A stretch of DNA of 64,000 nt from IMG/VR virus record IMGVR_UViG_3300022602_000024, positions 62,001 to 126,000 of that record; one strand, 5' to 3'. The notes under the pieces are model-generated. The model did no database searches. It worked only from the letters and a program-made list of their open reading frames with translations, and had not been told where the DNA came from. How positions within the stretch are numbered: the stretch's first letter is position 1; each line of letters starts with the position of its first letter. The position numbers were made by a program, and so were the translations under genes. Positions 1 to 64,000 of this stretch are shown piece by piece.

Positions 1-2
1 CC

Positions 3-734
3 GGGCAAGCTCTAACTGCTAATATTATAACCGCAGGATCTGTAGTAACAAACGGAATAACTACGTCAGGTACCACTGCAATTACACCGTCGGCAATTAC
101 AACCAGCACACTCAATGCATCGACGATAGTTACATCATCGTCGATCACAGTAGGCAGTTCTACTGTAGCCGGGACATCAGTAACAACTCCAACACTGAAT
201 GCGACAGCAGTAAATGTCAGCGGAACAATAGCCCCAACTGCTAATTTAGGTGTAAATTTGGGATCTAGTGGTACTTGGTTCAACAATGTGTATGCAGCTC
301 AGTTTGTAGGTACCACATTTGCAGGAACAGCGGTACGTGCACTCTACGCTGACTTGGCAGAACGGTTTGAAGCAGACACAGAATACGAGCCAGGAACCGT
401 GGTTGAAATGGGCGGCCCTGCAGAAATAACCAAAGTCGGTGCAGAATTAAGCGATAATGTATTTGGAGTCATAAGTACTAATGCAGCCTATTTGATGAAT
501 GCCGGTGCCGGAACAGATGTTACACATCCACCTATAGCAATGAGCGGTAGAGTTCCAGTCAAAGTAGTAGGTACAGTCAAAAAAGGTGATAGATTAGTCA
601 GTGCCGGAAACGGATGTGCCCGTGCAGGGTCAAAAGCAGAAATTACTCCTTGGAATGTAATTGGACGTAGTTTGGTTGACAAACTGGATGCTGATGAAGG
701 TATAATTGAAGCTATAGTAAAAATAAATTCATAA
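3..734 (+). CDS. Tail fibre/virion protein, C-terminal part (5'-truncated by the window edge), ending in an intramolecular-chaperone/autocleavage-like domain
   Basis: The frame of ORF 258-734 stays open back to base 3 (Thr/Ser/Ala/Val-rich). The C-terminal 'YADLAERFEAD..YEPGTVV..GG..EIT...GVIS..AYLMN...GRVPVKV.G...GD.LV' is typical of phage tail-fibre C-terminal chaperone domains. Confidence 0.7.
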   Translation, partial: GQALTANIITAGSVVTNGITTSGTTAITPSAITTSTLNASTIVTSSSITVGSSTVAGTSVTTPTLNATAVNVSGTIAPTANLGVNLGSSGTWFNNVYAAQFVGTTFAGTAVRALYADLAERFEADTEYEPGTVVEMGGPAEITKVGAELSDNVFGVISTNAAYLMNAGAGTDVTHPPIAMSGRVPVKVVGTVKKGDRLVSAGNGCARAGSKAEITPWNVIGRSLVDKLDADEGIIEAIVKINS

Positions 735-746
735 GGATAAACAAAA

Positions 747-1706
747 ATGGCATATTCACAAGGTGGTTTAATTGCAGCCACAGACTACAATGGTTTTGTG
801 GGCACTGCTACTACATCAGGCACTATAAATTATGTCTGGAGTACTGGTAACGGCCAATACGGTTACGGACAGACTGCACTAACACAAGCCGCATCATCAG
901 CAGGATTGATTACTGCCACACAATGGGCCACAATGATCAACACCTTAAACAGTATCAGTAAACATCAAAGTGGTGGTTCTGGTACTGGTATCACTGCTCC
1001 TACTGCTGGTAACCAAATCAATTATCTAAGCACACTATCAACTAACATTGCTACTATCAATACAAACCATAATAGTGCCAACACACAAGGCAGTATAGTG
1101 TCTGGATCGGGCGTTGCAGCCAGCGCCATCACTGCAACCAACAACACTACATATGGTCCTACAGTATTCCAAACACGTACAGTGACATTCAGTAGTGGCG
1201 ATGCTGCACGTTATTTCTTTAACGCTGGTGGTTCAATCAACTTGGTTGTTACCGGTGTAACAAACAACGACAGCACATCACGCAGTACTGATGCAGTAAA
1301 CGTGTTACTTACATACTTTGCAGGAATGAGCAACTTTAAAGGTACTAGCAATGGCCAACGCACTGGTACAGGTGGTACACTGAGTGGCAGTTACACATCG
1401 GGTTACTGGGGACTAACAACCAGTTACCAAACTATTGCACAGGTTACTACATCTAGCAGTACTTACTCTGGTGATTACATGTTGTTGCAAGCCAAAACAA
1501 ATGGTAGCAATTTATCCGGCAATGGCGATAACGGCAGTGTAATTTCTTTTGCACTGACTTATTATTCAGCACACACCAGTACAACTTCTGCATTGTACGG
1601 AAGTTCGGGCGACACATTGAATGTAACTCCCACAACCCGTATTGACTATTATCCACCAGAAACAACCAACTTGTCATCAAGTTGGGGAACCCCGACAATA
1701 GCCTAA
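747..1706 (+). CDS. Putative virion structural protein (Gly/Thr/Ser-rich, tail-associated)
   Basis: 319 aa with strong T/S/G bias, AAGGA RBS upstream, directly after the tail-fibre gene. Confidence 0.55.
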   Translation: MAYSQGGLIAATDYNGFVGTATTSGTINYVWSTGNGQYGYGQTALTQAASSAGLITATQWATMINTLNSISKHQSGGSGTGITAPTAGNQINYLSTLSTNIATINTNHNSANTQGSIVSGSGVAASAITATNNTTYGPTVFQTRTVTFSSGDAARYFFNAGGSINLVVTGVTNNDSTSRSTDAVNVLLTYFAGMSNFKGTSNGQRTGTGGTLSGSYTSGYWGLTTSYQTIAQVTTSSSTYSGDYMLLQAKTNGSNLSGNGDNGSVISFALTYYSAHTSTTSALYGSSGDTLNVTPTTRIDYYPPETTNLSSSWGTPTIA

Positions 1707-1718
1707 TACCCAATCGGG

Positions 1719-1747
1719 TTGACCTTTAAGGTGTAGCATAGTATAAT
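1719..1747 (+). promoter_or_regulatory. sigma70-type promoter TTGACC-17-TATAAT
   Basis: TTGACC at 1719-1724 and TATAAT at 1742-1747, upstream of the long + strand operon starting at 1773. Confidence 0.7.
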
Positions 1748-1765
1748 CACTTGCTACACCTTTTA
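1728..1765 (+). terminator. Inverted repeat / probable intrinsic terminator overlapping the promoter
   Basis: AAGGTGTAGCA (1728-1738) pairs with TGCTACACCTT (1752-1762), 13-nt loop, followed by TTATT. Confidence 0.55.
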
Positions 1766-1772
1766 TTCTATT

Positions 1773-2120
1773 ATGAGCGAAGTCGAACAGTTAACTAAAC
1801 AAATTAAACAGGCCACAGACTATCAAATCAATAAAACCATTCTACGGGAAAAGATTCAAACGGATCTACACTTTACCTATAATGGTGGATTATTTAAAGC
1901 CACACAAGAACTGATTGCTTTTGTATATGCTTGGAGCGGCACTGAAGAATTTTGGCCCTGGGATCACGGCAATCCCATTTTCTTAGAAGATACCTACGGT
2001 AATCCCATACGCATAGATAATCGTCAAGAATTTTATCAACGTGCCTGTGAACACTATCAACAGGCAATGAATACCTGGCATCAACAACATGAAGAACTCA
2101 AACGAATTAGAAAAATCTAG
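1773..2120 (+). CDS. Hypothetical protein
   Basis: 115-aa ORF that overlaps the next gene in an operon. Confidence 0.7.
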   Translation: MSEVEQLTKQIKQATDYQINKTILREKIQTDLHFTYNGGLFKATQELIAFVYAWSGTEEFWPWDHGNPIFLEDTYGNPIRIDNRQEFYQRACEHYQQAMNTWHQQHEELKRIRKI

Positions 2121-2916
2121 GGGTGCGGTTGTATTTGCGTTCAATACCGTAGTTGATTATGTCGCTATTGCAGATCAAACCAGCAGACTAATCGCACACA
2201 AGTTGCAACTGCCTGTGACATTGATTACAGATGCTGCCGCAGATCCAAAATTTGCTTACGATAAAATCATAAGAATCAATAACGATCCTACGTCGGAAAA
2301 TCAACGAGTAGACTCGGATCACACAGTAACAGAATGGCGCAACTTTGGGAGATATCTTGCATATGAACTTACACCGTATGATGACACTATTTTGCTTGAT
2401 ACAGATTATCTGGTACTCGATTCTAGCCTTAACACCTTATTTGAGACAGATTTTGACTACCGGTTAATGCATCATAATAAAACTCCTAAGGGCGCAGACT
2501 ACGAAATGATGGGACCAACTAGTTTACCGTTTGTTTGGGCCACTGTGGTCCTGTTTAGAAAAACAGAAAAGAGTCGATTGTTTTTCAATTTGGTTGGGCG
2601 CATACAACGTCATTATCATTATTATCGTTTGTTGTATAACATACAAGATCGTAATTTTAGGAATGATTTTGCGTTTGCTATTGCCAACAACATCATTAAC
2701 GGTTATAACTTAAACGAATCGCAAAGTATACCATGGCCCATGTTTACCATAGACGAAAAAATAGTTGATATAAGGGCAGACGGCCATATACTTAGAGTAT
2801 ACCACGATGATCACGCAACTATAGTGCCGCATCAGAATATACACATAATGGATAAAGAATATTTACAAAGCAAAAACTTTAAAAGAATGATTGGAATAAT
2901 CTGTGAGCCAACATAA
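2089..2916 (+). CDS. GT-A fold glycosyltransferase-like protein (GT8-like)
   Basis: 'TPYDDTILLDTDYL' contains a DxD motif; later 'RNDFAFAIA' and a C-terminal His. Confidence 0.6.
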   Translation: MKNSNELEKSRGAVVFAFNTVVDYVAIADQTSRLIAHKLQLPVTLITDAAADPKFAYDKIIRINNDPTSENQRVDSDHTVTEWRNFGRYLAYELTPYDDTILLDTDYLVLDSSLNTLFETDFDYRLMHHNKTPKGADYEMMGPTSLPFVWATVVLFRKTEKSRLFFNLVGRIQRHYHYYRLLYNIQDRNFRNDFAFAIANNIINGYNLNESQSIPWPMFTIDEKIVDIRADGHILRVYHDDHATIVPHQNIHIMDKEYLQSKNFKRMIGIICEPT

Positions 2917-3739
2917 AGAACAACAGGGCTTTGTGACTTTTGCCATCAATACTCCCGAAGTCAACTACGGAGAACTTGCATATCTACAATGCTTGAATGT
3001 CAAATCCACGCAACAAAACAATCGTTATGCAGTTATTGTTGATGTTAACACATACGAATCGTTTACCAAACAACAACTTGATACATTTGATTATGTAATA
3101 CAAATTGGTGTTGATAGAGACAATCCATTTAGTGCAGAACCTATGGTCTGGCACCATACACCATTTAAAGAAACAATCAAATTGGAAAGTGATCTGTTGT
3201 TCACCCGCAGTATTGACCATTGGTGGACTGCGTTTAGGCTACGCAATGTTTGTTTAAGTACGCATGCCAGGGCCGCTACTGGTGCCATGCTCGATGGGTT
3301 TATTAAATATAGAGAATTATTCAAAGCCAATCAATTGCCTGACATATACAACGGATTAATGTATTTTAGATACACGCAAGAAGCACATGACTTTTTTCTT
3401 ACTGCCAGAAACATTTTTGAAAACTGGGACATTGTTAGTGCTGAATTAATCAGATGCAATGTTCCTGCCAGCACTGATGTAGTATATGCCATAGCCGCAT
3501 TGATACTAGGTGAAGACATAGTGACCATGCCCAGTCTAGACTTCCTAAATTTTGTGCATATGAAGTCAGGTTTCAATGGATGGAGCGATGCACGCACTTG
3601 GTTAGAAACAGTGGTCAACGAACGTGATGGCGATATCATACGCATCAACAACTTGAACCAATATCATCCGGTGCACTACTACGATAAAACTTACTGCACC
3701 CAAGAATTGATTAAATACTATGAGTCCAGAAGAACTTGA
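2903..3739 (+). CDS. GT-A glycosyltransferase-like protein, paralogue of the preceding gene
   Basis: 'TPFKETIKLESDLL' (ExD variant), 'YNGLMYF', 'TDVVYAIA', 'FVHMK' are collinear with 2089-2916. Confidence 0.55.
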   Translation: MSQHKEQQGFVTFAINTPEVNYGELAYLQCLNVKSTQQNNRYAVIVDVNTYESFTKQQLDTFDYVIQIGVDRDNPFSAEPMVWHHTPFKETIKLESDLLFTRSIDHWWTAFRLRNVCLSTHARAATGAMLDGFIKYRELFKANQLPDIYNGLMYFRYTQEAHDFFLTARNIFENWDIVSAELIRCNVPASTDVVYAIAALILGEDIVTMPSLDFLNFVHMKSGFNGWSDARTWLETVVNERDGDIIRINNLNQYHPVHYYDKTYCTQELIKYYESRRT

Positions 3740-4076
3740 ATTTTGGAGAGAAGTTGAATCTCTCATTGCCCCTCCTGTAGAAACTGTAATAGAATACCGC
3801 TTGCATTATGATGCTGCAGGCGATATTGTTACTGCTTCAATGGCCAATCACCCAGAATCCAACCAATACATAGTTGTAGATCGAGCCACATACGAGAGAT
3901 ATTTTGAGTATCGTGTGGAAAAAGGCCAGTTAAAAAAGATAGACAAGGACTCGGGATTTAGTGTAAAATTACACAAAGCCTCTGATGGTTTTCGAGTAGT
4001 TAAGAATCACGCTGGTATTATACTGGACGCTGACGAAACATATACAGACACAGAATATTATGACACAAATCGTTGA
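3720..4076 (+). CDS. Hypothetical protein
   Basis: 118-aa ORF overlapping both neighbours. Confidence 0.65.
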   Translation: MSPEELEFWREVESLIAPPVETVIEYRLHYDAAGDIVTASMANHPESNQYIVVDRATYERYFEYRVEKGQLKKIDKDSGFSVKLHKASDGFRVVKNHAGIILDADETYTDTEYYDTNR

Positions 4077-4956
4077 TGTAGCAGATTTAGATTGCATTTA
4101 TTTAACATATGATGAACCTCAAAAAGAAGAATTTTGGATCAAGATCCAAAACATGGTACCCTGGGCTAAACGAGTTGATGGAATCAAGGGCAGTGATGCG
4201 GCTCACAAAGCAGCCGCGGATGCTAGCAATACTGATAGGTTTGTGCTTATCGACGGCGATAACTTGCCTGATGCTGATTTCTTTAACCTCCAGTTACATT
4301 TGGATAGCACCAATGATGCTTGTGTTTTTCGTTGGCGGGCTCGTAACAGTATTAATGGCCTAATGTACGGCAATGGTGGTATGAGTTGTTGGACAAAAGA
4401 ATTCGTCTACAATATGAAAACACACGAAGCGTCAGATGGATCAGATGACACCGCAGTGGAGTTCTGTTTTGATCCCAACTACTGGGCCATGCACGACTGT
4501 TACAGCACAACCTATCCTGATGCAACACCTTATCAAGCCTGGCGTGCTGGCTATAGAGAAGGTGTTAAGATGTGTTTGGATCGTGGAGCAAAACCCACGA
4601 TAGAAGAATTTAGTCAACGTGTTCAAGGACGCAACTATGATAACCTATGCATCTGGCAAAGTGTCGGAGCAGATAACCCCAATGGCCTGTGGGCCATTTA
4701 CGGAGCACGGCTGGGTACATTCATGACCATGTGCGAAAAGTGGGAATATAGAGATGTACAAGATTTTGATAGACTCAAAAAGTTATGGGAAACTTTTGGT
4801 AAGTTAGATCCTGTAACAGAAATCAACAAGCTGACCAAACCTTTGCAAAACCGACTGGGATTACCTATTACATTATTAGATAGCAATGCTAGTCAGTTTT
4901 TTAAACATCATTATCGTGCGGTGTTTAAAAATAGAGGACCAATGATTCGTGAATAA
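4060..4956 (+). CDS. GT-A (GT2-like) glycosyltransferase-like protein
   Basis: 'RVDGIKGSDAAHKAAA...RFVLIDGDN' with a DxD motif in GT-A context. Confidence 0.6.
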   Translation: MTQIVDVADLDCIYLTYDEPQKEEFWIKIQNMVPWAKRVDGIKGSDAAHKAAADASNTDRFVLIDGDNLPDADFFNLQLHLDSTNDACVFRWRARNSINGLMYGNGGMSCWTKEFVYNMKTHEASDGSDDTAVEFCFDPNYWAMHDCYSTTYPDATPYQAWRAGYREGVKMCLDRGAKPTIEEFSQRVQGRNYDNLCIWQSVGADNPNGLWAIYGARLGTFMTMCEKWEYRDVQDFDRLKKLWETFGKLDPVTEINKLTKPLQNRLGLPITLLDSNASQFFKHHYRAVFKNRGPMIRE

Positions 4957-6334
4957 GTCAGATTTTATGGCAAGTGCTGAGTGGATGAAAGATCACTTGG
5001 GAGAAGGCCTGTGCTTGGCTAAATGGAAGCAGGTTAGTCTACATTTACCCACAGGACTCAACAATAGTTGTTACCATCCTCCACTACATCAAATTGATGC
5101 GGCAGCACTCAAAGACAATCCTGGTGCATTACACAATACTGCCCACAAAAAAGAGCAGCGCAAGATTATGCTCCGACATGAACGTCCTAGCGAGTGTCAA
5201 TACTGCTGGAACATGGAAGACCTGGGCCGGTTAAGTGACAGGCATTACCGTTCAGGTGAGCGTTGGGCTGCAGAAGAATACGACACAATCGTTAACAGTA
5301 CAGGAGATGAAGATGATGTTATCCCCGCATACGTGGAGGTTAATTTTAACCACGCTTGCAATTTGGCTTGCAGCTATTGCAGCCCTCAGTTTAGCAGTAC
5401 GTGGCAAACAGAAATTGACCGTTTTGGTGGCTATCCTACTAGTACTATTCACAACGATGCTAGTCATTTCACTGGGCGCAATCGTCCTATTCCCGCCTCC
5501 GGCGATAACCCCTATGTAGACGCATTTTGGGCCTGGTGGCCCGAACTATACCCCAAACTAAAACATTTTAGAATGACTGGTGGCGAACCATTAATGGACA
5601 AGAATACCTATAAGGTATTTGACTATGTCCTGGCTATGCCTAACCCCGAACTGCACTTAAATGTTACTAGTAACTTCAGCGTAGAAGATAGCTTGTTTGA
5701 AAAGTATATGGGCTATGTTAAACAACTATGCTCAACTCAAATTGAACACTTTATGCAGTTTGTGAGTCTGGACTCCGGCCAGTATCAACACGCAGAATAC
5801 ATTAGACATGGATTAAATTTCCATCGTATGCAAAATAACGTACATAGGTTCCTGCACGAAATTCCCTACCGCAATAGTCTAACATTTATTATTACAATGA
5901 ATAACCTGAGTGTACTAGGTCTGCAACGCCAGTTAGAATGGATACTTGACTTGCGTAAGTCCTACAGTACCACATACCAACGTGTTTGGTTTGATACTCC
6001 TGTGTTACGTAAACCTGAATGGCAAAGCCTACAGATACTGCCGCCCATATATGCTGATCATTTGGATCGTATGGCAGACTGGATGGAGTTGAATTTAGAA
6101 ACTGCCAAGGACCCATTTCATGGATTTAAAGACTATGAAGTGCAAAGACTGCGTAGAGACATTGCCTGGATGAGAGAAGGTAGCAATTTAGATCCCAAGT
6201 ATGTTATACTGCAAAAAGCAGACTTTTATAGATTTTTTAACGAACACGATAAAAGACGTCGTACAGATTTTTTAGGAACTTTTCCGCAGATGCGAGAATT
6301 TTGGAAAGAATGCGAATACTATGCCAAGAATTAA
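4949..6334 (+). CDS. Radical SAM protein with N-terminal SPASM/Twitch-like Cys domain
   Basis: CNLACSYC (CxxxCxxC), 'MTGGEPL'; N-terminal C..KW...SCYH...CQYC. Confidence 0.85.
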   Translation: MNKSDFMASAEWMKDHLGEGLCLAKWKQVSLHLPTGLNNSCYHPPLHQIDAAALKDNPGALHNTAHKKEQRKIMLRHERPSECQYCWNMEDLGRLSDRHYRSGERWAAEEYDTIVNSTGDEDDVIPAYVEVNFNHACNLACSYCSPQFSSTWQTEIDRFGGYPTSTIHNDASHFTGRNRPIPASGDNPYVDAFWAWWPELYPKLKHFRMTGGEPLMDKNTYKVFDYVLAMPNPELHLNVTSNFSVEDSLFEKYMGYVKQLCSTQIEHFMQFVSLDSGQYQHAEYIRHGLNFHRMQNNVHRFLHEIPYRNSLTFIITMNNLSVLGLQRQLEWILDLRKSYSTTYQRVWFDTPVLRKPEWQSLQILPPIYADHLDRMADWMELNLETAKDPFHGFKDYEVQRLRRDIAWMREGSNLDPKYVILQKADFYRFFNEHDKRRRTDFLGTFPQMREFWKECEYYAKN

Positions 6335-7676
6335 TAACGAAACCGACTTAGAATATAAACGCAGAGTGATTGACATCAAGTCGGATTCATTCTGCGGAGC
6401 AAAATGGTACAATGCCACTATATGGCTTGGATCGGGCATGACTACTAGTTGCCACCATCCATTGCCTCATCGAATTGACATTGATGATGTCAAACGTAAT
6501 CCCAAAGCATTACATAACACGCAAAAGAAAAAGATGGAGCGTGAACAGATGCAGAAAGGAGAGCGTCCTGCTGGATGTGAGTATTGCTGGAAAATAGAAG
6601 ACATTGGTAGAGATAATATTTCTGATCGTGTGTACAAAACAATCATTTATAAAGACGAGGAACTAAGAGATGCTTATGCTAGGCCAGCACGCCATGACGT
6701 GGATTTACGAACGCTTGAGATTGCTTTTGATCGTACATGCAATTTTGGGTGTAGTTACTGTAACCCTGCTTTCAGTAGCACTTGGGTTAAGGATATCGAT
6801 GTTCATGGACCCTATACACATCTCACTTCAGACGGCAGGAATCATTTTACTCATAGCCATGATAGTAGTCAACTTTATACTTTTAATCAACATAATCCTT
6901 ACACTGAGGCGTTCTTTAAATGGTGGGAGACCGACCTTCATAGAACGCTTACTGAACTTAGGTTAACTGGTGGCGAACCATTGATGAGTGGAGAAACCTG
7001 GAAGTTATTAGATTGGTTTCGAACTAGAGAAGTAAACCCTGACATGCGTTTTGCGCTTAACAGTAATCTTGGTGCCAAAGACGAGTTGATTGATCGCATG
7101 ATCGAAGCCACACAACATATTGATCACTTTCATTTATACACCAGTAACGAAAGTATGGGCGCACAAGCAGAATACATACGTGACGGCCTTGACTGGACGA
7201 CATGGACTGCTAATGTAGAAAAAGTGTTAAGTCAAGGGCGCATTGAAGGCTTCCATATGATGTGTACTATTAATGCATTATGCTTAGATACGCTACCTGA
7301 GTTTTTAGATCAATGTATAGCTTGGAAAACCCGTTACGGCAAAGACTATCCTACATTTACACTAAATATTTTACGCTTTCCTAGTTTTCAATCACCACTT
7401 GTGTTATCGGATGACATAAGAACATATTACAAATATAATTTACAACAGTGGTTTGACAACAATACCGCAAATCCTTTCTTACACGAAATGGAACGTAATC
7501 AAGTTCAGCGACTAATAGATTATTTAGATGTAGTTAAAACTCCGCATTCGGGCGCAGCAGAACAAACAATGCTACAACAAGACTTTAAACAATTTTACAC
7601 ACAATATGATCAGCGACGAAATAAGAATTTTATTGCAACATTTCCAGCAGTATGCGAATGGTATAATTCACTATGA
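6321..7676 (+). CDS. Radical SAM protein with N-terminal SPASM/Twitch-like domain
   Basis: CNFGCSYC, 'LTGGEPL'; N-terminal CGAKW...SCHH...CEYC. Confidence 0.85.
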   Translation: MPRINNETDLEYKRRVIDIKSDSFCGAKWYNATIWLGSGMTTSCHHPLPHRIDIDDVKRNPKALHNTQKKKMEREQMQKGERPAGCEYCWKIEDIGRDNISDRVYKTIIYKDEELRDAYARPARHDVDLRTLEIAFDRTCNFGCSYCNPAFSSTWVKDIDVHGPYTHLTSDGRNHFTHSHDSSQLYTFNQHNPYTEAFFKWWETDLHRTLTELRLTGGEPLMSGETWKLLDWFRTREVNPDMRFALNSNLGAKDELIDRMIEATQHIDHFHLYTSNESMGAQAEYIRDGLDWTTWTANVEKVLSQGRIEGFHMMCTINALCLDTLPEFLDQCIAWKTRYGKDYPTFTLNILRFPSFQSPLVLSDDIRTYYKYNLQQWFDNNTANPFLHEMERNQVQRLIDYLDVVKTPHSGAAEQTMLQQDFKQFYTQYDQRRNKNFIATFPAVCEWYNSL

Positions 7677-8989
7677 GCAAAGATTTTTATAACAAAGGGT
7701 ATGACTATAATGCTCGTAAACCGTACTTTGTTGATCAAGTAGATCTGACTGAGCAAGAGTGGGCAAGATTAACGGAAAGCGATACATTTTGTATGTTGCC
7801 TTGGATGCATATGCACGCCTTTCCTGATGGTCGTGCATATCCTTGTTGTCTAAGTGATTATTGGCATCCGGTAGGGGACTTGCGCAAGAACACCATGGCC
7901 GAAGTTTGGAATCAAGACGCATACCGGACCATGCGCAGTAACATGTTGCAGGACAAGCCATGTAAAGAATGTACCAAGTGTTACGAGCAAGAACGACATG
8001 GTGCTTTTAGTATGCGCAACGACAGTAATAGAAACTACGGGCATTTAATCAAAGAAACCAACAATACTCATGAAGATGGCACTCACCCAGAATTTAAAAT
8101 ACGATATTGGGATGTGCGTTTTAGTAATCTTTGTAATTTTAGTTGTCGCAGTTGCGGTCCTATCTTTAGCAGTAACTGGTACAATGATCATGTAAAGTTA
8201 TACAATCGTAAACCTGATGTGTTAGGCAGAGACATGGCCAGGGTAGAATACACCACAGGCGACGAAGATGATATGATAGCACAAATGATGCCGCATGTGC
8301 CCTATCTTGAACAGGTGTACTTTGCTGGTGGCGAACCGCTTATAATGAAAGAGCATTATTTCCTATTAGAAAAACTAATAGAAGCTGGCAAAACTGATAT
8401 TCGTTTGCAATACAATACAAACTTTAGTGAACTACATTTTAAAGACAAACATGTATTTGAATACTGGAAACATTTTAAAAATGTGTCAGTGGGTGCTAGT
8501 TTAGATGGCATGGGTGCACAGGCAGAACTGATACGTAAAGGAACAGATTGGCAACAAACCGTTGAAAATCGTGAACGCATGATGCGGGAAGTTCCACATG
8601 TGGATTTTTATGTCAGCAGTACAGTTAGTAGCATGAATGTATTGCACGTATTGGACTTTCATAAGTCTTGGACTAAAATGGGATTAATCAATGCCAAAGA
8701 TTGGAATATCAATATTTGTCAAAGTCCTGAATGGTACCGTATAGATATATTCCCAGACGAGTTTAAACAACGTGTTATCTATCCTGCTTATGAAGAGCAT
8801 ATTGCTTGGCTTGATCCACAGGATACTCTGCGTCGTGCAACTACAGGATATCAAAGTTTATTGAGTTTAATGCGCGGCAATGATGGCACTCAACATTGGC
8901 CCAGATTTGTTGAGGAGATATCTGTATTAGATAATCTACGAAATGAAAACTTTTGGGAGACATTTCCTGAGTTTGAGGAATTAAAATGA
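7673..8989 (+). CDS. Radical SAM protein with N-terminal SPASM/Twitch-like domain
   Basis: CNFSCRSC, 'FAGGEPL', 'YNTN'; N-terminal CMLPW...PCC...CTKC. Confidence 0.85.
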   Translation: MSKDFYNKGYDYNARKPYFVDQVDLTEQEWARLTESDTFCMLPWMHMHAFPDGRAYPCCLSDYWHPVGDLRKNTMAEVWNQDAYRTMRSNMLQDKPCKECTKCYEQERHGAFSMRNDSNRNYGHLIKETNNTHEDGTHPEFKIRYWDVRFSNLCNFSCRSCGPIFSSNWYNDHVKLYNRKPDVLGRDMARVEYTTGDEDDMIAQMMPHVPYLEQVYFAGGEPLIMKEHYFLLEKLIEAGKTDIRLQYNTNFSELHFKDKHVFEYWKHFKNVSVGASLDGMGAQAELIRKGTDWQQTVENRERMMREVPHVDFYVSSTVSSMNVLHVLDFHKSWTKMGLINAKDWNINICQSPEWYRIDIFPDEFKQRVIYPAYEEHIAWLDPQDTLRRATTGYQSLLSLMRGNDGTQHWPRFVEEISVLDNLRNENFWETFPEFEELK

Positions 8990-10197
8990 CATTACCAGAA
9001 ACAATTTGTATGCTGCCTTGGATCAGCATTGAAGCCAGTCCAATGGGCACAACTCGCCCGTGTTGTTTAGCACAAGAAGAGATTATAGACGATGAAGGTA
9101 ATAAGATAGACTTACGCACGAGTACCTTACATGATGCATACCAAAGCGAGTATATGCAAAACTTACGTAGGCAATTTCGTGCAGGAGAAAAACCTGCAAC
9201 ATGCAGAATGTGTTGGGAAGAAGAGGCGGCTGGCAGAGCAAGCAAACGTATTAATAGTCGTATACGGTTAAAAGAATCGTATACACAAGTTGATTGGATG
9301 AACGATACTCCAGACCAACTCTGGTTTATTGATTTAAAACTAGGCAACATCTGTAACTTAAAATGTCGTATATGCGGATCTTGGTCTAGTAGCAAATGGG
9401 CCGCAGAAGAAATGGATTACTTGCCCAAGGGGACAGATAAAAAATCGCACATTGCCTATACATGGCTCAAAGCTGGTAGCTGGCCTGAAGAAAGCCCGGA
9501 CTTTTGGGACAACTTAAAATCCTTGTTGCCTGATATTAAGTACTTTGAGTTTACTGGCGGCGAGCCTTGGCTGATCGAGGAACACTGGGAGTTGTTGGAG
9601 TTTGCTGTTGCAGAAGGCTACGGCAAGGGTATTGATATACATTACAATACCAATGCTACACAGGCACCAACTAGATTAATACCATTATTAGACAAACTTG
9701 GTAGAGTTGATATTGCATTCAGCGTTGACAACGTAGGTGATCGTTTTGAATATGAACGTTATGGCGCTAAATGGACAGAAGCCAACAACATAATCGATGC
9801 CACACATGGATTGCGTACTAAGTATAACAACATTACCACTCAGTTGTGCTTTACTATCAATATTCAAAATGTCTACTATCTAGACGAGTTGTTGTCTTGG
9901 GCTAACACCAAAGGTTTTAACAGTATCTACTTCAATATGTTACAGAGCCCGGACCGTATGAGTATACAACGTATGACTCCGGTTGCACAGGAGTTGGTAC
10001 TAAACAAATTAAAAACACATTTTTGGAAATCTACATATTATCAACAAGAAATTGATAACGTCATCAAGTTTATTGAAAACGGCTCTGGTAGCGATGGTCA
10101 AGACTTTGTGGAAAAGATGCAGCAGACAGATTCTTATCGTCGACAAAACTTCATGGACACGCATTCTGAAATAGCACGAGCAATGGGATATGAATAA
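8986..10197 (+). CDS. Radical SAM protein with N-terminal SPASM/Twitch-like domain
   Basis: CNLKCRIC, 'FTGGEP', 'YNTN'; N-terminal CMLPW...PCC...CRMC. Confidence 0.85.
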   Translation: MTLPETICMLPWISIEASPMGTTRPCCLAQEEIIDDEGNKIDLRTSTLHDAYQSEYMQNLRRQFRAGEKPATCRMCWEEEAAGRASKRINSRIRLKESYTQVDWMNDTPDQLWFIDLKLGNICNLKCRICGSWSSSKWAAEEMDYLPKGTDKKSHIAYTWLKAGSWPEESPDFWDNLKSLLPDIKYFEFTGGEPWLIEEHWELLEFAVAEGYGKGIDIHYNTNATQAPTRLIPLLDKLGRVDIAFSVDNVGDRFEYERYGAKWTEANNIIDATHGLRTKYNNITTQLCFTINIQNVYYLDELLSWANTKGFNSIYFNMLQSPDRMSIQRMTPVAQELVLNKLKTHFWKSTYYQQEIDNVIKFIENGSGSDGQDFVEKMQQTDSYRRQNFMDTHSEIARAMGYE

Positions 10198-11509
10198 ACC
10201 CGAAACACTATGCATGGCGCCGTGGACGCACACCTATCTAAGTCCACAAACTGAGCGTAGGATGTGTTGTGCCAGTCGTGAGCCTGCACAAAACTTTCAG
10301 CAGTACATTGACACCAGTTCAGGTACCGGGCGGTATATACCCGTTACTTTAGAACAACATTGGAACGGGGAACACATGCGAGATGTTCGCCGACGTATGA
10401 TGGCCGGAGAGACGCTACCCGAATGTGAAGTATGCAATGACAAGTTATTGAATACCTCAGTTTACCGTAGTTATTTTAATCAACTTTTTGGGCATAAGTA
10501 CGATAGTATAGCAGCAACTACAGATGCTACAGGTTACACTACAATGCTGCCTGTGAGCTGGGACTATCGGTTTAGTAATCTATGTAATTTCAAATGCCGT
10601 ATGTGTGGCGATATGTTGAGCAGTGCGTGGGAATCAGAACAACGCACTCACGAAATGATTGATTGGACAAATCCAAAAAATAACTGGATGCGGCCCGAAG
10701 TCAAACAACAAATTGAACAGTTTCAAGATACTCAAATTGAACAAGAGTTTAGCGCAGCAGTAGAAGAACATAGAGTTGAGGAAGTATACTGGGTAGGCGG
10801 TGAACCACTGATGTATGAACAACATTGGCGGTATATGAAACGTATTGTTGAATTAGGAGATGGCCCACGTGTCTACGCTAGATATAATACTAATCTTTCC
10901 CGTGTGCATTATCGTGGCGTTAGCCTGTATGGTGATATATTGCAAAATCTCCGAGATTGGCAAATCTGCGCTTCGCTCGACGGAACGGGACCGATTGGCG
11001 AGTACATTAGAACAGGCCTTGACTACAGTTTGTGGCTTGAGAATTTCAGTCAAGGAGTTGAAATTGCAAGTCATGCGAGACAAATGCGAATTGATTTCAC
11101 ACTTACCCTGCCAGGTATGTTCGAAGTCGGGCGAGTGCAAGCACTTGCAGACAATCTACAAGTTGGACTCCTGGCCAAAGTAATTTTTAGTTTTAGCCCG
11201 GACATAGTTATGAGCCCGTTAGCACTACCTCGGGAGTTATTACATTCCTGGATAGATGAAATATTGGGTGACACCCCAGGGGGTATTAACCATGTACCTG
11301 ATAACAGTCCCTTACGAGACATACTTGTCCAGCTAAAAACTAGACCCACATTTGAGGAACAATGGCCTGACCAATATCAAGCAGGACTCAAAAAGGGCAA
11401 AGCAAGAGTATTAGAACTTGAACAAATTCGTCGAGATGTGTATACTATGAGAGATATACTTGCAGAAAGACCTGACGTATTGGCATGGTGGGACTCGATA
11501 AATGTTTAA
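10190..11509 (+). CDS. Radical SAM protein with N-terminal SPASM/Twitch-like domain
   Basis: CNFKCRMC, 'WVGGEPL', 'YNTN'; N-terminal CMAPW...MCC...CEVC. Confidence 0.85.
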   Translation: MNKPETLCMAPWTHTYLSPQTERRMCCASREPAQNFQQYIDTSSGTGRYIPVTLEQHWNGEHMRDVRRRMMAGETLPECEVCNDKLLNTSVYRSYFNQLFGHKYDSIAATTDATGYTTMLPVSWDYRFSNLCNFKCRMCGDMLSSAWESEQRTHEMIDWTNPKNNWMRPEVKQQIEQFQDTQIEQEFSAAVEEHRVEEVYWVGGEPLMYEQHWRYMKRIVELGDGPRVYARYNTNLSRVHYRGVSLYGDILQNLRDWQICASLDGTGPIGEYIRTGLDYSLWLENFSQGVEIASHARQMRIDFTLTLPGMFEVGRVQALADNLQVGLLAKVIFSFSPDIVMSPLALPRELLHSWIDEILGDTPGGINHVPDNSPLRDILVQLKTRPTFEEQWPDQYQAGLKKGKARVLELEQIRRDVYTMRDILAERPDVLAWWDSINV

Positions 11510-11792
11510 AATACCTATAGCAGTACCGCATCCGCACTTTGATAACTCAATGATGCATAACAGGCAAGAAATCAAACGTGATCATATACAAAATGAACAC
11601 AACCGTAAGGTGCATGAATATTATCAAGCAAAGAATCAAGATTGGTACAAAAAGCGTATACTGGTGCAAGAATTGCATGAGTACCAAGACTATTTGGCTA
11701 TTAATCAATATTTAAATCTAAAACGGCATATTGAGTATGGAAATTATAGATACAGTATTACGTTAGGAAATAACTTAGATGTGTATGCATGA
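11502..11792 (+). CDS. Hypothetical protein
   Basis: 96 aa, overlap-coupled on both sides. Confidence 0.55.
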   Translation: MFKIPIAVPHPHFDNSMMHNRQEIKRDHIQNEHNRKVHEYYQAKNQDWYKKRILVQELHEYQDYLAINQYLNLKRHIEYGNYRYSITLGNNLDVYA

Positions 11793-12862
11793 ATAAAGTG
11801 ACTGTAACCTTACGTAACCCATTGAACAAAACGGATACCATTGGCTATACTATTATAGTCAATGACACACCAATGGCTCAACGTTGGTATGCTGCACTAC
11901 AAGATAACTTGCGAGCTAATTTGTATTTAGAAAAGAACTTTTGCTTTTTAGGATTTCCTGATAGTGCAAGAGATTTAGAATTTATCTGTAAAGAATTAGA
12001 TTGGGCCAAACGTCAAATCAACCGGTTCTTTGACGCCGACGATTATTATATCCCAGAATTCTTTACTCCTAGTACTCTGCGTGACGGGCTAAATCCCAAT
12101 CAAGAAATAATGAATAGACTACACAATCACTTTGAACATCTTCAAGGCACAGTTGGGGGATTAAGTGATTGGTATCGACGTGCTGACTACGAAACAAAGT
12201 TTGCTATTCGGCAACTAAATAACTTGTGCCACGAAGCAGAAAGTTTAATGCTAAGTCAGCGTAAAAAAGTAGAGTTGCCTGAGTGGGTACGTCCTAGTCA
12301 AATCACAACGTTTTTAAATTGCCCAAGACTAGAATTCCCTGCAGAATACAAAACAACATTTGACGAAACCCGTTATGATCGACGTTTTGGTGAGGTATAT
12401 TTACATTGGACACAGATTGGTAAAACCCTATATGAAGTATATCGTGATGAAAATGGTGTTGATATTGATCAGGCCACTTGCGATGCTATTACTCATCTGC
12501 GTTTCTATAGTGGAGAGTTTGACGTTGAGTGGGCTCAAGATGTGGCGTTCCATGGGCCCCATCCGTGGCATACGAAAGAGATGATGGGCTTTAGGGCTTG
12601 GCTTACCCGTAACGGATTTGATGTTAATGACACACAATACAATTACGGGTATCACCCAGTTGGACAAGTGGATCTACAAGGTAGTTTTGGAACTACAGAT
12701 TTCCGTGAGGTGTGGCCCGTCCTTTCAAAATATCTAGACATATACAAGATCACTGCAGGTTCGGCATCAGCGACATTTGATTACACCTGGACTGACGCAG
12801 ATTATTATCAACAACAAATCAACAGAATGAAACCGGGATATGATTTTAGTAGCCGGGGGTGA
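11789..12862 (+). CDS. Hypothetical protein (His-containing motifs LHNHFEHL, LNNLCHE)
   Basis: 357-aa ORF inside the operon; family not recognised. Confidence 0.7.
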   Translation: MNKVTVTLRNPLNKTDTIGYTIIVNDTPMAQRWYAALQDNLRANLYLEKNFCFLGFPDSARDLEFICKELDWAKRQINRFFDADDYYIPEFFTPSTLRDGLNPNQEIMNRLHNHFEHLQGTVGGLSDWYRRADYETKFAIRQLNNLCHEAESLMLSQRKKVELPEWVRPSQITTFLNCPRLEFPAEYKTTFDETRYDRRFGEVYLHWTQIGKTLYEVYRDENGVDIDQATCDAITHLRFYSGEFDVEWAQDVAFHGPHPWHTKEMMGFRAWLTRNGFDVNDTQYNYGYHPVGQVDLQGSFGTTDFREVWPVLSKYLDIYKITAGSASATFDYTWTDADYYQQQINRMKPGYDFSSRG

Positions 12863-13565
12863 TAGTTTTACATGGGGAACGGAGATGGCAAACTGCACAG
12901 AAACAGTTTATAGTCAATCTACGTTTCCTGCACTATTAGCACGTGCACAAGGCTTGGATTATCAGTGCGTAGCTCGCCCCGGCAATGCCAACGATGCTAT
13001 TGCACGCATGGTTATTGATCGTTGTGAAACGGTTACAGATACTCCTGTAGTTATAGTTGCTTGGTCTTTTGTTACTAGATATGAATTCAGATTTACGTAT
13101 CCTATCAACAGTCCTATATCGCCTTGGTGTTCAATAACTCCGGACTTAAACAAAGCACAGGTGCATCATTTTGCCAATGATTTTTTCAAGCACGTGGGCA
13201 CAGATCCAGATTATCAAAAGTATAATACACTACGTGCTATTATATTGTTGCAAACATATCTGGAACAAAAAAGTATTCCTTATTTGTTTTTACCTACTGA
13301 CAATCATTTTTATGTTAGCAATACTGCAGGTGCTGATCCAATAGTGGCAACATTATACAATATGGTTAATTGGGATCATTGGTTCTTTTTTCCGGGTGCA
13401 ACAGAAGCCTGGAATACTACAGATCCTAGAGGTTTTTATCAGTGGGCAGTGGAAACTAAATACAAATGCGGACAGTATCAACATCCATTAGAAGACGCAC
13501 ATCGAGATGCCGCACAACTAATAGAAAGAAAATTCAATGAACTTTTTAAAAAGACTTTACAATAA
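12840..13565 (+). CDS. SGNH/GDSL-like hydrolase or acyltransferase
   Basis: 'AGGDSFTWG', 'PGNANDAIAR', 'IVAWS', C-terminal 'HPLEDAH'. Confidence 0.6.
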   Translation: MILVAGGDSFTWGTEMANCTETVYSQSTFPALLARAQGLDYQCVARPGNANDAIARMVIDRCETVTDTPVVIVAWSFVTRYEFRFTYPINSPISPWCSITPDLNKAQVHHFANDFFKHVGTDPDYQKYNTLRAIILLQTYLEQKSIPYLFLPTDNHFYVSNTAGADPIVATLYNMVNWDHWFFFPGATEAWNTTDPRGFYQWAVETKYKCGQYQHPLEDAHRDAAQLIERKFNELFKKTLQ

Positions 13566-13638
13566 AGTCACGCTGGAAATTCGCTATCGCCGAAAATTAA
13601 AAGAACTACGTAAAAGAGATCCATTTATTTACAAATGA
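13537..13638 (+). CDS. Small basic 33-aa protein (not in the ORF track)
   Basis: ATG 13537 to TGA 13638 reads MNFLKRLYNKVTLEIRYRRKLKELRKRDPFIYK. It fills the gap between two SGNH genes and ends in an ATGA overlap with 13635. Confidence 0.65.
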   Translation: MNFLKRLYNKVTLEIRYRRKLKELRKRDPFIYK

Positions 13639-14273
13639 AGATATTAACAGTTGGTGATAGTTTTACCTTTGGAGAAGAATTAGAAGACAGAAACAACGCT
13701 TGGCCGTTTCAGTTAGGCGAACTGCTGGATGCTGAAGTTGTTAATATGGCCAAACCTGGATCCGGCAACAAGCGCATGATCCGCTATGTAATAGATTATG
13801 TTGCTACAGTAGAACGTCCTGACCTTGTTGTAGTTGGTTGGAGCAGTCCTGGGCGTATGGAATTTGCTGACGAGGATGGATTTTTTGATCTTTGGCCTGG
13901 ATATAGTGGACGTATGTTTATGAACGAACAGCCCTGGAGAGTTGAGCTACTAAATTACATGGATCGTCACCATAATGAGAAATATCTGTATAAACAATAC
14001 CTATTAGATGTTATACTATTACAAAGTTTCCTAGAACAACAAAATATACAGTATGTAATGCTTAGAACAGTGGGCAACGAGTTTTATCATAATGCGTATT
14101 ACAAAGAAACAAAACCTACTGCGGATTTAATCAATACCAAAACTTATTTAGGATGGCCTACCCAAGGGATGGCAGAATGGACACAAGGATGTGCCCGAGG
14201 ACCCGGAGGGCATTTTTTAGACGACGGACACAATCGAATAGCAAATAAGATATTAAAACACATACAAGGTTAA
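13635..14273 (+). CDS. SGNH/GDSL-like protein
   Basis: 'VGDSFTFG', 'PGSGNKRMIR', 'VVGWS', 'GPGGHFLDDGH'. Confidence 0.6.
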   Translation: MKILTVGDSFTFGEELEDRNNAWPFQLGELLDAEVVNMAKPGSGNKRMIRYVIDYVATVERPDLVVVGWSSPGRMEFADEDGFFDLWPGYSGRMFMNEQPWRVELLNYMDRHHNEKYLYKQYLLDVILLQSFLEQQNIQYVMLRTVGNEFYHNAYYKETKPTADLINTKTYLGWPTQGMAEWTQGCARGPGGHFLDDGHNRIANKILKHIQG

Positions 14274-14276
14274 TGA

Positions 14277-14939
14277 TTGATGATTTACTGTATTGGGGAT
14301 AGTTTTACTTACGGGGATGAATTGGCTGATAGGCAAAAATCCGCTTGGCCCGCATTGGTAGGAAACTATTTTAACAAACCTGTAACTAATCTTGGGCGTC
14401 GTGCAGTCGGCAATACTCGCATTGTTAAACGCACTATAGATGCAGCATTTGCTGCCGATGCAGAGTTGATTATAATTGCTTGGGCTTCGCCCTACAGAAC
14501 AGAATTTTTCAATGACATTCCTTATGACATATGGGCTGGCATGCAAACTGATTACTTGAATGAAGAACAAGCATCATTAGCAAGATCATTAACTCTAGTA
14601 AACAATAAACAATTTGATTTGTGGCAATATCGTAAATGGTTAAGAGATGTTATTTTGATACAAAATTTATTGCAAAATCAAAATAAGAACTATATGATGT
14701 TTATGGCCTATACTCCTTGGGGCCCGATTCCGGGCACCGAAGATTTATGGGACAAAGTCAACTCGCAGTATTTCATGGGGCATGCTGCTCCTTCTAACAA
14801 TATTGACCGCTATGAAAATTTTGGTCATTGGGCTGCAGGGTGCCCAAAAGGACCGGGCGGACATCCATTAGAACTAGCACATCAAAAAGTAGCAAATAAA
14901 ATAAATGAATATATTCGGAATCTCAGCTGGCTTTCATGA
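14277..14939 (+). CDS. SGNH/GDSL-like protein
   Basis: 'IGDSFTYG', 'VGNTRIVK', 'IIAWAS', 'GPGGHPLELAH'. Confidence 0.6.
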   Translation: MMIYCIGDSFTYGDELADRQKSAWPALVGNYFNKPVTNLGRRAVGNTRIVKRTIDAAFAADAELIIIAWASPYRTEFFNDIPYDIWAGMQTDYLNEEQASLARSLTLVNNKQFDLWQYRKWLRDVILIQNLLQNQNKNYMMFMAYTPWGPIPGTEDLWDKVNSQYFMGHAAPSNNIDRYENFGHWAAGCPKGPGGHPLELAHQKVANKINEYIRNLSWLS

Positions 14940-16407
14940 TGCTGCAGTAACAGTATTACAAGACGACGAGATTGTCTTTGCTGGTCATGCTGAACGTTAT
15001 AGCAAACGCAAAAATGATGCCAATCTCAATGACGCCTTGATCGCAGATGCGTTATCTTATGGCAATCCAGACCAAGTAGTGTACTACGAACGTCCCTGGG
15101 TTAAAAAACTTCAACAACTTTATTCGGGACAACTTCGTGAAGCAACGGATTTTAAGAATTTTACTCTTGATCAGCATATTCGTAAACATTTATCTATTCC
15201 TGTTCATCAGGAGCGACTATTACATGCTGGTAGACGAAATATGTCCCACCATTTATCACATTGTGCCGCCGGATTCCAAACCAGCCCCTATAGTAAAGCC
15301 ACAGTTGTTGTTATAGATGCCATTGGTGAGTTTGATACTATTAGCATATGGGGCGCAGAATACGTCAATGGTCGTGCTAGATATAAAAGACTTTGGGGAC
15401 AGAAATATCCGCATAGCATAGGATTATTTTATAGTGCTATGACACAGGCAGTTGGACTAAAGCCCAACGAAGAAGAATACATTATGATGGGTATGGCAGC
15501 GTATGGTAACGATGCTGGACTTTCAAGTCTGATGAAAATGCAAACAGTAGCAGACGAATGGGAAATACTGTTTCGTGACAACTTGCATGCGGGAATAGAT
15601 TTGCAAGTCCTAAAGCGATTTGACGATATTGATTTAGCACACGGTGCACAAAAATTAGCCGAAAATCTCATATTCAACGTAATGGCTCGTGCACGAAAAT
15701 TAAACTGGAGCAACAATCTAGTTTACATGGGCGGAGTGGCTTTAAACTGTTTGGCCAACAGAAACTTAGGAGATTATTTTGAAAATATTTGGATTATGCC
15801 TAACCCTGGCGATGCTGGGTCTAGCCTGGGTGCTGCCGCACTCGCTCATGGTGGTCGTATTCGTTGGCGTAATGCTTACCTTGGGCATAATATTGCCGGT
15901 GATTACCCTGTTGCTGACTTGTTGGACGTATTACTCACTGACAAAATTGCAGGAGTTGCAAGTGGACGAGCCGAGTTTGGTCCCCGGGCGTTGGGCAACC
16001 GAAGCCTCTTGGCAGACCCACGTGGCATCGAGATTAAAGGGAAAGTAAATGAAATCAAACGCAGACAAAAATTTAGACCTTTCGCCCCGGTTATTTTGGA
16101 AGAGATGGCTGATCAGTACTTTGATATTCCTAGCGGCTGGAGTGACAGCAGGTATATGCAAATCGTCGGTCGTTGTCGGCATCCTGACCTATTTCCTGCT
16201 GTCGTTCATGTGGACAGCACTAGTCGTATCCAGACTGTCCCGCCAGATGGATCAGGAATAAGAGAGCTATTAGAAAAATGGTATGTAATGACCGATTGTC
16301 CTATGTTGCTTAATACTAGTTTAAATATACGTGGCGAGCCCATGGTCAATGATCGTGCGGATGCTGATCGCTTTGAAGCGTTATATAACATAAAGGTCTG
16401 TTCGTGA
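14905..16407 (+). CDS. O-carbamoyltransferase (NodU/CmcH/TobZ family)
   Basis: 'HDAAV', 'ERYSKRKND', 'HHLSH', 'DAIGE', 'GGVALNC', 'GDAG', 'EFGPRALGNRSLLADP', 'FRPFAP', 'LLNTSLN'. Confidence 0.93.
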   Translation: MNIFGISAGFHDAAVTVLQDDEIVFAGHAERYSKRKNDANLNDALIADALSYGNPDQVVYYERPWVKKLQQLYSGQLREATDFKNFTLDQHIRKHLSIPVHQERLLHAGRRNMSHHLSHCAAGFQTSPYSKATVVVIDAIGEFDTISIWGAEYVNGRARYKRLWGQKYPHSIGLFYSAMTQAVGLKPNEEEYIMMGMAAYGNDAGLSSLMKMQTVADEWEILFRDNLHAGIDLQVLKRFDDIDLAHGAQKLAENLIFNVMARARKLNWSNNLVYMGGVALNCLANRNLGDYFENIWIMPNPGDAGSSLGAAALAHGGRIRWRNAYLGHNIAGDYPVADLLDVLLTDKIAGVASGRAEFGPRALGNRSLLADPRGIEIKGKVNEIKRRQKFRPFAPVILEEMADQYFDIPSGWSDSRYMQIVGRCRHPDLFPAVVHVDSTSRIQTVPPDGSGIRELLEKWYVMTDCPMLLNTSLNIRGEPMVNDRADADRFEALYNIKVCS

Positions 16408-17177
16408 GTAATAAAATATTGTTTTGCGGAGACAGTTTTGCAGCTGCTAGTGCTCGAGGTACTGCCCCACATCAATGGGTGCCTCAGCAATACCCTGGTT
16501 ATCTAGATGTTGTGGCTGATACGTTAAACAGAGATTATCTAAGTTTTGGTTATGCAGGACGTGACCTATGGTATGCAAGCCGTAAACTGTTTCAATATGT
16601 TGACAACAATCCCCGAGATTATTTTGACACTGTGGTTTTGATCATTCCCAATATACTGAGGTTCCCCAGTACTGATGACGAGGTCACTAAAAATATCATT
16701 ACTAACAGCAACAACATAGGCAAAGCCATTGACATGTATTTTGGTTATATCTGTGATACGACTCTGCACCAATGGATAACTGAAAAAATACTAGACGAAA
16801 TCAAACAAAGATTTTACGATAAAAAAATTATAAGTTTTTTTGCATTTACTCACGAATACAAAACGATACGCAATGCACCTGGTATGGTTTGCACTACACC
16901 ATTGCAGGCAATTTCGTTTGCGGAGTTCAACGGAAATGGAAATCCTAATGTTTCTATAAAACAAGGAATCAAAATGGATACTAATCCTTATACTGGGCGT
17001 GCAAATCATTTTAATGAAAAAAATAACAAAGCACTAGCAAACGCTATAGTATCTGCAATCAACAACTATACAGAAGGACCATTTGATTTAGATTTATCCA
17101 CATTTGACATAGTTGACTACAACACATTTAATCATTTGATAAAAAATTCTGAACAGCTAGAAAGGAAACGACCATGA
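16404..17177 (+). CDS. SGNH-like protein
   Basis: 'FCGDSF' at the N-terminus, 'RANHF' near the C-terminus. Confidence 0.5.
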   Translation: MSNKILFCGDSFAAASARGTAPHQWVPQQYPGYLDVVADTLNRDYLSFGYAGRDLWYASRKLFQYVDNNPRDYFDTVVLIIPNILRFPSTDDEVTKNIITNSNNIGKAIDMYFGYICDTTLHQWITEKILDEIKQRFYDKKIISFFAFTHEYKTIRNAPGMVCTTPLQAISFAEFNGNGNPNVSIKQGIKMDTNPYTGRANHFNEKNNKALANAIVSAINNYTEGPFDLDLSTFDIVDYNTFNHLIKNSEQLERKRP

Positions 17178-17806
17178 CACGTCGTATACTGGTAATGGGA
17201 CTGCCAGGCTCGGGTAAAACTACATTCAGTCAAAACTTAGTTAAACGCCTGATGCTGACACATTCAGTATCGTGGTACAATGCCGATAGCGTGCGTGAGC
17301 AATTCAATGATTGGGACTTCTCGCCAGAGGGTCGTGCTAGGCAAGTTCAGCGTATGATTGATCTTAGTAACGATTGCGGCAGTAACTTTGCTATCTGTGA
17401 CTTTGTTTGCCCTACTCAAGAACTTCGCGATGTATTCGAAGCTGATGTTGTTGTATGGATGGATACTATCGCTGAGGGTAGATTCGAAGATACTAATCGT
17501 ATGTTTGAAAAACCAAATCACGCTACGTATCGTGTAACTGATTGGTCAGACACTTGGGTAAAATTGATAGCTGCAGATTTGATACAAACACCTAGTGAAA
17601 CGCATGTTAGAAGTTTAGTTAAAGCCGTTAGCTGGCGTATTATAGGAACTACAGAAACATTCTTGATAAGTTTGCTAATAACAGGACGATTAGGAACTGC
17701 TGGAGGAATTGCCGCAATACAAGCAGTTGCATCAACTATTTTGTACTGGTTGCACGAGAGGTACTGGAATAACATCAGGTGGGGCAAGAGGAATAGCCTG
17801 ACCTAA
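17174..17806 (+). CDS. Adenylyl-sulfate (APS) kinase-like P-loop kinase fused to a DUF2061-like membrane domain
   Basis: 'GLPGSGKTT', 'ADSVR', 'DFSPEGRARQ', 'FVCP', 'FEKP'; C-terminal 'RSLVKAVSWRIIGT...YWLHERYW'. Confidence 0.65.
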   Translation: MTRRILVMGLPGSGKTTFSQNLVKRLMLTHSVSWYNADSVREQFNDWDFSPEGRARQVQRMIDLSNDCGSNFAICDFVCPTQELRDVFEADVVVWMDTIAEGRFEDTNRMFEKPNHATYRVTDWSDTWVKLIAADLIQTPSETHVRSLVKAVSWRIIGTTETFLISLLITGRLGTAGGIAAIQAVASTILYWLHERYWNNIRWGKRNSLT

Positions 17807-18949
17807 TTTAAGATTTAAAGAATACGGTGGAACAAATTGATAAAATCTACTAATGTCTTTAAGACTGCTGGTTAAGTGATCCCACTCACGTCGTACAAAT
17901 TCTGGACTATTAAATAGATTGTAATTGTGATCTAACACAGATTGCATATCGTTGAGCATTGCAGTCTGCTCATTGATTGATAATGCACACAATTTCTTTA
18001 ATACTTGTGTTACTGCTTGTAGTCTGGCGACTGGATCTTCTATGCGATCATAACTTTCATCCCAGTAATCGCTGAATGTTTGGAAGCCATATTCTCGAAA
18101 GTACGCTAAGTTATTTGCACATCCTAACAAGATAAACGGCATGCGCAATGCAATGGGTTTGAATATCTTTTCTGTTAAATGAGTCTTACTTTGCCAAAAG
18201 CAAGTTTCGGTTACAACAAATACAAAACTTTTCATTAGTTGTTCCATGGGACTCAATATCATACTTTGATTGGGTATACCTTGTCCTTCAAAGTCGATAC
18301 GTAACTCTGGTAACTGATTTATATTGTTGATGGCACTACTAACCAACTCAGGATCCAAATTAAACTTTTCAATACCGCCAACGAGATTGTCGTCAAACCG
18401 ACCACCATCGGGGCAGTCCCGACTGAAACTAATATATCCCGAATCTAATATGTTGTTTGTGTACAGTTCATTTACAAACAAACTACGATATATACGATCA
18501 TTGCTGGTTAATCGGTTAAAAGTTATATAGGTCTTTTCTAACTGTCGCTCTGCAGGCGGCACAATGTTTGGCACAAAGTCTGTGCCACGATACCAATCGG
18601 CAGCGGCAAATATGTGAAAGAAATAATTGATATCGGCAAACCCATACCGTTCGCAAATCAAATCTTTTTCTGCACTATGTTTTTCTGTGCTAACTAATAT
18701 GTAAGGACCTCGTGTGGTAGCAACAATATGATCAAATACTGCGCTATTATAGTTTAATCCTAGAGGTTCTTGATCATAAAAGATAAACAATGGACCTCGA
18801 CGTGCAGGCGGATTGGTATCATCCCGAATTATTTCTATGTTTTCTGGTAGAGTTGCTCCAAATGGGTATAGGTAAACCACCCTGGGATCTGTTATAATAG
18901 TCTTTAAATAGTGATAGACGTTTTCGTAATGCTGAGCAATATTATACAT
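17732..18949 (-). CDS. Putative GT-B-like glycosyltransferase (TEK..KP family)
   Basis: 'VVTET...HLTEKIFKPI...PFILLG...GFQTFSDYWDESYD' resembles the GT10-like C-terminal motif. Confidence 0.45.
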   Translation of the reverse strand: MYNIAQHYENVYHYLKTIITDPRVVYLYPFGATLPENIEIIRDDTNPPARRGPLFIFYDQEPLGLNYNSAVFDHIVATTRGPYILVSTEKHSAEKDLICERYGFADINYFFHIFAAADWYRGTDFVPNIVPPAERQLEKTYITFNRLTSNDRIYRSLFVNELYTNNILDSGYISFSRDCPDGGRFDDNLVGGIEKFNLDPELVSSAINNINQLPELRIDFEGQGIPNQSMILSPMEQLMKSFVFVVTETCFWQSKTHLTEKIFKPIALRMPFILLGCANNLAYFREYGFQTFSDYWDESYDRIEDPVARLQAVTQVLKKLCALSINEQTAMLNDMQSVLDHNYNLFNSPEFVRREWDHLTSSLKDISRFYQFVPPYSLNLKLGQAIPLAPPDVIPVPLVQPVQNS

Positions 18950-21900
18950 GTTTGATGTTTTTTATTCGGGACCAAAACCAGGATTGTTTGCCTTTGAGCG
19001 TCCTGCTGACAGTTTGGCAGATGCAGTGAGTCGGTCAAGAACCGAATACTGTTGGTATATTTATGGGGCGAATGATTACTCAAACTTTGATTTTGATTAT
19101 GTACCCCCGCCATGGCAATCGCAGTTTGTGCATGTTTGGCCTAACCAATGGCAACCAGATGGCAACATATACCTGGCACATAAACATAACAATGGCCAAT
19201 GGCACTTTCATGAGCAAGCGGTACGACGTTTAGGTATACAGGAATACTGGCACATACCCGACCATATAGATCCTGCTTCGGTAGATACACTATGGTGCCC
19301 GGATCCCTTGGCTCCACCTTACATATATCATTTTCCCAGTCAGCATCAAAGTGCATCGGGTGTGACCTATACAGTACCGGGTGCAGTTGATGTTAAATTG
19401 GTAGATGCATTTACTGTTCGTGCTGTACCTAACCCAACTAGATTTGGACACAATATTGCGGTTGCAGAGTTTGACTACTCGTGGCATCCTAATCCACTGG
19501 ATCCCCCTATGAACTATGTGTTTGGCAATCAATGGAATCCGCCAACAATAGAAGCCACTGTGGTTTATCATGTAGAAGGCGCAACAGCTACACAATACAT
19601 GTCGCAGCTTGCTCGTGTGGCGCAAGACATGCGTTACTGGGAAATCTTAGATGATGTATCAGAGTTTGATTATTCATGGCGACCAAACCCTACTGAACCT
19701 CCTTACATCTATGTATTTGGCAATCAATGGATGCCCCCAGAAGTAAGACCAGCATTGCAATATCGAGTTCCGGGAGCCACGGATGTAAAATACATGGCTG
19801 AACCTCGTGCATATCGTACAGGGAATCCAGAGAAATTTATTACTAATTGCGACTGTGTGTTTGATTACTCGTGGGAACCTGATCCCGGATCACCTGCTTA
19901 CAACTATGTGTTTGGTAATCAATGGTGGCCGGCAGAAGTAATGCCCACTGTTGAATATAGAATGACTGGTGCCACAGAAACTAAGTTTATGATGGAGCCT
20001 GTAGCAAAGTTGTCTGCAACAGAAGATCATTGGGTTACTTTGTTTGAGTGCGAGTTTGACCGCAGTTGGTGCCCAGATCCTGGGTCTCCTCCTTACATCT
20101 ATGTTTTCGGTAATCAATGGTATCCTGCAGAAGTTATGCCCACCGTTGAGTATCACATGCCCGGTGCCAGTGAGCGCAAGTACGTAGATTATCATAGGGC
20201 ACAGTTAACGCCTATTATGGATCGCTGGACGATACCTGAAGAAGTTGATGCGGCCAATATTGATTTTTCGTGGCACCCACATCCTAAGGACTCTCCTTAT
20301 ATACATCACTTTGGCACTGAACACCAAATGAGCATTGGGTTAACTTATACTGCACCTGGTGCTACAGAACTAAAGTTTGAAGGCGATATTCCTAGGATTG
20401 TCAAAGAAAAACGTGCAGTTGAAGTAGTAGATATCTTTTATGTGGATCGTAGCAATCCTGCCGCAGGTGTGCGTTTTGATCGATTGAAAGAGCGTTATCC
20501 TAATATACAACGAATACGTTATGCTAACAGTATGATGGCTACTATACAAAGATGCATAGCAAGAGCCCGGACTACTAAGTTCTGGGTCATCAGCAGCGAA
20601 TACAGTTATGTGAACTTTGATTTTACTTGGCATGCACAGCCTTGGCAGAGCTACATGACACACGTATTCCCTAGTCAGCACAATCGTTGGTCGGACACAT
20701 TCCTGATTAATAAGTGGGAATTTGAGCGTCATGCTAAGTGGGCAGAGAGCTTGGAACAGTTTCCTAACTTGAACTTTGTTACTAACCAAATAGTGGCCCG
20801 ACCTGAAAACTTAGACAACATCTACTATGTTGATCACGGCAATCCCGAGAGTGCAGAACAATTTGCGTTGTTGCAACGTGAATTCCCGGAGATCGCACGC
20901 ACACGTTTTGTGGACAACTATTTGGATGTTATGAAGCGTATTATGGCCACTGCTGAAACTGAATACGTTTGGATACTGAACAGCATCTGCAACTATGATT
21001 TCTTTGATTTTACTTGGAAGCCGGAACCTTGGCAAGCGGAAATGATTCACTGTTTTGGTAACCAACAGTTTCAAAATCGTGGGGACACATTCTACATACA
21101 TGTTGAATCGTTTAAAACACAAATGGTTGATCTTGAGCTGTTGGATTGGTTTAATGTAATAAACTATTGTACAGATCAACGTGTGGAACGCTGGCCCACT
21201 CCGGTGCACTTATACACTTCAGACAACTTAATTGAAGAAATTCGGAATTACGAGTTCACTACACCATATGTGTTCTTTACCAACCAACCCGATATTGGTA
21301 TAAAGGACTTGCCTTGTCTATGGACCAAAAAAGACCGTGTTATAAAACGTATTACACGTAGCGGGGCTAGTGTAATGGTGCCGCGAGATATCAAGGCTGA
21401 TTTACAGTCACAAATCTACGATTATCCCTACCTAGAGAAGTCAGAACGACTGATAAATGACTACTATTGGAAGGGTAAACCGGGGTTGGACATAGTATAT
21501 ATCAGCAACGGAGAACCCGACGAAGAACGCTGGTATAATCATTTGTGCTATCAAAGCAATACCACTGACATAGAATGGGTACGCGGAGTAAACGGGCGAG
21601 TTGCTGCTTATCAAGAAGCTGCACGTCGTAGTCGTACTCCTTGGTTCTTTGCGGTATTTGCCAAATTAGAAGTTGCGGGCGGGGAGTTTCCTTGGTTTGA
21701 TTGGCAACCTGATTTCTGGCAAGGTCCCAAACACTATATTTTCAATGCACGTAATCCCTTAAACGGATTAGAATATGGTCACCAAGGTGTCGTAGCCTAC
21801 TGTAAGAGTTTGGTATTGAGCAACAATAACCCAGGCATTGACTTTACATTATCGCAACCACACGAATCAGTACCTATACTAAGCGGAACTGCACACTTCA

Positions 21901-22163
21901 ATCAAACGGCCTGGATGACTTGGCGTACTGCTTTCCGTGAAGTGATCAAGCTCAAACACTTCAATGCAACAGAACCTACACTGGAAACTGAGCATAGATT
22001 AACGGTATGGCTTAATAAGGCCGAAGGTGCATTTGCAGCAGATTGTTTAGCAGGTGCCCGTGATGCAGTTGAATACTATGACGGTGTTGGGGGAGATTAT
22101 GAAAAACTTAAACTAAGTTTTGAGTGGAAATGGCTTCAAGAGTATTATGATAATAAATACTAA
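18948..22163 (+). CDS. 1071-aa multi-repeat protein with degenerate GT-A-like modules
   Basis: Six ~65-aa tandem repeats plus several GT-A-like modules; the C-terminal domain is collinear with 4060-4956. Confidence 0.75.
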   Translation: MFDVFYSGPKPGLFAFERPADSLADAVSRSRTEYCWYIYGANDYSNFDFDYVPPPWQSQFVHVWPNQWQPDGNIYLAHKHNNGQWHFHEQAVRRLGIQEYWHIPDHIDPASVDTLWCPDPLAPPYIYHFPSQHQSASGVTYTVPGAVDVKLVDAFTVRAVPNPTRFGHNIAVAEFDYSWHPNPLDPPMNYVFGNQWNPPTIEATVVYHVEGATATQYMSQLARVAQDMRYWEILDDVSEFDYSWRPNPTEPPYIYVFGNQWMPPEVRPALQYRVPGATDVKYMAEPRAYRTGNPEKFITNCDCVFDYSWEPDPGSPAYNYVFGNQWWPAEVMPTVEYRMTGATETKFMMEPVAKLSATEDHWVTLFECEFDRSWCPDPGSPPYIYVFGNQWYPAEVMPTVEYHMPGASERKYVDYHRAQLTPIMDRWTIPEEVDAANIDFSWHPHPKDSPYIHHFGTEHQMSIGLTYTAPGATELKFEGDIPRIVKEKRAVEVVDIFYVDRSNPAAGVRFDRLKERYPNIQRIRYANSMMATIQRCIARARTTKFWVISSEYSYVNFDFTWHAQPWQSYMTHVFPSQHNRWSDTFLINKWEFERHAKWAESLEQFPNLNFVTNQIVARPENLDNIYYVDHGNPESAEQFALLQREFPEIARTRFVDNYLDVMKRIMATAETEYVWILNSICNYDFFDFTWKPEPWQAEMIHCFGNQQFQNRGDTFYIHVESFKTQMVDLELLDWFNVINYCTDQRVERWPTPVHLYTSDNLIEEIRNYEFTTPYVFFTNQPDIGIKDLPCLWTKKDRVIKRITRSGASVMVPRDIKADLQSQIYDYPYLEKSERLINDYYWKGKPGLDIVYISNGEPDEERWYNHLCYQSNTTDIEWVRGVNGRVAAYQEAARRSRTPWFFAVFAKLEVAGGEFPWFDWQPDFWQGPKHYIFNARNPLNGLEYGHQGVVAYCKSLVLSNNNPGIDFTLSQPHESVPILSGTAHFNQTAWMTWRTAFREVIKLKHFNATEPTLETEHRLTVWLNKAEGAFAADCLAGARDAVEYYDGVGGDYEKLKLSFEWKWLQEYYDNKY
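19245..20390 (+). repeat. Six tandem ~195-nt coding repeats (FDYSW.P.P..PPY.YVFGNQW...P...Y..PGA...K)
   Basis: Equivalent codons start at 19281, 19470, 19665, 19860, 20055 and 20259. Confidence 0.85.
22153..22159 (+). promoter_or_regulatory. T4-like late promoter motif ATAAATA
   Basis: Lies 4 nt upstream of the ATG at 22164. Confidence 0.55.
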
Positions 22164-23066
22164 ATGCTCATTAATGAAGTTATCACAGAAGGCGCAACGC
22201 CAGTATTATTCCACTATGCAGGTATAACGTCTGCCCGCGACATCCTGCGTGACGGTGTTTTTAAACTTAGCAGTACCACAGGAAATCCCAGCGAAGCCGG
22301 ATATGCTCCTAAAGGCTACCAATACTTTTTAAGCACTACCCGTAGTAAAGTTGGCGATTATCATCGTTATGTAGGATCTGGTGCCGCTATGTTTGTGTTA
22401 GATGGTAATTGGTTTGCACAACGCTATCCAGTTAAACCCATTGACTATTGGGAACGTGCTTGGCAACATAGTCCAGACCGCACACGGGAATCAGAAGACC
22501 GTGTGTTTAGCAAGGATAACGAAATTCCCATTGACGGTGTGCGTGCCCTACATGTGCTAATGAAAGAGCAAAGCGAAGTTCGCAGTCCTGCTACACGTGA
22601 AATGCTAATTGCGGCAAAACAACGTGGTATTCCTGCTTACTTGTATATGGACGAAACTGCTTGGAGATTGCAAGATACACGTCGTGCAGTTAGTATCAAA
22701 CAAGCCGCTAGTGTATTACAAGGACCTAAACCTACGCCTAGAAGTTATCGCAGTAGAAACTTCTTGGAAGACATATTAGAAATGATCTTTAAAAAGCGTA
22801 AAGCAGATCTTACTGACAGTGCTCGAAAGCGTGTGCGTACTTTGTTGGTGTATGGTGCTAGTTATCCCAACGAAGATGATGGCATTGGTGTAGACATGAG
22901 CAATGCTCGCAAACCTGGCAGCAGTGACTATGCGAGCGCAGTTAAGATTAATCAGTTTATGCGAGCCAATGGCATAAAAAATACTGTGGAACTAAAAAAC
23001 TTTCTAGTGCGTAAATGGGACGCTACTGACTTTTTTAAAGAAGATGTTAGCGAAGAAACTGTTTAA
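22164..23066 (+). CDS. Putative head-packaged protein with an ADP-ribosyltransferase-like domain
   Basis: N-terminal 'MLINEVITE', late promoter, 'LFHY.....ARDILRDG.FKLS', 'FLSTTRS', 'ESEDRV'. Confidence 0.45.
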   Translation: MLINEVITEGATPVLFHYAGITSARDILRDGVFKLSSTTGNPSEAGYAPKGYQYFLSTTRSKVGDYHRYVGSGAAMFVLDGNWFAQRYPVKPIDYWERAWQHSPDRTRESEDRVFSKDNEIPIDGVRALHVLMKEQSEVRSPATREMLIAAKQRGIPAYLYMDETAWRLQDTRRAVSIKQAASVLQGPKPTPRSYRSRNFLEDILEMIFKKRKADLTDSARKRVRTLLVYGASYPNEDDGIGVDMSNARKPGSSDYASAVKINQFMRANGIKNTVELKNFLVRKWDATDFFKEDVSEETV

Positions 23067-24165
23067 TAGTTTCAACGATTCGTTCTACTTCCCCATCTGT
23101 TAATTCGGGATAGATAGGCAAGCTCAAACACTCTCTAGTAAACGCATAACTTTCCACATAGGGATTGTTGGCATAATCCACATACTCATAACCAACTGGT
23201 AATTCATATAATGGCTTATCGTAGTTGATCTTGGTTTCAATACCATTGTTGGCAAGATGCGATTTCAATGCATGGCGACTGGCCAGTCTAATAACAAACT
23301 TACTCCACGCACTTTCTACATGTTCTCCGGGCAGTATGCAATCTACATAACCGCTTAACTGATCAATGTAATAACTAGCAATATCAGTTCTGCGGTCTTG
23401 CCAACGATCAAAGTGCCCCAACTTGACCAACATTTGCGCACAATCTACTTCAGACATTTTACTATTAGTGCCAATATCGTGATGTCCTCCGGGCTTGCCA
23501 TTGTCCCGCAAGTTTTCCATTGCGGCTGCAACACCATCGTCGTCGGTCAATATCATGCCACCTGAACCATAGTTGTTTAGATTCTTAGTAGGATCGAAAC
23601 TCAAACAACTAATATTGCCCAGGGAACCTGATGGTTGCCCTTTATATCGAGCACCAAAACTTTGTGCAGCATCTTCAATAATAAACATGTCTCGATTAAA
23701 GAATTCTGTTTGCAGTCTAAATCTATCCCAATCAATCACATGCCCCCACAAGTTGGCATACATGATCATATTGACTCCGGCACCAGCCAAGGCAAAGTCT
23801 ATGCTTTCTAAATCCATTAAGCCATTGGCATCTGTGTCGCAAAACACAGGCTCACGTCCGGCCATTAATACACTATTCAGCGTGGCAGCAAAACTCAGTG
23901 AGGGTATGAGAACCTTGCCATCTGTATACAGGCCAATGGTGCTGGCAAAGATTAGGGCCTGGGTGCATGAACCCACTGCAATAGCATGCGCACGATTACA
24001 ACGTGCGGCCATGTTTTGCTCAAAGTAACGAGTAAAGTTTCCGTCTAGGACTTTTCCTGTGCGCAGCACCTGGTCAGTGATATCCAGCAATTCTTCTCGT
24101 AGGTTGGCATATTGACGGTCAACGCCAAAGAACGGAATTATATCTTTGTTTGCCAATATTCGCAC
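23047..24165 (-). CDS. DegT/DnrJ/EryC1/StrS PLP-dependent sugar aminotransferase
   Basis: 'IIEDAAQSFGA', 'SFDPTKNLNNYGSGGMILT', 'LSLPIYPEL'. Confidence 0.9.
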   Translation of the reverse strand: MRILANKDIIPFFGVDRQYANLREELLDITDQVLRTGKVLDGNFTRYFEQNMAARCNRAHAIAVGSCTQALIFASTIGLYTDGKVLIPSLSFAATLNSVLMAGREPVFCDTDANGLMDLESIDFALAGAGVNMIMYANLWGHVIDWDRFRLQTEFFNRDMFIIEDAAQSFGARYKGQPSGSLGNISCLSFDPTKNLNNYGSGGMILTDDDGVAAAMENLRDNGKPGGHHDIGTNSKMSEVDCAQMLVKLGHFDRWQDRRTDIASYYIDQLSGYVDCILPGEHVESAWSKFVIRLASRHALKSHLANNGIETKINYDKPLYELPVGYEYVDYANNPYVESYAFTRECLSLPIYPELTDGEVERIVETIKQFLR

Positions 24166-25112
24166 TTCTTAAACCAATCGTAATACATTTTCACGCCTTG
24201 GCGAAAGTTAATAATAGGATTATATCCCAAATCCTTTTGAGCGGCATCTATGTTTAGTCTGCCCCTGCTGGGAAAGTCTTGACTCTTGTCTTGAATATCA
24301 ATCTTACCTCGTCCTACAGTTTTAATACACAAAGCAGCTGCATCTAGTAAGGTAATTGATTTGCCAGCACAACGAGTAATGTTATAGATATTCCCATTGG
24401 CTTCAGGTTTGACGGCGGCCAACACAATTCCAGCAGCCACATCATTTACGTGAGTAAAGTCCAGGCTTTCTGTCGCTCCGTGCACCACTAGTGTTTCATC
24501 TCGCATTGCGGCAAGTAAGAACTTGGACACAACTCGGTCTTCGACATCAAGCTCTCCGTACACTGCCGAAGGGCGAACAATACTGTAATCAAAACACCCA
24601 CGACGGTTGTAATCCTGGACAAGTTTTTCTCCCATATACTTCATTATACCATACTGCCCAACTGGATCGCAATCGGCAGTCTCTCTTACTCCGTCTCGGA
24701 AATTGCCGTAGACCATGCTTGAACTTACATACACAAACTTGGGTATACGGTAGTTCTTGGTCATTTCTAACAAGTTAATCAATCCTGTGCCCATTACATC
24801 AGCACCCCAAATGGGATTTTTGCTGAATACTTTTTGCCGGGGAAAACTTGCTAGATGAATAACGGCAGCAGTACTACCGCACCATGTCCTGAAGAAATCT
24901 TCTATCTTTTTATGATCTCTCAAATCTAAGTGATGTACGTTGGCACGAATACGTTTTTTACGTTCAGTTATCAAATATTCAAGTTCGTCGGGATTGACAA
25001 AACCATAGTCTGTTGCACTATCAATGATAATGCATTCATGGCCTTGTGCCTCAAGTTGCCGCACAACATTGTGTCCAATGAATCCAGCGCCTCCGGTTAC
25101 AATATATCTCAT
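24138..25112 (-). CDS. NAD-dependent sugar epimerase/dehydratase (extended SDR)
   Basis: 'TGGAGFIG', 'SSSMVYG', 'YGIMK', 'DFTHVNDVA'. Confidence 0.9.
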   Translation of the reverse strand: MRYIVTGGAGFIGHNVVRQLEAQGHECIIIDSATDYGFVNPDELEYLITERKKRIRANVHHLDLRDHKKIEDFFRTWCGSTAAVIHLASFPRQKVFSKNPIWGADVMGTGLINLLEMTKNYRIPKFVYVSSSMVYGNFRDGVRETADCDPVGQYGIMKYMGEKLVQDYNRRGCFDYSIVRPSAVYGELDVEDRVVSKFLLAAMRDETLVVHGATESLDFTHVNDVAAGIVLAAVKPEANGNIYNITRCAGKSITLLDAAALCIKTVGRGKIDIQDKSQDFPSRGRLNIDAAQKDLGYNPIINFRQGVKMYYDWFKKCEYWQTKI

Positions 25113-26017
25113 ACTGCCATCGCTGCTTTGATAGGTGGATGACTCTGATATCCTCGTAGTTCAATATCAGACATGGTAAATTGGGTGATATCTGTAATGT
25201 CGGGATTCAGCACCAGTTGTGGAGCCATCATGGGTTCACGTGTTAACTGTTCTTGTACTTGCTCTACATGGTTTAAGTATATGTGTGCATCACCTAGTAC
25301 ATGCACAAACTCTCCTACACCTAAATCGCACACTTGCGCAATCAGATGTGTTAATAAACTATAACTGGCAATGTTAAAGGGCACACCCAAGAACATGTCA
25401 CAACTACGTTGGTACATTTGGCAACTCAATAGACCTTGGTTAACATAAAATTGTGCCATGACATGGCAAGGAGGCAGGGCCATGGCATCTAATTCTCCAG
25501 GATTCCATGCACTTAGAATATGTCTTCGTCCGTGAGGGTCCTGTTTTATACCATCTATCAATAACTGTAGTTGGTCGACCTCTTTGACATGCAATGTGCC
25601 GTGACGATTGTATGAATTACCAAAATCGTCTCGGAAAGTTTCTTTTGCGTGCTCTACGGGTGTGCGCCATTTGCGCCACTGTACTCCGTACACACGACCT
25701 AAATCGCCCGCATACTTGGCTCGTGATTGCCAATAAGGTGCTAGGGCATTGGGAGTCCAAATAGTGGCCGAGCCTTCTCGAGTACCGTGGGTAATTTCGG
25801 CCAGCCTACGCTCATCCCCGGAACCTTCAATCATCCATAACAGTTCACCAACACAGGCACGCCATGCTAGTTTCTTTGTAGTTACAGCAGGAAATGATTC
25901 TGCTAGGTTATAGCGTTGTTGCATACCAAAGTAGGAAATAGTACCTACTCCAGTGCGATCATCTTTAACAGTACCTTGTTCAAGTACTTGTCTTAATGCG
26001 TCCAAATAAGTTTTCAT
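25109..26017 (-). CDS. thyA: Thymidylate synthase
   Basis: 'DDRTGVGT', 'LPPCH', 'YQRSCDMFLGVPFNIASY', 'GDAHIY'. Start moved to MKTYLD (26017). Confidence 0.96.
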   Translation of the reverse strand: MKTYLDALRQVLEQGTVKDDRTGVGTISYFGMQQRYNLAESFPAVTTKKLAWRACVGELLWMIEGSGDERRLAEITHGTREGSATIWTPNALAPYWQSRAKYAGDLGRVYGVQWRKWRTPVEHAKETFRDDFGNSYNRHGTLHVKEVDQLQLLIDGIKQDPHGRRHILSAWNPGELDAMALPPCHVMAQFYVNQGLLSCQMYQRSCDMFLGVPFNIASYSLLTHLIAQVCDLGVGEFVHVLGDAHIYLNHVEQVQEQLTREPMMAPQLVLNPDITDITQFTMSDIELRGYQSHPPIKAAMAV

Positions 26018-26486
26018 ATACGACAAAAGTGCAAGAGTTATTGGCAGGAGCGGATGCAGTAACAGGACTCCATCCACTTAAAAATGATTTCATATTCATC
26101 TTAACGTCTATTTTATAGGTTCCCTTGAAGTGTGTCAAGTACAATCTATCGAATATACCATCACATTGTTCCAATAAATTTGAACCACCAATGACCCAAA
26201 TGGTTTTGTTTTGATGTAGTTGTTCTAACCGAAGAATTTCTGTTTTAATGTCGCCTTTGATTGTGGCAGCCATGTATACAGGATTGTTAGTTGCAACATA
26301 TACTGTACGTCCCACCAAGGGTTTGGGCATCTTAGGATCATCCCAGGTCTTGCGACCCATGACCACCACATGCTCATTGGTTAACCGTTTAAAGTTTGCT
26401 AGATCTTCACTGTTGTGTGGCCAGGGCAGGGTACCATTGAAACCCATACCCCCGTATTGGTCTACGGCAAATAGTGCGTTTATCAT
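25980..26486 (-). CDS. folA: Dihydrofolate reductase
   Basis: 'GGMGFNGTLPW', 'VVMGRKTW', 'WVIGGS'; next to thyA. Confidence 0.92.
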   Translation of the reverse strand: MINALFAVDQYGGMGFNGTLPWPHNSEDLANFKRLTNEHVVVMGRKTWDDPKMPKPLVGRTVYVATNNPVYMAATIKGDIKTEILRLEQLHQNKTIWVIGGSNLLEQCDGIFDRLYLTHFKGTYKIDVKMNMKSFLSGWSPVTASAPANNSCTFVVYENLFGRIKTST

Positions 26487-26851
26487 AAATCTTTTAGTAA
26501 TTGATCAGTAAAAGGTTGTACTACTTTAGCAACACTATCTACACTAATGTGGAAATCTACATCTGTAATATACTCATCCAGTGCTTTTAATTTGTTATTA
26601 ATCAAATGCTCTACTGCTTCAGGATCAGCGCCTTGTGCCAACATTTCTTCAATGTCAACTTCGACGCTGGTTCCATCTTTTAAGTTTACTGTTATAGATA
26701 GTAATACATTAACGGGAACCTGCTCTTTTTTGACTTCTTTGAGCAGGCTTTCCCATCTGGCCTTGGTGTTTAAATTAAGCCGTTTGCTTTTTTGGCGTCG
26801 CGGCTTTTTTGGCTCTTGTTGGTTTGACATTTTCTTGGGGGAGTAACGCAT
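26483..26851 (-). CDS. Hypothetical protein (true start may be internal)
   Basis: ORF in the - strand operon. Confidence 0.6.
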   Translation of the reverse strand: MRYSPKKMSNQQEPKKPRRQKSKRLNLNTKARWESLLKEVKKEQVPVNVLLSITVNLKDGTSVEVDIEEMLAQGADPEAVEHLINNKLKALDEYITDVDFHISVDSVAKVVQPFTDQLLKDL

Positions 26852-27494
26852 TTGCTTCTTGAACTAGTCTTTGTGATTCTGCAAGCAATTGTTCTGCTTG
26901 CTTCTTCATATTTTGTGCTTGCTCTAAACGTTGAGCGGCTAGATCTGTATCGCTTAATACACCTTCGCTTAGTGCACCCTTTAGGTATGCAGCAGCACTG
27001 GTATTGCTTTCTGTATCTAAGTTAGTTCTACTAACACTTACGTTGTTGGGCGGCATACCAACTTCGCGACCTTCGTTGGTCTTGCGTTTCTTGCCCGACA
27101 TTCCGGTGCCTTTGTCGAGGTCAGCTAATCGTTTAACTGCTTCTTCGCCTTTTTCCATTTCGTCAAGAATATCATTCAATTCATCAAGACGAACTGTTGA
27201 TTTAGTTGTCGGTGTGATCAACACTTGACTGGTTGGGACTTTCTTGATAAAGCCTTCTTTGTGCAATACTTCCAGAGCATTGCGACCGTCAGCCATGGTA
27301 GTTCGGAACAGCACGTCCGACAGTTCCTTGGCATTTTGTCCAATTGGGCTTTCGAGTTGACGCATGACTTCGTCATGAATCATACGTGGAAGTGTGTCAC
27401 TGTATAGTACTAGTGCCATGTGCCCTTCATTGGGCACACGACGCCATAGTAATACAATTTTCTTGTTGTTGTGTTTACCGACATGTTTAATCAT
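26775..27494 (-). CDS. Hypothetical protein with C-terminal coiled coil
   Basis: 239 aa, AAGGA RBS. Confidence 0.75.
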   Translation of the reverse strand: MIKHVGKHNNKKIVLLWRRVPNEGHMALVLYSDTLPRMIHDEVMRQLESPIGQNAKELSDVLFRTTMADGRNALEVLHKEGFIKKVPTSQVLITPTTKSTVRLDELNDILDEMEKGEEAVKRLADLDKGTGMSGKKRKTNEGREVGMPPNNVSVSRTNLDTESNTSAAAYLKGALSEGVLSDTDLAAQRLEQAQNMKKQAEQLLAESQRLVQEANALLPQENVKPTRAKKAATPKKQTA

Positions 27495-27503
27495 TTTGAT
27501 TCC

Positions 27504-27758
27504 TTATTCTGCAGCAGGTGCTTCGGCAGGTGTTTCTGTTGTTGCTGGTTGCAATGCGCCACTGGCTTGCAAGAATGCCACTAGGCGTTCGTATACACCG
27601 CCAACTTGCGTAAATTCTTCGGCGCGATATGCACCGCGTGTGCTAGCCAATTGGATACATTGTGCGGCAGCCAAAATATCTTGCAATTGCAATTGAACTT
27701 GTGGTGCTGCTTCTGGGGTAGCAGTTGCGTCTACTGTTTGAGTTGTTTCGTCTGTCAT
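27504..27758 (-). CDS. Hypothetical protein
   Basis: GGAGA RBS; TAAATA motif upstream at 27785-27790. Confidence 0.7.
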   Translation of the reverse strand: MTDETTQTVDATATPEAAPQVQLQLQDILAAAQCIQLASTRGAYRAEEFTQVGGVYERLVAFLQASGALQPATTETPAEAPAAE

Positions 27759-27819
27759 AGTGTCTCCGTAATAAACTATACATATATTTAACAGAGACAG
27801 TTAGACCGAAAAAATTTTT

Positions 27820-28110
27820 CTAGAATTCGAAATCGTGTTTGTTGATTTGGTCTATCATTAGTGCAAACATGCTGGCTTCCCCGGCAATTTCAAACGCTGC
27901 ACACTTCTGAAATGCCACACTATCGCCTTCTGTTTTGGTATACCAGTCACCATAATAAAAGCGACCTGACAAGTTGGCCCATATCCAATCGCTAATGGCT
28001 TTTTCGTGTGTCTTTAGCGCAAACTCCACACGAGTAAAATGCGGGGGGCAGAATTCAAGTTCTCTTAACCCAAAAACTGCCAGGGGATTTGCTTCGTTAT
28101 ACTTTAGCAT
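27820..28110 (-). CDS. Hypothetical protein
   Basis: 96 aa, operon context. Confidence 0.65.
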   Translation of the reverse strand: MLKYNEANPLAVFGLRELEFCPPHFTRVEFALKTHEKAISDWIWANLSGRFYYGDWYTKTEGDSVAFQKCAAFEIAGEASMFALMIDQINKHDFEF

Positions 28111-28399
28111 GTTTCTTCTGAATTTCTTCTATTGTTTCTTGGCTGAGTTCGCCTTCGATAATAGTGTACTTCATATCTGCTTGTTCAATTTCGGGCAAGA
28201 CCAAACGATCCTTAAGCAGGTGTTCTGCATCACGTACAAAGGTTTCTGTAACGTGATATTGTTTGCTATATTGTGCAATCTCCACACTTCGACTCAAATC
28301 GTCTAAACAGTTTTCCAAACTGTAGATACGTTTTTGCAAATCCATTACCAGCTGTTTTGCTTGTTTGGGCTTCAATTTTGTTGCGTCAACATATTCCAT
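28097..28399 (-). CDS. Hypothetical protein
   Basis: 100 aa, AAGGA RBS. Confidence 0.65.
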   Translation of the reverse strand: MEYVDATKLKPKQAKQLVMDLQKRIYSLENCLDDLSRSVEIAQYSKQYHVTETFVRDAEHLLKDRLVLPEIEQADMKYTIIEGELSQETIEEIQKKHAKV

Positions 28400-28731
28400 T
28401 TTAGTTCCTTTTCTTTTACATTGCTGAAAACCTGTATACCATGGGCTCTAATCAGTTCAACAGCTTTTAGCCAATCTTGGTTAAACATCTCCACTAGATC
28501 GTCCCTGTTGATGCCAGTGTTGACGTGTAAGGTATAAATTTCATACTGCCTGAGTGTTTTAGTTTTAACTCTCATCATCATACCATCGATCATTTGCCTT
28601 ACAACAGGAGTGGACTGGCCCTGCAACGTGTTCCACATGATTTCTTGTTCTAGTGCACCAAGATCCACACACGCCTCAAGGCCATCCTCGTCCCACGACA
28701 CCAAAAAGCCATTGCTGTTGTCAGTTGTCAT
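28372..28731 (-). CDS. Hypothetical protein
   Basis: 119 aa, coupled to the VWA gene. Confidence 0.6.
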   Translation of the reverse strand: MTTDNSNGFLVSWDEDGLEACVDLGALEQEIMWNTLQGQSTPVVRQMIDGMMMRVKTKTLRQYEIYTLHVNTGINRDDLVEMFNQDWLKAVELIRAHGIQVFSNVKEKELKWNMLTQQN

Positions 28732-29990
28732 TTATCGGCGTTCTCGTAGTGAGCCCACACACCAAACTCGGGTTCGGCATTGGGATTGCCTTTGATAATC
28801 CATACTGTATCAGCATAAGGCTCTACTTCTGCTGGATGCCATTCAAAAAAGCAAAAGTCTGTAAACATGATCAATTTCTTGGGCTCGATGTTGTTTTCTT
28901 TCAACCAGTTCCATACACAATGTGGGTCAGTGCCGCCACCGCCACCGGGTTCAAACGTGCTGATATCTTCCAAGTTATCACTGGTAAACTCGCCACTGTT
29001 ATGAACTTCGGTATCCCACCCCACAACTGTAATCTTGTACTCATCGTAGGCTTCCATGATACCTTTGATCTCGCTCAAGAACACTTTCAAGTCTTTGTCA
29101 GTGATTGAGCCTGAAGTGTCAATACCGATCACAACATCAATTTGCTCACCGGGCTTCATGCCAGGCATGACTGCATCCATGTGCCAACTGCGACGGCTGG
29201 GTTTGGACCATGTAAAGTCACTCTTGACTGTGCTTTGGATTTGTTGTTGCAACAATTCTCTCCAGTTCATAACTGGTTCAGTCAAGTCTTTGATCATGCG
29301 CTTAACACCACCGGGCACATTACCTGCGCCTGCGGCATTGGCTGCAGCCAATACAGCTTCTTTGATCTCATCACGTATGGCCTTTTGCTCATCCTTGCTC
29401 AGGCGTGGGCGACCACCTGCATGTGAACGTTCTTTGCCTTCGCCGTCACCATCTCCCTCGCCATCGTCGCCGGGCTCCAAGTGTTCGTCCAACAACTGCT
29501 TCATCAACTTGTCAATGTCCAACTTGTCGGCATTGGCATACAAGTCATCGTACACTTCTTCTGCGCTCATACCTTTGTATTTGGTATCGTACAGGGCCAC
29601 GGGAATCTTGTCGCCAATTCGTTGCTCAACCAAATCATAGTTGACACAATAGTCATCGGCAATGTTCCACAATTTGGGATCTCTGTTGCCACGACGTCCC
29701 ATGTGATCATAAACCGCATGCAACACTTCGTGCCCAACCAAAAACTCCAATTGTTTCAGGGGCATGTTATTGACAAACTCACTATTGTAGTAAAATCTAC
29801 GTCCATCTGTGGCAGCAGTTGGGCACCAGTCATCACCATTGATCAGTGTCATACGTGTGGCCAAGTTACCAAAAAATGGTGCGCGGAGCAACAATCCAAT
29901 ACGTGCAGTAATCAATTTCTCTCGTGCAGCCTCGTCAATTTTGGGATTGGTAACTGTTTTAACGGTGCTTTTTTCTGCTAATGTTGTCAT
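28728..29990 (-). CDS. Metallopeptidase-like (HExxH) plus VWA-domain protein (DUF2201-like)
   Basis: 'TAATDGR', 'GHEVLH', 'IDTSGSI' (MIDAS), 'GGGGTD', 'FTD'. Confidence 0.85.
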   Translation of the reverse strand: MTTLAEKSTVKTVTNPKIDEAAREKLITARIGLLLRAPFFGNLATRMTLINGDDWCPTAATDGRRFYYNSEFVNNMPLKQLEFLVGHEVLHAVYDHMGRRGNRDPKLWNIADDYCVNYDLVEQRIGDKIPVALYDTKYKGMSAEEVYDDLYANADKLDIDKLMKQLLDEHLEPGDDGEGDGDGEGKERSHAGGRPRLSKDEQKAIRDEIKEAVLAAANAAGAGNVPGGVKRMIKDLTEPVMNWRELLQQQIQSTVKSDFTWSKPSRRSWHMDAVMPGMKPGEQIDVVIGIDTSGSITDKDLKVFLSEIKGIMEAYDEYKITVVGWDTEVHNSGEFTSDNLEDISTFEPGGGGGTDPHCVWNWLKENNIEPKKLIMFTDFCFFEWHPAEVEPYADTVWIIKGNPNAEPEFGVWAHYENADK

Positions 29991-30013
29991 TGTAACTCCT
30001 GTTTAATGTATAT

Positions 30014-30058
30014 ATTATAACACACTTTGAATTATTGGTCTGTGGCTTTTTTGCAACA
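30014..30058 (-). promoter_or_regulatory. Promoter (TATAAT, -35 CAGACC) with the 18-bp box TGTTGCAAAAAAGCCACA
   Basis: -10 at 30014-30019, -35 at 30037-30042, box at 30041-30058. Confidence 0.6.
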
Positions 30059-30062
30059 CTTT

Positions 30063-30338
30063 TTACGCCCATTTTAACTTAAAAAGCGTGAAAGCATCTT
30101 CTTTAAAGTATAGCCTAAGATGCTGAAATTCTGTGTCCCAAGCCCACTGGGCAGTTTGAGATTTCATCCGGATCATGCTGTCTCTTTCGCCACTTGGACC
30201 AAAAGTTTCCCAACACCAAACCCGCCACGCATGGAACGTGGCAATGTTTTGATTCATGGCCGAACTCTCACTGGGGGTCGCATAGTAGGCAAAATAGTGA
30301 TTACCAGTGTGTCGACGATCTAATTTGGTAACTATCAT
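30063..30338 (-). CDS. Hypothetical protein
   Basis: 91-aa ORF. Confidence 0.6.
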   Translation of the reverse strand: MIVTKLDRRHTGNHYFAYYATPSESSAMNQNIATFHAWRVWCWETFGPSGERDSMIRMKSQTAQWAWDTEFQHLRLYFKEDAFTLFKLKWA

Positions 30339-30607
30339 TGCCGCCTCTTGTTAAATGTATCTTCCATGGCCTGAACCGTAGTCATTTGGCACACTTGCTC
30401 GCCTTTGACAATTCTAAAAGTTTTACAGTCTCTATCTTGCGTATAACTCAGTGCATGATCTTCTACACTTTTGCCTGTAGTGCCCAGTATGCCGAGATTA
30501 ACTGAAGTGACAACTGGGCTTGCACACCCAGTTAACAGGCATAACAAAATAGGGGCAATGCCCCTACCTTGCTTACTTGCCGCCTGCAGCAATGATGTAT
30601 TTGCCAT
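30335..30607 (-). CDS. Possible small lipoprotein (start uncertain)
   Basis: Lipobox-like 'LLTGC'; the 5' end runs through a terminator hairpin. Confidence 0.35.
   Translation of the reverse strand: MANTSLLQAASKQGRGIAPILLCLLTGCASPVVTSVNLGILGTTGKSVEDHALSYTQDRDCKTFRIVKGEQVCQMTTVQAMEDTFNKRRQ
30543..30566 (-). terminator. Intrinsic terminator after the MoxR gene
   Basis: TAGGGGC-ATT-GCCCCTA followed by TTTTGTT on the - strand. Confidence 0.55.
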
Positions 30608-31673
30608 AACGCTTGTGGAACTCGTTAAAGCTCTCCAATTTGCCAGGTAACAATGGCAAGTTGTATGTAGTCAACGCAACCCTAGCGCCCATAACAACCA
30701 ACTCTGTTGAGAAATTGTCCATCATAAAGCGGAAGAAACAGTCGGCCATTTTGTGCCAATCGGCAATTTTATCTTTGCTGAGTTTGACATAAGCGTCTTG
30801 CAGTTCATAGCACATACTCACAGTCAACGAATACATAGCACTCACTTCTTTGACTTTGAGCTCTTTGACTTTGCCTTGCAAAATGTCACTGGGGTTAGGC
30901 ATTTGGCTGGCCACTTTGCGGTGTGCCATAAACTTAACTGCCAAGCCGTCACCGATGGTACCTGCAATCAAATCGCTCAACTCAGCATCGGTAGCGTCTT
31001 CGTCATACAAGAACTGACTTACGAAACTCCATGAACGTGGAGTAGCAAAGGCACGTGAACTAGAACGTGGGTTAAAGTCCATCAAGTCATTCTTGGCAAA
31101 GCCAATGTAACCTACCACGTCCTTGTGGATACGATTCTTAACAGCCCACTCATTCCATGAGTCATAGTCTTCTTTGACTTCTAAGTGTACGAAACGATTT
31201 GCCAGGGGCATGGGCATTCTGTAGCTAACACCTTTGTCTGACTCTCTGTTACCTGCCGCAACAATAACCACGTTGTCGGGCAAATTGTAAGTGCCAAGTC
31301 TACGATTAAGCACCAATTGATAAGCCGCGGCCTGTACTGCTGGAGCCGCACTGTTCATCTCATCCAAGAACAAGGTGATCACTGGATGTTGAGCGGCCAA
31401 TTCAGCAGTGGGCAACTCAATGGGCTCGGCCCAGTCCATTTTACCAACTTCTTTGTTGAAGTAAGGAATACCACGCAAGTCAGTGGGATCCAATTGCGAC
31501 AAACGCAAATCAATCATAACACCACCCAAGTCTTTGGTCAAGTCTGCAACCAATTCTGACTTGCCAACTCCAGGAGGACCCCAAAGGAATACGGGACGCT
31601 GAACTTTGAATGCACGTAGAAGTCTGCTACGGGCTTCGTTGGGGCTAACTGTACGATTTTCTGAAATGCTCAT
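30573..31673 (-). CDS. MoxR-family AAA+ ATPase
   Basis: Walker A 'GPPGVGKS', Walker B 'LFLDEMN', 'AAGNR', 'LANRF', 'TPRSW'. Confidence 0.88.
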   Translation of the reverse strand: MSISENRTVSPNEARSRLLRAFKVQRPVFLWGPPGVGKSELVADLTKDLGGVMIDLRLSQLDPTDLRGIPYFNKEVGKMDWAEPIELPTAELAAQHPVITLFLDEMNSAAPAVQAAAYQLVLNRRLGTYNLPDNVVIVAAGNRESDKGVSYRMPMPLANRFVHLEVKEDYDSWNEWAVKNRIHKDVVGYIGFAKNDLMDFNPRSSSRAFATPRSWSFVSQFLYDEDATDAELSDLIAGTIGDGLAVKFMAHRKVASQMPNPSDILQGKVKELKVKEVSAMYSLTVSMCYELQDAYVKLSKDKIADWHKMADCFFRFMMDNFSTELVVMGARVALTTYNLPLLPGKLESFNEFHKRYGKYIIAAGGK

Positions 31674-31716
31674 ATATACTCCTGAAATTAATGAACTTTT
31701 AACTAACTAAAAACAT

Positions 31717-31761
31717 ATTATACGACAAACTTCTTTATTGGTCTGTTGTTTTTATGCAACT
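31717..31761 (-). promoter_or_regulatory. Promoter (TATAAT, -35 CAGACC) with the 18-bp box AGTTGCATAAAAACAACA
   Basis: -10 at 31717-31722, -35 at 31740-31745, box at 31744-31761; same geometry as the 30014 promoter. Confidence 0.6.
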
Positions 31762-32087
31762 CAATGAGTATTAAGTGCGGGCTTGCACTCATTGATTAAT
31801 TCACGTTCGATAGCATGAGCGGGCTTACGTCCACGCACAATATCTACCAATAACACGGAAAATGCTTCTGCACCGTGTTCACGAATGCTGTTGCACAAAG
31901 CCCACGATTTGTTTTCAGTTACAGCACGACGAACGTGCTTCTGAAAACGAACTTTTAGTGCTTTGGTTACTTGTGAGCCGCATACAGTAATACCAATATA
32001 ACTCTCGTTTGTGTTAGTGTTTACTAACATATAAACGGCGTGTTTGGTATCTTGTCTGCGTTTACGGGTTTGTTTTTTGCTGTCCAT
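31761..32087 (-). CDS. GIY-YIG-family nuclease-like protein
   Basis: 'AVYMLVNTNTNESYIGIT', 'RFQKH', 'ERELI', 'LN'. Start moved to MDSKK. Confidence 0.7.
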   Translation of the reverse strand: MDSKKQTRKRRQDTKHAVYMLVNTNTNESYIGITVCGSQVTKALKVRFQKHVRRAVTENKSWALCNSIREHGAEAFSVLLVDIVRGRKPAHAIERELINECKPALNTH

Positions 32088-32093
32088 GTAGTT

Positions 32094-32148
32094 ATTATAG
32101 CAAAAGTGCCATTTATGGACAACCAAACGGTGTTGTTTTTAGCACAAA
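32094..32148 (-). promoter_or_regulatory. sigma70-type promoter TTGTCC-17-TATAAT (leaderless) with upstream box
   Basis: -10 at 32094-32099, -35 at 32117-32122, box at 32131-32148; ATG 6 nt after the -10. Confidence 0.6.
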
Positions 32149-32165
32149 AAAGTAGTACTAAAGTG

Positions 32166-33308
32166 TTACTTTTTGAACACAAAAATACCCTCAAATTTTG
32201 TGCTATTTTCACTACGATTATTGCCTACTCCCGGGCGAGTTGTCAACAACATTTTAAGAGTTTCTGTGTGTTTAAAACCACACTTTTCGCTCAGCTCAAT
32301 CCAGCGTTCTACTATTTTAAACTGCTCTTTGCCGTGTTTATAGTCGGCAATGTTGACTGCATATACCCCATCATCAGCAAGTGCACGATGAATCATCTTT
32401 AACGTGGGTGCCACGTAACCTTCGAACCAACGATCAATGTCGCTATAACGATTCATACACTGGGTTGGTTCATCAGTGTAGGTTTCAAGATTAAAGTATG
32501 GGGGGCTAGAAAAGGCTGCATCGTAAGTGCCAGGTTCAGGCTCAAACTCCTCACTAGGCATACAATTCATACTAAATCCAGATCCTTGGCCTTCGTCTTG
32601 TAACAGTTCGCCTAGGGCCTGTAATCCTTCAAACGTTCGAGTGTTGGGATCAATACCGGTATAATGATAACGCATACGACTGGTCATTGAACCTAGCATA
32701 CGTCCGCCATAGCCTGAACTAAAGTCCAATAGGTTGCCCATAAATGTGGGGCAAAGATATTCCCATACTGCACGAGCATTTAACGGTTTGAAGTTTTGTA
32801 TAGTGCCACCATTGACCAATTCTATAGCAGTTCTGATCAAGTGCGGGAATACTGCTTCATCACCATTGTCTCGATGTTGATAGCACAATTTGATAGCACG
32901 TTTGAATTTGACATCATGATTAAATCTTGATCGTAAGCTCACAGTATCATTTGTATTCCATTTAGCATCTTGCATGTTAGGAAACCAAAAACGTGCAAAC
33001 GCATTACCATCATTGCCACCAATGGCTAGAGTTTTCTTTGTGACAGATTTGTTCTTGTGTGCTAGATTACGAATCTGTGCTCTACATCCTTCTAAACTGT
33101 AGTAGGTTAAAGGTAGCACATTTACTGCACGATAGATATCGAACACTTCTTGTTCAATGGCCAATCGACCTGCTTCATCTGCGGCTGCCCAACGTTCCTT
33201 ATTCAATCGGCGTAGGTCCTTCTCTACACTTTCGTATCCGGTGTAGATGTCAGCAGTGGGAACAACTCCCCATTCTGCACAAACTTGATCGTAATACGCT
33301 TGAATCAT
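32166..33308 (-). CDS. Amino (N4-C/N6-A) DNA methyltransferase
   Basis: 'LLDFSSGYGGR' (motif I), 'GIDPN', 'FSSPPYFNLETY' (motif IV). Confidence 0.82.
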   Translation of the reverse strand: MIQAYYDQVCAEWGVVPTADIYTGYESVEKDLRRLNKERWAAADEAGRLAIEQEVFDIYRAVNVLPLTYYSLEGCRAQIRNLAHKNKSVTKKTLAIGGNDGNAFARFWFPNMQDAKWNTNDTVSLRSRFNHDVKFKRAIKLCYQHRDNGDEAVFPHLIRTAIELVNGGTIQNFKPLNARAVWEYLCPTFMGNLLDFSSGYGGRMLGSMTSRMRYHYTGIDPNTRTFEGLQALGELLQDEGQGSGFSMNCMPSEEFEPEPGTYDAAFSSPPYFNLETYTDEPTQCMNRYSDIDRWFEGYVAPTLKMIHRALADDGVYAVNIADYKHGKEQFKIVERWIELSEKCGFKHTETLKMLLTTRPGVGNNRSENSTKFEGIFVFKK

Positions 33309-34234
33309 TCTTCAGTGACAAATAACGATTCGTTTTTGATTGCTTTGCTATATAACAATACTTCTTTTGCAGCTTTGGCTTCTTTTATTGTGACATTTGC
33401 TTTACCTTCTTCTTGTACTGTTTTTGTAGATCTACGCCCAGCAGTATAAGTGATATCATAATAACTGATATCTAAATTTCCTTGATTGTCTGTGTAAAAT
33501 GTATCACCAGCATTGCGGTTGCAGTACATAACAATATGTCCTTCTTGATCTGCTTTTTTGCAAAAATCAATTAGTTCTAAATGTTTATTATCGTCAAAGT
33601 CTGTTCCGTATTGCGTAAAACTATCACGATAAGGAGGATCAAAAAAGAATAGTGCTCGACCTTCTATATTAGTACCGAGACAATGTTTCCATTCACCACT
33701 GTGGATAGAAACTTTTTGTAAGAACTTGTGCCACTCTAACACATTTTCTTTGTCATATACGCTGTCTTTTTGATTAAGCAACCCAGATGGAGTACAAAAT
33801 CTTCCTTTGGCTTCTTTGGTGCTTTGCCATATACCATTAAATGCGGTCTTCATTAAAAAGTACAATGTGGCACTTTCTTTAGCGGCTGACCAAGATTGAT
33901 ATTCTGTGGTGTATTCTTTTCTTATTTTATAATAAAAAACTTTTCTTTCGGCCTTGGACATAGGCAAATACTGATTGCAAAGATGATCACATTCAGTAGT
34001 GAACTCTGTAATGTGATCTCGTATGGCAAGATATAACCCCACGATTTCCGGGTTTATATCATTGAGTATAAACTTAATGTTGGGATTATTTTTATAGATA
34101 TGAATCATCATAGCACCACCTCCGAAGAATGGTTCTACATAAGTATCGTATCCATTTTTTGGTATGCCGGGATTAAGTTCGTACTTGGGTATCATTTTAT
34201 TCTTACCACCGGCCCACATGTATAAAGGTTTCAT
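33305..34234 (-). CDS. Dam/D12-class N6-adenine DNA methyltransferase
   Basis: 'WAGGK', 'YVEPFFGGGA', 'LNDIN', 'FFDPPY'. Confidence 0.9.
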   Translation of the reverse strand: MKPLYMWAGGKNKMIPKYELNPGIPKNGYDTYVEPFFGGGAMMIHIYKNNPNIKFILNDINPEIVGLYLAIRDHITEFTTECDHLCNQYLPMSKAERKVFYYKIRKEYTTEYQSWSAAKESATLYFLMKTAFNGIWQSTKEAKGRFCTPSGLLNQKDSVYDKENVLEWHKFLQKVSIHSGEWKHCLGTNIEGRALFFFDPPYRDSFTQYGTDFDDNKHLELIDFCKKADQEGHIVMYCNRNAGDTFYTDNQGNLDISYYDITYTAGRRSTKTVQEEGKANVTIKEAKAAKEVLLYSKAIKNESLFVTEE

Positions 34235-34245
34235 AGTATATTATA

Positions 34246-35073
34246 TTAGTTTAAAAAACATTCCACAAGTGTTGTGGCTATCTCTGAATTTGCTTTGCCT
34301 TCTTGCATCATGTCCAACACAATTTCATGTGCTTCTGTTAGATATGCACGGGGCAATCTGTGCCAAACTGGGAATAATGGATCACCGGGAGTCTGTGCAA
34401 AGGTACTAAAACGCATTTCTAATTCTCGACGTGCAAGTTCTTTAGCGATTCTTTCCGTGCGTTCTTCGTCAGTCTCAAAGTTTCTGATAAAGAAATCTAC
34501 ACTACTTGATTTGCTTGCGTTTCCGTTGGTTATTGTCAAATATTGTTTGGCCTTTTCAAAAGGTATATCTAACCCTAATATACCAATCATTATGTTAAAG
34601 ATTTCTTCTTCAGTGAATCCATTGGGTTGATAGTAAAAGATGCAGTTGTCGCCGTTGATGGCTCTCATCGTTTGTCCAAACTCATACAATACTCCGCCAG
34701 GATTTGCTCCTTCCCCAGTCATGAATGTGATGTATTTTACATCAGGATTCATTCGGTAACAAATCAAATAGTTTTTGGTCCATCGTTCAATAGCATTACC
34801 GCCATCCTGTTGGTGCTTGGCTTCAAATACAAATTTAATAGATCTTGGTTGATTACGTGAACCATCAAACCACATGCCGCCATCGGGAACACATCCTAAG
34901 GTGACATTCATATTATGACATTCTGGGAGTATCTTATTCTTTTGGTGTCCGATTTCAAAACAATATTTTTCTTGACATATAGCAATAGCCATAGCGATGT
35001 TCTTAACATCGCCGTCGAGCTGTTTAGACTCGGTACTGCCTGCTTCTGTACCTACTTGGATACCACCAGCCAT
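34246..35073 (-). CDS. EcoRI/MunI-family type II restriction endonuclease-like protein
   Basis: 'PDGG...FVFEAKHQ..GGNAIERWTKN' matches EcoRI's PDGG...EAKHQ...GNAIERSHKN. Confidence 0.75.
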   Translation of the reverse strand: MAGGIQVGTEAGSTESKQLDGDVKNIAMAIAICQEKYCFEIGHQKNKILPECHNMNVTLGCVPDGGMWFDGSRNQPRSIKFVFEAKHQQDGGNAIERWTKNYLICYRMNPDVKYITFMTGEGANPGGVLYEFGQTMRAINGDNCIFYYQPNGFTEEEIFNIMIGILGLDIPFEKAKQYLTITNGNASKSSSVDFFIRNFETDEERTERIAKELARRELEMRFSTFAQTPGDPLFPVWHRLPRAYLTEAHEIVLDMMQEGKANSEIATTLVECFLN

Positions 35074-35122
35074 AATAAATCCTCTTTAAAATAATTAATC
35101 TTTTTACTCTCTGACAGTTGTT

Positions 35123-35192
35123 ATTATATAGTCGGCATCTATTAGTGTCAACTCCAAAATAACAAAACATTGAGTGTTGTTTTTATACAAAA
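35123..35192 (-). promoter_or_regulatory. Consensus sigma70 promoter TTGACA-17-TATAAT with upstream box
   Basis: -10 at 35123-35128, -35 at 35146-35151, box at 35175-35192. Confidence 0.75.
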
Positions 35193-35199
35193 GTAGTAC

Positions 35200-35580
35200 T
35201 TAAGTATTACTTTCTTCCAGTGTATCTAAATATTTCTGCAAATCCCCATAAAGTGTAAGGGTAACTGCTTCAGATTCTTCAAAGATGATAAACTTTTCAC
35301 GTTTGAGCAAGTAATACATTGATGGAAATACACGTTCCAGTTTGAGTATGTAGGCGTTGCTGATTTCTGTTTCTAGGCGAAACTCGTAGGGCTTGAGTTC
35401 TAGTTCCTTGATGGCCATACGCAGGCCATCCAAGGAGAGTCTAAGGCTATTGGCATCGGTGGGATTAATCCACCATAAGTTACGATGATACGAAGTTTCT
35501 GCAGATGGTATGCCGATCTGTTGGCAGAATATCTCAGTGAGTTGGCGTTGCGAGAAACGCTTATGGGAAGATTTTTTCAC
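35200..35580 (-). CDS. Hypothetical protein
   Basis: 126-aa ORF. Confidence 0.65.
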   Translation of the reverse strand: MKKSSHKRFSQRQLTEIFCQQIGIPSAETSYHRNLWWINPTDANSLRLSLDGLRMAIKELELKPYEFRLETEISNAYILKLERVFPSMYYLLKREKFIIFEESEAVTLTLYGDLQKYLDTLEESNT

Positions 35581-35848
35581 CTTGCTTTAGTAAGACAACA
35601 CTAAACGATTCTGTTTTGTACAGGCTGTTTAGTTTCTTACAAAGATTAATTGCGTGTCCTTTATTGCTGAAAGACACTTTAGAATACTTGGGACCAGGGT
35701 ATGCCACCAGCACATTGCTGGTTTTGAGATTGATGGGTCGATTTTCGTAAAAGACCGCATAGATACCATCGGCTTGTAAAACCTGAGAACTCTTGTATGT
35801 TGTTTTATTGACGTGGTCTAATAACACCGTCGGTTTTGGTCTTGACAT
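35561..35848 (-). CDS. Hypothetical basic protein
   Basis: 95 aa; ATAAATA motif upstream at 35870-35876. Confidence 0.7.
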   Translation of the reverse strand: MSRPKPTVLLDHVNKTTYKSSQVLQADGIYAVFYENRPINLKTSNVLVAYPGPKYSKVSFSNKGHAINLCKKLNSLYKTESFSVVLLKQGEKIFP

Positions 35849-35894
35849 CTCATGTATCCTTGATACTCTTATTTATCACCTTAATATAGGTAGT

Positions 35895-36104
35895 TTATTT
35901 AAAACCACCACCGTCCATGGTAACAGCAACGGCATTGGTAGTGGTGCGATTTAAACTGACATTTGTGGCCATCAAATCGTAAATTTCCGCATGCAAATTG
36001 CGTGCTTCTTCGGCATTTAGTGTAAGAATCTTGCCGCTAGTTTGATTCATAGCTCTTACTCTATCATTAAACATTTTTATATGTAATGGTAAATTATTGT
36101 CCAT
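35895..36104 (-). CDS. Hypothetical protein
   Basis: 69 aa, coupled to the upstream gene. Confidence 0.6.
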   Translation of the reverse strand: MDNNLPLHIKMFNDRVRAMNQTSGKILTLNAEEARNLHAEIYDLMATNVSLNRTTTNAVAVTMDGGGFK

Positions 36105-36573
36105 TTGCTTCTTTCATTGCGTCCATCATGCGCTCTTGTGTTTTAAAAGGACCTTGATATTCGTAGCGGTTTAAGGTAATGAGTTTTGGACAGTAAGCAC
36201 GAACCCATGTGTTACTGAATTTAACAATGTAATATCCTGCACAAAAGAAACTTTTACTCTTGGCTCCTTTGGTATAGATAGGCAAGTAGCGTTGCACGTC
36301 CAAGACCTGATTGTGTGGGGCACTATTGGTAGGGAATCCATACACATCATAATGGTCTGACTTTTCACGCACAGGCTTTTCGGCTTTGGCAAATGCAATA
36401 TTGTATTTCTTGCTCAACAATTTGATACTGGGAAACACTTCACGCTGATCATCGTGCACATAAGCAACACCACCATCTTCATCAATGGCTTGGATAGTGG
36501 CAATTTTGTTGCCATTGCTTTCCACAATCCAAAATTTATTTTTAACTACAGGTTTAGCGATTATTTCGGTCAT
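36094..36573 (-). CDS. Hypothetical protein
   Basis: 159 aa, ATGA overlap. Confidence 0.7.
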   Translation of the reverse strand: MTEIIAKPVVKNKFWIVESNGNKIATIQAIDEDGGVAYVHDDQREVFPSIKLLSKKYNIAFAKAEKPVREKSDHYDVYGFPTNSAPHNQVLDVQRYLPIYTKGAKSKSFFCAGYYIVKFSNTWVRAYCPKLITLNRYEYQGPFKTQERMMDAMKEANGQ

Positions 36574-36851
36574 AGTGAGATTCTCAACAATTCCATACTA
36601 ACAATATGCCCAATACGTTCAGCAACATCTTCTTCCGACGTGATAATGTGTGTAATGTGATTGTTGCGATCTGTTTTGCGATCGTAGTGCCTAATCTGTA
36701 CAATGGTACCGCCATGTGCTGGCATGACATTGAAGCACAGGCCTTCTACTTCTATCATGTCTCTAGCCCGTACTGGACTAATGGCAAGTATATCACCGTC
36801 GCTGTCGTCGCGGTTTAACCAATTTCTCAATTTTCTTTTTAACCAACTCAT
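36570..36851 (-). CDS. Hypothetical protein
   Basis: 93 aa, ATGA overlap. Confidence 0.65.
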   Translation of the reverse strand: MSWLKRKLRNWLNRDDSDGDILAISPVRARDMIEVEGLCFNVMPAHGGTIVQIRHYDRKTDRNNHITHIITSEEDVAERIGHIVSMELLRISL

Positions 36852-37846
36852 TGTATTTCCTCTGGATATTGTGCTGATAAGAAGCGAACAAAGTTATCAG
36901 CCTGTTCGCTCATTTTGATTAGGTCATACTTGCCACAGAACTTTAAGAAATGTGCACCAATCATGGGCCTACTCAACTGTACGGCACCTGTAGCAATAGT
37001 TTCTGCAATCTTGGCTTTGATATCATCAGGTTGTGCAGTAAGATCAACCAAGACCACATTGCGCTGATAATCATCTAACACACGGTGTTCTTCGCCATTA
37101 TGGTCGGTCCAACGTTGCAACATTAGATTGTTCCACGCGAAACCCTTGCTCTCGCAATCGTTGAAGGCCTCTCGGAGTCCAACTTTATTTTTAGTTCCAT
37201 TCGTACGGACCCCAGGGTACGCACTAAAGATATTATCGGTTGGATCCCCGCGGACACACTTCTCGAATAGTAGCCACTTAGGGTCCGGAACTGCTTTGAT
37301 TTCCTTAGTTTTTTTATCTTTGACTGGGGCACCTTTTTTGTCAAAAATACCTTGTGCAGTGATAAGCTCATCTGTTATTCCATTATATTGATTTACGTTT
37401 GGTGCGATCAGTTGCACAAAATCTGTGTCTGAACTTACGATGGTATGGTGATCCTCAGGGTGACTTTGGATCCATCCTGCCACCAAGTCATCTGCTTCCA
37501 GTTCTTCGTGCCGGAGAACAGTACAATTGGACTTTTCGCCGAGGAAGGTCTTGAGATTGTCAAAAGCCTCCCAAAATAGTCGGTCTTCTTCTTGCTCAGT
37601 TTCGGTGAGTGCAGCACGGGCAACTGATCGGTTTTTCTTGTACGGCTCATAATAATCCTTACGCCATGATCGGCCTTCTAAGCAGAATATGACATGGTCT
37701 GCCTTTTGATCTCTAAAACATTTGGCTACACTGGATAGCGTAACATGTATAGCAAATCCCAAGCGGTCCCAAGTGTCACTTTGACGATGTGCAGCATGAC
37801 GTGCACGAAAGAAGGTGTTTGCAGTATCAACAATTAAATATTTCAT
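36848..37846 (-). CDS. rnh: T4 RNase H-like 5'-3' exonuclease / flap endonuclease
   Basis: 'YLIVDTAN', 'SWRKDYYEPYKKNR', 'LEADD', 'SSDTDF', 'GDPTDNI'. Start moved to MKYLIVD. Confidence 0.85.
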   Translation of the reverse strand: MKYLIVDTANTFFRARHAAHRQSDTWDRLGFAIHVTLSSVAKCFRDQKADHVIFCLEGRSWRKDYYEPYKKNRSVARAALTETEQEEDRLFWEAFDNLKTFLGEKSNCTVLRHEELEADDLVAGWIQSHPEDHHTIVSSDTDFVQLIAPNVNQYNGITDELITAQGIFDKKGAPVKDKKTKEIKAVPDPKWLLFEKCVRGDPTDNIFSAYPGVRTNGTKNKVGLREAFNDCESKGFAWNNLMLQRWTDHNGEEHRVLDDYQRNVVLVDLTAQPDDIKAKIAETIATGAVQLSRPMIGAHFLKFCGKYDLIKMSEQADNFVRFLSAQYPEEIQ

Positions 37847-37852
37847 GTCGTT

Positions 37853-37881
37853 ATAATAGCACTTAATGATTAACGTGTCAA
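37853..37881 (-). promoter_or_regulatory. sigma70-type promoter TTGACA-17-TATTAT (leaderless rnh)
   Basis: -35 at 37876-37881, -10 at 37853-37858, ATG 6 nt downstream. Confidence 0.65.
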
Positions 37882-38565
37882 GTTCTTTTGGACAATTTTT
37901 TGGTATAAAAATTCTGCCCAAGCAGCATGGGCATCTGGTCCAAAATGGTAACTTCCCGGATAAACTGGCTTGAAACCCTGTGCAAGACTCCAATTATAGT
38001 AGGTAAAATCCCGATTATAGGGCTCTAAATAACTATCTCCCCAGAAATACTGGGGCTCATGTGCAAATGGTTCGTAGCAAGTAAAGAACAGATGCGGTAT
38101 TTCGAGATCGTCAAGTTCGTCTCCTAGTTGCCAAATTTTAGTAGCCTGTTCCTGCATTTTGGATTCATAGTCCAAATTAGCGACATACTCTTTGTAACGA
38201 TGCCGTATGTCCACAGGCCAATCTTCGCCCATACCACCGGCACTAACTTGCCAGTAACGATCACCACTCAACCATTCTTCTCGTTCCCATGTACTCCATC
38301 CTATAACAATGTAGTCAGGTTTATTTGTTTCTAAATAAGCTCGTGTGGTTCTTATGATACGATCGTTACTGCTGGCACTTTCTGCGTCACAATCCAGTAT
38401 GGCGCCCATGTGATTGGCTAATTCTGCACCCCAACTCACACGTAGGTTATCGGGGTGGGGTCGTCGTCCCAAAGCCCAATACATACTATCATCTTCAGCA
38501 AACCCATGAGGATTAACTGCTTCAGCTGCAGCAGTATTGCTGTCTCCGTTTACATACAGAATCAT
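37870..38565 (-). CDS. SGNH-like protein
   Basis: 'VNGDSNT', 'SSNDRIIR', 'VIGWSTWER', 'YHFGPDAH'. Confidence 0.6.
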   Translation of the reverse strand: MILYVNGDSNTAAAEAVNPHGFAEDDSMYWALGRRPHPDNLRVSWGAELANHMGAILDCDAESASSNDRIIRTTRAYLETNKPDYIVIGWSTWEREEWLSGDRYWQVSAGGMGEDWPVDIRHRYKEYVANLDYESKMQEQATKIWQLGDELDDLEIPHLFFTCYEPFAHEPQYFWGDSYLEPYNRDFTYYNWSLAQGFKPVYPGSYHFGPDAHAAWAEFLYQKIVQKNLTR

Positions 38566-38571
38566 AGATTC

Positions 38572-38988
38572 TTAGGATACTTCTGTGCGTCCGTTGCCTA
38601 GGTCTTTGCGATCAATCACACGTGGTCTTGCATCGTATGGTTGATTGGCTTCCCATTGCTCGTAGTTTTCTGCCAGAACATTTTTGCAAACATCTGCAAA
38701 CCATTGATCTACCATGTCTGCATCTGTTTTGCCTTTGTAGCCGGCACGTACTAGGTTAGCAATGAACTTTTCGTTCCAGTCCAGTTCAAATGCACCATTT
38801 CCGATGTTGTCAGGATCTAGTTCTACACTGATAACACTGACCCAGGGTTCGCCTTTGGCATCGGCAATTTGCCTGGGAGTCATGCCAGTGAAGTCGATCT
38901 TTTTAGTTGTCTTTTTTGTTGGTGCTTTTGCTGGCACTTTTTTAGCAGGTGTTTTTGTTGCTGGTGTTTTTTTAGTTACCATTTTCAT
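38572..38988 (-). CDS. Hypothetical protein with Lys-rich N-terminus
   Basis: 138 aa, GAGG RBS. Confidence 0.7.
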   Translation of the reverse strand: MKMVTKKTPATKTPAKKVPAKAPTKKTTKKIDFTGMTPRQIADAKGEPWVSVISVELDPDNIGNGAFELDWNEKFIANLVRAGYKGKTDADMVDQWFADVCKNVLAENYEQWEANQPYDARPRVIDRKDLGNGRTEVS

Positions 38989-39448
38989 CCTCTTTGATTT
39001 CTAACCATGTGTGATCGCCCATGTATTTAACTTGGCACATATAGTCATAGTTTACTGGTTTACCCGAACTCCAGTCATTGGGTCCGTGCGATGTAAGTAT
39101 TGTTTTTTGCAAGCGAGTATCAAATGCTAACCAGTAGCATTGTCCCAGTACCACTTGAAATTGATATTCAGCGGCATACACCAAATCAGTAACATCTAGT
39201 CTACGTTTGATATCATCTGCTTGCTTTTGTAAAACACTCACAAGTTCCATAATACGATCATATTCCTGCTGGGCATAGATCCTAGCATGGTTGATCATTA
39301 TATCTTTTTGTCGTTGTACAGGAACAAGATCAAACTTGGGACCACCAGCTTCAGTGGCATAGGTACTTACATTACGATTAAAAAACGCAACCACAGTATT
39401 GCCTGTGGTTGAATCATAACTTTCTCTACCTTTGCTTACATTGCTCAT
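38972..39448 (-). CDS. Hypothetical protein (DUF2452-like)
   Basis: 'EYDRIMELV.VLQKQA..IKRRL...Y.F...G..Y...P..W...D.TW'. Confidence 0.6.
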   Translation of the reverse strand: MSNVSKGRESYDSTTGNTVVAFFNRNVSTYATEAGGPKFDLVPVQRQKDIMINHARIYAQQEYDRIMELVSVLQKQADDIKRRLDVTDLVYAAEYQFQVVLGQCYWLAFDTRLQKTILTSHGPNDWSSGKPVNYDYMCQVKYMGDHTWLEIKEDENGN

Positions 39449-39449
39449 G

Positions 39450-39722
39450 TTATCGTTTTAGTAACCACATCATGTGCTCTTGAGCATTGTGCCATCTATA
39501 TTCCCATACAGGCGATCCAGGTCCGGTCCATACGGCAGCACCAACAAATCCTTTTTTGAGCCAAATACGTTTTTGGCTTAAATCGCATCGTTGTGGTGTT
39601 AATGCAAAACGTTCTTCCCACTCGGCTCTACGATAAAATGCACCATCTGCATCATCTATCCATCGGTTGTTTGACATGGCCCGCTTTCCTAGATATCCTG
39701 TGCCCATCATCAGGTGCCCCAC
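39450..39722 (-). CDS. Hypothetical protein
   Basis: 90-aa ORF. Confidence 0.5.
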   Translation of the reverse strand: MGHLMMGTGYLGKRAMSNNRWIDDADGAFYRRAEWEERFALTPQRCDLSQKRIWLKKGFVGAAVWTGPGSPVWEYRWHNAQEHMMWLLKR

Positions 39723-40555
39723 TCGTTCTTGAACAATGGCACTTGTAGTCGATCACTGTAACGCCAGCCACGTTTCATTGCGGCTAGTGCTACATTCCTT
39801 GCATTTAACGTGTAAACATTCTCTACACCGCCCACAGGCATGATATAAACATGCCCTTTAAACCCTGCTGATCTAAATTCTCTTACTGCACGTTCTGCAT
39901 CTAACAAATCTTCTTCAGTGGCTACAACAAGTTTAAGATATACTGTACCAACTTGTTCATATTCGCATACAATCTCGGGTCGGATAGCATCCGCCCACTT
40001 CTCGCCACTAGCAGGAAGTTTAGCACTTACGCTGAATGTGATTTCTCCATTTTTCCATCTAGCCCATTCTTGCAAATATCGTTTAAATTCTAGAGTTAAC
40101 TTTTGCGTGCCATTTGTTTCAAATGTGATTTCTTTCAAGTCTGACATTTTAGGATGATCCAGCAAGTCTGGATAAGCACGTTGCCATCCTAGCAATGGCT
40201 CGCCTCCTGTGATGACAAGGTGCTCATCGATCCAGGTCTTGTATGGGAGAATGTGCATGATTCTATCTGCAATGGCGTCTGTTGTGAGCATTGGACTAAG
40301 TTCTTTAAAATCAGGATGCCAACTAGCATAGCTGTCACAACCCGTAGATACAAGAGGAAGTTCTTCATATTTGTTAAAGTGGTAAACGACTTGTGCAATA
40401 TCATCAGCTTCGGTACTGAGTTCACCACGTGGCATACCAAAGCCGGCACATTTAAAGTTACAACCAAATGTGCGTAAGAATACCGACGGCACACCCATAT
40501 AGCGACCTTCTCCTTGTACGCTATAAAACAATTCTGCGATTTTGAGTTTACTCAT
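39710..40555 (-). CDS. queE: 7-carboxy-7-deazaguanine synthase (radical SAM)
   Basis: 'ELFYSVQGEG', 'VFLRTFGCNFKC...CDS', 'ITGGEPL', 'FETNGT', 'SAKL', 'SDRLQV'. Confidence 0.88.
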   Translation of the reverse strand: MSKLKIAELFYSVQGEGRYMGVPSVFLRTFGCNFKCAGFGMPRGELSTEADDIAQVVYHFNKYEELPLVSTGCDSYASWHPDFKELSPMLTTDAIADRIMHILPYKTWIDEHLVITGGEPLLGWQRAYPDLLDHPKMSDLKEITFETNGTQKLTLEFKRYLQEWARWKNGEITFSVSAKLPASGEKWADAIRPEIVCEYEQVGTVYLKLVVATEEDLLDAERAVREFRSAGFKGHVYIMPVGGVENVYTLNARNVALAAMKRGWRYSDRLQVPLFKNEWGT

Positions 40556-40820
40556 AGATTGATGACCATTTCTTAAGTTTTTCAATTTTGTGTTGCTTTG
40601 CAATGTCTAATTGTACAGTATCTAGTACACCTTGGTCAACTAAAATGTCGATTAATGCCAACATATCTCCAACTTCCATTACCAAAGTTTCTCTGTGCGG
40701 TAAATTAGTATGATGCGAAAGTTCATCTAATCCAAATCTTCTGATTTTACTAACTTCTACTATTACTTCTGCACATTCTTCTTGTAGTATACCCAAGGCT
40801 TCTTCTATTTTTGAATTCAT
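40548..40820 (-). CDS. MazG-like NTP pyrophosphohydrolase
   Basis: 'LQEECAEV...EVGDMLA' all-alpha NTP-PPase motif. Confidence 0.7.
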   Translation of the reverse strand: MNSKIEEALGILQEECAEVIVEVSKIRRFGLDELSHHTNLPHRETLVMEVGDMLALIDILVDQGVLDTVQLDIAKQHKIEKLKKWSSIYE

Positions 40821-42085
40821 GATATATTATGTCTGTTGAATTGTTCTATTAACCAAGGAAATAGTGTGGGCCAGCTGGTTCCGCGCCTGCGGTCTAATTC
40901 GTTTAAGTAGGCATACATTTCTTTTAGTTTTGAAATATTTGGTTTACTAACTGCTACTTGTTGTCTAATGCCCTTCATATACGGAGTAAAATTAGCATAC
41001 CAAGAATCCAATGATGCAGTTTCTTCCATTACTGCAATAATCTTTGCAAAATCATCATCGAACACATCTCCTCCTAAGTAATCGGGATTCAACGGCTGTG
41101 GATCTTGTACAGTCATAAAGTTCTGGTATATGGGACGCTGGCGCCTCCAACCATTCATCTTACTCATTAAGTCTGGCATGGTTTTGATACTCAATGTGTT
41201 AATAGCACTATTGATATTTAGAACGATCCAATCCTGGCTGACCAAATATTCAAAGTTTTTCTCCCATCGATCCAAGTTCAACGGAAAACGCACATATTCC
41301 TGTTCCGGACCCCAGCAATCAATACTGCCAGTGATCTGTAGAGTTTTCATTTTGCCATCTTGTACAATCTTTTTAAATCGTTCAATTTTGTTTATTAAAC
41401 GATCAGTACTACAGTTAAGATTAGTAACAATGTTAAAGAACAATTCAGGATTACTGTGTTGCTCCACAAAATCCAAACATTCGTCAAACTCCTGTTGAAA
41501 GAAAGGTTCTCCTCCTAAGAATTGAAAGTGTGTAACTTGATTGTAGTGTTGATCCCACCAGGCCCAAAACTTTTCCACATACGCACGCCGGTTGGCGTCA
41601 ACTTGATAGTTACTATTTAATTCAAATGTTGCATATTTCCAATCACCAAACTTTTTGTTTTCGGCTTGCCATGCGCTGGAGTAATGCGGCCCGCAGTAGA
41701 TACATTTTAAATCACATGTGTTATCAAAGTATACTTCTACCATCTTCGGTACTACACTGGTTGCAGTAGGATCAGTATATACTTCGTTGGGGGTTACATG
41801 TTGCAATTTTTCATTGTTGAAATGTCTATCACTGTAACCACCAGCATCTTCAATTTTGCGACAGTATTCGCAACCATTGCCAGGCCAAGAGCCGTCTAAC
41901 ATCAGTTGACGATCGCGTTGCTTTTCTGGCAAGTTATGAAAATCGTCAAAAGAGTCTAAGTCAAACTTATACTGACGTGTCCGATGGCAACTTGCGCTGG
42001 CGCTGTTGGCCATGTATATTGTGCTCCAAGTCCACTTTAGTTGGCACGTTGGATCTATGTTGATTGGCCATGTTTTTTGAGTCAT
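40817..42085 (-). CDS. Radical SAM protein, paralogue of 4949 and 6321
   Basis: CDLKCIYC, 'LGGEPF'; N-terminal CQLKW...SCHR...CEYC. Confidence 0.82.
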   Translation of the reverse strand: MTQKTWPINIDPTCQLKWTWSTIYMANSASASCHRTRQYKFDLDSFDDFHNLPEKQRDRQLMLDGSWPGNGCEYCRKIEDAGGYSDRHFNNEKLQHVTPNEVYTDPTATSVVPKMVEVYFDNTCDLKCIYCGPHYSSAWQAENKKFGDWKYATFELNSNYQVDANRRAYVEKFWAWWDQHYNQVTHFQFLGGEPFFQQEFDECLDFVEQHSNPELFFNIVTNLNCSTDRLINKIERFKKIVQDGKMKTLQITGSIDCWGPEQEYVRFPLNLDRWEKNFEYLVSQDWIVLNINSAINTLSIKTMPDLMSKMNGWRRQRPIYQNFMTVQDPQPLNPDYLGGDVFDDDFAKIIAVMEETASLDSWYANFTPYMKGIRQQVAVSKPNISKLKEMYAYLNELDRRRGTSWPTLFPWLIEQFNRHNIS

Positions 42086-42120
42086 GTGTGTTTTCTCTGT
42101 ATTCTTTTTTGGCTCTACGC

Positions 42121-43326
42121 TCAATGTGATTCATTAGTTTTTTGGTCGACATTTTTAATTATCTCGGTTACAGTTTTAGCAGTATATGGACCTAGTGTCC
42201 ATCCTAAGTGCCCGTGTCCTGTATTATAAAACACTTTTGCATTTTTGTCACTCTGTTTGATGATAGGCATCATGTTTGGCGTCATTGGGCGAAGGCAAGC
42301 ATATTGTGTGTAATCGTGTGTATTGATATTTGGAAAGTTTGTTTTGATCCACTTTAACAAAGGCTCAATTCTAGCACGAGTGATATCATAATTTTCCCCT
42401 GCTAGTTCAGCAGTCCCAGCTACACGAAACTTATTACCTAAACTTGAAGTAACAATTTTGGCTTCGTCGTCTAACAAACTTACTTTAGGCAAGTATTTGG
42501 CGTCAACATTGTTAATAGTAACACTATATCCTTTGATAGGGTATACTCCGATGTTGTCGCCGATTTGTTCAGCAAGCTCTGTGCTGCCCACTCCATTTGC
42601 ACCCACCACTGCATCATAATCTTCAGTTAATGTTTCTAGATCTTCGATCTTCCATTCATAAAAGAATTCAACCGCATATTTGTTTTTAAGGATATCTGCA
42701 AGTTGGTAACAAAACTTGTGTATATCTCCAGTCCAGTCACTGGGAGTAAATGTTGCGCCAACAACTCCATCAACATCAACCAACGCAGGATCTATAGTGC
42801 TGACAGCAGAAGGAGCAACCTCAACTCTATCTAATCCATTTGCATTGTATAACTTGGTAACTGCTTGTGCATTTTGCCAATAACTGTCTTTTTTATAGAA
42901 ATGCAAAATACCACAGTTGCTGCGATCAAACTCGATGGTTTCTTCTGCACAGATCTCATCGTACAATCTGCGACTCTCCAAAGCCATTTTTACAGTTGCG
43001 GCAGTATTTTTGGGACCTTCATTTCGAATAGTTGCCCACAAGAACCGAACTACCCAACGCCACATGGCCCAATCTAAACGCCAAGGGCGGAATAGAAATG
43101 GAGCATCTTTGGTAAACATCCACTTGATGCCTTTGTATACATTGCTCCATGATGTCCATGTTTCACTATTGCTGACAGATATTTGTCCACCATTGGCAAA
43201 ACTGGTTTTCATACCAGCATAGCGTTCTGCTTCGTATACCGTAACTTCATATCCTTCTCTTGCAAGATAATACGCAGTTGTGACTCCAGTGATACCTGCC
43301 CCGATTACTGCTACTGTTTTAGTCAT
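42121..43326 (-). CDS. dadA: FAD-dependent D-amino acid dehydrogenase
   Basis: 'GAGITGVTTAYYL', 'TSFANGGQIS', 'YPIKGYS', 'LRPMTPN', 'NTGHGHLGWT'. Confidence 0.85.
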   Translation of the reverse strand: MTKTVAVIGAGITGVTTAYYLAREGYEVTVYEAERYAGMKTSFANGGQISVSNSETWTSWSNVYKGIKWMFTKDAPFLFRPWRLDWAMWRWVVRFLWATIRNEGPKNTAATVKMALESRRLYDEICAEETIEFDRSNCGILHFYKKDSYWQNAQAVTKLYNANGLDRVEVAPSAVSTIDPALVDVDGVVGATFTPSDWTGDIHKFCYQLADILKNKYAVEFFYEWKIEDLETLTEDYDAVVGANGVGSTELAEQIGDNIGVYPIKGYSVTINNVDAKYLPKVSLLDDEAKIVTSSLGNKFRVAGTAELAGENYDITRARIEPLLKWIKTNFPNINTHDYTQYACLRPMTPNMMPIIKQSDKNAKVFYNTGHGHLGWTLGPYTAKTVTEIIKNVDQKTNESH

Positions 43327-43664
43327 TAATGATTCCGTTTCCCGTCAAATACACAGTTAAAAACAAAGTCAGTGTTGCAGTTGTTGATTACACGATGGAA
43401 AGCACCGTCTGGGATTAAAACAATATCTCCACCTTTGACTGGGAACGGCTCATCAGTTTCATCGCCCACAATCATTTGACCATAGCCCGAAATAAAGATA
43501 TAAACTTCTTCTTGTCCGGGGTGGCGATGACCCCGTGTTTGTTGTCCGGGGTGTAGTTGTGTTTGGCTCAAGACCAAGTTATTTAATGTCTTGTTGTCGA
43601 TTAATCGATAGGTTTCATTATCTTTGACAACTTCTCCGCCTATATTGTTGATGTTTAATGTCAT
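43326..43664 (-). CDS. Cupin-domain protein
   Basis: 'HRHPGQEEVY...G.G...GDIVLIPDGAFHRV.N'. Confidence 0.8.
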   Translation of the reverse strand: MTLNINNIGGEVVKDNETYRLIDNKTLNNLVLSQTQLHPGQQTRGHRHPGQEEVYIFISGYGQMIVGDETDEPFPVKGGDIVLIPDGAFHRVINNCNTDFVFNCVFDGKRNH

Positions 43665-43780
43665 GATAGCAAATCCTCATTCCACTCTCTATGACCCTCT
43701 CTAAAGGCCATATTGGCTTGTGTTTCTCTAACTTCTACACGATAGCACCATAAACGTTGTTCTAACCTTGCGTTAAACAT
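43661..43780 (-). pseudogene. Remnant 3' end of a second queD allele (39-aa mini-ORF)
   Basis: Reads MFNARLEQRLWCYRVEVRETQANMAFREGHREWNEDLLS, versus the QueD C-terminus DRVWCSKVEVRETPSNMAYRQGHREDGEF. Confidence 0.8.
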
Positions 43781-44078
43781 TTTTTAATCCTATTCTACTA
43801 TAACCTAACTTTGACTTGAGTTCCCTGCTTTTCTTCTCTGGTTTCCATGCTCTAGGATCAACTGTTTCGCCTGTGAGTTCATAACGAAAGTCTGGATCGT
43901 AAACCATATAGCCCAACTTGTTCCATTTGATTACTCCATCGTCAAATAGAAAAATACAACCACGACACATACAGAAACTGGCACCGTTGTCACTCATTAC
44001 ATTGCCATTCACTGTGCCAACATATTTGACTACATTGCCCTGGTGCATTTCTCTTAGTGCTTGGTAATAATCAATCAT
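43773..44078 (-). CDS. Hypothetical protein
   Basis: 101-aa ORF. Confidence 0.6.
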   Translation of the reverse strand: MIDYYQALREMHQGNVVKYVGTVNGNVMSDNGASFCMCRGCIFLFDDGVIKWNKLGYMVYDPDFRYELTGETVDPRAWKPEKKSRELKSKLGYSRIGLKNV

Positions 44079-44305
44079 TCTTCAACTCCAAAAACAAACT
44101 TGATACGGTTGGCAACTACCTTGCCATCATATCGTGTGTCGTTGGCAACATCTAAACATTCGTTGATGATTAGTTCAGCAAACTTAGCCAAACGGATCTT
44201 ATCCCATTCTTGAATTTTGAATCCATCTTCGGGATCAAATTGATATGTTTTATCGGCAGATAAGTTAGCCTGTTCGGTAAGTTGTTTTATCTTCTGTTCG
44301 TTCAT
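44075..44305 (-). CDS. Hypothetical protein
   Basis: 76 aa, 'KFAELIINEC' motif common in small phage ORFs. Confidence 0.6.
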   Translation of the reverse strand: MNEQKIKQLTEQANLSADKTYQFDPEDGFKIQEWDKIRLAKFAELIINECLDVANDTRYDGKVVANRIKFVFGVEE

Positions 44306-44321
44306 AGGTTAAAAGCGTTAT

Positions 44322-44801
44322 TTAAATAAACTCGCCGTCTTCGCGGTGACCCTGGCGATAGGCCATATTTGACGGAGTTTCTCTAACTTCAACTTTTGAA
44401 CACCAAACTCGGTCTGCTTCAGACTTACCGCAATTTGGCAAGAAGATAGTATTCACATACTCATATAGAAAATCGGCAATGCCTTCGCATCCGGTTTTTT
44501 CTACTTCTGTAATTTTTGCCAAACCTAATGCACCTAACTGTTTGATGGTATCATAGTACGGATCGTCTTGAGCCAATAGTAGAACATGGTCAAAGTATTC
44601 TTCTAAAAAGTCCTTGAGTGGGCGTAAACCACCGTAATCAAAACACCAATTGCGGGCGTCAAGGTCATCACACTCAAATTCAAATTTGAATGATAGTGCG
44701 TAACCATGGATAAGATTACAATGACTGTCAGCCCTCCATTGACGATATGCCACTGGGGCTAAATGTGAATATTCTTTTGTTGATATAAATTTTTTAGACA
44801 T
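44322..44801 (-). CDS. queD: 6-carboxy-5,6,7,8-tetrahydropterin synthase
   Basis: 'HCNLIHGY', 'DYGGL', 'FDHVLL', 'CEGIA', 'VEVRETPSN'. Confidence 0.85.
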   Translation of the reverse strand: MSKKFISTKEYSHLAPVAYRQWRADSHCNLIHGYALSFKFEFECDDLDARNWCFDYGGLRPLKDFLEEYFDHVLLLAQDDPYYDTIKQLGALGLAKITEVEKTGCEGIADFLYEYVNTIFLPNCGKSEADRVWCSKVEVRETPSNMAYRQGHREDGEFI

Positions 44802-44807
44802 GCTGGT

Positions 44808-44875
44808 TCTCCTATGTTAAATTTTAGCATAGGCGGCAGAGTTTGTATAGCGGGATGAACGCCGAAGACCGCTTG
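44808..44875 (-). ncRNA. Structured 5' leader of queD: candidate preQ1-I-like pseudoknot plus an RBS-sequestering hairpin
   Basis: AGCGG-UCUUCGGCGUUCAUC-CCGCU-AUACAAAC-UCUGCCG, then a CCUAUG...CAUAGG stem overlapping the AGGAGA RBS; TAAATA at 44885-44890. Confidence 0.4.
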
Positions 44876-44887
44876 TTGAATATGTAT

Positions 44888-45076
44888 TTATTGCTCACGA
44901 GTCCAAGGCTTTTCATTCCCTGCCCATTCTTGTATATTTACGCTCCATGACATAAGGCGATTGTATAGGGGATACAACCAGCCCCAATCAAACCATCCCA
45001 TTGGGAAACTGATCCAGTGTCCTAGATAGTATAATATTTCACTTAATATACGAGCCAGGATTTTTTTAATAAACAT
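44888..45076 (-). CDS. Hypothetical Trp-rich small protein
   Basis: 62-aa ORF. Confidence 0.55.
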   Translation of the reverse strand: MFIKKILARILSEILYYLGHWISFPMGWFDWGWLYPLYNRLMSWSVNIQEWAGNEKPWTREQ

Positions 45077-45395
45077 ACGTTTCGTATTCTTTCATATTGT
45101 GTGCTACAACATTTTCATTGAATTTGAGTATAAACATATAAGCTGCATTGGCATCGTTGCCGTTAAAGTTTATTTTAACATGTCCGGTACCGTCTTGTCT
45201 ATGATAACTAGATTTGGCTTGCCCGTATTGCACGTCTTTTATAATTTTTGGATTAAGAGACCTACCGTAGTATGTCTCTTTTGTTATTACAGTACCACCA
45301 ATCATCTCAAACCATTCACACATTTCGTCTGTTAACTGATCTATGTCAATCCAAATACTGTAGTGTAGTTTTGCACCCGGAGGTAAAGATATCAT
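45066..45395 (-). CDS. Hypothetical protein
   Basis: 109 aa, ATGA overlap. Confidence 0.6.
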   Translation of the reverse strand: MISLPPGAKLHYSIWIDIDQLTDEMCEWFEMIGGTVITKETYYGRSLNPKIIKDVQYGQAKSSYHRQDGTGHVKINFNGNDANAAYMFILKFNENVVAHNMKEYETYVY

Positions 45396-46564
45396 TTAAA
45401 ATTTCCCACACATTGATTGATAGCAGTTTCTGCTTGTGTATGATTATATAGTTCAAAACCTAGGGTGTCAAATAGATACCAGTTATAATTTGCTGAACCT
45501 GGTACAGCGTTTTGTACCCAGGCAGCTTGTGCCCATGGTATATATTCATCGAAGCCGATTCCCGCAACAGGGGTTATGACTGAAGAAATATTACAAAATG
45601 CAGATATTTTTGCAACTAGCAAGTTGTAGTTAGGTGGCGGAATAGACGAGAAATTTCCTCCATTGAATATCAGATTCCATAAATCTACATTTAATCCAAC
45701 ACCTGTATCTGTTGGAGAAGCACGAAAATAATCTAATATCAGGGGTTTGTTGTTGTGAGATTTACTAAGTGTTTGTACATAGTTTACTATGTCTAATCCG
45801 TTGGTGTCATGGTAATATGAATTTACAATATCAGTGACATTTGTGGTAGTTGTGGACATCAAGGGAAAATTAAATCCTGTACTGATGTAGTCAACTAAAT
45901 CATAAACCGGAGTATCGTAACTTGCCATATATGATAATTTTCCATTAAACACATTTTTAATAGAAGAAAATAATGTTTGCCAGTACAGCAAGTACGGCGC
46001 CTGATCAAATCCTACCTGTAAATCACCTAAATATATACCGTTAACATTGTGTTGTTGTGCTAATACTGCTACAGACTTGTCGTAGGTTGTTATAGTATCA
46101 AACATGGTGGCAGCATTAAAGTTTACACCAACTGAAGTACTAGTTAATCCATTATCGAGCCCATCTGTTATAGCAATCATAATCCATACCACTAGCCCTT
46201 GACTTTTAGCATAATCCACTACACGCCAAAAATCTTTGGGTAAAGTTCTTGGTTGGGCAGGTACTGCATTAAGATCTAACTGGCCAGTATCTGTATTAAC
46301 TGGTACTTCTGTTTGGAAAACAATAGTATTGTAGCCAACCTTTTTAATATGGTCGACCATTGGTGTCATCCCTGCATATGATGTTGTTGTTACACCATTT
46401 ATATTAAGTGAGGAATCGTCAAACCGATAATCGACCCATGCCAATGATAATTTATTTGGCGGGGTATTGTTAATTACTTGCGTCGGAACTGTTGTAGAAG
46501 TCGAACTTCCGCCCCCACCACAGGCAGTTAATAGCACTGCCAGGCAACATAGTAAGTATTTCAT
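45392..46564 (-). CDS. Predicted lipoprotein with a glycoside-hydrolase-like TIM barrel (GH113-like)
   Basis: Signal peptide and lipobox 'MKYLLCCLAVLLTAC', GGGGSST linker, 'AQQHNVNGIYLG', 'VFNGKLSY'. Confidence 0.5.
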   Translation of the reverse strand: MKYLLCCLAVLLTACGGGGSSTSTTVPTQVINNTPPNKLSLAWVDYRFDDSSLNINGVTTTSYAGMTPMVDHIKKVGYNTIVFQTEVPVNTDTGQLDLNAVPAQPRTLPKDFWRVVDYAKSQGLVVWIMIAITDGLDNGLTSTSVGVNFNAATMFDTITTYDKSVAVLAQQHNVNGIYLGDLQVGFDQAPYLLYWQTLFSSIKNVFNGKLSYMASYDTPVYDLVDYISTGFNFPLMSTTTTNVTDIVNSYYHDTNGLDIVNYVQTLSKSHNNKPLILDYFRASPTDTGVGLNVDLWNLIFNGGNFSSIPPPNYNLLVAKISAFCNISSVITPVAGIGFDEYIPWAQAAWVQNAVPGSANYNWYLFDTLGFELYNHTQAETAINQCVGNFK

Positions 46565-47010
46565 TTTGCCTTGGATATTAGATATTGTTCGTGTTGTATC
46601 CAACCTTTTTTAGTCAGGAAACCCCATTCACGTGCATGAGGTCCGGGCATAAACAATGTCCAAGTTTCTACTTCGGGATCTAGTTCAATTCTGTGATAAC
46701 TGGTAGCGCCACAGACTCTAAAACTACCGGCACCACGCCAAGTGCAGGTTTCGGCAATCTTTTTGCCTTGGCCATCAAATATTGGTGTCCACTCGTAGTA
46801 GCCACCCTTTAGGATAAGACTAGCATAAGGCCAAGGATGATCATGCACGTCATCGGGATCTGATTTAAGAAACCGATGCAGAAATACGTTAAAGGGGAAC
46901 CAAGTACGTTCTTTAAGGAATACATAGTATCTTTCTAAATAGGGTTCATTATCAACCCTGTCCATGATAATTCGTTTGCGTCCTAGACGTTCAAGTAGCT
47001 TAATAATCAT
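46561..47010 (-). CDS. Cupin-like protein
   Basis: 'HDHPW...ILKGGYYE...HRI...WTLF..GP..REWGF'. Confidence 0.6.
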   Translation of the reverse strand: MIIKLLERLGRKRIIMDRVDNEPYLERYYVFLKERTWFPFNVFLHRFLKSDPDDVHDHPWPYASLILKGGYYEWTPIFDGQGKKIAETCTWRGAGSFRVCGATSYHRIELDPEVETWTLFMPGPHAREWGFLTKKGWIQHEQYLISKAK

Positions 47011-47039
47011 TGTAAATCCTAAGTGATGTTTACAACGCT

Positions 47040-47092
47040 ATTATACTACAGAACGCCAAATCCCACAAATACTGTGTTGTTTTTACGCAACA
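47040..47092 (-). promoter_or_regulatory. Promoter (TATAAT) with the palindromic box TGTTGCGTAAAAACAACA
   Basis: -10 at 47040-47045, box at 47075-47092. Confidence 0.6.
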
Positions 47093-47842
47093 TTAGCAAG
47101 AATACTCTTGTTGCAGTTTAACATTGTCAAAGAATTCCTTCTTTGTACCTGCATCATCCTTGAATGCGCCTTTAAGGACTGTGGTTTGTGTTAGACTGCT
47201 CTTGGCCATAATACCACGGTTTTCGCAACATCCATGAGTCATTTGCATATACACACCAATGTCCGATGCACCAGTGGCTGCACCTATTTCTTTAGCAATG
47301 TCATTACAAAGTTCCTCCTGGAGAGTACCACGTCGGGCACACCATTGGGCGATTCGGGAATACTTGCTGAGTCCAATGAGCTTTTCCGCGGCAATAATGC
47401 CAATATAAGCAACACCAGATACGGGTTGGTGATGATGGCTACACATACTGCGAAGCTCACTGCGCACAACCAACATACCTTCGTAGCGGTCTTGCGAATC
47501 ATTTGGGAATGCTGTTGCGTCGGGTGCTGAATCATATCTTCCACTCATTACTTCATTGATGTACATTTTTGCCAGGCGTTTGGCAGTACCTTTACTACTG
47601 GGATCTGTTTCGGTATCGATTAGCAAAGTCTTTAACACTTGCTCAAATGCCTCTGTTGCTTCTTCGATTAATTTTTCTCTAATAGCAGGACTATCTACAT
47701 ATTCGCTGATGTTGTCGTTGGCCCAGAATCTCTTGCCATCACGCCGCATTTTAAAACGTAATACATCTGCTAGCGTTGATTCTTCATAGCCGCCGTCACC
47801 GGCCATGGCGTCTAGTGCAGTTTCTTTTTTCTTTTTTGTCAA
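47093..47842 (-). CDS. folE: GTP cyclohydrolase I
   Basis: 'TAKRLAKMY', 'SMCSHHH', 'IGLSKYSRI', 'LQEEL', 'HGCCENRG'; TTG start with GGAG RBS. Confidence 0.93.
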   Translation of the reverse strand: MTKKKKETALDAMAGDGGYEESTLADVLRFKMRRDGKRFWANDNISEYVDSPAIREKLIEEATEAFEQVLKTLLIDTETDPSSKGTAKRLAKMYINEVMSGRYDSAPDATAFPNDSQDRYEGMLVVRSELRSMCSHHHQPVSGVAYIGIIAAEKLIGLSKYSRIAQWCARRGTLQEELCNDIAKEIGAATGASDIGVYMQMTHGCCENRGIMAKSSLTQTTVLKGAFKDDAGTKKEFFDNVKLQQEYSC

Positions 47843-47879
47843 TTTCGTTCTCCGAGTTATTTAAAAGTCGTGGATGACT

Positions 47880-48488
47880 TCATACTATGATTGTGATTTG
47901 TCTCAAATCTGGATAAGCAACAAATTCGGGTACTGGATTCAGCTCTTTGATACCCTCTAACAAAGCCAGTCCTTGTTCCGCTTCTTCGATAGTGGGTTTG
48001 TAATGATAGCCGACCTTAAAAGTCTGTTGGTTTTCCCAAGGACTAATAGTTAAGTCTCTACCATCATATCTTTGTTGCAAAATTGCGTGATACGCTTCTG
48101 CATCATCTAACAGTATAGCACCTCCACGACCTATGTGTAAAGGTTTTCCATGTCCAAAACTTAAACATTGTATTTGTTTTGGGCGATACATGTTGCGTTC
48201 AAGCCGGCGAGCACTGTCCCATATTCGTGTACCTTCGAACTTGTATTCACCGACCCATTGCTGTCTGTGTGGCAAAGTGTCTGGATAGTACTCATATTCA
48301 ATGCCCAACTTGTGCATCAGCATAGGAATACTCAAATAAGTAAAGGGCGTAAATGAGCATTGTTTAATTTGATCATACCGTAAGCATAACTCTATTGCGT
48401 GAGTACAACAATCAGTCATGATTGCATAAGGTGCTCCTGTAAACTCAGCTAGAGCACGTTCAAATTTTAAAATCTTATCAAAACTCAT
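47880..48488 (-). CDS. Short DegT-like PLP-dependent aminotransferase
   Basis: 'TDCCTHAIEL', 'WDSA', 'CLSFGHGKPL..GRGGAIL'; only about 200 aa. Confidence 0.7.
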   Translation of the reverse strand: MSFDKILKFERALAEFTGAPYAIMTDCCTHAIELCLRYDQIKQCSFTPFTYLSIPMLMHKLGIEYEYYPDTLPHRQQWVGEYKFEGTRIWDSARRLERNMYRPKQIQCLSFGHGKPLHIGRGGAILLDDAEAYHAILQQRYDGRDLTISPWENQQTFKVGYHYKPTIEEAEQGLALLEGIKELNPVPEFVAYPDLRQITIIV

Positions 48489-49450
48489 CTTGTATACCAC
48501 TTATAAGCACTATCTACAATAGTGTCAATGTCACTGTATTGGGGTTGCCATAGTAACACTTCTTTGGCCTTGGCTGCTGATGCCATCAATGTTGCAGGAT
48601 CCCCGGCACGCATGGGTCCAAATATGTAATCAAGTCCATATTTTCTTCTCACATATTCAGCTATTTCACGATTGCTAACACCAGTATTGGTACTGAGATT
48701 AAATCGATATGCCCCCGGTTGTGGATAGTCATCCAACAAGAAGCCCACTGCTTGAATATGTGCAGTGGCCAAGTCCCATACGTGTATGTAATCACGCACA
48801 CACGTACCGTCATCAGTGGAAAAATGTCCACCGTTGATCACAAACGGCTTTTTTGCAATGCTGGCTTCTAGTGCACGAGCAATGATGTGTGTAGCACCAG
48901 GTTCTTGCCCGAGATCATGTGTGAAGGGTTCTGCACCTGCGGCATTGAAGTACCTAAAGCAAACACTATGAATACCGTAGGCTCTACTGTAATCATTCAG
49001 TATGCGTTCAATCATGGCCTTGGTTTGGCCATAAGGACTGATTGGTTGTACTGGTGCATCTTCAGTAATAGGAAACGTTTCGGGTTCGCCGTAGACGCTG
49101 GCACTGCTACTGAACAAGATCACAGGCTTTTTAGGCATATCTTTGATCACATTCAGCATGGTGATAGTCTTGGCCACATTGTTGTCATAGTATTCACCGG
49201 GATCAGTGACACTGGGTCCAACAAGACTAGTGCCGGCACAATGCACAATCACGTCAGGTTCATACATGACCATGGCCGATAGAGCTACAGGACTGGCATA
49301 GTCATAAGCAATGAAACTGTCCATACCTTTCATGGTATGCACACGATATTCGCGATCTAATAGGATTACTTGATCGCCATGTTGCTTGAATGCTCTCGCA
49401 ACATGGCTACCAATATAACCACAACCACCAGTTACTAGTATTTTACGCAT
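48485..49450 (-). CDS. galE: UDP-glucose 4-epimerase
   Basis: 'TGGCGYIGSH', 'FSSSASVYG', 'PYGQTK', 'RYFNAAGA', 'DGTCVRDYIHV.DLA'. Confidence 0.88.
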   Translation of the reverse strand: MRKILVTGGCGYIGSHVARAFKQHGDQVILLDREYRVHTMKGMDSFIAYDYASPVALSAMVMYEPDVIVHCAGTSLVGPSVTDPGEYYDNNVAKTITMLNVIKDMPKKPVILFSSSASVYGEPETFPITEDAPVQPISPYGQTKAMIERILNDYSRAYGIHSVCFRYFNAAGAEPFTHDLGQEPGATHIIARALEASIAKKPFVINGGHFSTDDGTCVRDYIHVWDLATAHIQAVGFLLDDYPQPGAYRFNLSTNTGVSNREIAEYVRRKYGLDYIFGPMRAGDPATLMASAAKAKEVLLWQPQYSDIDTIVDSAYKWYTR

Positions 49451-49820
49451 CTTCTTTGGCTAATGTTACAACAATGTCAAGTCGCTCTTGGGCCAGTGCT
49501 ACAATTGCCTTGTATTCTTCTAATGCTCCGGCGACTGCTCGATTAGTTTTTGCTAATTCTTCTACTTCACGTTCCCGGGACATTTGTCGAACAACCCATT
49601 GAAATGCATCTTGTGCCTGCACTGGTGTCTCCACTGTTGCGTAACTCGCTGGTAAATTTGTCCAGCCATTACCATCGTTGACTTGAAAGTCACTGCCATT
49701 GAATCTAACTTGGCCAGCAATGCCTTGTTGCACTTTGTGGCTGTCAATGTACATTGACCCAGTGCCATATCCATTGTTGACAGTAAGCCAAGGGCTATTA
49801 CTACTAATACTTCTGATCAT
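49443..49820 (-). CDS. Hypothetical protein
   Basis: 125-aa ORF. Confidence 0.6.
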   Translation of the reverse strand: MIRSISSNSPWLTVNNGYGTGSMYIDSHKVQQGIAGQVRFNGSDFQVNDGNGWTNLPASYATVETPVQAQDAFQWVVRQMSREREVEELAKTNRAVAGALEEYKAIVALAQERLDIVVTLAKEDA

Positions 49821-50323
49821 TCATCTTCCTCGAAGTCAACAACGTTGCCGTCATCATCTGCACAAATAATGCGCACACGCTCGCCGGCTTCATTTTTGAT
49901 TTCAATCGGTCCCCAGATCCACCACTGTGTATCGCTTTGCATCCAGGGATCGTCCTCACGCTCTTCTAACTCATATGGACTGTTTTCATCTAGAAACTCT
50001 TCTAGCTCGGCTTCTTCGTCCTCGTCTAGATTGGCCATGGCTACATTGTACCAGCAACCACCATCAAACAGTTCAACAAGTTCAACATTTTCAATATTGT
50101 TAACTTCGCAGTCCAACATATCAATACTGTCTCGTTTACCATCTCCGCCGGGAACTTCTACAAATTCAAACTCTGGTGGGTTATTGTCTGTGGTTTCTAC
50201 TGTCCATTCACCGTAACGGTAACCGTTTCTAACAGTTACTATACCATCGCCTTGTTGTTGATGGTATGTTTCGACTTCTTCGCAAGATTTCTTGTAATAA
50301 GTGCTAACAGTCCATATGGCCAT
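49817..50323 (-). CDS. Very acidic hypothetical protein
   Basis: About 47 D/E in 168 aa by hand count. Confidence 0.7.
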   Translation of the reverse strand: MAIWTVSTYYKKSCEEVETYHQQQGDGIVTVRNGYRYGEWTVETTDNNPPEFEFVEVPGGDGKRDSIDMLDCEVNNIENVELVELFDGGCWYNVAMANLDEDEEAELEEFLDENSPYELEEREDDPWMQSDTQWWIWGPIEIKNEAGERVRIICADDDGNVVDFEEDE

Positions 50324-50325
50324 GA

Positions 50326-50538
50326 TCAGTCTCTTTCCATTTCTGCAGCTTCTCGGATCAGTTCAACCAATTGTTCAACGGTTTGCACCATGATCTTGGC
50401 AGTTTTCCAATCGTCATCTTTACGTCCGCCGATTTCAAACATAAAGCCATTGTCATACATATTGATGGTATAAGACTCATTGACTTTGTCTAGTTTATCG
50501 CTGATTTTATTTACTGCGATTGTTTTCTTTGTTGCCAT
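50326..50538 (-). CDS. Hypothetical protein
   Basis: 70-aa ORF. Confidence 0.65.
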   Translation of the reverse strand: MATKKTIAVNKISDKLDKVNESYTINMYDNGFMFEIGGRKDDDWKTAKIMVQTVEQLVELIREAAEMERD

Positions 50539-50540
50539 GA

Positions 50541-50771
50541 TTAAGCCTTTGCTTCTTTACGTGCGTTTTTAGTTTCAGTAATTTCGTTACGGCGTGCTTT
50601 AACTGCTTTGCCCAACTCTGCTAATGCTTTACGAGCACGAGTACCTGCAGCACTATTACCTGCTTCGAACTTGGCATGTTCTGCTTGATATACAGCCAAT
50701 GCTGACTCAATGTCTGCATGTGCGTTTGTTTTTTCCGCTACTGGAGTTGCTACTGTTTTTGATGTTGCCAT
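50541..50771 (-). CDS. Histone H1-like (Hc1/HctA N-domain) DNA-binding protein
   Basis: 'KFEAGNSAAGTRARKAL.EL.K..KARR.EI'. Confidence 0.7.
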   Translation of the reverse strand: MATSKTVATPVAEKTNAHADIESALAVYQAEHAKFEAGNSAAGTRARKALAELGKAVKARRNEITETKNARKEAKA

Positions 50772-50797
50772 TTTAATTTCCTTTAAGTGTTTAATGA

Positions 50798-51070
50798 TTA
50801 TATACTAATTTGCTGACTATCGCTAGTCTTTTTCTGACGTTTTGGCTTTACTGCTACCGTTTCTTTTGGTGCACAAACCTCACGTATTTCTCTACGCAGG
50901 GCTTCGTCGTCCCACTTGAGTTCTGTCTGCCCGTTTTCGTAACGGGTAACAGTCAAGTGACTGCCTACTGTTACCTTGGGCCATGATTCTTTCACAGCCT
51001 TTGGTTTTTTAACTGCGGGCTTTGCAACCTTTTCTACTACAGGTTCTTCTTTCTTTTTACGTGTTACCAT
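50798..51070 (-). CDS. Hypothetical basic protein
   Basis: 90-aa ORF. Confidence 0.6.
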   Translation of the reverse strand: MVTRKKKEEPVVEKVAKPAVKKPKAVKESWPKVTVGSHLTVTRYENGQTELKWDDEALRREIREVCAPKETVAVKPKRQKKTSDSQQISI

Positions 51071-51071
51071 A

Positions 51072-52250
51072 TCAATACTTGCTTTCGTGTGTGTGCTTAC
51101 GATAGTCTGTGCTCATACGCAACCATTTCTCGCCTGAACCTTCTAAGATATCAACGATGCGATCAATAGTACCATCAGTCCAGTTACTGATATCTCCAGT
51201 ATTATGATTCCACTTTAACAATGTTTTTAGTTTGTCCATTGCATCGGTTAACGACCAAGGTACATAAAGCCTATTATGATCATTGGCAAAAGTTTCTGGA
51301 AAACTTCTATAAGCAGGATAAAGAACATTACACCCAAGAGTGTCTGCTTCTGAGACTGTGTTAGATACCCAGTCTTGTAACGCACAATTAAACAATACAC
51401 GAGTATCATTAAGAAGATTGTAGTAGTCATTTTTCTCTAAGTCCTCATAAATTGTCAATAAGCCACGTTGTTGCAAGTCACGTGTACGTGCCATGTAACT
51501 GTCGTTATTGCTTTTTAACTTAGCACCACTGAAGATACAGAATTCTACTGGAATACTATTACCATATTGACGGTTCCATTCTTCAATCAAGTCCATAAAG
51601 AAGTCGGGTTGTTTCTCTTGATCCCAACGTGCCGCGAACCCTACCCGCATGGCACGTTGATCAAATGGCTTTAATTCGCCAGCAACACGACCACGTACTT
51701 CTGCTTTGCCAAATGCCAGACCGCTAATATTATAGATGGGTGCCTCCCAGCCGGCAATCTTCATGTGCATGACCATTTCTTCATTGCTGGCTAACACACC
51801 ATCAACAAATGAATCCACCATCTTTTCATACAAGCCCATCCACCGGCTCATGCCCCATACATGTACGAAATCATCCGGATCGATTGACTGAGCAAGACAG
51901 CGGACAAATATACGAGGACGCATATTAGCAGGAACTTGATTAAGAATGTACGGCAAGCTCTCAATACCGGGCTGAAACATGTCTTCAAAGTAAACAACAT
52001 CTTCATTGGTAACTTCTCCTGCTTTCATTTTAGCGACTAGATTCATCAACTGACTCATACCAAAGTATGTGCGACCATGTGCATCTAACACCTGTCCTGT
52101 TACAATGGCTTGATCATTGCTGAGTGTTTCACCTGTGACCAGTTCGTAGTTGATACCTCTACGTTTAAAGACTCTTTCATTCCAGTCTTGTAACTGTAGT
52201 GTATATCTTGCTTTATAGGGCTCCAAGCCCATGTACCATAGTTTTCTCAT
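51072..52250 (-). CDS. GT-B fold glycosyltransferase
   Basis: 'FAARWDQEKQP', 'FNCALQDWVSNTVSEADTLGCNVLYPAYRSFPE' (GT4-like C-terminal motif). Confidence 0.75.
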   Translation of the reverse strand: MRKLWYMGLEPYKARYTLQLQDWNERVFKRRGINYELVTGETLSNDQAIVTGQVLDAHGRTYFGMSQLMNLVAKMKAGEVTNEDVVYFEDMFQPGIESLPYILNQVPANMRPRIFVRCLAQSIDPDDFVHVWGMSRWMGLYEKMVDSFVDGVLASNEEMVMHMKIAGWEAPIYNISGLAFGKAEVRGRVAGELKPFDQRAMRVGFAARWDQEKQPDFFMDLIEEWNRQYGNSIPVEFCIFSGAKLKSNNDSYMARTRDLQQRGLLTIYEDLEKNDYYNLLNDTRVLFNCALQDWVSNTVSEADTLGCNVLYPAYRSFPETFANDHNRLYVPWSLTDAMDKLKTLLKWNHNTGDISNWTDGTIDRIVDILEGSGEKWLRMSTDYRKHTHESKY

Positions 52251-52615
52251 TGTTTCTCCACAAATGGCGCTAAGTTGGGTGGCGTCCATCCCACCGGTTT
52301 GAGGACCTTGCCATCTTCACGCTTGCGTACCTTGCCGTCGTTGCCAATTTTAGCAAAGTTGGTGGCCATGACTTCTTTCCAAGCACCTTCGGCATCAAAG
52401 CCTGCGCTATGAATAGCACCAATGGCAACAACTAGTATATCAATCAAGGCATCTAACATTTCTACGCGATCATCTTCATTATTAGCCACAAACAATTCAT
52501 TGTATTCTTCTTTGATAAGATTTAGATACAGTGCAAATTGTTCGTTGTTAAAACCTGCTACTGTTTGATCACAGGCACGCATGAACTTTTCTTGATCTCG
52601 AAAAGGATTGGTCAT
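52247..52615 (-). CDS. MazG/PRA-PH-like nucleotide pyrophosphohydrolase
   Basis: 'LIKEEYNEL...EMLDALIDILVV...EVMATNFAK...REDGKVLKP'. Confidence 0.8.
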   Translation of the reverse strand: MTNPFRDQEKFMRACDQTVAGFNNEQFALYLNLIKEEYNELFVANNEDDRVEMLDALIDILVVAIGAIHSAGFDAEGAWKEVMATNFAKIGNDGKVRKREDGKVLKPVGWTPPNLAPFVEKQ

Positions 52616-52887
52616 TATTGATCTCTGTTGAATCTGTAGTTAGTGTTGCGTGGTTGGAAGTCTTTGCGTTCACGTCTTGGAGTACGCCATTGATCCCAGG
52701 GCTCGCGACCTTTAAGCATTTTGATATACTCGCCATAAGGACTTGGAGCACGCTCATTGTATAGTGTTTTTTCATCAAACGGATATCCGTAATCCTGACA
52801 AAAACGTTGATAGTTTTCGAGGTCTTCGAAAATGTTTAAGACTTCGGGTTTCATGCGAAGATACTTCTTAAGCCATTCTTGGGCCAT
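52615..52887 (-). CDS. Hypothetical protein
   Basis: 90 aa, AAGGA RBS. Confidence 0.65.
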   Translation of the reverse strand: MAQEWLKKYLRMKPEVLNIFEDLENYQRFCQDYGYPFDEKTLYNERAPSPYGEYIKMLKGREPWDQWRTPRRERKDFQPRNTNYRFNRDQ

Positions 52888-52896
52888 GTTAGTTCC

Positions 52897-53340
52897 TTAA
52901 ATTACAATTGATTGTGCAGGACGGGTAAGGTTGTAGTTGATAACGCATCCGTTTTCGCCGTCCTCGGATACGTCAATAGTGACATTACGGTTAGGGTAAC
53001 GTGCGGCTATTTGTAGATATAAATCATCTGCGATCATTTCGCATGACTTATAGTCTAATGCTAGTATAGCATCTTTGTAGAGATTTTCCAACCAACGTTT
53101 AAATTGAATAAACTCAATGTCTCGATCGTTATGGAAAACATCAATACTGACACGAAAGTGAAAGATATGCCTGTGTGGCGTGCCGAGGAATGATACATCA
53201 TATTCATCGCCGGTTGCTAGCATGGGGTCAGTTGCGGCAGCAGGATAGCAGTGAATACCTTCTTTGGTAAAAGATACCCATATCTGTCTAGGTGCCGCAG
53301 TCATAATGCGATCAATGGTGTCTCTTTGTTCTTGATTCAT
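52897..53340 (-). CDS. QueD-like T-fold protein (LxxxHRHxF; DpdL-like)
   Basis: 'EGIHCYP', 'FLGTPHRHIFHF', 'DRDIEF', 'SCEMIA', 'VSEDGENG'. Confidence 0.7.
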   Translation of the reverse strand: MNQEQRDTIDRIMTAAPRQIWVSFTKEGIHCYPAAATDPMLATGDEYDVSFLGTPHRHIFHFRVSIDVFHNDRDIEFIQFKRWLENLYKDAILALDYKSCEMIADDLYLQIAARYPNRNVTIDVSEDGENGCVINYNLTRPAQSIVI

Positions 53341-53852
53341 TTGATTACTTCGTCTTTGGTGTATTGTGACCAGTCTGTAAATACCTTACGATCGCGCAGT
53401 TCGTGTAGACTGTGGCACCATACTCCGGGGTTTGTTGCGCGGAAATCTTTATCGTCTAACTTGATTGTAGCATTATATCCCAACAGTTGTATATAGGGCA
53501 ATTTAACCGAAATCATTGGGATAAAGTTATTGTAATCAGTTAGCCCACTTTCAGTTAGGCCCTCGACACAGGTACTGTCGATATCTAATGTACATAAGTA
53601 GCCTTTTTGTAATAGGGCTAGAATCATTTCTTCCCACGGCTGCCATCCTTGCGAATCATCAGTTGCCATTTTTGGAAAACTCATGTTGGCACCAAAATAG
53701 ATATGCTCACATTTAGTAGTGTGTGCCCATTCTTCAATTTTATCTACAGGTTGCACACCAACTACAAATAGTGTGCGTTTGCCCCGTGCTGGCGTATGTT
53801 CTACTTCAACACCAACAAAGAAATTGATGTCCTCGTGTCCTGCTCTAATCAT
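53337..53852 (-). CDS. Hypothetical protein between the TGT-like and QueD-like genes
   Basis: 171 aa, ATGA-coupled; 'GVEVEHTP', 'HIYFGANMSF', 'NPGVWCH'. Confidence 0.7.
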   Translation of the reverse strand: MIRAGHEDINFFVGVEVEHTPARGKRTLFVVGVQPVDKIEEWAHTTKCEHIYFGANMSFPKMATDDSQGWQPWEEMILALLQKGYLCTLDIDSTCVEGLTESGLTDYNNFIPMISVKLPYIQLLGYNATIKLDDKDFRATNPGVWCHSLHELRDRKVFTDWSQYTKDEVIK

Positions 53853-54037
53853 TTCGTGCTCTTAGATAGTTGATCAGCCTTTAGTTTAACAATATCTTCT
53901 TTAATATGCAACCGTTGTTTCTTCAATTTAGTAAGATGTTCGTCACTGAACACACCATTTCGTTCCATACCATCAATCTTTTTATCTAGTGTGGCGTGTT
54001 CTTTTTCTAAATGCTTAATACGTGCTTCAATTGTCAT
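53849..54037 (-). CDS. DUF465/YdcH-like small coiled-coil protein
   Basis: 'HLEKEHATLDKKI...LKKQRLHIKEDI'. Confidence 0.7.
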   Translation of the reverse strand: MTIEARIKHLEKEHATLDKKIDGMERNGVFSDEHLTKLKKQRLHIKEDIVKLKADQLSKSTK

Positions 54038-55562
54038 TGCTAATCTCCAAGGTATCTAGTTTTGATTCATCTAATTCTGGTTCTACATCTTCAACGATTT
54101 CAAATAGTTCATCAAACATGGCATTGCCGTTGATGGCCTTTTTACCTTTGAATCCACGAGTACCAATAATCTCTGTCCAGTATGTACTGTATTTTTCGAT
54201 GATAGCCATACTCTTGGCTTTTGTGGGTGCTGAAAAGATTTCTTCTACTAAATCTTCAAAGTATTCACCGCCAGGTCCTGAACTACGCATCATAGCAGGA
54301 TGCTCGCCAGCATCAAATCTACGATTGGCTTCTTGAACCGCAGTCAAGTGCATCCATACATTGTGTCCCATAAGCAGAGCATAACTAAAACTATCCCAAC
54401 TAGTCTTGCCTTCTTTGCCATTTTTATTTAGATCGCCAGGCTTGTAGATACAAATATCTTTCATTTGGAACAAGTCACTCAAGGGACTGTCTTCCCAACG
54501 TGGGTAAATGCCATCTGCAACTACACCCTGCGACCATTTACGTGTATCAGTGGCATACTTCTTGTCATCTGCACTTGGAGCCATTCTATAACTCCACTTG
54601 CCGTTGTCGGGAAATGCATTTTCAAAGTAAACTTGTCCGTTGGCAGTGGCAAGGAATGGACTGGCACAATCAAAAGATATAGTAAATGCGGGGTTAGCGT
54701 ATTTTCTTACATTCCTTTGAATCACGGTGAGTAGCACAGCCCATTCCAACTTTGATGTGCCCAAGAAGTGCATCCAATCGTGCACACCTTCTTGTAGCAA
54801 GCCATCGTATTTCAATGTAATCAAGCGTTTCAGTACCAAGTGAACATCGCACATGTTTTGTCCACCCATGGACCACCCATTAAAATGTGTATCAGGATAG
54901 ATATTAGGATCACAATACTGCTTCATCATGTCATACCAACGATCAGCATCCTTGTGATTGGCGCCTTGCAACACATTAAGAATCTTCATACCGCCGTTCT
55001 TAACGCCTTTACGGTTGTTCATCCAATATTCGTTGTTGTATTTGGTCGCATCAACTGCTTCTTGTAATGTGCTGATACCGCATTTGGCACCTGCAGCCTT
55101 ATCATGAATAACCCATGTAGGGATATCCAAGGTCATTCCATAGTCAGCTATGCCGTCCAGCCACTTGAGCACTGCCTCACGACGTGCTTGGGCCTTCGGG
55201 CATCCTGAACCAGCCTTCCAGTCGCCTTCCCATAATCCTTTGGCAATCTGGAATCCACCAGAGTCGCCTAGGATTAGTGTGTTGGGATCGCGATTTCGAA
55301 CCATGTCCTCTGACCAATCTTGCTTGGTAAGGTCTAGGTTAGCATGGCCGCCGGAGTAAAGCGACCATCGATATGGGAACAAGGCTTTCTGGGCATTAAG
55401 CCAATTCAGCTGTTCCATATCTGTCAAACCCTGCGGAAAACGTGCAGGGTCCACATATTGTTCGTTGCGTTGTTTGCCTACAAACGTAGCGTAAAAACCG
55501 CTGATAGCCGGAAGGAATACTGCATAATCCTTCTGCTTTGCGGTTAAATTATCTTGTGCCAT
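54027..55562 (-). CDS. TGT/DpdA-family guanine transglycosylase
   Basis: 'GDSGGFQI', 'MTLDIP', 'NVLQG', 'GWSMGG', 'HFLG', 'SFDCASP'; no C-terminal CxCxxC zinc site seen. Confidence 0.8.
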   Translation of the reverse strand: MAQDNLTAKQKDYAVFLPAISGFYATFVGKQRNEQYVDPARFPQGLTDMEQLNWLNAQKALFPYRWSLYSGGHANLDLTKQDWSEDMVRNRDPNTLILGDSGGFQIAKGLWEGDWKAGSGCPKAQARREAVLKWLDGIADYGMTLDIPTWVIHDKAAGAKCGISTLQEAVDATKYNNEYWMNNRKGVKNGGMKILNVLQGANHKDADRWYDMMKQYCDPNIYPDTHFNGWSMGGQNMCDVHLVLKRLITLKYDGLLQEGVHDWMHFLGTSKLEWAVLLTVIQRNVRKYANPAFTISFDCASPFLATANGQVYFENAFPDNGKWSYRMAPSADDKKYATDTRKWSQGVVADGIYPRWEDSPLSDLFQMKDICIYKPGDLNKNGKEGKTSWDSFSYALLMGHNVWMHLTAVQEANRRFDAGEHPAMMRSSGPGGEYFEDLVEEIFSAPTKAKSMAIIEKYSTYWTEIIGTRGFKGKKAINGNAMFDELFEIVEDVEPELDESKLDTLEISNDN

Positions 55563-56172
55563 AAAATTGTACTTGCTCTATTAGTTCGTAGTCTTGTTTA
55601 AAGTATTCTTTGACTTGATATAAGTATTTAGAATTGTTCAGTTGTTCTGTAAAAATTTCTTTGAATCTTTTTCTTTCAGGGCTAGCATCACTGACATGTT
55701 GATAATCATATTTGTTGTATCTATTGGTCATGCCTTGTGAGTTTAAAAATTGACTGAACTGTTCTCTATAGTCAGGACCGCATTTAAAAAATACGCATCT
55801 AGTTAAATCTATATTGTCTATAAAGTATACTTGTTTTTCTGTATGGTCGTCAAATGCAATCTTATCAAACACTAGATCAAAGAACGCACGTCCAGCAAAA
55901 GCAAAATCTATATTTTGGTGATATAGATACATATATTCTGCAATACCACTGATCCACCGTTCAATCGGATCTCGTAACACTATTAAAGGTGTTTTTGTTG
56001 ATACATCGTCGGTGTAATAGTTATAAAATTCCCACCCCCAATCCTTTAGATTGGGTTTTGTCCAGGAACTGGCATTTTTTGGAATGTGTACATACATTAA
56101 ATTAGTATGTGGAGAAGTCATGCACTCTCCAAATACATGTCCTCTATTCTGATAGTAATCAATAAACTTCAT
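55549..56172 (-). CDS. Sulfotransferase-like protein
   Basis: 'YVHIPKNASSW' (5'-PSB loop), 'LRDPIERWISG' (3'-PB), 'YFKQDYEL'. Confidence 0.65.
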   Translation of the reverse strand: MKFIDYYQNRGHVFGECMTSPHTNLMYVHIPKNASSWTKPNLKDWGWEFYNYYTDDVSTKTPLIVLRDPIERWISGIAEYMYLYHQNIDFAFAGRAFFDLVFDKIAFDDHTEKQVYFIDNIDLTRCVFFKCGPDYREQFSQFLNSQGMTNRYNKYDYQHVSDASPERKRFKEIFTEQLNNSKYLYQVKEYFKQDYELIEQVQFYGTR

Positions 56173-57230
56173 ACTGTTTGTTGATACTTTCGTACTTGTT
56201 GTTCTATTAGAGGAGCAAAGTGTATATTTGGTTTAATTTGTTTTGCCATTAACAACTGATCCATGGCAGTTTTATACAATGGATGTGACGTTGTTAGCAC
56301 TTGCATATCGTTGTATATCATCAATGGCTGAGCACCCCAGTTATCTAATTTTGCTATTACACCGTCAGATTTGTAATGATTACATAAAATGGCAAAATTA
56401 ACTATATCCCCGGCGTTGGCAGATTGCAACACAAAATTATATAATGAACGTGGACGTTTTGTTTGAGTATTTTGATAATCAAACAACCAATCTAAATTTT
56501 CAAGAAGTACTTTATGTTTACCCGGTCTACGAACATTTTCGTATACTTCGGCCGAACCTGCATCCATGCTTATATGAAATTCTTTAATATGTGCTAATAC
56601 AGGACTATCGGGTAATAATTTTTTCATTAGTAGCCCGTTGGTGCGCAATATAATTGAATGATTTTCTGTTGGTTGCCAGTTTAATAGCAAGGGACGGTAT
56701 AACATACTTGCTAGTACATCACCATTGCCAGTCATTATCAATGTAGTTGGTTTGTTAAATTTTTGTATTAATGTTACAAAATGATTTATTAATTTTTTTG
56801 ACTTTTCAAACTGAGGACCTGATGTTATATTGCTTGGCCCTGACCTACAAGTTGGGCACGCAAGATTACAACTTTCATCCATAGAAATAGTTATTTCATA
56901 CTGGTGTACATTATAACTCTTATTAAGTAAGTTGCAATGCTCTACGGCACAGTATGTAAATTTTTTATCGTTTACATCTTGTTGTATTTCTTTTGCAATA
57001 GGACTATCCCATATGTCTTCTAAACTGTCAAACTCCAGTATATTACCAACCGGTATCGGTAACCAGGCTTCGCAACTACATACAAAACAGTCGCCTCTTG
57101 AATCTATAATAAGTGTATAGTAAGGTACATTACACGAATTAGTAATCTGCCCTGGGTACTTGCTACCTCTTGGATATTCTTTAAGATTAAACTGCTGAAT
57201 TTTTGGCAGTTTAGAAACATCTATAGTCAT
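56169..57230 (-). CDS. Radical SAM protein with N-terminal SPASM-like domain
   Basis: CNLACPTC; N-terminal 'CNVPY...GDCFVCSC...VGNI...C...C'. Confidence 0.8.
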   Translation of the reverse strand: MTIDVSKLPKIQQFNLKEYPRGSKYPGQITNSCNVPYYTLIIDSRGDCFVCSCEAWLPIPVGNILEFDSLEDIWDSPIAKEIQQDVNDKKFTYCAVEHCNLLNKSYNVHQYEITISMDESCNLACPTCRSGPSNITSGPQFEKSKKLINHFVTLIQKFNKPTTLIMTGNGDVLASMLYRPLLLNWQPTENHSIILRTNGLLMKKLLPDSPVLAHIKEFHISMDAGSAEVYENVRRPGKHKVLLENLDWLFDYQNTQTKRPRSLYNFVLQSANAGDIVNFAILCNHYKSDGVIAKLDNWGAQPLMIYNDMQVLTTSHPLYKTAMDQLLMAKQIKPNIHFAPLIEQQVRKYQQTV

Positions 57231-57965
57231 TTATTTTGTCTGTGCTGGCAATTGGTATGTGTATACAATAAGTCCAGAGTCTACAGTGATCTGCATAACA
57301 CCTTCATCGGAAATTTTCATTTCTTTATCGCCGGGCAAGCTCAAAATACTGTTAACTACTGACACTGGCCAATGCAACTGTTTGCTCAATGAGCCTGAGG
57401 TTGCAGCAAATGTAAAACTGCCTGCGTGACTTGCAGCATCACCAAAGAAGAACTTCAATTCGCCTGAGTCTGTTGTACTGCTGAATGTGGTGGCATCACT
57501 GTGTGCACTGGATTGAAAACGCAGTTTCTGGATGCTTTGTACTGTGGGGGTAATCTCTACACCCCATTTAACTGGCTTCATTTTAACGTTCTTCAACTGG
57601 TCGTTAATAACAGATGTGGCCATGAATCTGTAGTCGTTTTTAAAGTCGCCAGTTTTGTTCTCAAAGTGAACACCACTAGGAACCATGTTGCCGTCGGCAT
57701 CCTTTTGTTGTGTTACTGTGATAGTGGCACCTTCGCGGTATTCTGGAATGTTAAGGATAGTGTTGAGTCTATCCAAGTTGGGCATACCAAATATGCCAAC
57801 AAATTCTGCAACAGGTGCTTTGAATTCTGCGTTTAAGATAACTGTTTTTGTTGCTTGGTCAAAAGCATTAATAGTTGTAGAGGTTTTATTTCCTGTGATT
57901 TTAATCATAGAAATAACGCCAAGGCCATAAGTGTGTTGTACAATGTCTTTTAAGTGATCGATCAT
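57231..57965 (-). CDS. Putative DNA polymerase sliding clamp (gp45-like)
   Basis: 244 aa, beta-rich, 'FGMPNL..L', 'YRFM'; close to polB. Confidence 0.55.
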   Translation of the reverse strand: MIDHLKDIVQHTYGLGVISMIKITGNKTSTTINAFDQATKTVILNAEFKAPVAEFVGIFGMPNLDRLNTILNIPEYREGATITVTQQKDADGNMVPSGVHFENKTGDFKNDYRFMATSVINDQLKNVKMKPVKWGVEITPTVQSIQKLRFQSSAHSDATTFSSTTDSGELKFFFGDAASHAGSFTFAATSGSLSKQLHWPVSVVNSILSLPGDKEMKISDEGVMQITVDSGLIVYTYQLPAQTK

Positions 57966-57988
57966 GTTTTATTCTCCGTAATAGATGT

Positions 57989-58017
57989 AGTATATAGATG
58001 TATTTAGAAAATGTCAA
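57989..58017 (-). promoter_or_regulatory. TTGACA-17-TATACT promoter with a TAAATA late motif in the spacer
   Basis: -35 at 58012-58017, TAAATA at 58001-58006, -10 at 57989-57994. Confidence 0.65.
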
Positions 58018-58952
58018 TAGACAATTCTTTTTATTTCTCCCATTACCTGGTGTGCTTTCACCGTTGATAAGGTACCGGGCTTCTTGATTTCAAGCCAACT
58101 GACATAGGGCTCAAAGTCAAATTCTTTTTCAATTTCAAAGCCTAGGCTTTGACAGGTTGGTATTAAGATACTCTTGGGCATGTAGGTTTGTGCAAAACTT
58201 TCAGCAATACCGGCACCGGCAGAAGTATCACCATCGTTATAACTAAACAGGAATACACCTCCGGGACGCATGACTTCACGTAAATCTTTAAGAAACTGTG
58301 TAATAGTATCAAGACTTATGTAGTTAAAATGTCCCCAACTGAACACAAAGCCAAATTGATTTCGGGGCAAAACCGACAAGTCGTAATTTTTCAACTGATA
58401 CTTTCTAAGTCTGCGTTGGTATGCTTCTGGAAATTTGTTAACTGTACTGTTTAGAAATTCCGGCCAAGGATCCATAATATACAATGGATCAGCAGCTACC
58501 AGGAACTGTGTCCATTCACCGTCTCTGCAACCTATTTCTAAACTGGGATAACGCCAGTTAGTATACAACAATATACGTTGTTTGATAGTTTGTTCAATGT
58601 CCTCATTGAGATATATGCGTCTATTATTGCGAACATTATCAAACCCGCCTGTGCGTTCTTCTAGTTCGTAAGCATTAGCAAACAAGTTGTGAGTTAGCTT
58701 GGTTATTTCATTGTTGACTGCAGCCAACTGCTGATGTAGATCCAAACGTGGTTGTTGTACTTGATCAATAATATTGCCATAATAATCAATCAAGTCTTTG
58801 ACATACTTGGTATTGTGTTCGCTGATCTCGCCTACTTTATTTTTAATATTATCCAAATTGGTTTGCAGTTCTAACAAGCGTTGAACCACAGGATCAGGAT
58901 CTAGTGCTTTCACTAGTCTATTTCGGAATGTCACTAGATCATACAACTTCAT
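58014..58952 (-). CDS. Class I SAM-dependent methyltransferase with N-terminal coiled coil
   Basis: 'LEIGCRDG', 'FGFVFSWGHFNY', 'MRPGGVFLFSY'. Confidence 0.7.
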   Translation of the reverse strand: MKLYDLVTFRNRLVKALDPDPVVQRLLELQTNLDNIKNKVGEISEHNTKYVKDLIDYYGNIIDQVQQPRLDLHQQLAAVNNEITKLTHNLFANAYELEERTGGFDNVRNNRRIYLNEDIEQTIKQRILLYTNWRYPSLEIGCRDGEWTQFLVAADPLYIMDPWPEFLNSTVNKFPEAYQRRLRKYQLKNYDLSVLPRNQFGFVFSWGHFNYISLDTITQFLKDLREVMRPGGVFLFSYNDGDTSAGAGIAESFAQTYMPKSILIPTCQSLGFEIEKEFDFEPYVSWLEIKKPGTLSTVKAHQVMGEIKRIVY

Positions 58953-58953
58953 G

Positions 58954-61611
58954 TTATTCCCAAGTAAACAAATCATCAAAGGTTGACTTAATGTCAGTGT
59001 GTCCAGGAATGTCCCATTCCAGCACGCCCAATAAGTTTTCTACCTTTTGGTTAACAATGCCCATTTCCATCTTGCTGTCATCAAACGGCAAGTCCTTGAA
59101 CCATGTGGGAATATGACTTTCATCAGTGGGGTAGCCCACGCTGGTAAAACCCAGGGGATTGTCTTTGAGCTTGCACACAATGGTCTTCATGCCGTCTACA
59201 ATGGCCATACTATAGTTGTCACCGTGCATTTTCTTGAGACGATTCCAGTTCATTGCGGCTCTAACGTGTCCGGGCATATTTGCTTTGCCTTGTTGTGCTT
59301 CTGCCGCAGTATATTTGGTCAAGTTGTTGACACGTTTAGGTGTACCTTTCTCCCATGCAGGACGTTCAGCAAATACCAGTTTGAAGTCTTTGACCTTTTT
59401 GTAGATCTGTTCTTTTTCCGCACCTGTTAGCACATCCAACAAGATCTCACTCAAGAAGTCTTGCACTACCTTGGGTGTGTCACTTCGCTTCAAGTCCAGA
59501 CCCATGGCCTTGACCTTACCGGGCTTGCCCACGTCTTGTCGGTTGCCTTCTAAGTCGTAAATCAATACTGCATAGCGTTTCTTTTTAATAAACAGGCTCT
59601 TGGTAGCAATAAGTTCACGTCCGCCTTTGATGATAGCACCCATTTCTCTGGGACAATGACAAGCACGTTCCATAAATGCCGGAAATGATTCGTTCACCTG
59701 ATCAGCAATACTATCATACATCTGTATGCAAACTTCTTTGTTCCACTCTAAGGTACCTGCCTCAACTTCCTTCTTGATTGCAGGCCACGCTGAGAAATAG
59801 ACTGAGTCCGTGTCACCGTAGATGACAGCCTCCCCAATGTGATCGTAAGTACCTGTAATTGCCTCATTGACATACGAGTCCATGTGCTTTGCGATAATCC
59901 TACCAGTGAGCGTCGTACTCTGTCCAATTCTCTGATCAAAGAAGCGACAGCCAGCGTTGAGGATCGCACCGTAGAGGGAATTAAGGTTAATCTTCTTGAC
60001 AAGTTGCCTCTTGTCCCAGAACGCAGTTTCTTCCTTAGTTTCTGCGGTTTTCTTTTTAGCCTGCATTTCTTTGCGTTCAGCATACCATCTCTCCAATAAG
60101 CCGGGAATGATCCCTTTCATGTCATATTTAAATATAGTGCCATTTGCACTGAGTGTCCAAGGCTGATTGCCTTCAAAGATCAAACGCCAAACATCTGCGG
60201 CACTCATAACATCGCTGGTGCCATCTTCCCAGTCAATGGTGATCTCTGTGCCCACTTCGCCATTCATAACTGCTTGGTATTCTAAACTGCCAAACATATT
60301 CTCCCACGCATCAGCAAAACTCGAACCTGCATCCATCTTTTCCTGGATGTAGTGGTCAGTCATCACTGGCCGGAATTGTCCAACAACGGTTTCTGGGCCC
60401 ATGTTAAGGGCTCGAATAGCCGAGGGATAGAGCGAGTTGATGTCGATCGCTCCAACCCATTCGTGCATGCCTTTTTTGGGATAAGCAACGTAGGCACCTG
60501 CGGCTTGTGTGTTTTCTTTGTCATCTCTAGGTCTCCTGTTTGGAACTATCATACCTCGACTGTGGGCCTCATTGATGATGGCCTGCTCAGTCACTGCTAC
60601 TGCACCCATTGTAGTAGCAAGCAACACGGTATTATCGTGTGCAAGTTCGTTAGCCAAGTCCAAGAAGCGTAGTTTCTTATCGAACTTGGCAATAAGCATA
60701 GTATCCTGTCTATTGTATTCAATAAACGTGGGGAAATCTTTATTATAAAGTTGATCTAGTGTGCCTTCATATTGTGTTTTACGTTCGCCCAGTTCATATT
60801 CGGCAATGGCATCCAGGCTATAACTATGACGTTCTTCATAGGTATATTTGCGATACAACTGCATATAATCCAAGTGCACACGCCCAATCAAGTCAAATGT
60901 CAGGTTCTCTGCACCAAAGCGTTCAAACATACGTTGTTTGGGCAGTTGTCCCCACAAACAAAAACGTCGTGTGTCGTCTTTGCTCAGTACTTTGATAATG
61001 CGCATTACAGTATAGGGAATATCAAAGCCCTCACTGTTCCATCCACTCAAGATGTCGGCATCTTCAATCAAGTCTAAGAATGTGTTCAGTAAGTCTTCTT
61101 CACGATCAAACAAGAAACAGTTTTCAAACTTGGCGCAGACTTCTTCAGCAGTTTCCCACGAATAGGTCTTGGGTAGCAATACCAGTGTAACCAGTTTGTC
61201 TAGCCAGTCCATATACACAGTAATGGCAGTGATTTTGTTAAACGGATCGTTTGTGGGAGCATAGCCAACCAGTGGATCAAAGTCCACCTCAATATCAAAA
61301 AAGGCTGTGTGTAGTTTAGGCGACGTTGCGCCCAAGTAGTTGGTTTCCAAACAACGGAATATGGGATTGATATCTGATTCCCACAAGCGTTTGCCGCTGA
61401 GTGCTTTTAATTCTTTGTGATACTCTTTGCTGTTGCGAGTATTGAATCTTGATACTGGCGTATCAAAAATTGTCCTAAACTTGCCTCGAGGGTCATCATA
61501 GTAGAAAGTATAATCTACTGGAAACTCTTTGTAGGTTCTTTCGCCATCTACACGTTCTACAACGTGAATACGGTCTTTTTGTCTATCATATAATGCATCA
61601 ACGTAACTCAT
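58954..61611 (-). CDS. Family B DNA polymerase (T4 gp43-like)
   Basis: Exo 'FFDIEV', 'GWNSEGFDIPY', 'YNRQD'; Pol 'DINSLYPS', 'KINLNSLYG', 'YGDTDS', 'KKRYA'. Start MSYVD with AGGAG RBS. Confidence 0.96.
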   Translation of the reverse strand: MSYVDALYDRQKDRIHVVERVDGERTYKEFPVDYTFYYDDPRGKFRTIFDTPVSRFNTRNSKEYHKELKALSGKRLWESDINPIFRCLETNYLGATSPKLHTAFFDIEVDFDPLVGYAPTNDPFNKITAITVYMDWLDKLVTLVLLPKTYSWETAEEVCAKFENCFLFDREEDLLNTFLDLIEDADILSGWNSEGFDIPYTVMRIIKVLSKDDTRRFCLWGQLPKQRMFERFGAENLTFDLIGRVHLDYMQLYRKYTYEERHSYSLDAIAEYELGERKTQYEGTLDQLYNKDFPTFIEYNRQDTMLIAKFDKKLRFLDLANELAHDNTVLLATTMGAVAVTEQAIINEAHSRGMIVPNRRPRDDKENTQAAGAYVAYPKKGMHEWVGAIDINSLYPSAIRALNMGPETVVGQFRPVMTDHYIQEKMDAGSSFADAWENMFGSLEYQAVMNGEVGTEITIDWEDGTSDVMSAADVWRLIFEGNQPWTLSANGTIFKYDMKGIIPGLLERWYAERKEMQAKKKTAETKEETAFWDKRQLVKKINLNSLYGAILNAGCRFFDQRIGQSTTLTGRIIAKHMDSYVNEAITGTYDHIGEAVIYGDTDSVYFSAWPAIKKEVEAGTLEWNKEVCIQMYDSIADQVNESFPAFMERACHCPREMGAIIKGGRELIATKSLFIKKKRYAVLIYDLEGNRQDVGKPGKVKAMGLDLKRSDTPKVVQDFLSEILLDVLTGAEKEQIYKKVKDFKLVFAERPAWEKGTPKRVNNLTKYTAAEAQQGKANMPGHVRAAMNWNRLKKMHGDNYSMAIVDGMKTIVCKLKDNPLGFTSVGYPTDESHIPTWFKDLPFDDSKMEMGIVNQKVENLLGVLEWDIPGHTDIKSTFDDLFTWE

Positions 61612-61616
61612 TTTTC

Positions 61617-61683
61617 TCCTTTGTACGACTTCGAGCTCATACACACTCTACATGCTGTTTAAGTCAGCGACTCTACGATTATA
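61617..61683 (-). promoter_or_regulatory. polB promoter (TGnTATAAT) and structured leader
   Basis: -10 at 61678-61683; hairpins at 61654-61668 and 61622-61643, the second immediately 5' of the SD. Confidence 0.5.
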
Positions 61684-61687
61684 ACAT

Positions 61688-62983
61688 TTACCGGTAATAA
61701 ATGCTATAGATTTCTTTAATATTTAGTTCAGGGTGGACTTCTTGAAGTCGATCTAACATGAAATGAATATTTTCATTATCTTTGGAAAAATTAATTGTAT
61801 TTAAATGATATTCTAAATCTGTAATAGCAGACCGTAATCGTTGATTTTCGACCACTGGTGGTAAAATCTTTAAAGCATCTAGTTGTTGCTGTACTTGATC
61901 TCTCATATATTCTGGCACTGATTCTATGCCAAAATTTTCTTCGAGTTTAACTACGGGGGTAAATCCAAATCCCAAGTAAACATTTTTATAAGGACTGTAC
62001 CTAGTGATCAAGTGTTGCCATACTTCGGGCACCTGATGAAAATTCAAATTTGTAATCACAGTATTAAAATTCACTGAGTTTCTTGGATTATTTTTTTCTG
62101 CTAACCAATCAAATATAGAATCTATGTTTTTTTGTATGTAAGGCCAACGACTAGGAGTTCTTTGTATGTATGCAATATCATCTATGGCATCTATACTTAA
62201 ATTGAACATGACTTGATCAAAATTTCCCAAAATATCCAGCAAACGTTTGTTGACATTGGTACAGTTGGTGTTGATGAATGCCAATATGTGTTGACTATGT
62301 CCTGTTGTAACTAGATCTTCTAAGAAATCTATGTTTTCTTTGATAATGGTTGGTTCTCCGCCAGTGAGCCATACCGTTTCCAATGAACTGTAATGATCTT
62401 TCAGTATAGTAGCCAATGGTCTCTTAACTGGCCAATCATAAAGATCTCCAAACTCGCCACCGTTGAGAACTCCAATGGATGTTTTGCTAAATTTAATTTG
62501 TTGTTTTGTAGTAATATTTCTATCTAAGAAAAATTCTGAATATTGTATACTGTTGTCAGGCCCACACATTTTACAGGCCAGGTTGCATAAATTGCCGGTA
62601 CTGATCTGCATGTCAATCCAGTCAACATTTAATTCGCCATTATTTTCTGCTGCATACTGGATTCGATCCTGCACACGACTCAATGGTATTCGATCATTGG
62701 CATTTTTTCTTACACTATTGCCTTTGGTGTGATCTTTATTTTCTAGTTTCCAACAAGAGTTACAACATTCAGGTTCCTTGCCGTTGATTAAATCTAATCT
62801 TAATTGTTTTTGTTCTTGGCTATTCCAAAAATCAGATATATTGTGTGTATTAACATTATATACTTGTTGTTGATCGTCGGTCATTCTACCAAGTATGGCA
62901 CAACATGATACTATATCGCCATTGGGCTGAATCATATTGTGTGCAAAAGGATATGCACAAATTGTAGGACTGTGTATTTCCAT
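61688..62983 (-). CDS. Radical SAM protein with N-terminal SPASM/Twitch-like domain
   Basis: CNLACKMC, 'LTGGEP'; N-terminal CAYPF...SCC...CNSC. Confidence 0.82.
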   Translation of the reverse strand: MEIHSPTICAYPFAHNMIQPNGDIVSCCAILGRMTDDQQQVYNVNTHNISDFWNSQEQKQLRLDLINGKEPECCNSCWKLENKDHTKGNSVRKNANDRIPLSRVQDRIQYAAENNGELNVDWIDMQISTGNLCNLACKMCGPDNSIQYSEFFLDRNITTKQQIKFSKTSIGVLNGGEFGDLYDWPVKRPLATILKDHYSSLETVWLTGGEPTIIKENIDFLEDLVTTGHSQHILAFINTNCTNVNKRLLDILGNFDQVMFNLSIDAIDDIAYIQRTPSRWPYIQKNIDSIFDWLAEKNNPRNSVNFNTVITNLNFHQVPEVWQHLITRYSPYKNVYLGFGFTPVVKLEENFGIESVPEYMRDQVQQQLDALKILPPVVENQRLRSAITDLEYHLNTINFSKDNENIHFMLDRLQEVHPELNIKEIYSIYYR

Positions 62984-62986
62984 GTG

Positions 62987-63298
62987 TTAGTTAAGTGCTA
63001 TTAACGCCAGTTTGGTTAATCCCACCATGTCAATGCAAAACAATAATGCGTAGTTGGCCAACATGCCAAATGATCCACGTGTCCATGCTGCCCAGGCATA
63101 GATCAAGGTACTGGCCACCCAGATACAGTATAATTGTAGCAATGGCGGATTGGGCAAAAATATAGTCATGCCTAGTGCACACCCAATACTACCAAACCAT
63201 CCTAGTATTTCAAGGCAAAAGCGTAATGGCCATTCGTTGTAGTCACGTTTCATCCAGTCTGCAGTACTTGAAAAGCATCGGTTGATTATTTGTTTCAT
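62987..63298 (-). CDS. Small membrane protein (about 3 TM segments)
   Basis: Hydrophobic stretches. Confidence 0.65.
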   Translation of the reverse strand: MKQIINRCFSSTADWMKRDYNEWPLRFCLEILGWFGSIGCALGMTIFLPNPPLLQLYCIWVASTLIYAWAAWTRGSFGMLANYALLFCIDMVGLTKLALIALN

Positions 63299-63939
63299 TT
63301 GGGTAAGTGGTAAAATTTTTGTTGGTATTGATCTATTACTTGTCTATACCGTACAATATCACGTTCTAAGAAATTCTTTTGTAGACTATGATAGTTGGTT
63401 TCGTATACTTTTTTGTAGTATTCGATCTGTTTTCTAAGTTCCAGCTCATCAGCAGTGGCAACATTCATACGCCGATCTCGTTCTATAACCAAGTCAAGCC
63501 CGTTCTCTTTGAAGAACATGTTGGTTAAATCGTTGCCCGAGTATAAATGACGGTCAGGATCAAACGGCTCATACGGCTGATGATCTTTGATTGTTGCATC
63601 CAGTGGAATCCAATGTATAGGCAAATCCCAGATGGGACCCAACATCATGGATACACTATAGGTATGCTCGTCAAATACTCCGCTGACCAACAACTTGGCC
63701 ACTTGTGGATCATCTAAACTAATGTCTGGATTGAGCCTCAGGTACTGTGTGATACCTTTGGTATGCCTGACTTCAGGATCTGTTATATGTGCAAAGATCT
63801 TGTACTGTGATAAATCTAATAGTGGATCAAATAAGTTAACATAATCCCACCCATGTGCAGCCAAGAATGTGTTATGTGTTATATAACCATTCTTAGGGCA
63901 CAGTATGTATAGGAAGCGATCTTTGATCCTGCAGAACAT
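63295..63939 (-). CDS. Divergent sulfotransferase-like protein
   Basis: 'YILCPKNG', 'ITDPEVRHTKG', 'FDEHT' parallel the motifs in 55549-56172. Confidence 0.45.
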   Translation of the reverse strand: MFCRIKDRFLYILCPKNGYITHNTFLAAHGWDYVNLFDPLLDLSQYKIFAHITDPEVRHTKGITQYLRLNPDISLDDPQVAKLLVSGVFDEHTYSVSMMLGPIWDLPIHWIPLDATIKDHQPYEPFDPDRHLYSGNDLTNMFFKENGLDLVIERDRRMNVATADELELRKQIEYYKKVYETNYHSLQKNFLERDIVRYRQVIDQYQQKFYHLPK

Positions 63940-64000
63940 TAAAGAGTTTTGCCAACAGTTTCTAAAATAGTATTCAAATCTTCGTGTTCACGATTGGTAT
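63939..64000 (-). CDS. 3' end of a gene cut by the window edge (..NREHEDLNTILETVGKTL*)
   Basis: Open frame ending in a TAA that overlaps the next ATG. Confidence 0.5.
   Translation of the reverse strand, partial: TNREHEDLNTILETVGKTL

Follow-up and report, generated by a model that had tools for sequence, protein, structure and literature searches.

Which modified guanine does this jumbo-phage locus make, and does the glycosyltransferase encoded beside the deazaguanine genes take part in making it? The window is a stretch of 64,000 nucleotides of IMG/VR record IMGVR_UViG_3300022602_000024 (positions 62,001 to 126,000 of that record). A preliminary description, made from the sequence alone, had proposed a 7-deazaguanine modification system with no QueC in view, a DpdL-like QueD paralogue and a linked GT-B glycosyltransferase (GT). 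That observation is confirmed: every gene it had named is present at the stated coordinates, all on the minus strand. Its interpretation, according to which the phage makes CDG or 7-deazaguanine rather than preQ0/G+ and may glycosylate it, with GalE and a short DegT-like protein as possible sources of the sugar, is supported in part only.

Gene content of the locus

The precursor genes encode FolE, QueD and QueE. FolE (GTP cyclohydrolase I, 47093-47842) matches PF01227 (E 1.3e-37). The QueD/PTPS-family protein (44322-44801; PF01242, E 7e-15) is 71% identical to QueD of Acidovorax phage ACP17. It is a phage variant with the motif SHCxxxHGY, in which Cys28, His27 and His32 are conserved but two canonical zinc histidines are replaced, as in QueD of Cellulophaga phage phiST. 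The QueE-like radical SAM enzyme (CDG synthase) lies at 39710-40603 and matches phrog_2076 (E 1e-49), whereas the QueE NCBIfam models match below their cut-offs. Its real start is probably the ATG at 40555, which gives MSKLKIAELFYSVQGEG. It carries the motif FYSVQGEG and three invariant Cys arranged as CX3CX36C. No QueC is present in the window, as we found neither a SGGxDS PP-loop motif in six frames nor a tblastn hit with QueC of Escherichia coli or of phage Ps15. This absence concerns the window only, as the rest of the genome, probably more than 300 kb, was not scanned and could encode QueC. In the related phage Ps15, QueC occupies the slot beside the transglycosylase that GT and DpdL occupy here, which fits alternative tailoring modules.

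A tightly packed run begins with a 511-aa TGT-like gene (54027-55562). It is followed by a small DUF465 coiled-coil protein (53849-54037; PF04325, E 1.4e-12), a 171-aa protein of unknown fold (u171, 53337-53852), a 147-aa DpdL homologue (52897-53340), a 90-aa protein of unknown function (u90, 52615-52887), a MazG-like NTP pyrophosphohydrolase (52247-52615; PF01503, E 4e-10; phrog_671, E 2e-37), and the GT (51072-52289). For u171, we found no family or PDB match, and the leads from the Atlas are below noise. Homologues are nevertheless encoded in Pseudomonas jumbo phage PA5oct (46%), in ACP17 (33%, next to its TGT-like gene), and in a second metagenomic lineage represented by loci L087-L089 (50%). 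A weak homologue of u90 sits in the same slot in L087.

Sugar genes come next. GalE, a UDP-glucose 4-epimerase (48485-49450; PF01370, E 5e-50), passes the NCBIfam equivalog cut-off for TIGR01179 (296.6 bits against 262.3). The DegT-like protein (47880-48500), which overlaps the end of GalE by 16 nt, really is short (206 aa). It matches PF01041 (E 4.5e-13) over two short stretches only, but keeps the PLP-lysine region SF..GK....G.GGA. A 149-aa protein without a family (46561-47010) is 51% identical to the product of a 156-aa gene lying two genes after the GT in L087, and is also found in locus L035. Upstream of the TGT-like gene lies a conserved 244-aa protein (u244, 57231-57965), separated from it in this window by a radical SAM/SPASM gene and a 207-aa gene. 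It is 31% identical to PA5oct EST35_0314, annotated in the record as a virion protein by MS. The module sits in the replication gene block, close to a family-B DNA polymerase (58954-61644; phrog_262, E 3e-193), and PA5oct, ACP17, Xanthomonas phage X1, Ps15, and L087 have the same arrangement.

We compared the locus with 80 related metagenomic loci, in which the order u244-TGT-like-u171-DpdL-u90-GT-GalE-DegT-FolE-QueD is fixed on one strand. Among the loci with enough sequence to hold each gene, u171 was present in 70 of 70, DpdL in 58 of 58, u90 in 50 of 55 (always between DpdL and GT), and GT in 43 of 43. u244 was present in 79 of 79 related loci, GalE in 38 of 39, and the DegT-like protein, at about 195-205 aa, in 33 of 36. 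GalE and the DegT-like gene directly follow the GT in most relatives. As the 80 loci are close relatives (74-86% identity), their synteny counts as one or two independent observations. Conversely, DUF465 was present in only 19 of 77 and MazG in only 5 of 56 related loci, and both appear to be accessory.

The transglycosylase-like protein, DpdL and the predicted glycosyltransferase

The TGT-like and GT assignments get no support from Pfam, PHROG, NCBIfam, or PADLOC on the window proteins themselves and required structure prediction and profile comparison. For the 511-aa protein, a confident AlphaFold model (pLDDT 90.7, pTM 0.88) matches TGT and ArcTGT only, these being the top seven Foldseek PDB hits (E 2e-7 to 2e-5). 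Comparison by hhalign with E. coli TGT (prob 91%) aligns DSGGFQ (residues 100-105), the base-binding Asp (D146), QG, GG, and the FDC nucleophile with D298. D100, S101, G103, H265, and D298 are invariant in 73 homologues, and D146 is present in 99% of them. The protein belongs to a very large, unannotated family in phages related to PA5oct. A grouping with tRNA-specific TGTs, together with modification of tRNA only, had been named in advance as a result that would refute the proposal. In profile comparisons, the protein is closer to phage DpdA2-like proteins, such as those of ACP17 (ASD50403, prob 96.6%), X1, and cyanophage BUCT-ZZ01, which are related to the nt-1 protein, than to tRNA TGT.

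The 147-aa protein is a real homologue of the published DpdL proteins (PMC10516641). By tblastn, it is 57% identical to ACP17 ASD50405 and 36% to phiST CGPG_00067, and it matches phrog_17812 (E 1e-34). Its motif is LGTPHRHIF. L52, H56, and H58 of the L...H(R)H.F signature are invariant, as are H30, H70, E76, E101, and E126, and R57 is nearly invariant. According to the literature, DpdL is a QueD-like T-fold protein. Our own comparisons did not confirm the DpdL-QueD relationship, as hhalign gave a prob of 7% and a PDB profile search found nothing. The decarboxylase activity on CDG proposed for DpdL has never been demonstrated, and the authors' own heterologous test in E. coli failed (PMC10516641), although homology to the published proteins is clear.

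The GT is predicted to be a GT-B, GT4-like enzyme. Its AlphaFold model (pLDDT 84, pTM 0.84) gave 288 Foldseek PDB hits with E<1e-3, led by MshA, BshA, and glycogen synthase (TM 0.6-0.7). The family profile hits GtfA/Gtf1 (E 3e-5), and homologues carry PF00534. R221, E225, K226, E314, and E332 are invariant, including the NDP-sugar-binding R-x4-K and Glu residues. A lack of conserved linkage of the GT had been proposed beforehand as grounds for rejecting its involvement, and this objection fails. Besides the 43 of 43 related loci, a GT homologue lies within 4 kb of DpdL, usually directly adjacent, in at least seven further phage lineages: PA5oct-like phages, ACP17, Xanthomonas X1/BUDD, Phosso, BCSR5, BUCT-ZZ01, and the L087-L089 lineage, where it is two genes away. 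This holds even where the TGT-like subtype differs. However, a GT is not needed for DpdL function in general, as phiST and Rhizobium phage RHph_I1_18 have DpdL without an adjacent GT.

What the module may make

These data suggest that this is the guanine-modification module of a jumbo phage related to PA5oct. FolE, a QueD-type T-fold enzyme, and QueE would turn GTP into 7-carboxy-7-deazaguanine (CDG). Without QueC, the pathway would not reach preQ0, and DpdL would instead process CDG, the literature proposing decarboxylation to 7-deazaguanine (DG). The 511-aa enzyme, which keeps the nucleophile, general acid, and base-binding Asp of TGT, would exchange guanine in phage DNA for the deazaguanine base. 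The GT, as a core member of the module, would add a sugar to the deazaguanine moiety, either on the free base before insertion or on the inserted base, using a UDP-hexose balanced by GalE. In this view, u171 and u90 are obligate partners of unknown role, and MazG and DUF465 are optional. What the analysis establishes is the gene content, the DpdL homology, the conserved catalytic residues, and the gene linkage. CDG synthesis follows from the family assignments, whereas base exchange in DNA is inferred from the fold, the active site, the position in the replication block, and the properties of PA5oct DNA, which resists restriction enzymes cutting at G-containing sites and is targeted by a nuclease that senses modified G. 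The role of the GT is inferred from conserved synteny only. We consider deazaguanine DNA modification well supported and very probable, a product derived from CDG or DG rather than preQ0 probable, and participation of the GT in the pathway somewhat more likely than not. A sugar on the base in virion DNA is a tentative proposal: no chemistry exists for this phage or any GT-bearing relative, 7-deazaguanine has no hydroxyl or amine side chain and thus no obvious acceptor for an O- or N-glycoside, and a CDG glycosyl ester would be unusual. We hold the composite, a deazaguanine DNA-modification module without preQ0 in which the GT takes part, with moderate confidence. If a sugar is indeed added, the product would be a guanine modification not yet described.

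The main alternative, which we consider unlikely but not negligible, is that the module makes plain 2'-deoxy-7-deazaguanosine (dDG) or dCDG, exactly as in phiST, and that GT, GalE, and the DegT-like protein are merely co-located and serve a virion protein, a host glycan, or another base. phiST DNA carries dDG with FolE, QueD, QueE, DpdL, DpdA3, and MazG and no GT, the missing acceptor group on DG points the same way, the closest structural neighbours of the GT act on small molecules and glycans, and a second, complete sugar pathway in the window (DegT plus SDR at 23-25 kb) shows that this phage also uses sugars for other purposes. However, a GT homologue lies between or beside the transglycosylase and DpdL in at least eight lineages with otherwise different neighbours and even different transglycosylase subtypes, which is hard to explain without a shared function. 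In addition, ACP17 DpdA plus DpdL without the GT gave no dDG in E. coli (PMC10516641).

Three other readings appear very unlikely. In a nucleotide-pool route, a phosphoribosyltransferase (PRTase) would convert the deazaguanine base to a nucleotide, which would be reduced, phosphorylated to the dNTP, and incorporated by the phage polymerase while MazG removes dGTP, the TGT-like protein having another role. PRTases act on CDG or preQ0 in tubercidin and toyocamycin biosynthesis, a PRTase sits in the module in PA5oct, BUCT-ZZ01, L035, L087, and Ps15, MazG-like genes lie beside DpdL here and in phiST, and the module is embedded among replication genes. Yet no PRTase was found in the window by tblastn with the PA5oct and BUCT-ZZ01 enzymes or by Pfam on the genes scanned, MazG is rare among the relatives, and the TGT-like gene is the most conserved member, with a complete transglycosylase active site. 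A PRTase is equally well explained as salvage of the guanine released by base exchange. The TGT-like enzyme might instead modify host or phage tRNA as a translation take-over device, as its best structural matches are tRNA-guanine transglycosylases and the fold alone does not tell the substrate. Against this, the window contains no tRNA genes, the gene sits beside the DNA polymerase in every lineage, the zinc subdomain of tRNA TGTs is absent, the protein is closer to DpdA2-like proteins, and PA5oct DNA itself is modified at G. Finally, FolE, PTPS-family proteins, and a GT4-type GT are the ingredients of pterin glycoside pathways, such as that of cyanobacterial biopterin glucosides, and the GT of a Synechococcus phage is 64% identical to the window GT. 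However, no sepiapterin-reductase-like gene was seen, and QueE, which commits the pterin to the deazapurine skeleton, and a transglycosylase are conserved parts of the same block.

Comparison with known systems

The dDG system of phiST (Cui/Hutinet et al., NAR 2023, PMC10516641) shares the precursor genes, the lack of QueC, a DpdL with the L...HRH.F motif, a MazG-like gene beside DpdL, a TGT-superfamily transglycosylase, and a position near the polymerase. However, its transglycosylase is a 259-aa DpdA3, only marginally similar to the 511-aa protein (hhalign prob 80%), and phiST has an AAA_18 kinase-like gene instead of GT, GalE, u171, and u90. In the ACP17 cluster (QueD, FolE, u171-like, a 424-aa DpdA2-like protein, GT, DpdL, QueE), whose dpdL was one of the two tested in the same study, the GT lies directly beside DpdL within the replication block, and a u171 homologue and the same variant QueD are present. 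Its transglycosylase is of the nt-1/DpdA2-like subtype, without BLAST-level similarity to the window protein and related only at profile level (E 5e-10), its GT is only 23% identical, and no GalE or DegT was seen nearby. PA5oct (Wroclawvirus; EST35_0314-0324) encodes the same subtype of large transglycosylase (32% identity, full length), followed by GT, DpdL, and QueE, with the u244 homologue and the same RNase H neighbour. Its block also contains a PRTase and a short epimerase-like gene, and its u171 homologue is 26 kb away. All these genes are annotated as hypothetical, and apart from the restriction resistance the modification has not been identified chemically.

In phage T4, similarly, GT-B enzymes (the alpha- and beta-glucosyltransferases) use a UDP-hexose to decorate a non-canonical base in phage DNA after replication. 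There, the base is a cytosine with a hydroxymethyl acceptor and the GT families are different, T4 GTs not being among the top structural matches of the window GT. Bacterial and archaeal tRNA-guanine transglycosylases (TGT, ArcTGT; PF01702) share with the 511-aa protein the TIM-barrel fold, DSGGFQ, the base-binding Asp, and the FDC nucleophile. The window protein differs from them in its low identity (about 14%, without a Pfam hit), in the lack of the zinc CxCxxC...H site, and in an extra C-terminal helical region.

Organization of the block and the precursor genes

All genes of the module lie on the minus strand, in a tightly packed block that starts just after a family-B DNA polymerase gene (58954-61644; phrog_262, E 3e-193). 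In order of transcription, the block encodes two conserved proteins of unknown function (58014-58979 and 57231-57965), a radical SAM/SPASM protein and a 207-aa protein that are both variable, the 511-aa TGT-like protein (54027-55562), a DUF465 protein, a 171-aa protein of unknown function (u171), the 147-aa DpdL-like protein, a 90-aa protein of unknown function (u90), a MazG-like pyrophosphatase, and the 405-aa predicted glycosyltransferase (GT). Six small genes follow, among them one (50541-50771, minus strand) that lies between the GT and GalE genes, matches the chlamydial histone H1-like Hc1 family (PF07432, E 7e-13), and was not detected in relatives. Next come GalE and a 206-aa DegT-like protein, FolE, several window-specific inserts, QueD, further inserts, and QueE. 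The inserts between QueD and QueE include a twitch radical SAM gene, a cupin gene, and a D-amino-acid-dehydrogenase-like flavoprotein gene (NF009074, 439 bits, below its cut-off). The last two (42121-43664, minus strand) were not found in any of 80 related loci. We considered that the short DegT-like gene might be a broken gene. This was rejected, as its length is conserved in 33 of 36 relatives and there is no room for a second piece. A megablast search of the 15.8-kb region against 50,697 phage records found nothing.

The window encodes the three enzymes leading to CDG. FolE is canonical (PF01227). QueE (39710-40555, minus strand) matches phrog_2076, most likely starts at the ATG at 40555 rather than at the TTG at 40603, and has the FYSVQGEG motif. 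Its three invariant cysteines are arranged as CX3CX36C, the third being displaced by an insertion of about 35 residues compared with the usual CX3CX2C of ACP17. The third cysteine is likewise displaced in the homologs in the loci that we numbered L001, L084, L085, and L087. QueD (44322-44801, minus strand) matches PF01242 and keeps its cysteine, but two of the three canonical zinc histidines are replaced (AYRQ for AHRL and HGY for HGH). The same replacements are found in phiST QueD, so this variant, also found in loci L002, L003, and L084, is compatible with a working pathway. No QueC was found in the window. The SGGxDS motif does not occur in any of the six frames, and tblastn searches with QueC of Escherichia coli or of phage Ps15 returned no hit. 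The combination of FolE, QueD, QueE, and a DpdA-like protein without QueC, which accompanies DpdL, holds for the 64-kb window and for about 10 kb on each side in the 80 relatives. The remainder of the genome was not searched for QueC, and the scan of the full genome for queC, queF, or gat-queC, proposed as a check in the preliminary description, was not made. The window contains no tRNA gene.

The 147-aa protein is a genuine homolog of the two DpdL proteins studied by Cui, Hutinet, and colleagues (PMC10516641). It is 57% identical to that of ACP17 (tblastn E 3e-39; blastp E 7e-49) and 36% identical to CGPG_00067 of phiST (tblastn E 1e-8; blastp E 2e-15). It carries LGTPHRHIF, corresponding to the LxxxHRHxF signature that replaces the CxxxHGH of QueD. 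Across 18 homologs, L52, which replaces the QueD cysteine, H56, H58, and F60 are invariant, as are a further upstream histidine and several acidic residues, and R57 is nearly invariant. DpdL keeps three histidines but lacks the cysteine, whereas the QueD proteins of DpdL-carrying phages keep the catalytic cysteine; we have no data on whether the two T-fold proteins work together. Our comparisons leave the T-fold relationship itself undecided. Alignment of the DpdL profile with the window QueD was not significant (hhalign probability 7%) and a profile search of the PDB found no QueD or PTPS, so that this relationship rests on the HHpred results reported in PMC10516641. CDG decarboxylase activity has been proposed but not demonstrated, as heterologous expression failed (PMC10516641), and it was not assayed here.

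The window also holds other genes of possible relevance. Eight radical SAM genes with CxxxCxxC motifs (4949-11509, plus strand; 40817-42124, 56169-57230, and 61688-62983, minus strand), to which we assigned no function, include five in tandem on the plus strand. The 435-aa one matches NF033640, twitch domain-containing radical SAM (243.7 bits, above its cut-off). Copies move in and out of the deazaguanine block in relatives. A Nol-like (NodU/CmcH-type) carbamoyltransferase gene (14905-16407, plus strand; phrog_1601, E 1e-90) lies next to the radical SAM array and a DUF6071/GDSL-like gene, and may belong to a separate sugar- or base-tailoring cluster. At 23047-26486 (minus strand), a gene for a full-length 372-aa DegT aminotransferase (PF01041, E 2.5e-75) overlaps a 324-aa ORF that carries a GxGxxG dinucleotide-binding motif and looks like an SDR epimerase/dehydratase. 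A thymidylate-synthase-family gene and a 168-aa ORF follow. The latter looks DHFR-like by eye but was not searched. This would be a second sugar pathway that could also feed a glycosyltransferase.

A large clade of predicted TGT-fold transglycosylases

The 511-aa protein is not recognized by any curated model: no family was found at E<=0.01 to 0.1 in Pfam (including PF01702), PHROGs, NCBIfam (including TGT), or PADLOC (including DpdA), and a single-sequence search of the PDB gave nothing. Nevertheless, it belongs to an enormous family. We retrieved more than 7,700 clusters at 90% identity, all unnamed and on contigs of up to 360 kb, and 950 clusters at 50% identity. One homolog (81% identity) lies on a 358,784-bp contig deposited as a Methanosarcina sp. 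metagenome-assembled genome, which is probably a jumbo-phage contig binned with an archaeon. Full-length homologs, all annotated as hypothetical, occur in eleven PA5oct-like Pseudomonas jumbo phages (32% identity), Sinorhizobium phage Phosso, and one Vibrio jumbo phage.

An alignment of 73 sequences gave an AlphaFold model with a pLDDT of 90.7 and a pTM of 0.88. The seven best Foldseek matches in the PDB are all bacterial TGT or archaeosine TGT (probability 1.00, E 2e-7 to 2e-5), and TIM barrels of other kinds follow only at E>1e-3. Viral hits include annotated phage TGTs. Profile comparison with E. coli TGT (hhalign probability 91%) aligns DSGGFQ, the base-binding Asp (D146), the QG and GG motifs, and the FDC nucleophile (D298). 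D100 of DSGGFQ and D298 are invariant and D146 is present in 99% of the 73 homologs, and all three align with the residues of the E. coli and Zymomonas mobilis TGTs (D102, D156, and D280 in the latter). The zinc site CxCxxC...H of TGT is absent, no Cys column being conserved above 64% in the family alignment.

The nearest named relatives are the DpdA2-like 416-437-aa proteins of ACP17, Xanthomonas phage X1, and BUCT-ZZ01 (hhalign E 5e-10 and 5e-8 for the ACP17/X1 type), followed by E. coli TGT (1e-6) and the more distant DpdA3 of phiST (1e-5). There is no BLAST-level match to any of them. The ACP17-type proteins are in turn 33-36% identical over 250 residues to a protein of nt-1 and KVP40-like vibriophages. 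DpdA2 was defined in nt-1, but we did not check that this match falls on the DpdA2 gene itself. These comparisons do not assign the protein to one of the named subfamilies DpdA1 to DpdA4: DpdA1, DpdA4, and bacterial DpdA were not compared, and the tree of TGT and DpdA clades suggested in the preliminary description was not built, as it would not be reliable at about 14% identity. We therefore treat the protein as a member of the TGT/DpdA superfamily that forms its own large clade nearest to DpdA2.

Linkage of a predicted GT4-like glycosyltransferase with DpdL

Neither Pfam, PHROGs, NCBIfam, or PADLOC nor a single-sequence search of the PDB gave a match for the 405-aa protein, but several lines of evidence identify it as a GT-B enzyme. 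Its family profile hits GT-B enzymes in the PDB (GtfA/Gtf1, E 3e-5). Its AlphaFold model (pLDDT 84) matches 288 PDB structures at E<1e-3, all GT-B and led by the GT4 enzymes MshA and BshA (TM 0.66-0.71). R221, E225, K226, E314, and E332 are invariant in an alignment of 45 homologs that did not include the PA5oct sequence. They correspond to the R-x4-K and C-terminal Glu pair expected for NDP-sugar binding in GT4 enzymes, an identification that rests on the profile alignment to GtfA and on general knowledge of GT4 enzymes. As for PF00534, the window protein has no match, the ACP17 and PA5oct homologs match below threshold, and the X1/BUDD branch carries it in precomputed tables, which leaves membership in this Pfam family unsettled. 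Donor and acceptor were not assayed, the adjacent GalE gene providing only context.

The linkage is the strongest new result. The preliminary description had named co-occurrence of the GT and u171 genes with the transglycosylase gene across phages as a test, and its absence for the GT as a refutation. A search with the single TGT-like protein returned only close relatives: 80 IMG/VR loci, whose TGT-like proteins are 74-86% identical to that of the window. They share the order u321-u244-TGT-like-u171-DpdL-u90-GT-GalE-DegT-FolE-QueD (u321 and u244 being conserved proteins of unknown function), all on one strand, with variable genes inserted between these members. Among loci with enough room for each gene, u171 is present in 70 of 70, DpdL in 58 of 58, GT in 43 of 43, GalE in 38 of 39, and the short DegT-like gene in 33 of 36, as against 5 of 56 for MazG and 19 of 77 for DUF465. 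These loci are close kin and count as few independent observations, but independent support comes from about eight lineages. A GT homolog lies directly beside DpdL in PA5oct-like phages, ACP17, Phosso, and BUCT-ZZ01, and within 4 kb of it in X1/BUDD and BCSR5.

In a second metagenomic lineage (L087-L089, ENA metagenome contigs of 27-91 kb), the TGT-like protein is 59% and DpdL 68% identical to those of the window. The slot after DpdL-u90 holds a PA5oct-type GT, 46% identical to that of PA5oct and 21% to that of the window. These relatives of the module also carry a PRTase, a HIT hydrolase, a SAICAR-synthase-like ligase, a cytidylyltransferase-like gene, and a short epimerase-like gene around the same core, which look like further tailoring or salvage steps. 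BUCT-ZZ01 combines a window-type GT (64% identity) with an ACP17-type transglycosylase. The GT therefore travels with DpdL rather than with one transglycosylase subtype. It is not universal, as phiST, RHph_I1_18, and several other DpdL phages show no GT. In Stenotrophomonas phage Ps15 the equivalent slot holds QueC, which fits QueC and DpdL-plus-GT being alternative tailoring modules. A gene annotated as myo-inositol-1-phosphate synthase (3520-4770) sits inside the FolE-PRTase-QueC-TGT-QueE block of this phage.

The partner proteins u171 and u90 matched no Pfam, PHROG, NCBIfam, or PADLOC model, and we have no explanation for their functions. For u171, a profile search of the PDB gave only summed weak hits to designed repeat proteins, which are artifacts. 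Two ESM Atlas searches gave scores of 0.70-0.89 with few shared features, which is noise level, and the PHP and glycosyltransferase-like labels among these hits are not evidence. Profile alignments found no u171 relative among the neighboring genes in X1, BUCT-ZZ01, or phiST.

Proposed mechanism and comparison with known systems

The conversion of GTP to CDG through FolE, QueD, and QueE, without a route to preQ0, follows from the assigned families. That the TGT-fold enzyme exchanges G in phage DNA is an inference with good support, given its intact active site, its place in the replication block, and the G-modified DNA of PA5oct, which carries a 32% identical homolog. This evidence is indirect, as insertion of a 7-deazaguanine into DNA was not assayed and none of our results is chemical. 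The conversion of CDG to 7-deazaguanine (DG) by DpdL is inferred from the literature only, and the addition of a hexose to the deazaguanine moiety by the GT, fed by GalE, from synteny only. The chemical difficulty is that DG has no acceptor group. If a sugar is added, DpdL, u171, or u90 must create or constitute the handle, or CDG itself is the acceptor; our data do not favor either. PRTases occur in the module in PA5oct, BUCT-ZZ01, the related locus L035, L087, and Ps15, whereas we found none in the window. They may salvage the guanine released by base exchange back to GMP and so feed FolE, or alternatively mark a nucleotide-level route.

A more far-reaching hypothesis, which we consider possible but less likely than not, is that phages carrying the DpdL-GT pair (this lineage, PA5oct, ACP17, X1, Phosso, and BUCT-ZZ01) replace guanine in their DNA with a sugar-bearing 7-deazaguanine derivative. 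That would be the first glycosylated purine in a natural DNA genome. It would be installed by a previously unclassified, very abundant DpdA-like clade, and the 171-aa and 90-aa proteins and/or DpdL would create the acceptor group. 7-Deazaguanine DNA modifications are a major phage counter-defense, and eight derivatives are known (PMC10516641). In the literature that we could search, none carries a sugar and no DpdA subfamily is named beyond DpdA4, and the GT partner is not mentioned in the deazaguanine papers whose text was examined. The GT, u171, and u90 may be the missing parts that explain why DpdA plus DpdL alone did not reproduce dDG in E. coli (PMC10516641). The module is carried by the cultured phages PA5oct, ACP17, X1, and BUCT-ZZ01, and PA5oct is a therapy candidate whose G modification is chemically unknown. 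These findings bear on the annotation of jumbo-phage metagenomes and on predicting how phages respond to restriction enzymes and modification-dependent nucleases.

The combination of deazaguanine synthesis and DpdL without QueC is already published for phiST and was noted for ACP17 (PMC10516641), and in PA5oct only QueE and a PTPS had been noticed. Relative to these descriptions, what is new is the recognition of the large transglycosylase clade, of the conserved GT partner, accompanied by GalE and a short DegT-like protein in this lineage, and of the conserved u171 and u90 partners.

Follow-up and report, generated by a model that had tools for sequence, protein, structure and literature searches.

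A small gene of the QueD (queuosine-precursor) family, encoded by an uncultured virus, is preceded by a leader whose letters suggest a knotted RNA, which raises the question whether this leader is a riboswitch and, if so, whether it belongs to one of the described preQ1 classes. The locus lies in a 64,000-nt stretch of IMG/VR record IMGVR_UViG_3300022602_000024 (positions 62,001 to 126,000 of that record), which we refer to as the window. The original prediction, made from the sequence alone, proposed a preQ1-I-like pseudoknot in the queD leader, followed by a hairpin covering the start of the ribosome-binding site (RBS), and interpreted it as a variant aptamer that senses a deazaguanine or pterin intermediate and controls translation of the phage queD. 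Here, we describe how these proposals fared when the leader was compared with its homologs, and which explanation currently fits best.

The sequence itself was found exactly as it had been described, on the minus strand at window positions 44799-44891, and the observation is therefore confirmed. The element is non-coding and lies between the stop codon of an upstream 62-aa ORF and the RBS. The P1 stem consists of AGCGG and CCGCU, separated by a 15-nt loop (44868-44854) and followed by the tail AUACAAAC (44848-44841) and by UCUGCCGCC (44840-44832). The parts of the locus, in the conserved pairing register explained below, are as follows.

44885-44891, minus strand: ATAAATA box, resembling a T4-type late promoter (promoter function inferred); TAAATA lies at 44890-44885, its TAA (44890-44888) is the stop codon of the upstream 62-aa ORF, and the box ends 11 nt before P1.
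44869-44873, minus strand: 5′ strand of P1, AGCGG, pairing with 44849-44853.
44864-44868, minus strand: loop L1, UCUUC, with invariant C44867 and U44866; the family consensus is N-C-U followed by 1-8 variable nt.
44856-44863, minus strand: 5′ strand of P2, with GGCG (variable helix), bulged U44859 and the invariant U-C-R (U44858, C44857, A44856).
44854-44855, minus strand: loop L2, UC, with the invariant C44854 directly 5′ of the P1 3′ strand, the position of the preQ1-I 'specificity base'.
44849-44853, minus strand: 3′ strand of P1, CCGCU.
44839-44848, minus strand: loop L3, AUACAAAC plus the invariant UC; the consensus is W-D-A-H-A-H-A-Y-U-C, with three alternating invariant A's.
44832-44838, minus strand: 3′ strand of P2, U-G-C-CGCC; C44833 and C44832 are shared with the sequestering hairpin.
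44811-44833, minus strand: predicted RBS-sequestering hairpin, CCUAUG (44833-44828), an 11-nt loop and CAUAGG (44816-44811), mutually exclusive with the last two pairs of P2.
44799-44813, minus strand: RBS, with Shine-Dalgarno AGGAG (44813-44809) and start codon AUG (44801-44799).
44821-44849, minus strand: sigma70-like promoter sequence embedded in the leader, with -35 TATACA (44849-44844), a 17-nt spacer, TG and -10 TAAAAT (44826-44821), which may act as a bypass promoter.
44322-44801, minus strand: the downstream gene, encoding a 159-aa QueD/PTPS-family protein of the 'C-x3-HGY' subtype.

Is the leader more than a chance fold? A minimum-free-energy fold of the single sequence is unremarkable (z = -0.38), but this method cannot model pseudoknots and thus says nothing for or against the element. 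Comparison with homologous leaders is more informative. The element is conserved in 48 matches in the window plus the 80 loci fetched by homology to the QueD-like protein, and a gene-blind pattern scan of viral contigs brought the total to at least 163 hits and at least 119 distinct aptamers, in more than a hundred uncultured, mostly freshwater, phages. A covariance model finds the element once in the window, at 64 bits, with the next best match at 9.6 bits. On 86 distinct sequences not used to build the model, 91.7% of cells pair against 78.8 +/- 0.8% in shuffles, the covariation score is 0.284 against 0.096 (reached by 0 of 500 shuffles), and slid registers give 31-45%. Conservation and covariation of P1 and the pseudoknot in homologous leaders had been named beforehand as a test of the proposal, and the element passed.

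The comparative structure is an H-type pseudoknot of about 48 nt. P1 has 5 bp and is 98.8-99.3% paired (99.3% in the 86 independent sequences), with compensatory GC/CG/UA and CG/UA/AU changes at two co-varying pairs; in the independent set, pair 2 is GC 73, CG 9 and UA 2, and pair 3 is CG 83 and AU 3. RNAalifold predicts P1 independently. P2 is a variable helix of 3-7 bp, followed by an invariant U-C mismatch, an invariant C-G pair and an R-Y pair that is Watson-Crick in 119 of 119 distinct aptamers (A-U in 108 and G-C in 11). The variable helix co-varies (for example GGCG/CGCC, GGCU/AGCC, GGGC/GUCC, GAAC/GUUC, UGACAC/GUGUCA and AGUGU/ACACU), P2 is 85.4% paired in the independent set, and its anchored score is 4.84 against 3.44 +/- 0.11 with permuted partners. 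The register proposed in the original prediction (CGGCG with UGCCG) is possible in this one sequence but is not conserved, with 51.3% paired against 49.5% in shuffles (45 of 500), and was rejected. The conserved register instead pairs G44863-C44832, G44862-C44833, C44861-G44834 and G44860-C44835, after which U44859 is bulged, U44858 lies opposite C44836, and C44857-G44837 and A44856-U44838 pair. MAFFT alignments (A1 and A2) misplace a 1-nt length difference in L2, so that P2 statistics were taken from anchored parsing and from two model-based alignments (A3 and A4), the latter of which lean towards the modelled P2.

Besides the helices, at least ten unpaired nucleotides are invariant: C-U in L1, C in L2, the alternating A's and U-C in L3, and the mismatch. 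Among the 119 distinct aptamers, the first three L1 nucleotides are UCU in 60, CCU in 43 and ACU in 16, and L2 is UC in 82, CC in 17, AC in 12 and UUC in 8. The C of L2 is also invariant in the protein-anchored set (A1 column C22, as are L1 columns C9 and T10), whereas in the larger set the final C was required by the search pattern, which imposes part of the invariance seen there. We also counted independent covariation events on a QueD protein tree, but the counts were about the same as with shuffled labels (for example 23 against 21.9 for P1 pair 2); either the short-protein tree is unresolved or leaders recombine, and this analysis was not used as evidence.

The motif is tightly linked to one subfamily of QueD/PTPS-like genes. 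Of 132 distinct downstream proteins, 128 are HGY-type QueD-like, and the other four loci have that gene 385-1030 nt further downstream. The protein in the window matches Pfam PTPS at 7e-15, yet it scores only 29.1 bits against the NCBIfam QueD cutoff of 89.25, and its best PDB match is 7v0f, a 6-carboxytetrahydropterin synthase (E = 0.004). QueD keeps three Zn-binding histidines (A-H-R ... C-x3-H-G-H), while all 128 family proteins have HGY in place of HGH and the window protein has A-Y-R. The gene is thus a divergent QueD paralog lacking two zinc histidines, a member of the PTPS superfamily that falls short of the QueD criteria. Among 127 contexts, FolE is nearby in 55 and a QueE-like radical-SAM gene in 44, whereas neither QueC nor DpdA/TGT was found among the window ORFs scanned or among the commonest neighbor families.

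Outside uncultured phages the motif was not found in the collections scanned. A scan of 185,579 species-representative bacterial and archaeal genomes, restricted to the commonest sequence variant, returned 12 pattern matches, about the number expected by chance (our own estimate from the information content of the pattern); none has a P1, and their model scores are 29 bits or less. No isolate phage in a 50,697-record collection carries the leader. The nearest annotated QueD-like genes are those of Xanthomonas phages X1 and BUDD, of which BUDD has a 29-nt intergenic gap and no motif. Literature searches for a prior description found none, although the library searched is not exhaustive.

How might such a leader act on its gene? 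At least six unrelated downstream platforms (CCUAUG/CAUAGG; ACUCC/GGAGU; GUCAUC/GAUGAC; UGUCGUC/GAUGGCA; GCCAUUG/CAAUGGC; CCAUUG/CAAUGG; CUCUAUU/AAUAGAG) all pair the P2 3′ strand with the Shine-Dalgarno sequence or the AUG. The hairpin of the window is conserved in 97 unique leaders (designated type A), and where the P2 end changes, the stem survives by G-U pairs. In the knot-free ensemble, 56% of all RBS pairing goes to the P2 3′ strand, and blocking that strand opens the RBS in 98 of 132 leaders, while blocking an equal stretch of L3 opens it in 17 of 132. The platform alone is on average more stable (-8.3 kcal/mol) than the P2 duplex alone (-5.6), making OFF the predicted default, and formation of the knot should free the RBS. 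This ON reading rests on nearest-neighbor folding that ignores tertiary structure and pseudoknot entropy, and P2 is fairly GC-rich and might form without any ligand.

Transcription of the leader is likewise inferred from sequence. ATAAATA occurs 4 times in the window against 19.3 +/- 4.0 expected, and all four lie upstream of a gene start on the same strand; a TAnnn[T/A] hexamer ends 3-12 nt before P1 in 131 of 138 family contexts, against 75 of 138 in a coding control. An exact T4 late promoter, TATAAATA, is absent from the window, and only the shorter box is supported, through its depletion elsewhere and its positions. Most type A leaders also contain the internal near-consensus sigma70 promoter, which, if dominant, would produce mRNAs that lack the aptamer. 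In public RNA data, only short contigs in two freshwater metatranscriptomes cover part of the gene, with no 5′ ends.

Taken together, we favor, with moderate confidence, the explanation that the element is the aptamer and expression platform of a translational riboswitch candidate carried only by phages. The pseudoknot, its helices and its invariant unpaired nucleotides are established by the comparative analysis, and the sharing of the P2 3′ strand with an alternative RBS- or AUG-occluding hairpin is shown by comparison and modeling. The remainder is inference, including ligand binding itself: without a ligand the hairpin would win and the QueD-like gene would be poorly translated, whereas a small molecule stabilizing the knot would capture the anti-RBS strand, free the RBS and turn translation ON. 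The transcript probably starts a few nucleotides upstream of P1, from an ATAAATA-type promoter. Because an invariant cytosine sits just before the P1 3′ strand and an A-rich tail follows P1, as in preQ1-I, and because the gene is a QueD paralog that often lies between FolE and a QueE-like enzyme, the most likely ligand would be a compound with a guanine-like face from that pathway. For an ON switch, the substrate of the enzyme (dihydroneopterin triphosphate) or its precursor (GTP/guanine) is the more logical candidate, with a 7-deazapurine (CDG, preQ0, preQ1) as the alternative. The interpretation in the original prediction is thus partly supported: a conserved, co-varying H-type pseudoknot with a preQ1-I-like general layout does precede a phage QueD-family gene, and a deazaguanine or pterin ligand remains a reasonable inference, but the proposed P2 register is not the conserved one, the Rfam preQ1 models give no match, the predicted switch logic is the opposite of that of described preQ1 switches, and the gene is a divergent QueD paralog.

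Several other explanations are conceivable, although we consider each of them unlikely. A true, if divergent, member of the preQ1-I class, the class to which the original proposal pointed, binding preQ1 or preQ0 and repressing queD translation, would fit the layout, the QueD-family gene and the fact that some members (loci L109 and L130) share AGAGG...CCUCU-AUAAAAA; however, the preQ1 models do not recognize the RNA, L109 included, L1 lacks the conserved U/UU, P2 is too long and carries the anti-RBS, so that binding should activate rather than repress, and activation of a biosynthetic gene by the end product of its pathway would be odd. Somewhat less improbable is a protein-binding operator, in which the QueD-like protein or another phage RNA-binding protein binds the pseudoknot to autoregulate translation, as with the T4 gene 32 leader or ribosomal-protein leaders. 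Strict linkage to a single protein subfamily is also what such an operator would show, the motif was not found in the cellular genomes scanned, and pseudoknotted autoregulatory leaders occur in T4-type phages. On the other hand, T-fold enzymes are not known to bind RNA, and conserved competition between P2 and an RBS-occluding helix in six or more platform designs is the hallmark of a folding switch, while a repressor needs only a site over the RBS. Furthermore, at four loci (L126, L084, L137 and L168) another gene lies between the motif and queD, so that the motif controls the first cistron, not necessarily queD.

About equally doubtful is a ligand-independent element that sets mRNA stability or translation level, or acts as an RNA thermometer or ion sensor, through the equilibrium between knot and hairpin. 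Its probable location at the very 5′ end of the transcript, the similar size of the P2 and platform energies and the absence of a known ligand are compatible with this view, but at least ten invariant unpaired nucleotides plus an invariant mismatch in a 48-nt RNA are far more constraint than a stability element or thermometer needs, and the association with one metabolic gene is strict. The least likely option, already disfavored, is that conservation reflects DNA signals only (two overlapping promoters and an operator) with incidental RNA structure. The upstream box and the internal promoter could point this way, as could L3 position 4, which is C in 89 of 97 type A leaders but in only 3 of 29 type C leaders; yet the compensatory changes in P1 and P2 and the perfect R-Y covariation have no DNA-level explanation, and leaders of types B and C lack the internal promoter but keep the aptamer.

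A further-reaching possibility, which we regard as tentative, is that this would be the first riboswitch class whose whole known distribution is viral: a roughly 50-nt pseudoknot aptamer, derived from or convergent with the preQ1-I architecture, that turns ON translation of a zinc-ligand-lacking QueD paralog when a guanine-like pathway metabolite (for example dihydroneopterin triphosphate/GTP, or a 7-deazapurine) accumulates during infection, in most members combined with a nested host-type promoter that bypasses the switch early in infection. If a ligand is found, the element would be a new riboswitch class, or a fourth architecture in the preQ1 family with inverted logic, and would show that phages evolve their own metabolite sensors. 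It would also give a handle on an uncharacterized phage pathway built from FolE, the QueD paralog and a QueE-like enzyme. The strict gene link makes the question of what this paralog produces directly testable. The very small aptamer with its modular, predicted ON platforms is also attractive as a synthetic-biology part.

Riboswitches in phages are described as rare, and those reported (the glutamine riboswitch/glnA motif in pelagiphages, the OM43 phage Melnitz and cyanophages) provide a precedent in aquatic myophages (PMC9004378). Those are copies of classes that also exist in bacteria, whereas the present motif was not found in the 185,579 species genomes scanned or in any Rfam family. The T4 gene 32 mRNA leader is likewise an H-type pseudoknot at the 5′ end of a phage mRNA that controls translation of the downstream gene, but it nucleates cooperative binding of its own protein product and represses, while here the competing RBS-occluding helix and the many invariant loop bases point to a folding switch.

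The closest system is the preQ1-I riboswitch (RF00522), especially type I, with features taken from PMC11625349 and PMC8752633. Both are small H-type pseudoknots with a 5-bp P1 capped by G-C pairs and an A-rich L3 directly after P1, interrupted by a pyrimidine (C here), and both precede a gene of the queuosine-precursor enzyme family and act (here, by prediction) on translation. The cytosine directly 5′ of the P1 3′ strand is preceded by U in type I and by A in types II and III (PMC11625349), and here by U in 82 (plus 8 with UUC), C in 17 and A in 12 of 119. In contrast, the candidate is about 48-52 nt rather than about 34 nt long, L2 is only 2-3 nt, L3 ends with an extra invariant U-C, and it was found only in phage contigs. 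The conserved U (UU in types I and III) that follows the P1 5′ strand and contacts the ligand (PMC8752633) is replaced by a variable first base (U 60, C 43, A 16) and an invariant C-U. The P2 of preQ1-I has about 3-4 pairs and its 3′ strand includes Shine-Dalgarno bases or feeds a terminator, so that binding represses, whereas P2 here is 8-11 positions long with the U-C mismatch, and its 3′ strand is the anti-RBS, giving a predicted ON logic opposite to every described preQ1 switch. The Rfam preQ1-I, -II and -III models gave no hit at gathering score on the window and none at E <= 10 on 301-, 61- and 53-nt stretches, where other families were listed down to about 9 bits. preQ1-II and -III form HLout-type pseudoknots with an embedded hairpin, while the topology here is a plain H-type.

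The guanidine-III (ykkC-III) riboswitch is a compact, roughly 41-nt H-type pseudoknot with a comparable P1-L1-P2-L2-P1′-L3-P2′ topology and a purine-rich L3, whose folding is thought to increase translation of the downstream gene; its Rfam model gave no hit in these searches, its conserved nucleotides differ, and it is associated with guanidine exporters and carboxylases rather than with a QueD paralog. Finally, the translational ON adenine riboswitch of Vibrio vulnificus add has the logic predicted here, as the 3′ strand of an aptamer helix doubles as the anti-RBS, ligand binding frees the Shine-Dalgarno sequence and AUG, and the switch is activated by the substrate of the regulated enzyme, although the add switch is a three-way junction rather than a pseudoknot and shares no sequence relation with the phage element.

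In the minus-strand leader that we examined, a pseudoknot lies between the end of an upstream ORF and the start of a QueD-like gene. Every string quoted in the original prediction is present at its place, and the leader contains, in order of transcription:

44891-44885, minus strand: ATAAATA box, within which the upstream 62-aa ORF ends with TAA at 44890-44888
44873-44869, minus strand: 5′ strand of P1, AGCGG
44868-44854, minus strand: 15-nt loop between the two P1 strands
44853-44849, minus strand: 3′ strand of P1, CCGCU
44848-44839, minus strand: tail, AUACAAAC-UC
44838-44832, minus strand: UGCCGCC
44833-44828 with 44816-44811, minus strand: hairpin of CCUAUG with CAUAGG
44813-44809, minus strand: AGGAG
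44801-44799, minus strand: AUG of a 159-aa ORF that matches Pfam PTPS at 7e-15

An MFE fold of this single sequence is unremarkable (z = -0.38), but such folding cannot represent pseudoknots.

The window is identical to part of a 354-kb IMG/VR viral contig (L001; L numbers denote the viral loci collected here), and the DNA runs that hold it are freshwater, lake and pond metagenomes. It encodes a phage-type DNA polymerase, an HNH endonuclease, thymidylate synthase and Dam methylase, together with many radical-SAM enzymes and sugar-nucleotide enzymes. The density of radical-SAM/SPASM genes is unusually high, with at least seven in 64 kb (among them 4949-10197, plus strand; 56169-57230 and 61688-62983, minus strand), and there is also a Nol-like carbamoyltransferase (14905-16407) and a second DegT/epimerase pair (23047-25112). 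No cultured phage shares the leader. The family is not restricted to lakes, as a wastewater RNA/cDNA library (run X24) contains a contig that matches the platform (44799-44834) and continues into a variant aptamer (...UCAUCCCGCUUUACAAAUUCUGCAA...). Two freshwater metatranscriptomes hold short contigs of the queD-like gene and of a neighboring gene.

To see whether the element is conserved in homologous leaders, we fetched 80 viral loci by homology to the QueD-like protein, and most of the closest ones showed the same leader. P1 varied visibly (GCGG/CCGC, CCGG/CCGG, GUGG/CCAC, GAGG/CCUC), and so did the loop-to-tail pairing. Parsing the leaders with anchors revealed a conserved architecture, in which a P1 of 5 bp is followed by L1 (N-C-U plus 1-8 nt) and by P2, consisting of a variable 3-7 bp helix, then an invariant U opposite an invariant C, then C-G, then a purine-pyrimidine pair. 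L2 has 2-3 nt ending in C, and L3 reads W-D-A-H-A-H-A-Y-U-C. The purine-pyrimidine pair is A-U in 108 and G-C in 11 of 119 distinct aptamers, with no exception, although neither search pattern required that complementarity.

A covariance model built from 29 leaders finds one copy in the window at 64 bits, with the next best match at 9.6 bits when filters are off. It also finds extra copies in a few loci, including a tandem pair in L012/L013. A gene-blind pattern scan of the viral collection brought the total to at least 163 hits. On 86 distinct sequences from that independent set, P1 plus P2 are 91.7% paired, against 78.8 +/- 0.8% for shuffled partners, and the covariation score is 0.284 against 0.096 (reached by 0 of 500 shuffles). 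Registers slid by 1-3 columns give 31-45%, and 7 of 11 pairs show changes on both sides. These figures come from alignments fitted to a model that contained P2, part of the sequence invariance in the large set is imposed by the search pattern, and a protein tree was not usable for counting independent events. The seed-related set gives the same picture, and RNAalifold on its own predicts P1. The P2 register of the original prediction, in which the loop CGGCG pairs with the downstream UGCCG, scores 51.3% against 49.5% shuffled and is rejected. The observation of a pseudoknot in this leader is confirmed, with a corrected P2 register.

Of 132 distinct first ORFs downstream of the motif, 128 form one family with the window's QueD-like protein. 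In the other four loci (a cupin, a small ORF and two mobile-element-like ORFs), that gene follows 385-1030 nt later on the same strand, and the linkage is therefore complete. The leader is a hot spot for rearrangement. In L038/L040 (2282-3001), a 5-codon queD stub is followed by an inserted Zn-finger/HNH-like ORF before the real gene, while a GIY-YIG-like ORF lies between the aptamer and queD in L168 (4831-5901), and a cupin gene lies between them in L126. L012/L013 (2717-2985) carry two aptamers in tandem, and L010 and L011 carry N-terminal queD fragments. In L213/L214, a GIY-YIG/NUMOD3 gene lies directly after an identical queD-like gene in other phages.

The protein (44322-44801, minus strand) is a divergent member of the PTPS/QueD superfamily. 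It scores 29 bits with NCBIfam QueD against a cutoff of 89, and its best solved relative is a 6-carboxytetrahydropterin synthase, at E = 0.004. All 128 proteins carry C-x3-H-G-Y where QueD has H-G-H. The window protein also has A-Y-R where canonical QueD has A-H-R, although this first motif lies outside the stretch aligned to the solved structure. Two of the three zinc-binding histidines of QueD/PTPS therefore appear to be replaced by tyrosine. More than 2,000 clusters of close relatives exist in metagenomes, none with an informative name.

The gene neighborhoods of 127 distinct contexts were compared, and the commonest neighbors are listed here.

Commonest neighbors of the motif, with the number of contexts (of 127) in which each occurs.
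GTP cyclohydrolase I: 55
QueE-like radical-SAM enzyme: 44
SDR epimerase/dehydratase: 38
HIT protein: 32
Cytidylyltransferase-like protein: 30
MazG: 21
Phosphoribosyltransferase: 18

In the window, the gene set around the switch candidate (39710-43664 and 47093-49450, minus strand) comprises FolE (47093-47842), a QueE-like radical-SAM gene (39710-40603; a weak match, 51 bits), a twitch-domain radical-SAM gene, a D-amino-acid-dehydrogenase-like flavoenzyme, a cupin, a short DegT-like protein and a GalE-like epimerase. No QueC or DpdA/TGT was seen in the window ORFs scanned. The recurrence of phosphoribosyltransferase, HIT, MazG and cytidylyltransferase genes across the 127 loci hints at a nucleotide-level 7-deazapurine or pterin route rather than the classical preQ0/DpdA route. 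The term queD leader is a fair shorthand, as long as it is not taken to name the pathway product.

The part of the leader downstream of the aptamer is not conserved as sequence, but it is conserved as logic. In the commonest design (type A; 97 unique leaders, including the window), the last two C's of the P2 3′ strand are also the first two bases of a hairpin whose other arm is CAUAGG of the Shine-Dalgarno region. Other designs pair ACUCC with GGAGU (L036, L039) or CCUC with GAGG (L062). Four more cover the AUG, pairing GUCAUC with GAUGAC (L012), UGUCGUC with GAUGGCA (29 leaders), GCCAUUG with CAAUGGC (L165) or CCAUUG with CAAUGG (L082), and a further design pairs CUCUAUU with AAUAGAG (L157). 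In every design the sequestering helix uses bases of the P2 3′ strand. In a knot-free partition function, 56% of all pairing by RBS bases goes to that strand, and making it unavailable opens the RBS in 98 of 132 leaders, against 17 of 132 for an equally long control block in L3. The platform alone is on average more stable than the P2 duplex alone (-8.3 against -5.6 kcal/mol).

The best-supported reading is a translational ON switch. In this view, the RBS is occluded by default, and anything that stabilizes the knot, most plausibly a ligand bound at the P1/P2 junction lined by the invariant loop bases, would release it. While the structure and the mutually exclusive pairings are established by our analysis, the direction of regulation and the existence of a ligand, and with it any ligand binding, are inferred.

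The ATAAATA box ends 11 nt before P1. This heptamer is four- to five-fold depleted in the window (4 copies observed against 19.3 +/- 4.0 expected), and all four copies (19058-19064, minus strand; 22153-22159, plus strand; 35870-35876, minus strand; 44885-44891, minus strand) lie upstream of a gene start on the same strand, as expected for a T4-type late-promoter box that is avoided elsewhere. The full TATAAATA does not occur in the window at all. A TAnnn[T/A] hexamer sits 3-12 nt before P1 in 131 of 138 family contexts. From these signals, the aptamer is inferred to lie, probably, at the very 5′ end of a transcript.

In type A leaders (97 among L001-L199), the L3 tail plus the RBS-sequestering hairpin also spell a near-consensus sigma70 promoter (44821-44849, minus strand, in the window). 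The -35 is TATACA/TTTACA, the spacer is 17-18 nt, and TG precedes the -10, which is TATAAT in 57 leaders and TAAAAT in 21. With thresholds of at least 4/6 for the -35 and 5/6 for the -10, 89 of 97 leaders pass. The invariant loop positions are T1, A2 and T6 of the -10. L3 position 4 is C in 89/97 type A leaders, but in only 3/29 leaders of type C, a design that lacks the -10. This may be an early promoter that bypasses the switch. In 59 of the 97 type A leaders, though not in the window's own copy, the hairpin contains a minimal ORF, AUG-CUA-UAA, with no Shine-Dalgarno sequence before it, which is probably a by-product of UAUG plus UAUAAU.

With regard to a possible ligand, the invariant C before the P1 3′ strand and the A-rich L3 are the two features that, in preQ1-I, read the guanine-like face of the ligand and dock into P1 (PMC11625349, PMC8752633). 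Pterins and 7-deazapurines share that face. For an ON switch before the second enzyme of a FolE-QueD-QueE-type route, the substrate side (dihydroneopterin triphosphate, GTP/guanine) makes more regulatory sense than the product side (CDG, preQ0, preQ1), although this is inference only.

Other explanations were considered. A protein operator, for example autoregulation by the QueD-like protein, fits the strict gene link, but it does not explain the conserved competition between the knot and the RBS helix. Similarly, a ligand-free stability or thermosensing element leaves at least ten invariant unpaired bases unexplained. Purely DNA-level signals are excluded by the compensatory changes, while a genuine, repressing preQ1-I member is disfavored by the Rfam result described below and by the platform logic.

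Taken together, the element is a strongly supported, apparently undescribed, phage-restricted riboswitch candidate with preQ1-I-like features and predicted ON logic. The original interpretation, a preQ1-I-like variant aptamer that senses a deazaguanine or pterin intermediate and controls phage queD translation, is supported in part. We consider it nearly certain that the element is a structured cis-regulatory RNA, and slightly more likely than not that it is a metabolite-binding ON riboswitch. That the ligand is a guanine-like pterin or deazapurine remains a tentative proposal.

A scan of one genome for each of 185,579 bacterial and archaeal species, using the commonest sequence variant, found 12 matches, roughly the number that we estimated for chance from the information content of the pattern. 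None of these has a P1 or a model score above 29 bits, and as far as tested, the motif is confined to phage contigs. Literature searches found no prior description. In the literature searched, riboswitches in phages are described as rare, and those reported belong to bacterial classes.

In a comparison with Rfam 15, no family reaches gathering score in the whole window. No preQ1, guanidine-III, SAM-II/V or other pseudoknot riboswitch is found at E <= 10 on short stretches of the window or of L109, a leader whose P1 and tail most resemble the Bacillus type of preQ1-I. Of the published preQ1-I features, the element has the H-type fold, the specificity-position C preceded mostly by U, and the A-rich L3, while it lacks the U/UU after P1, a short RBS-containing P2 and recognition by the model. 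We therefore do not assign it to preQ1-I. In the predicted mechanism, it would work like a small H-type-pseudoknot riboswitch, with the ON logic of the add adenine switch or of guanidine-III.
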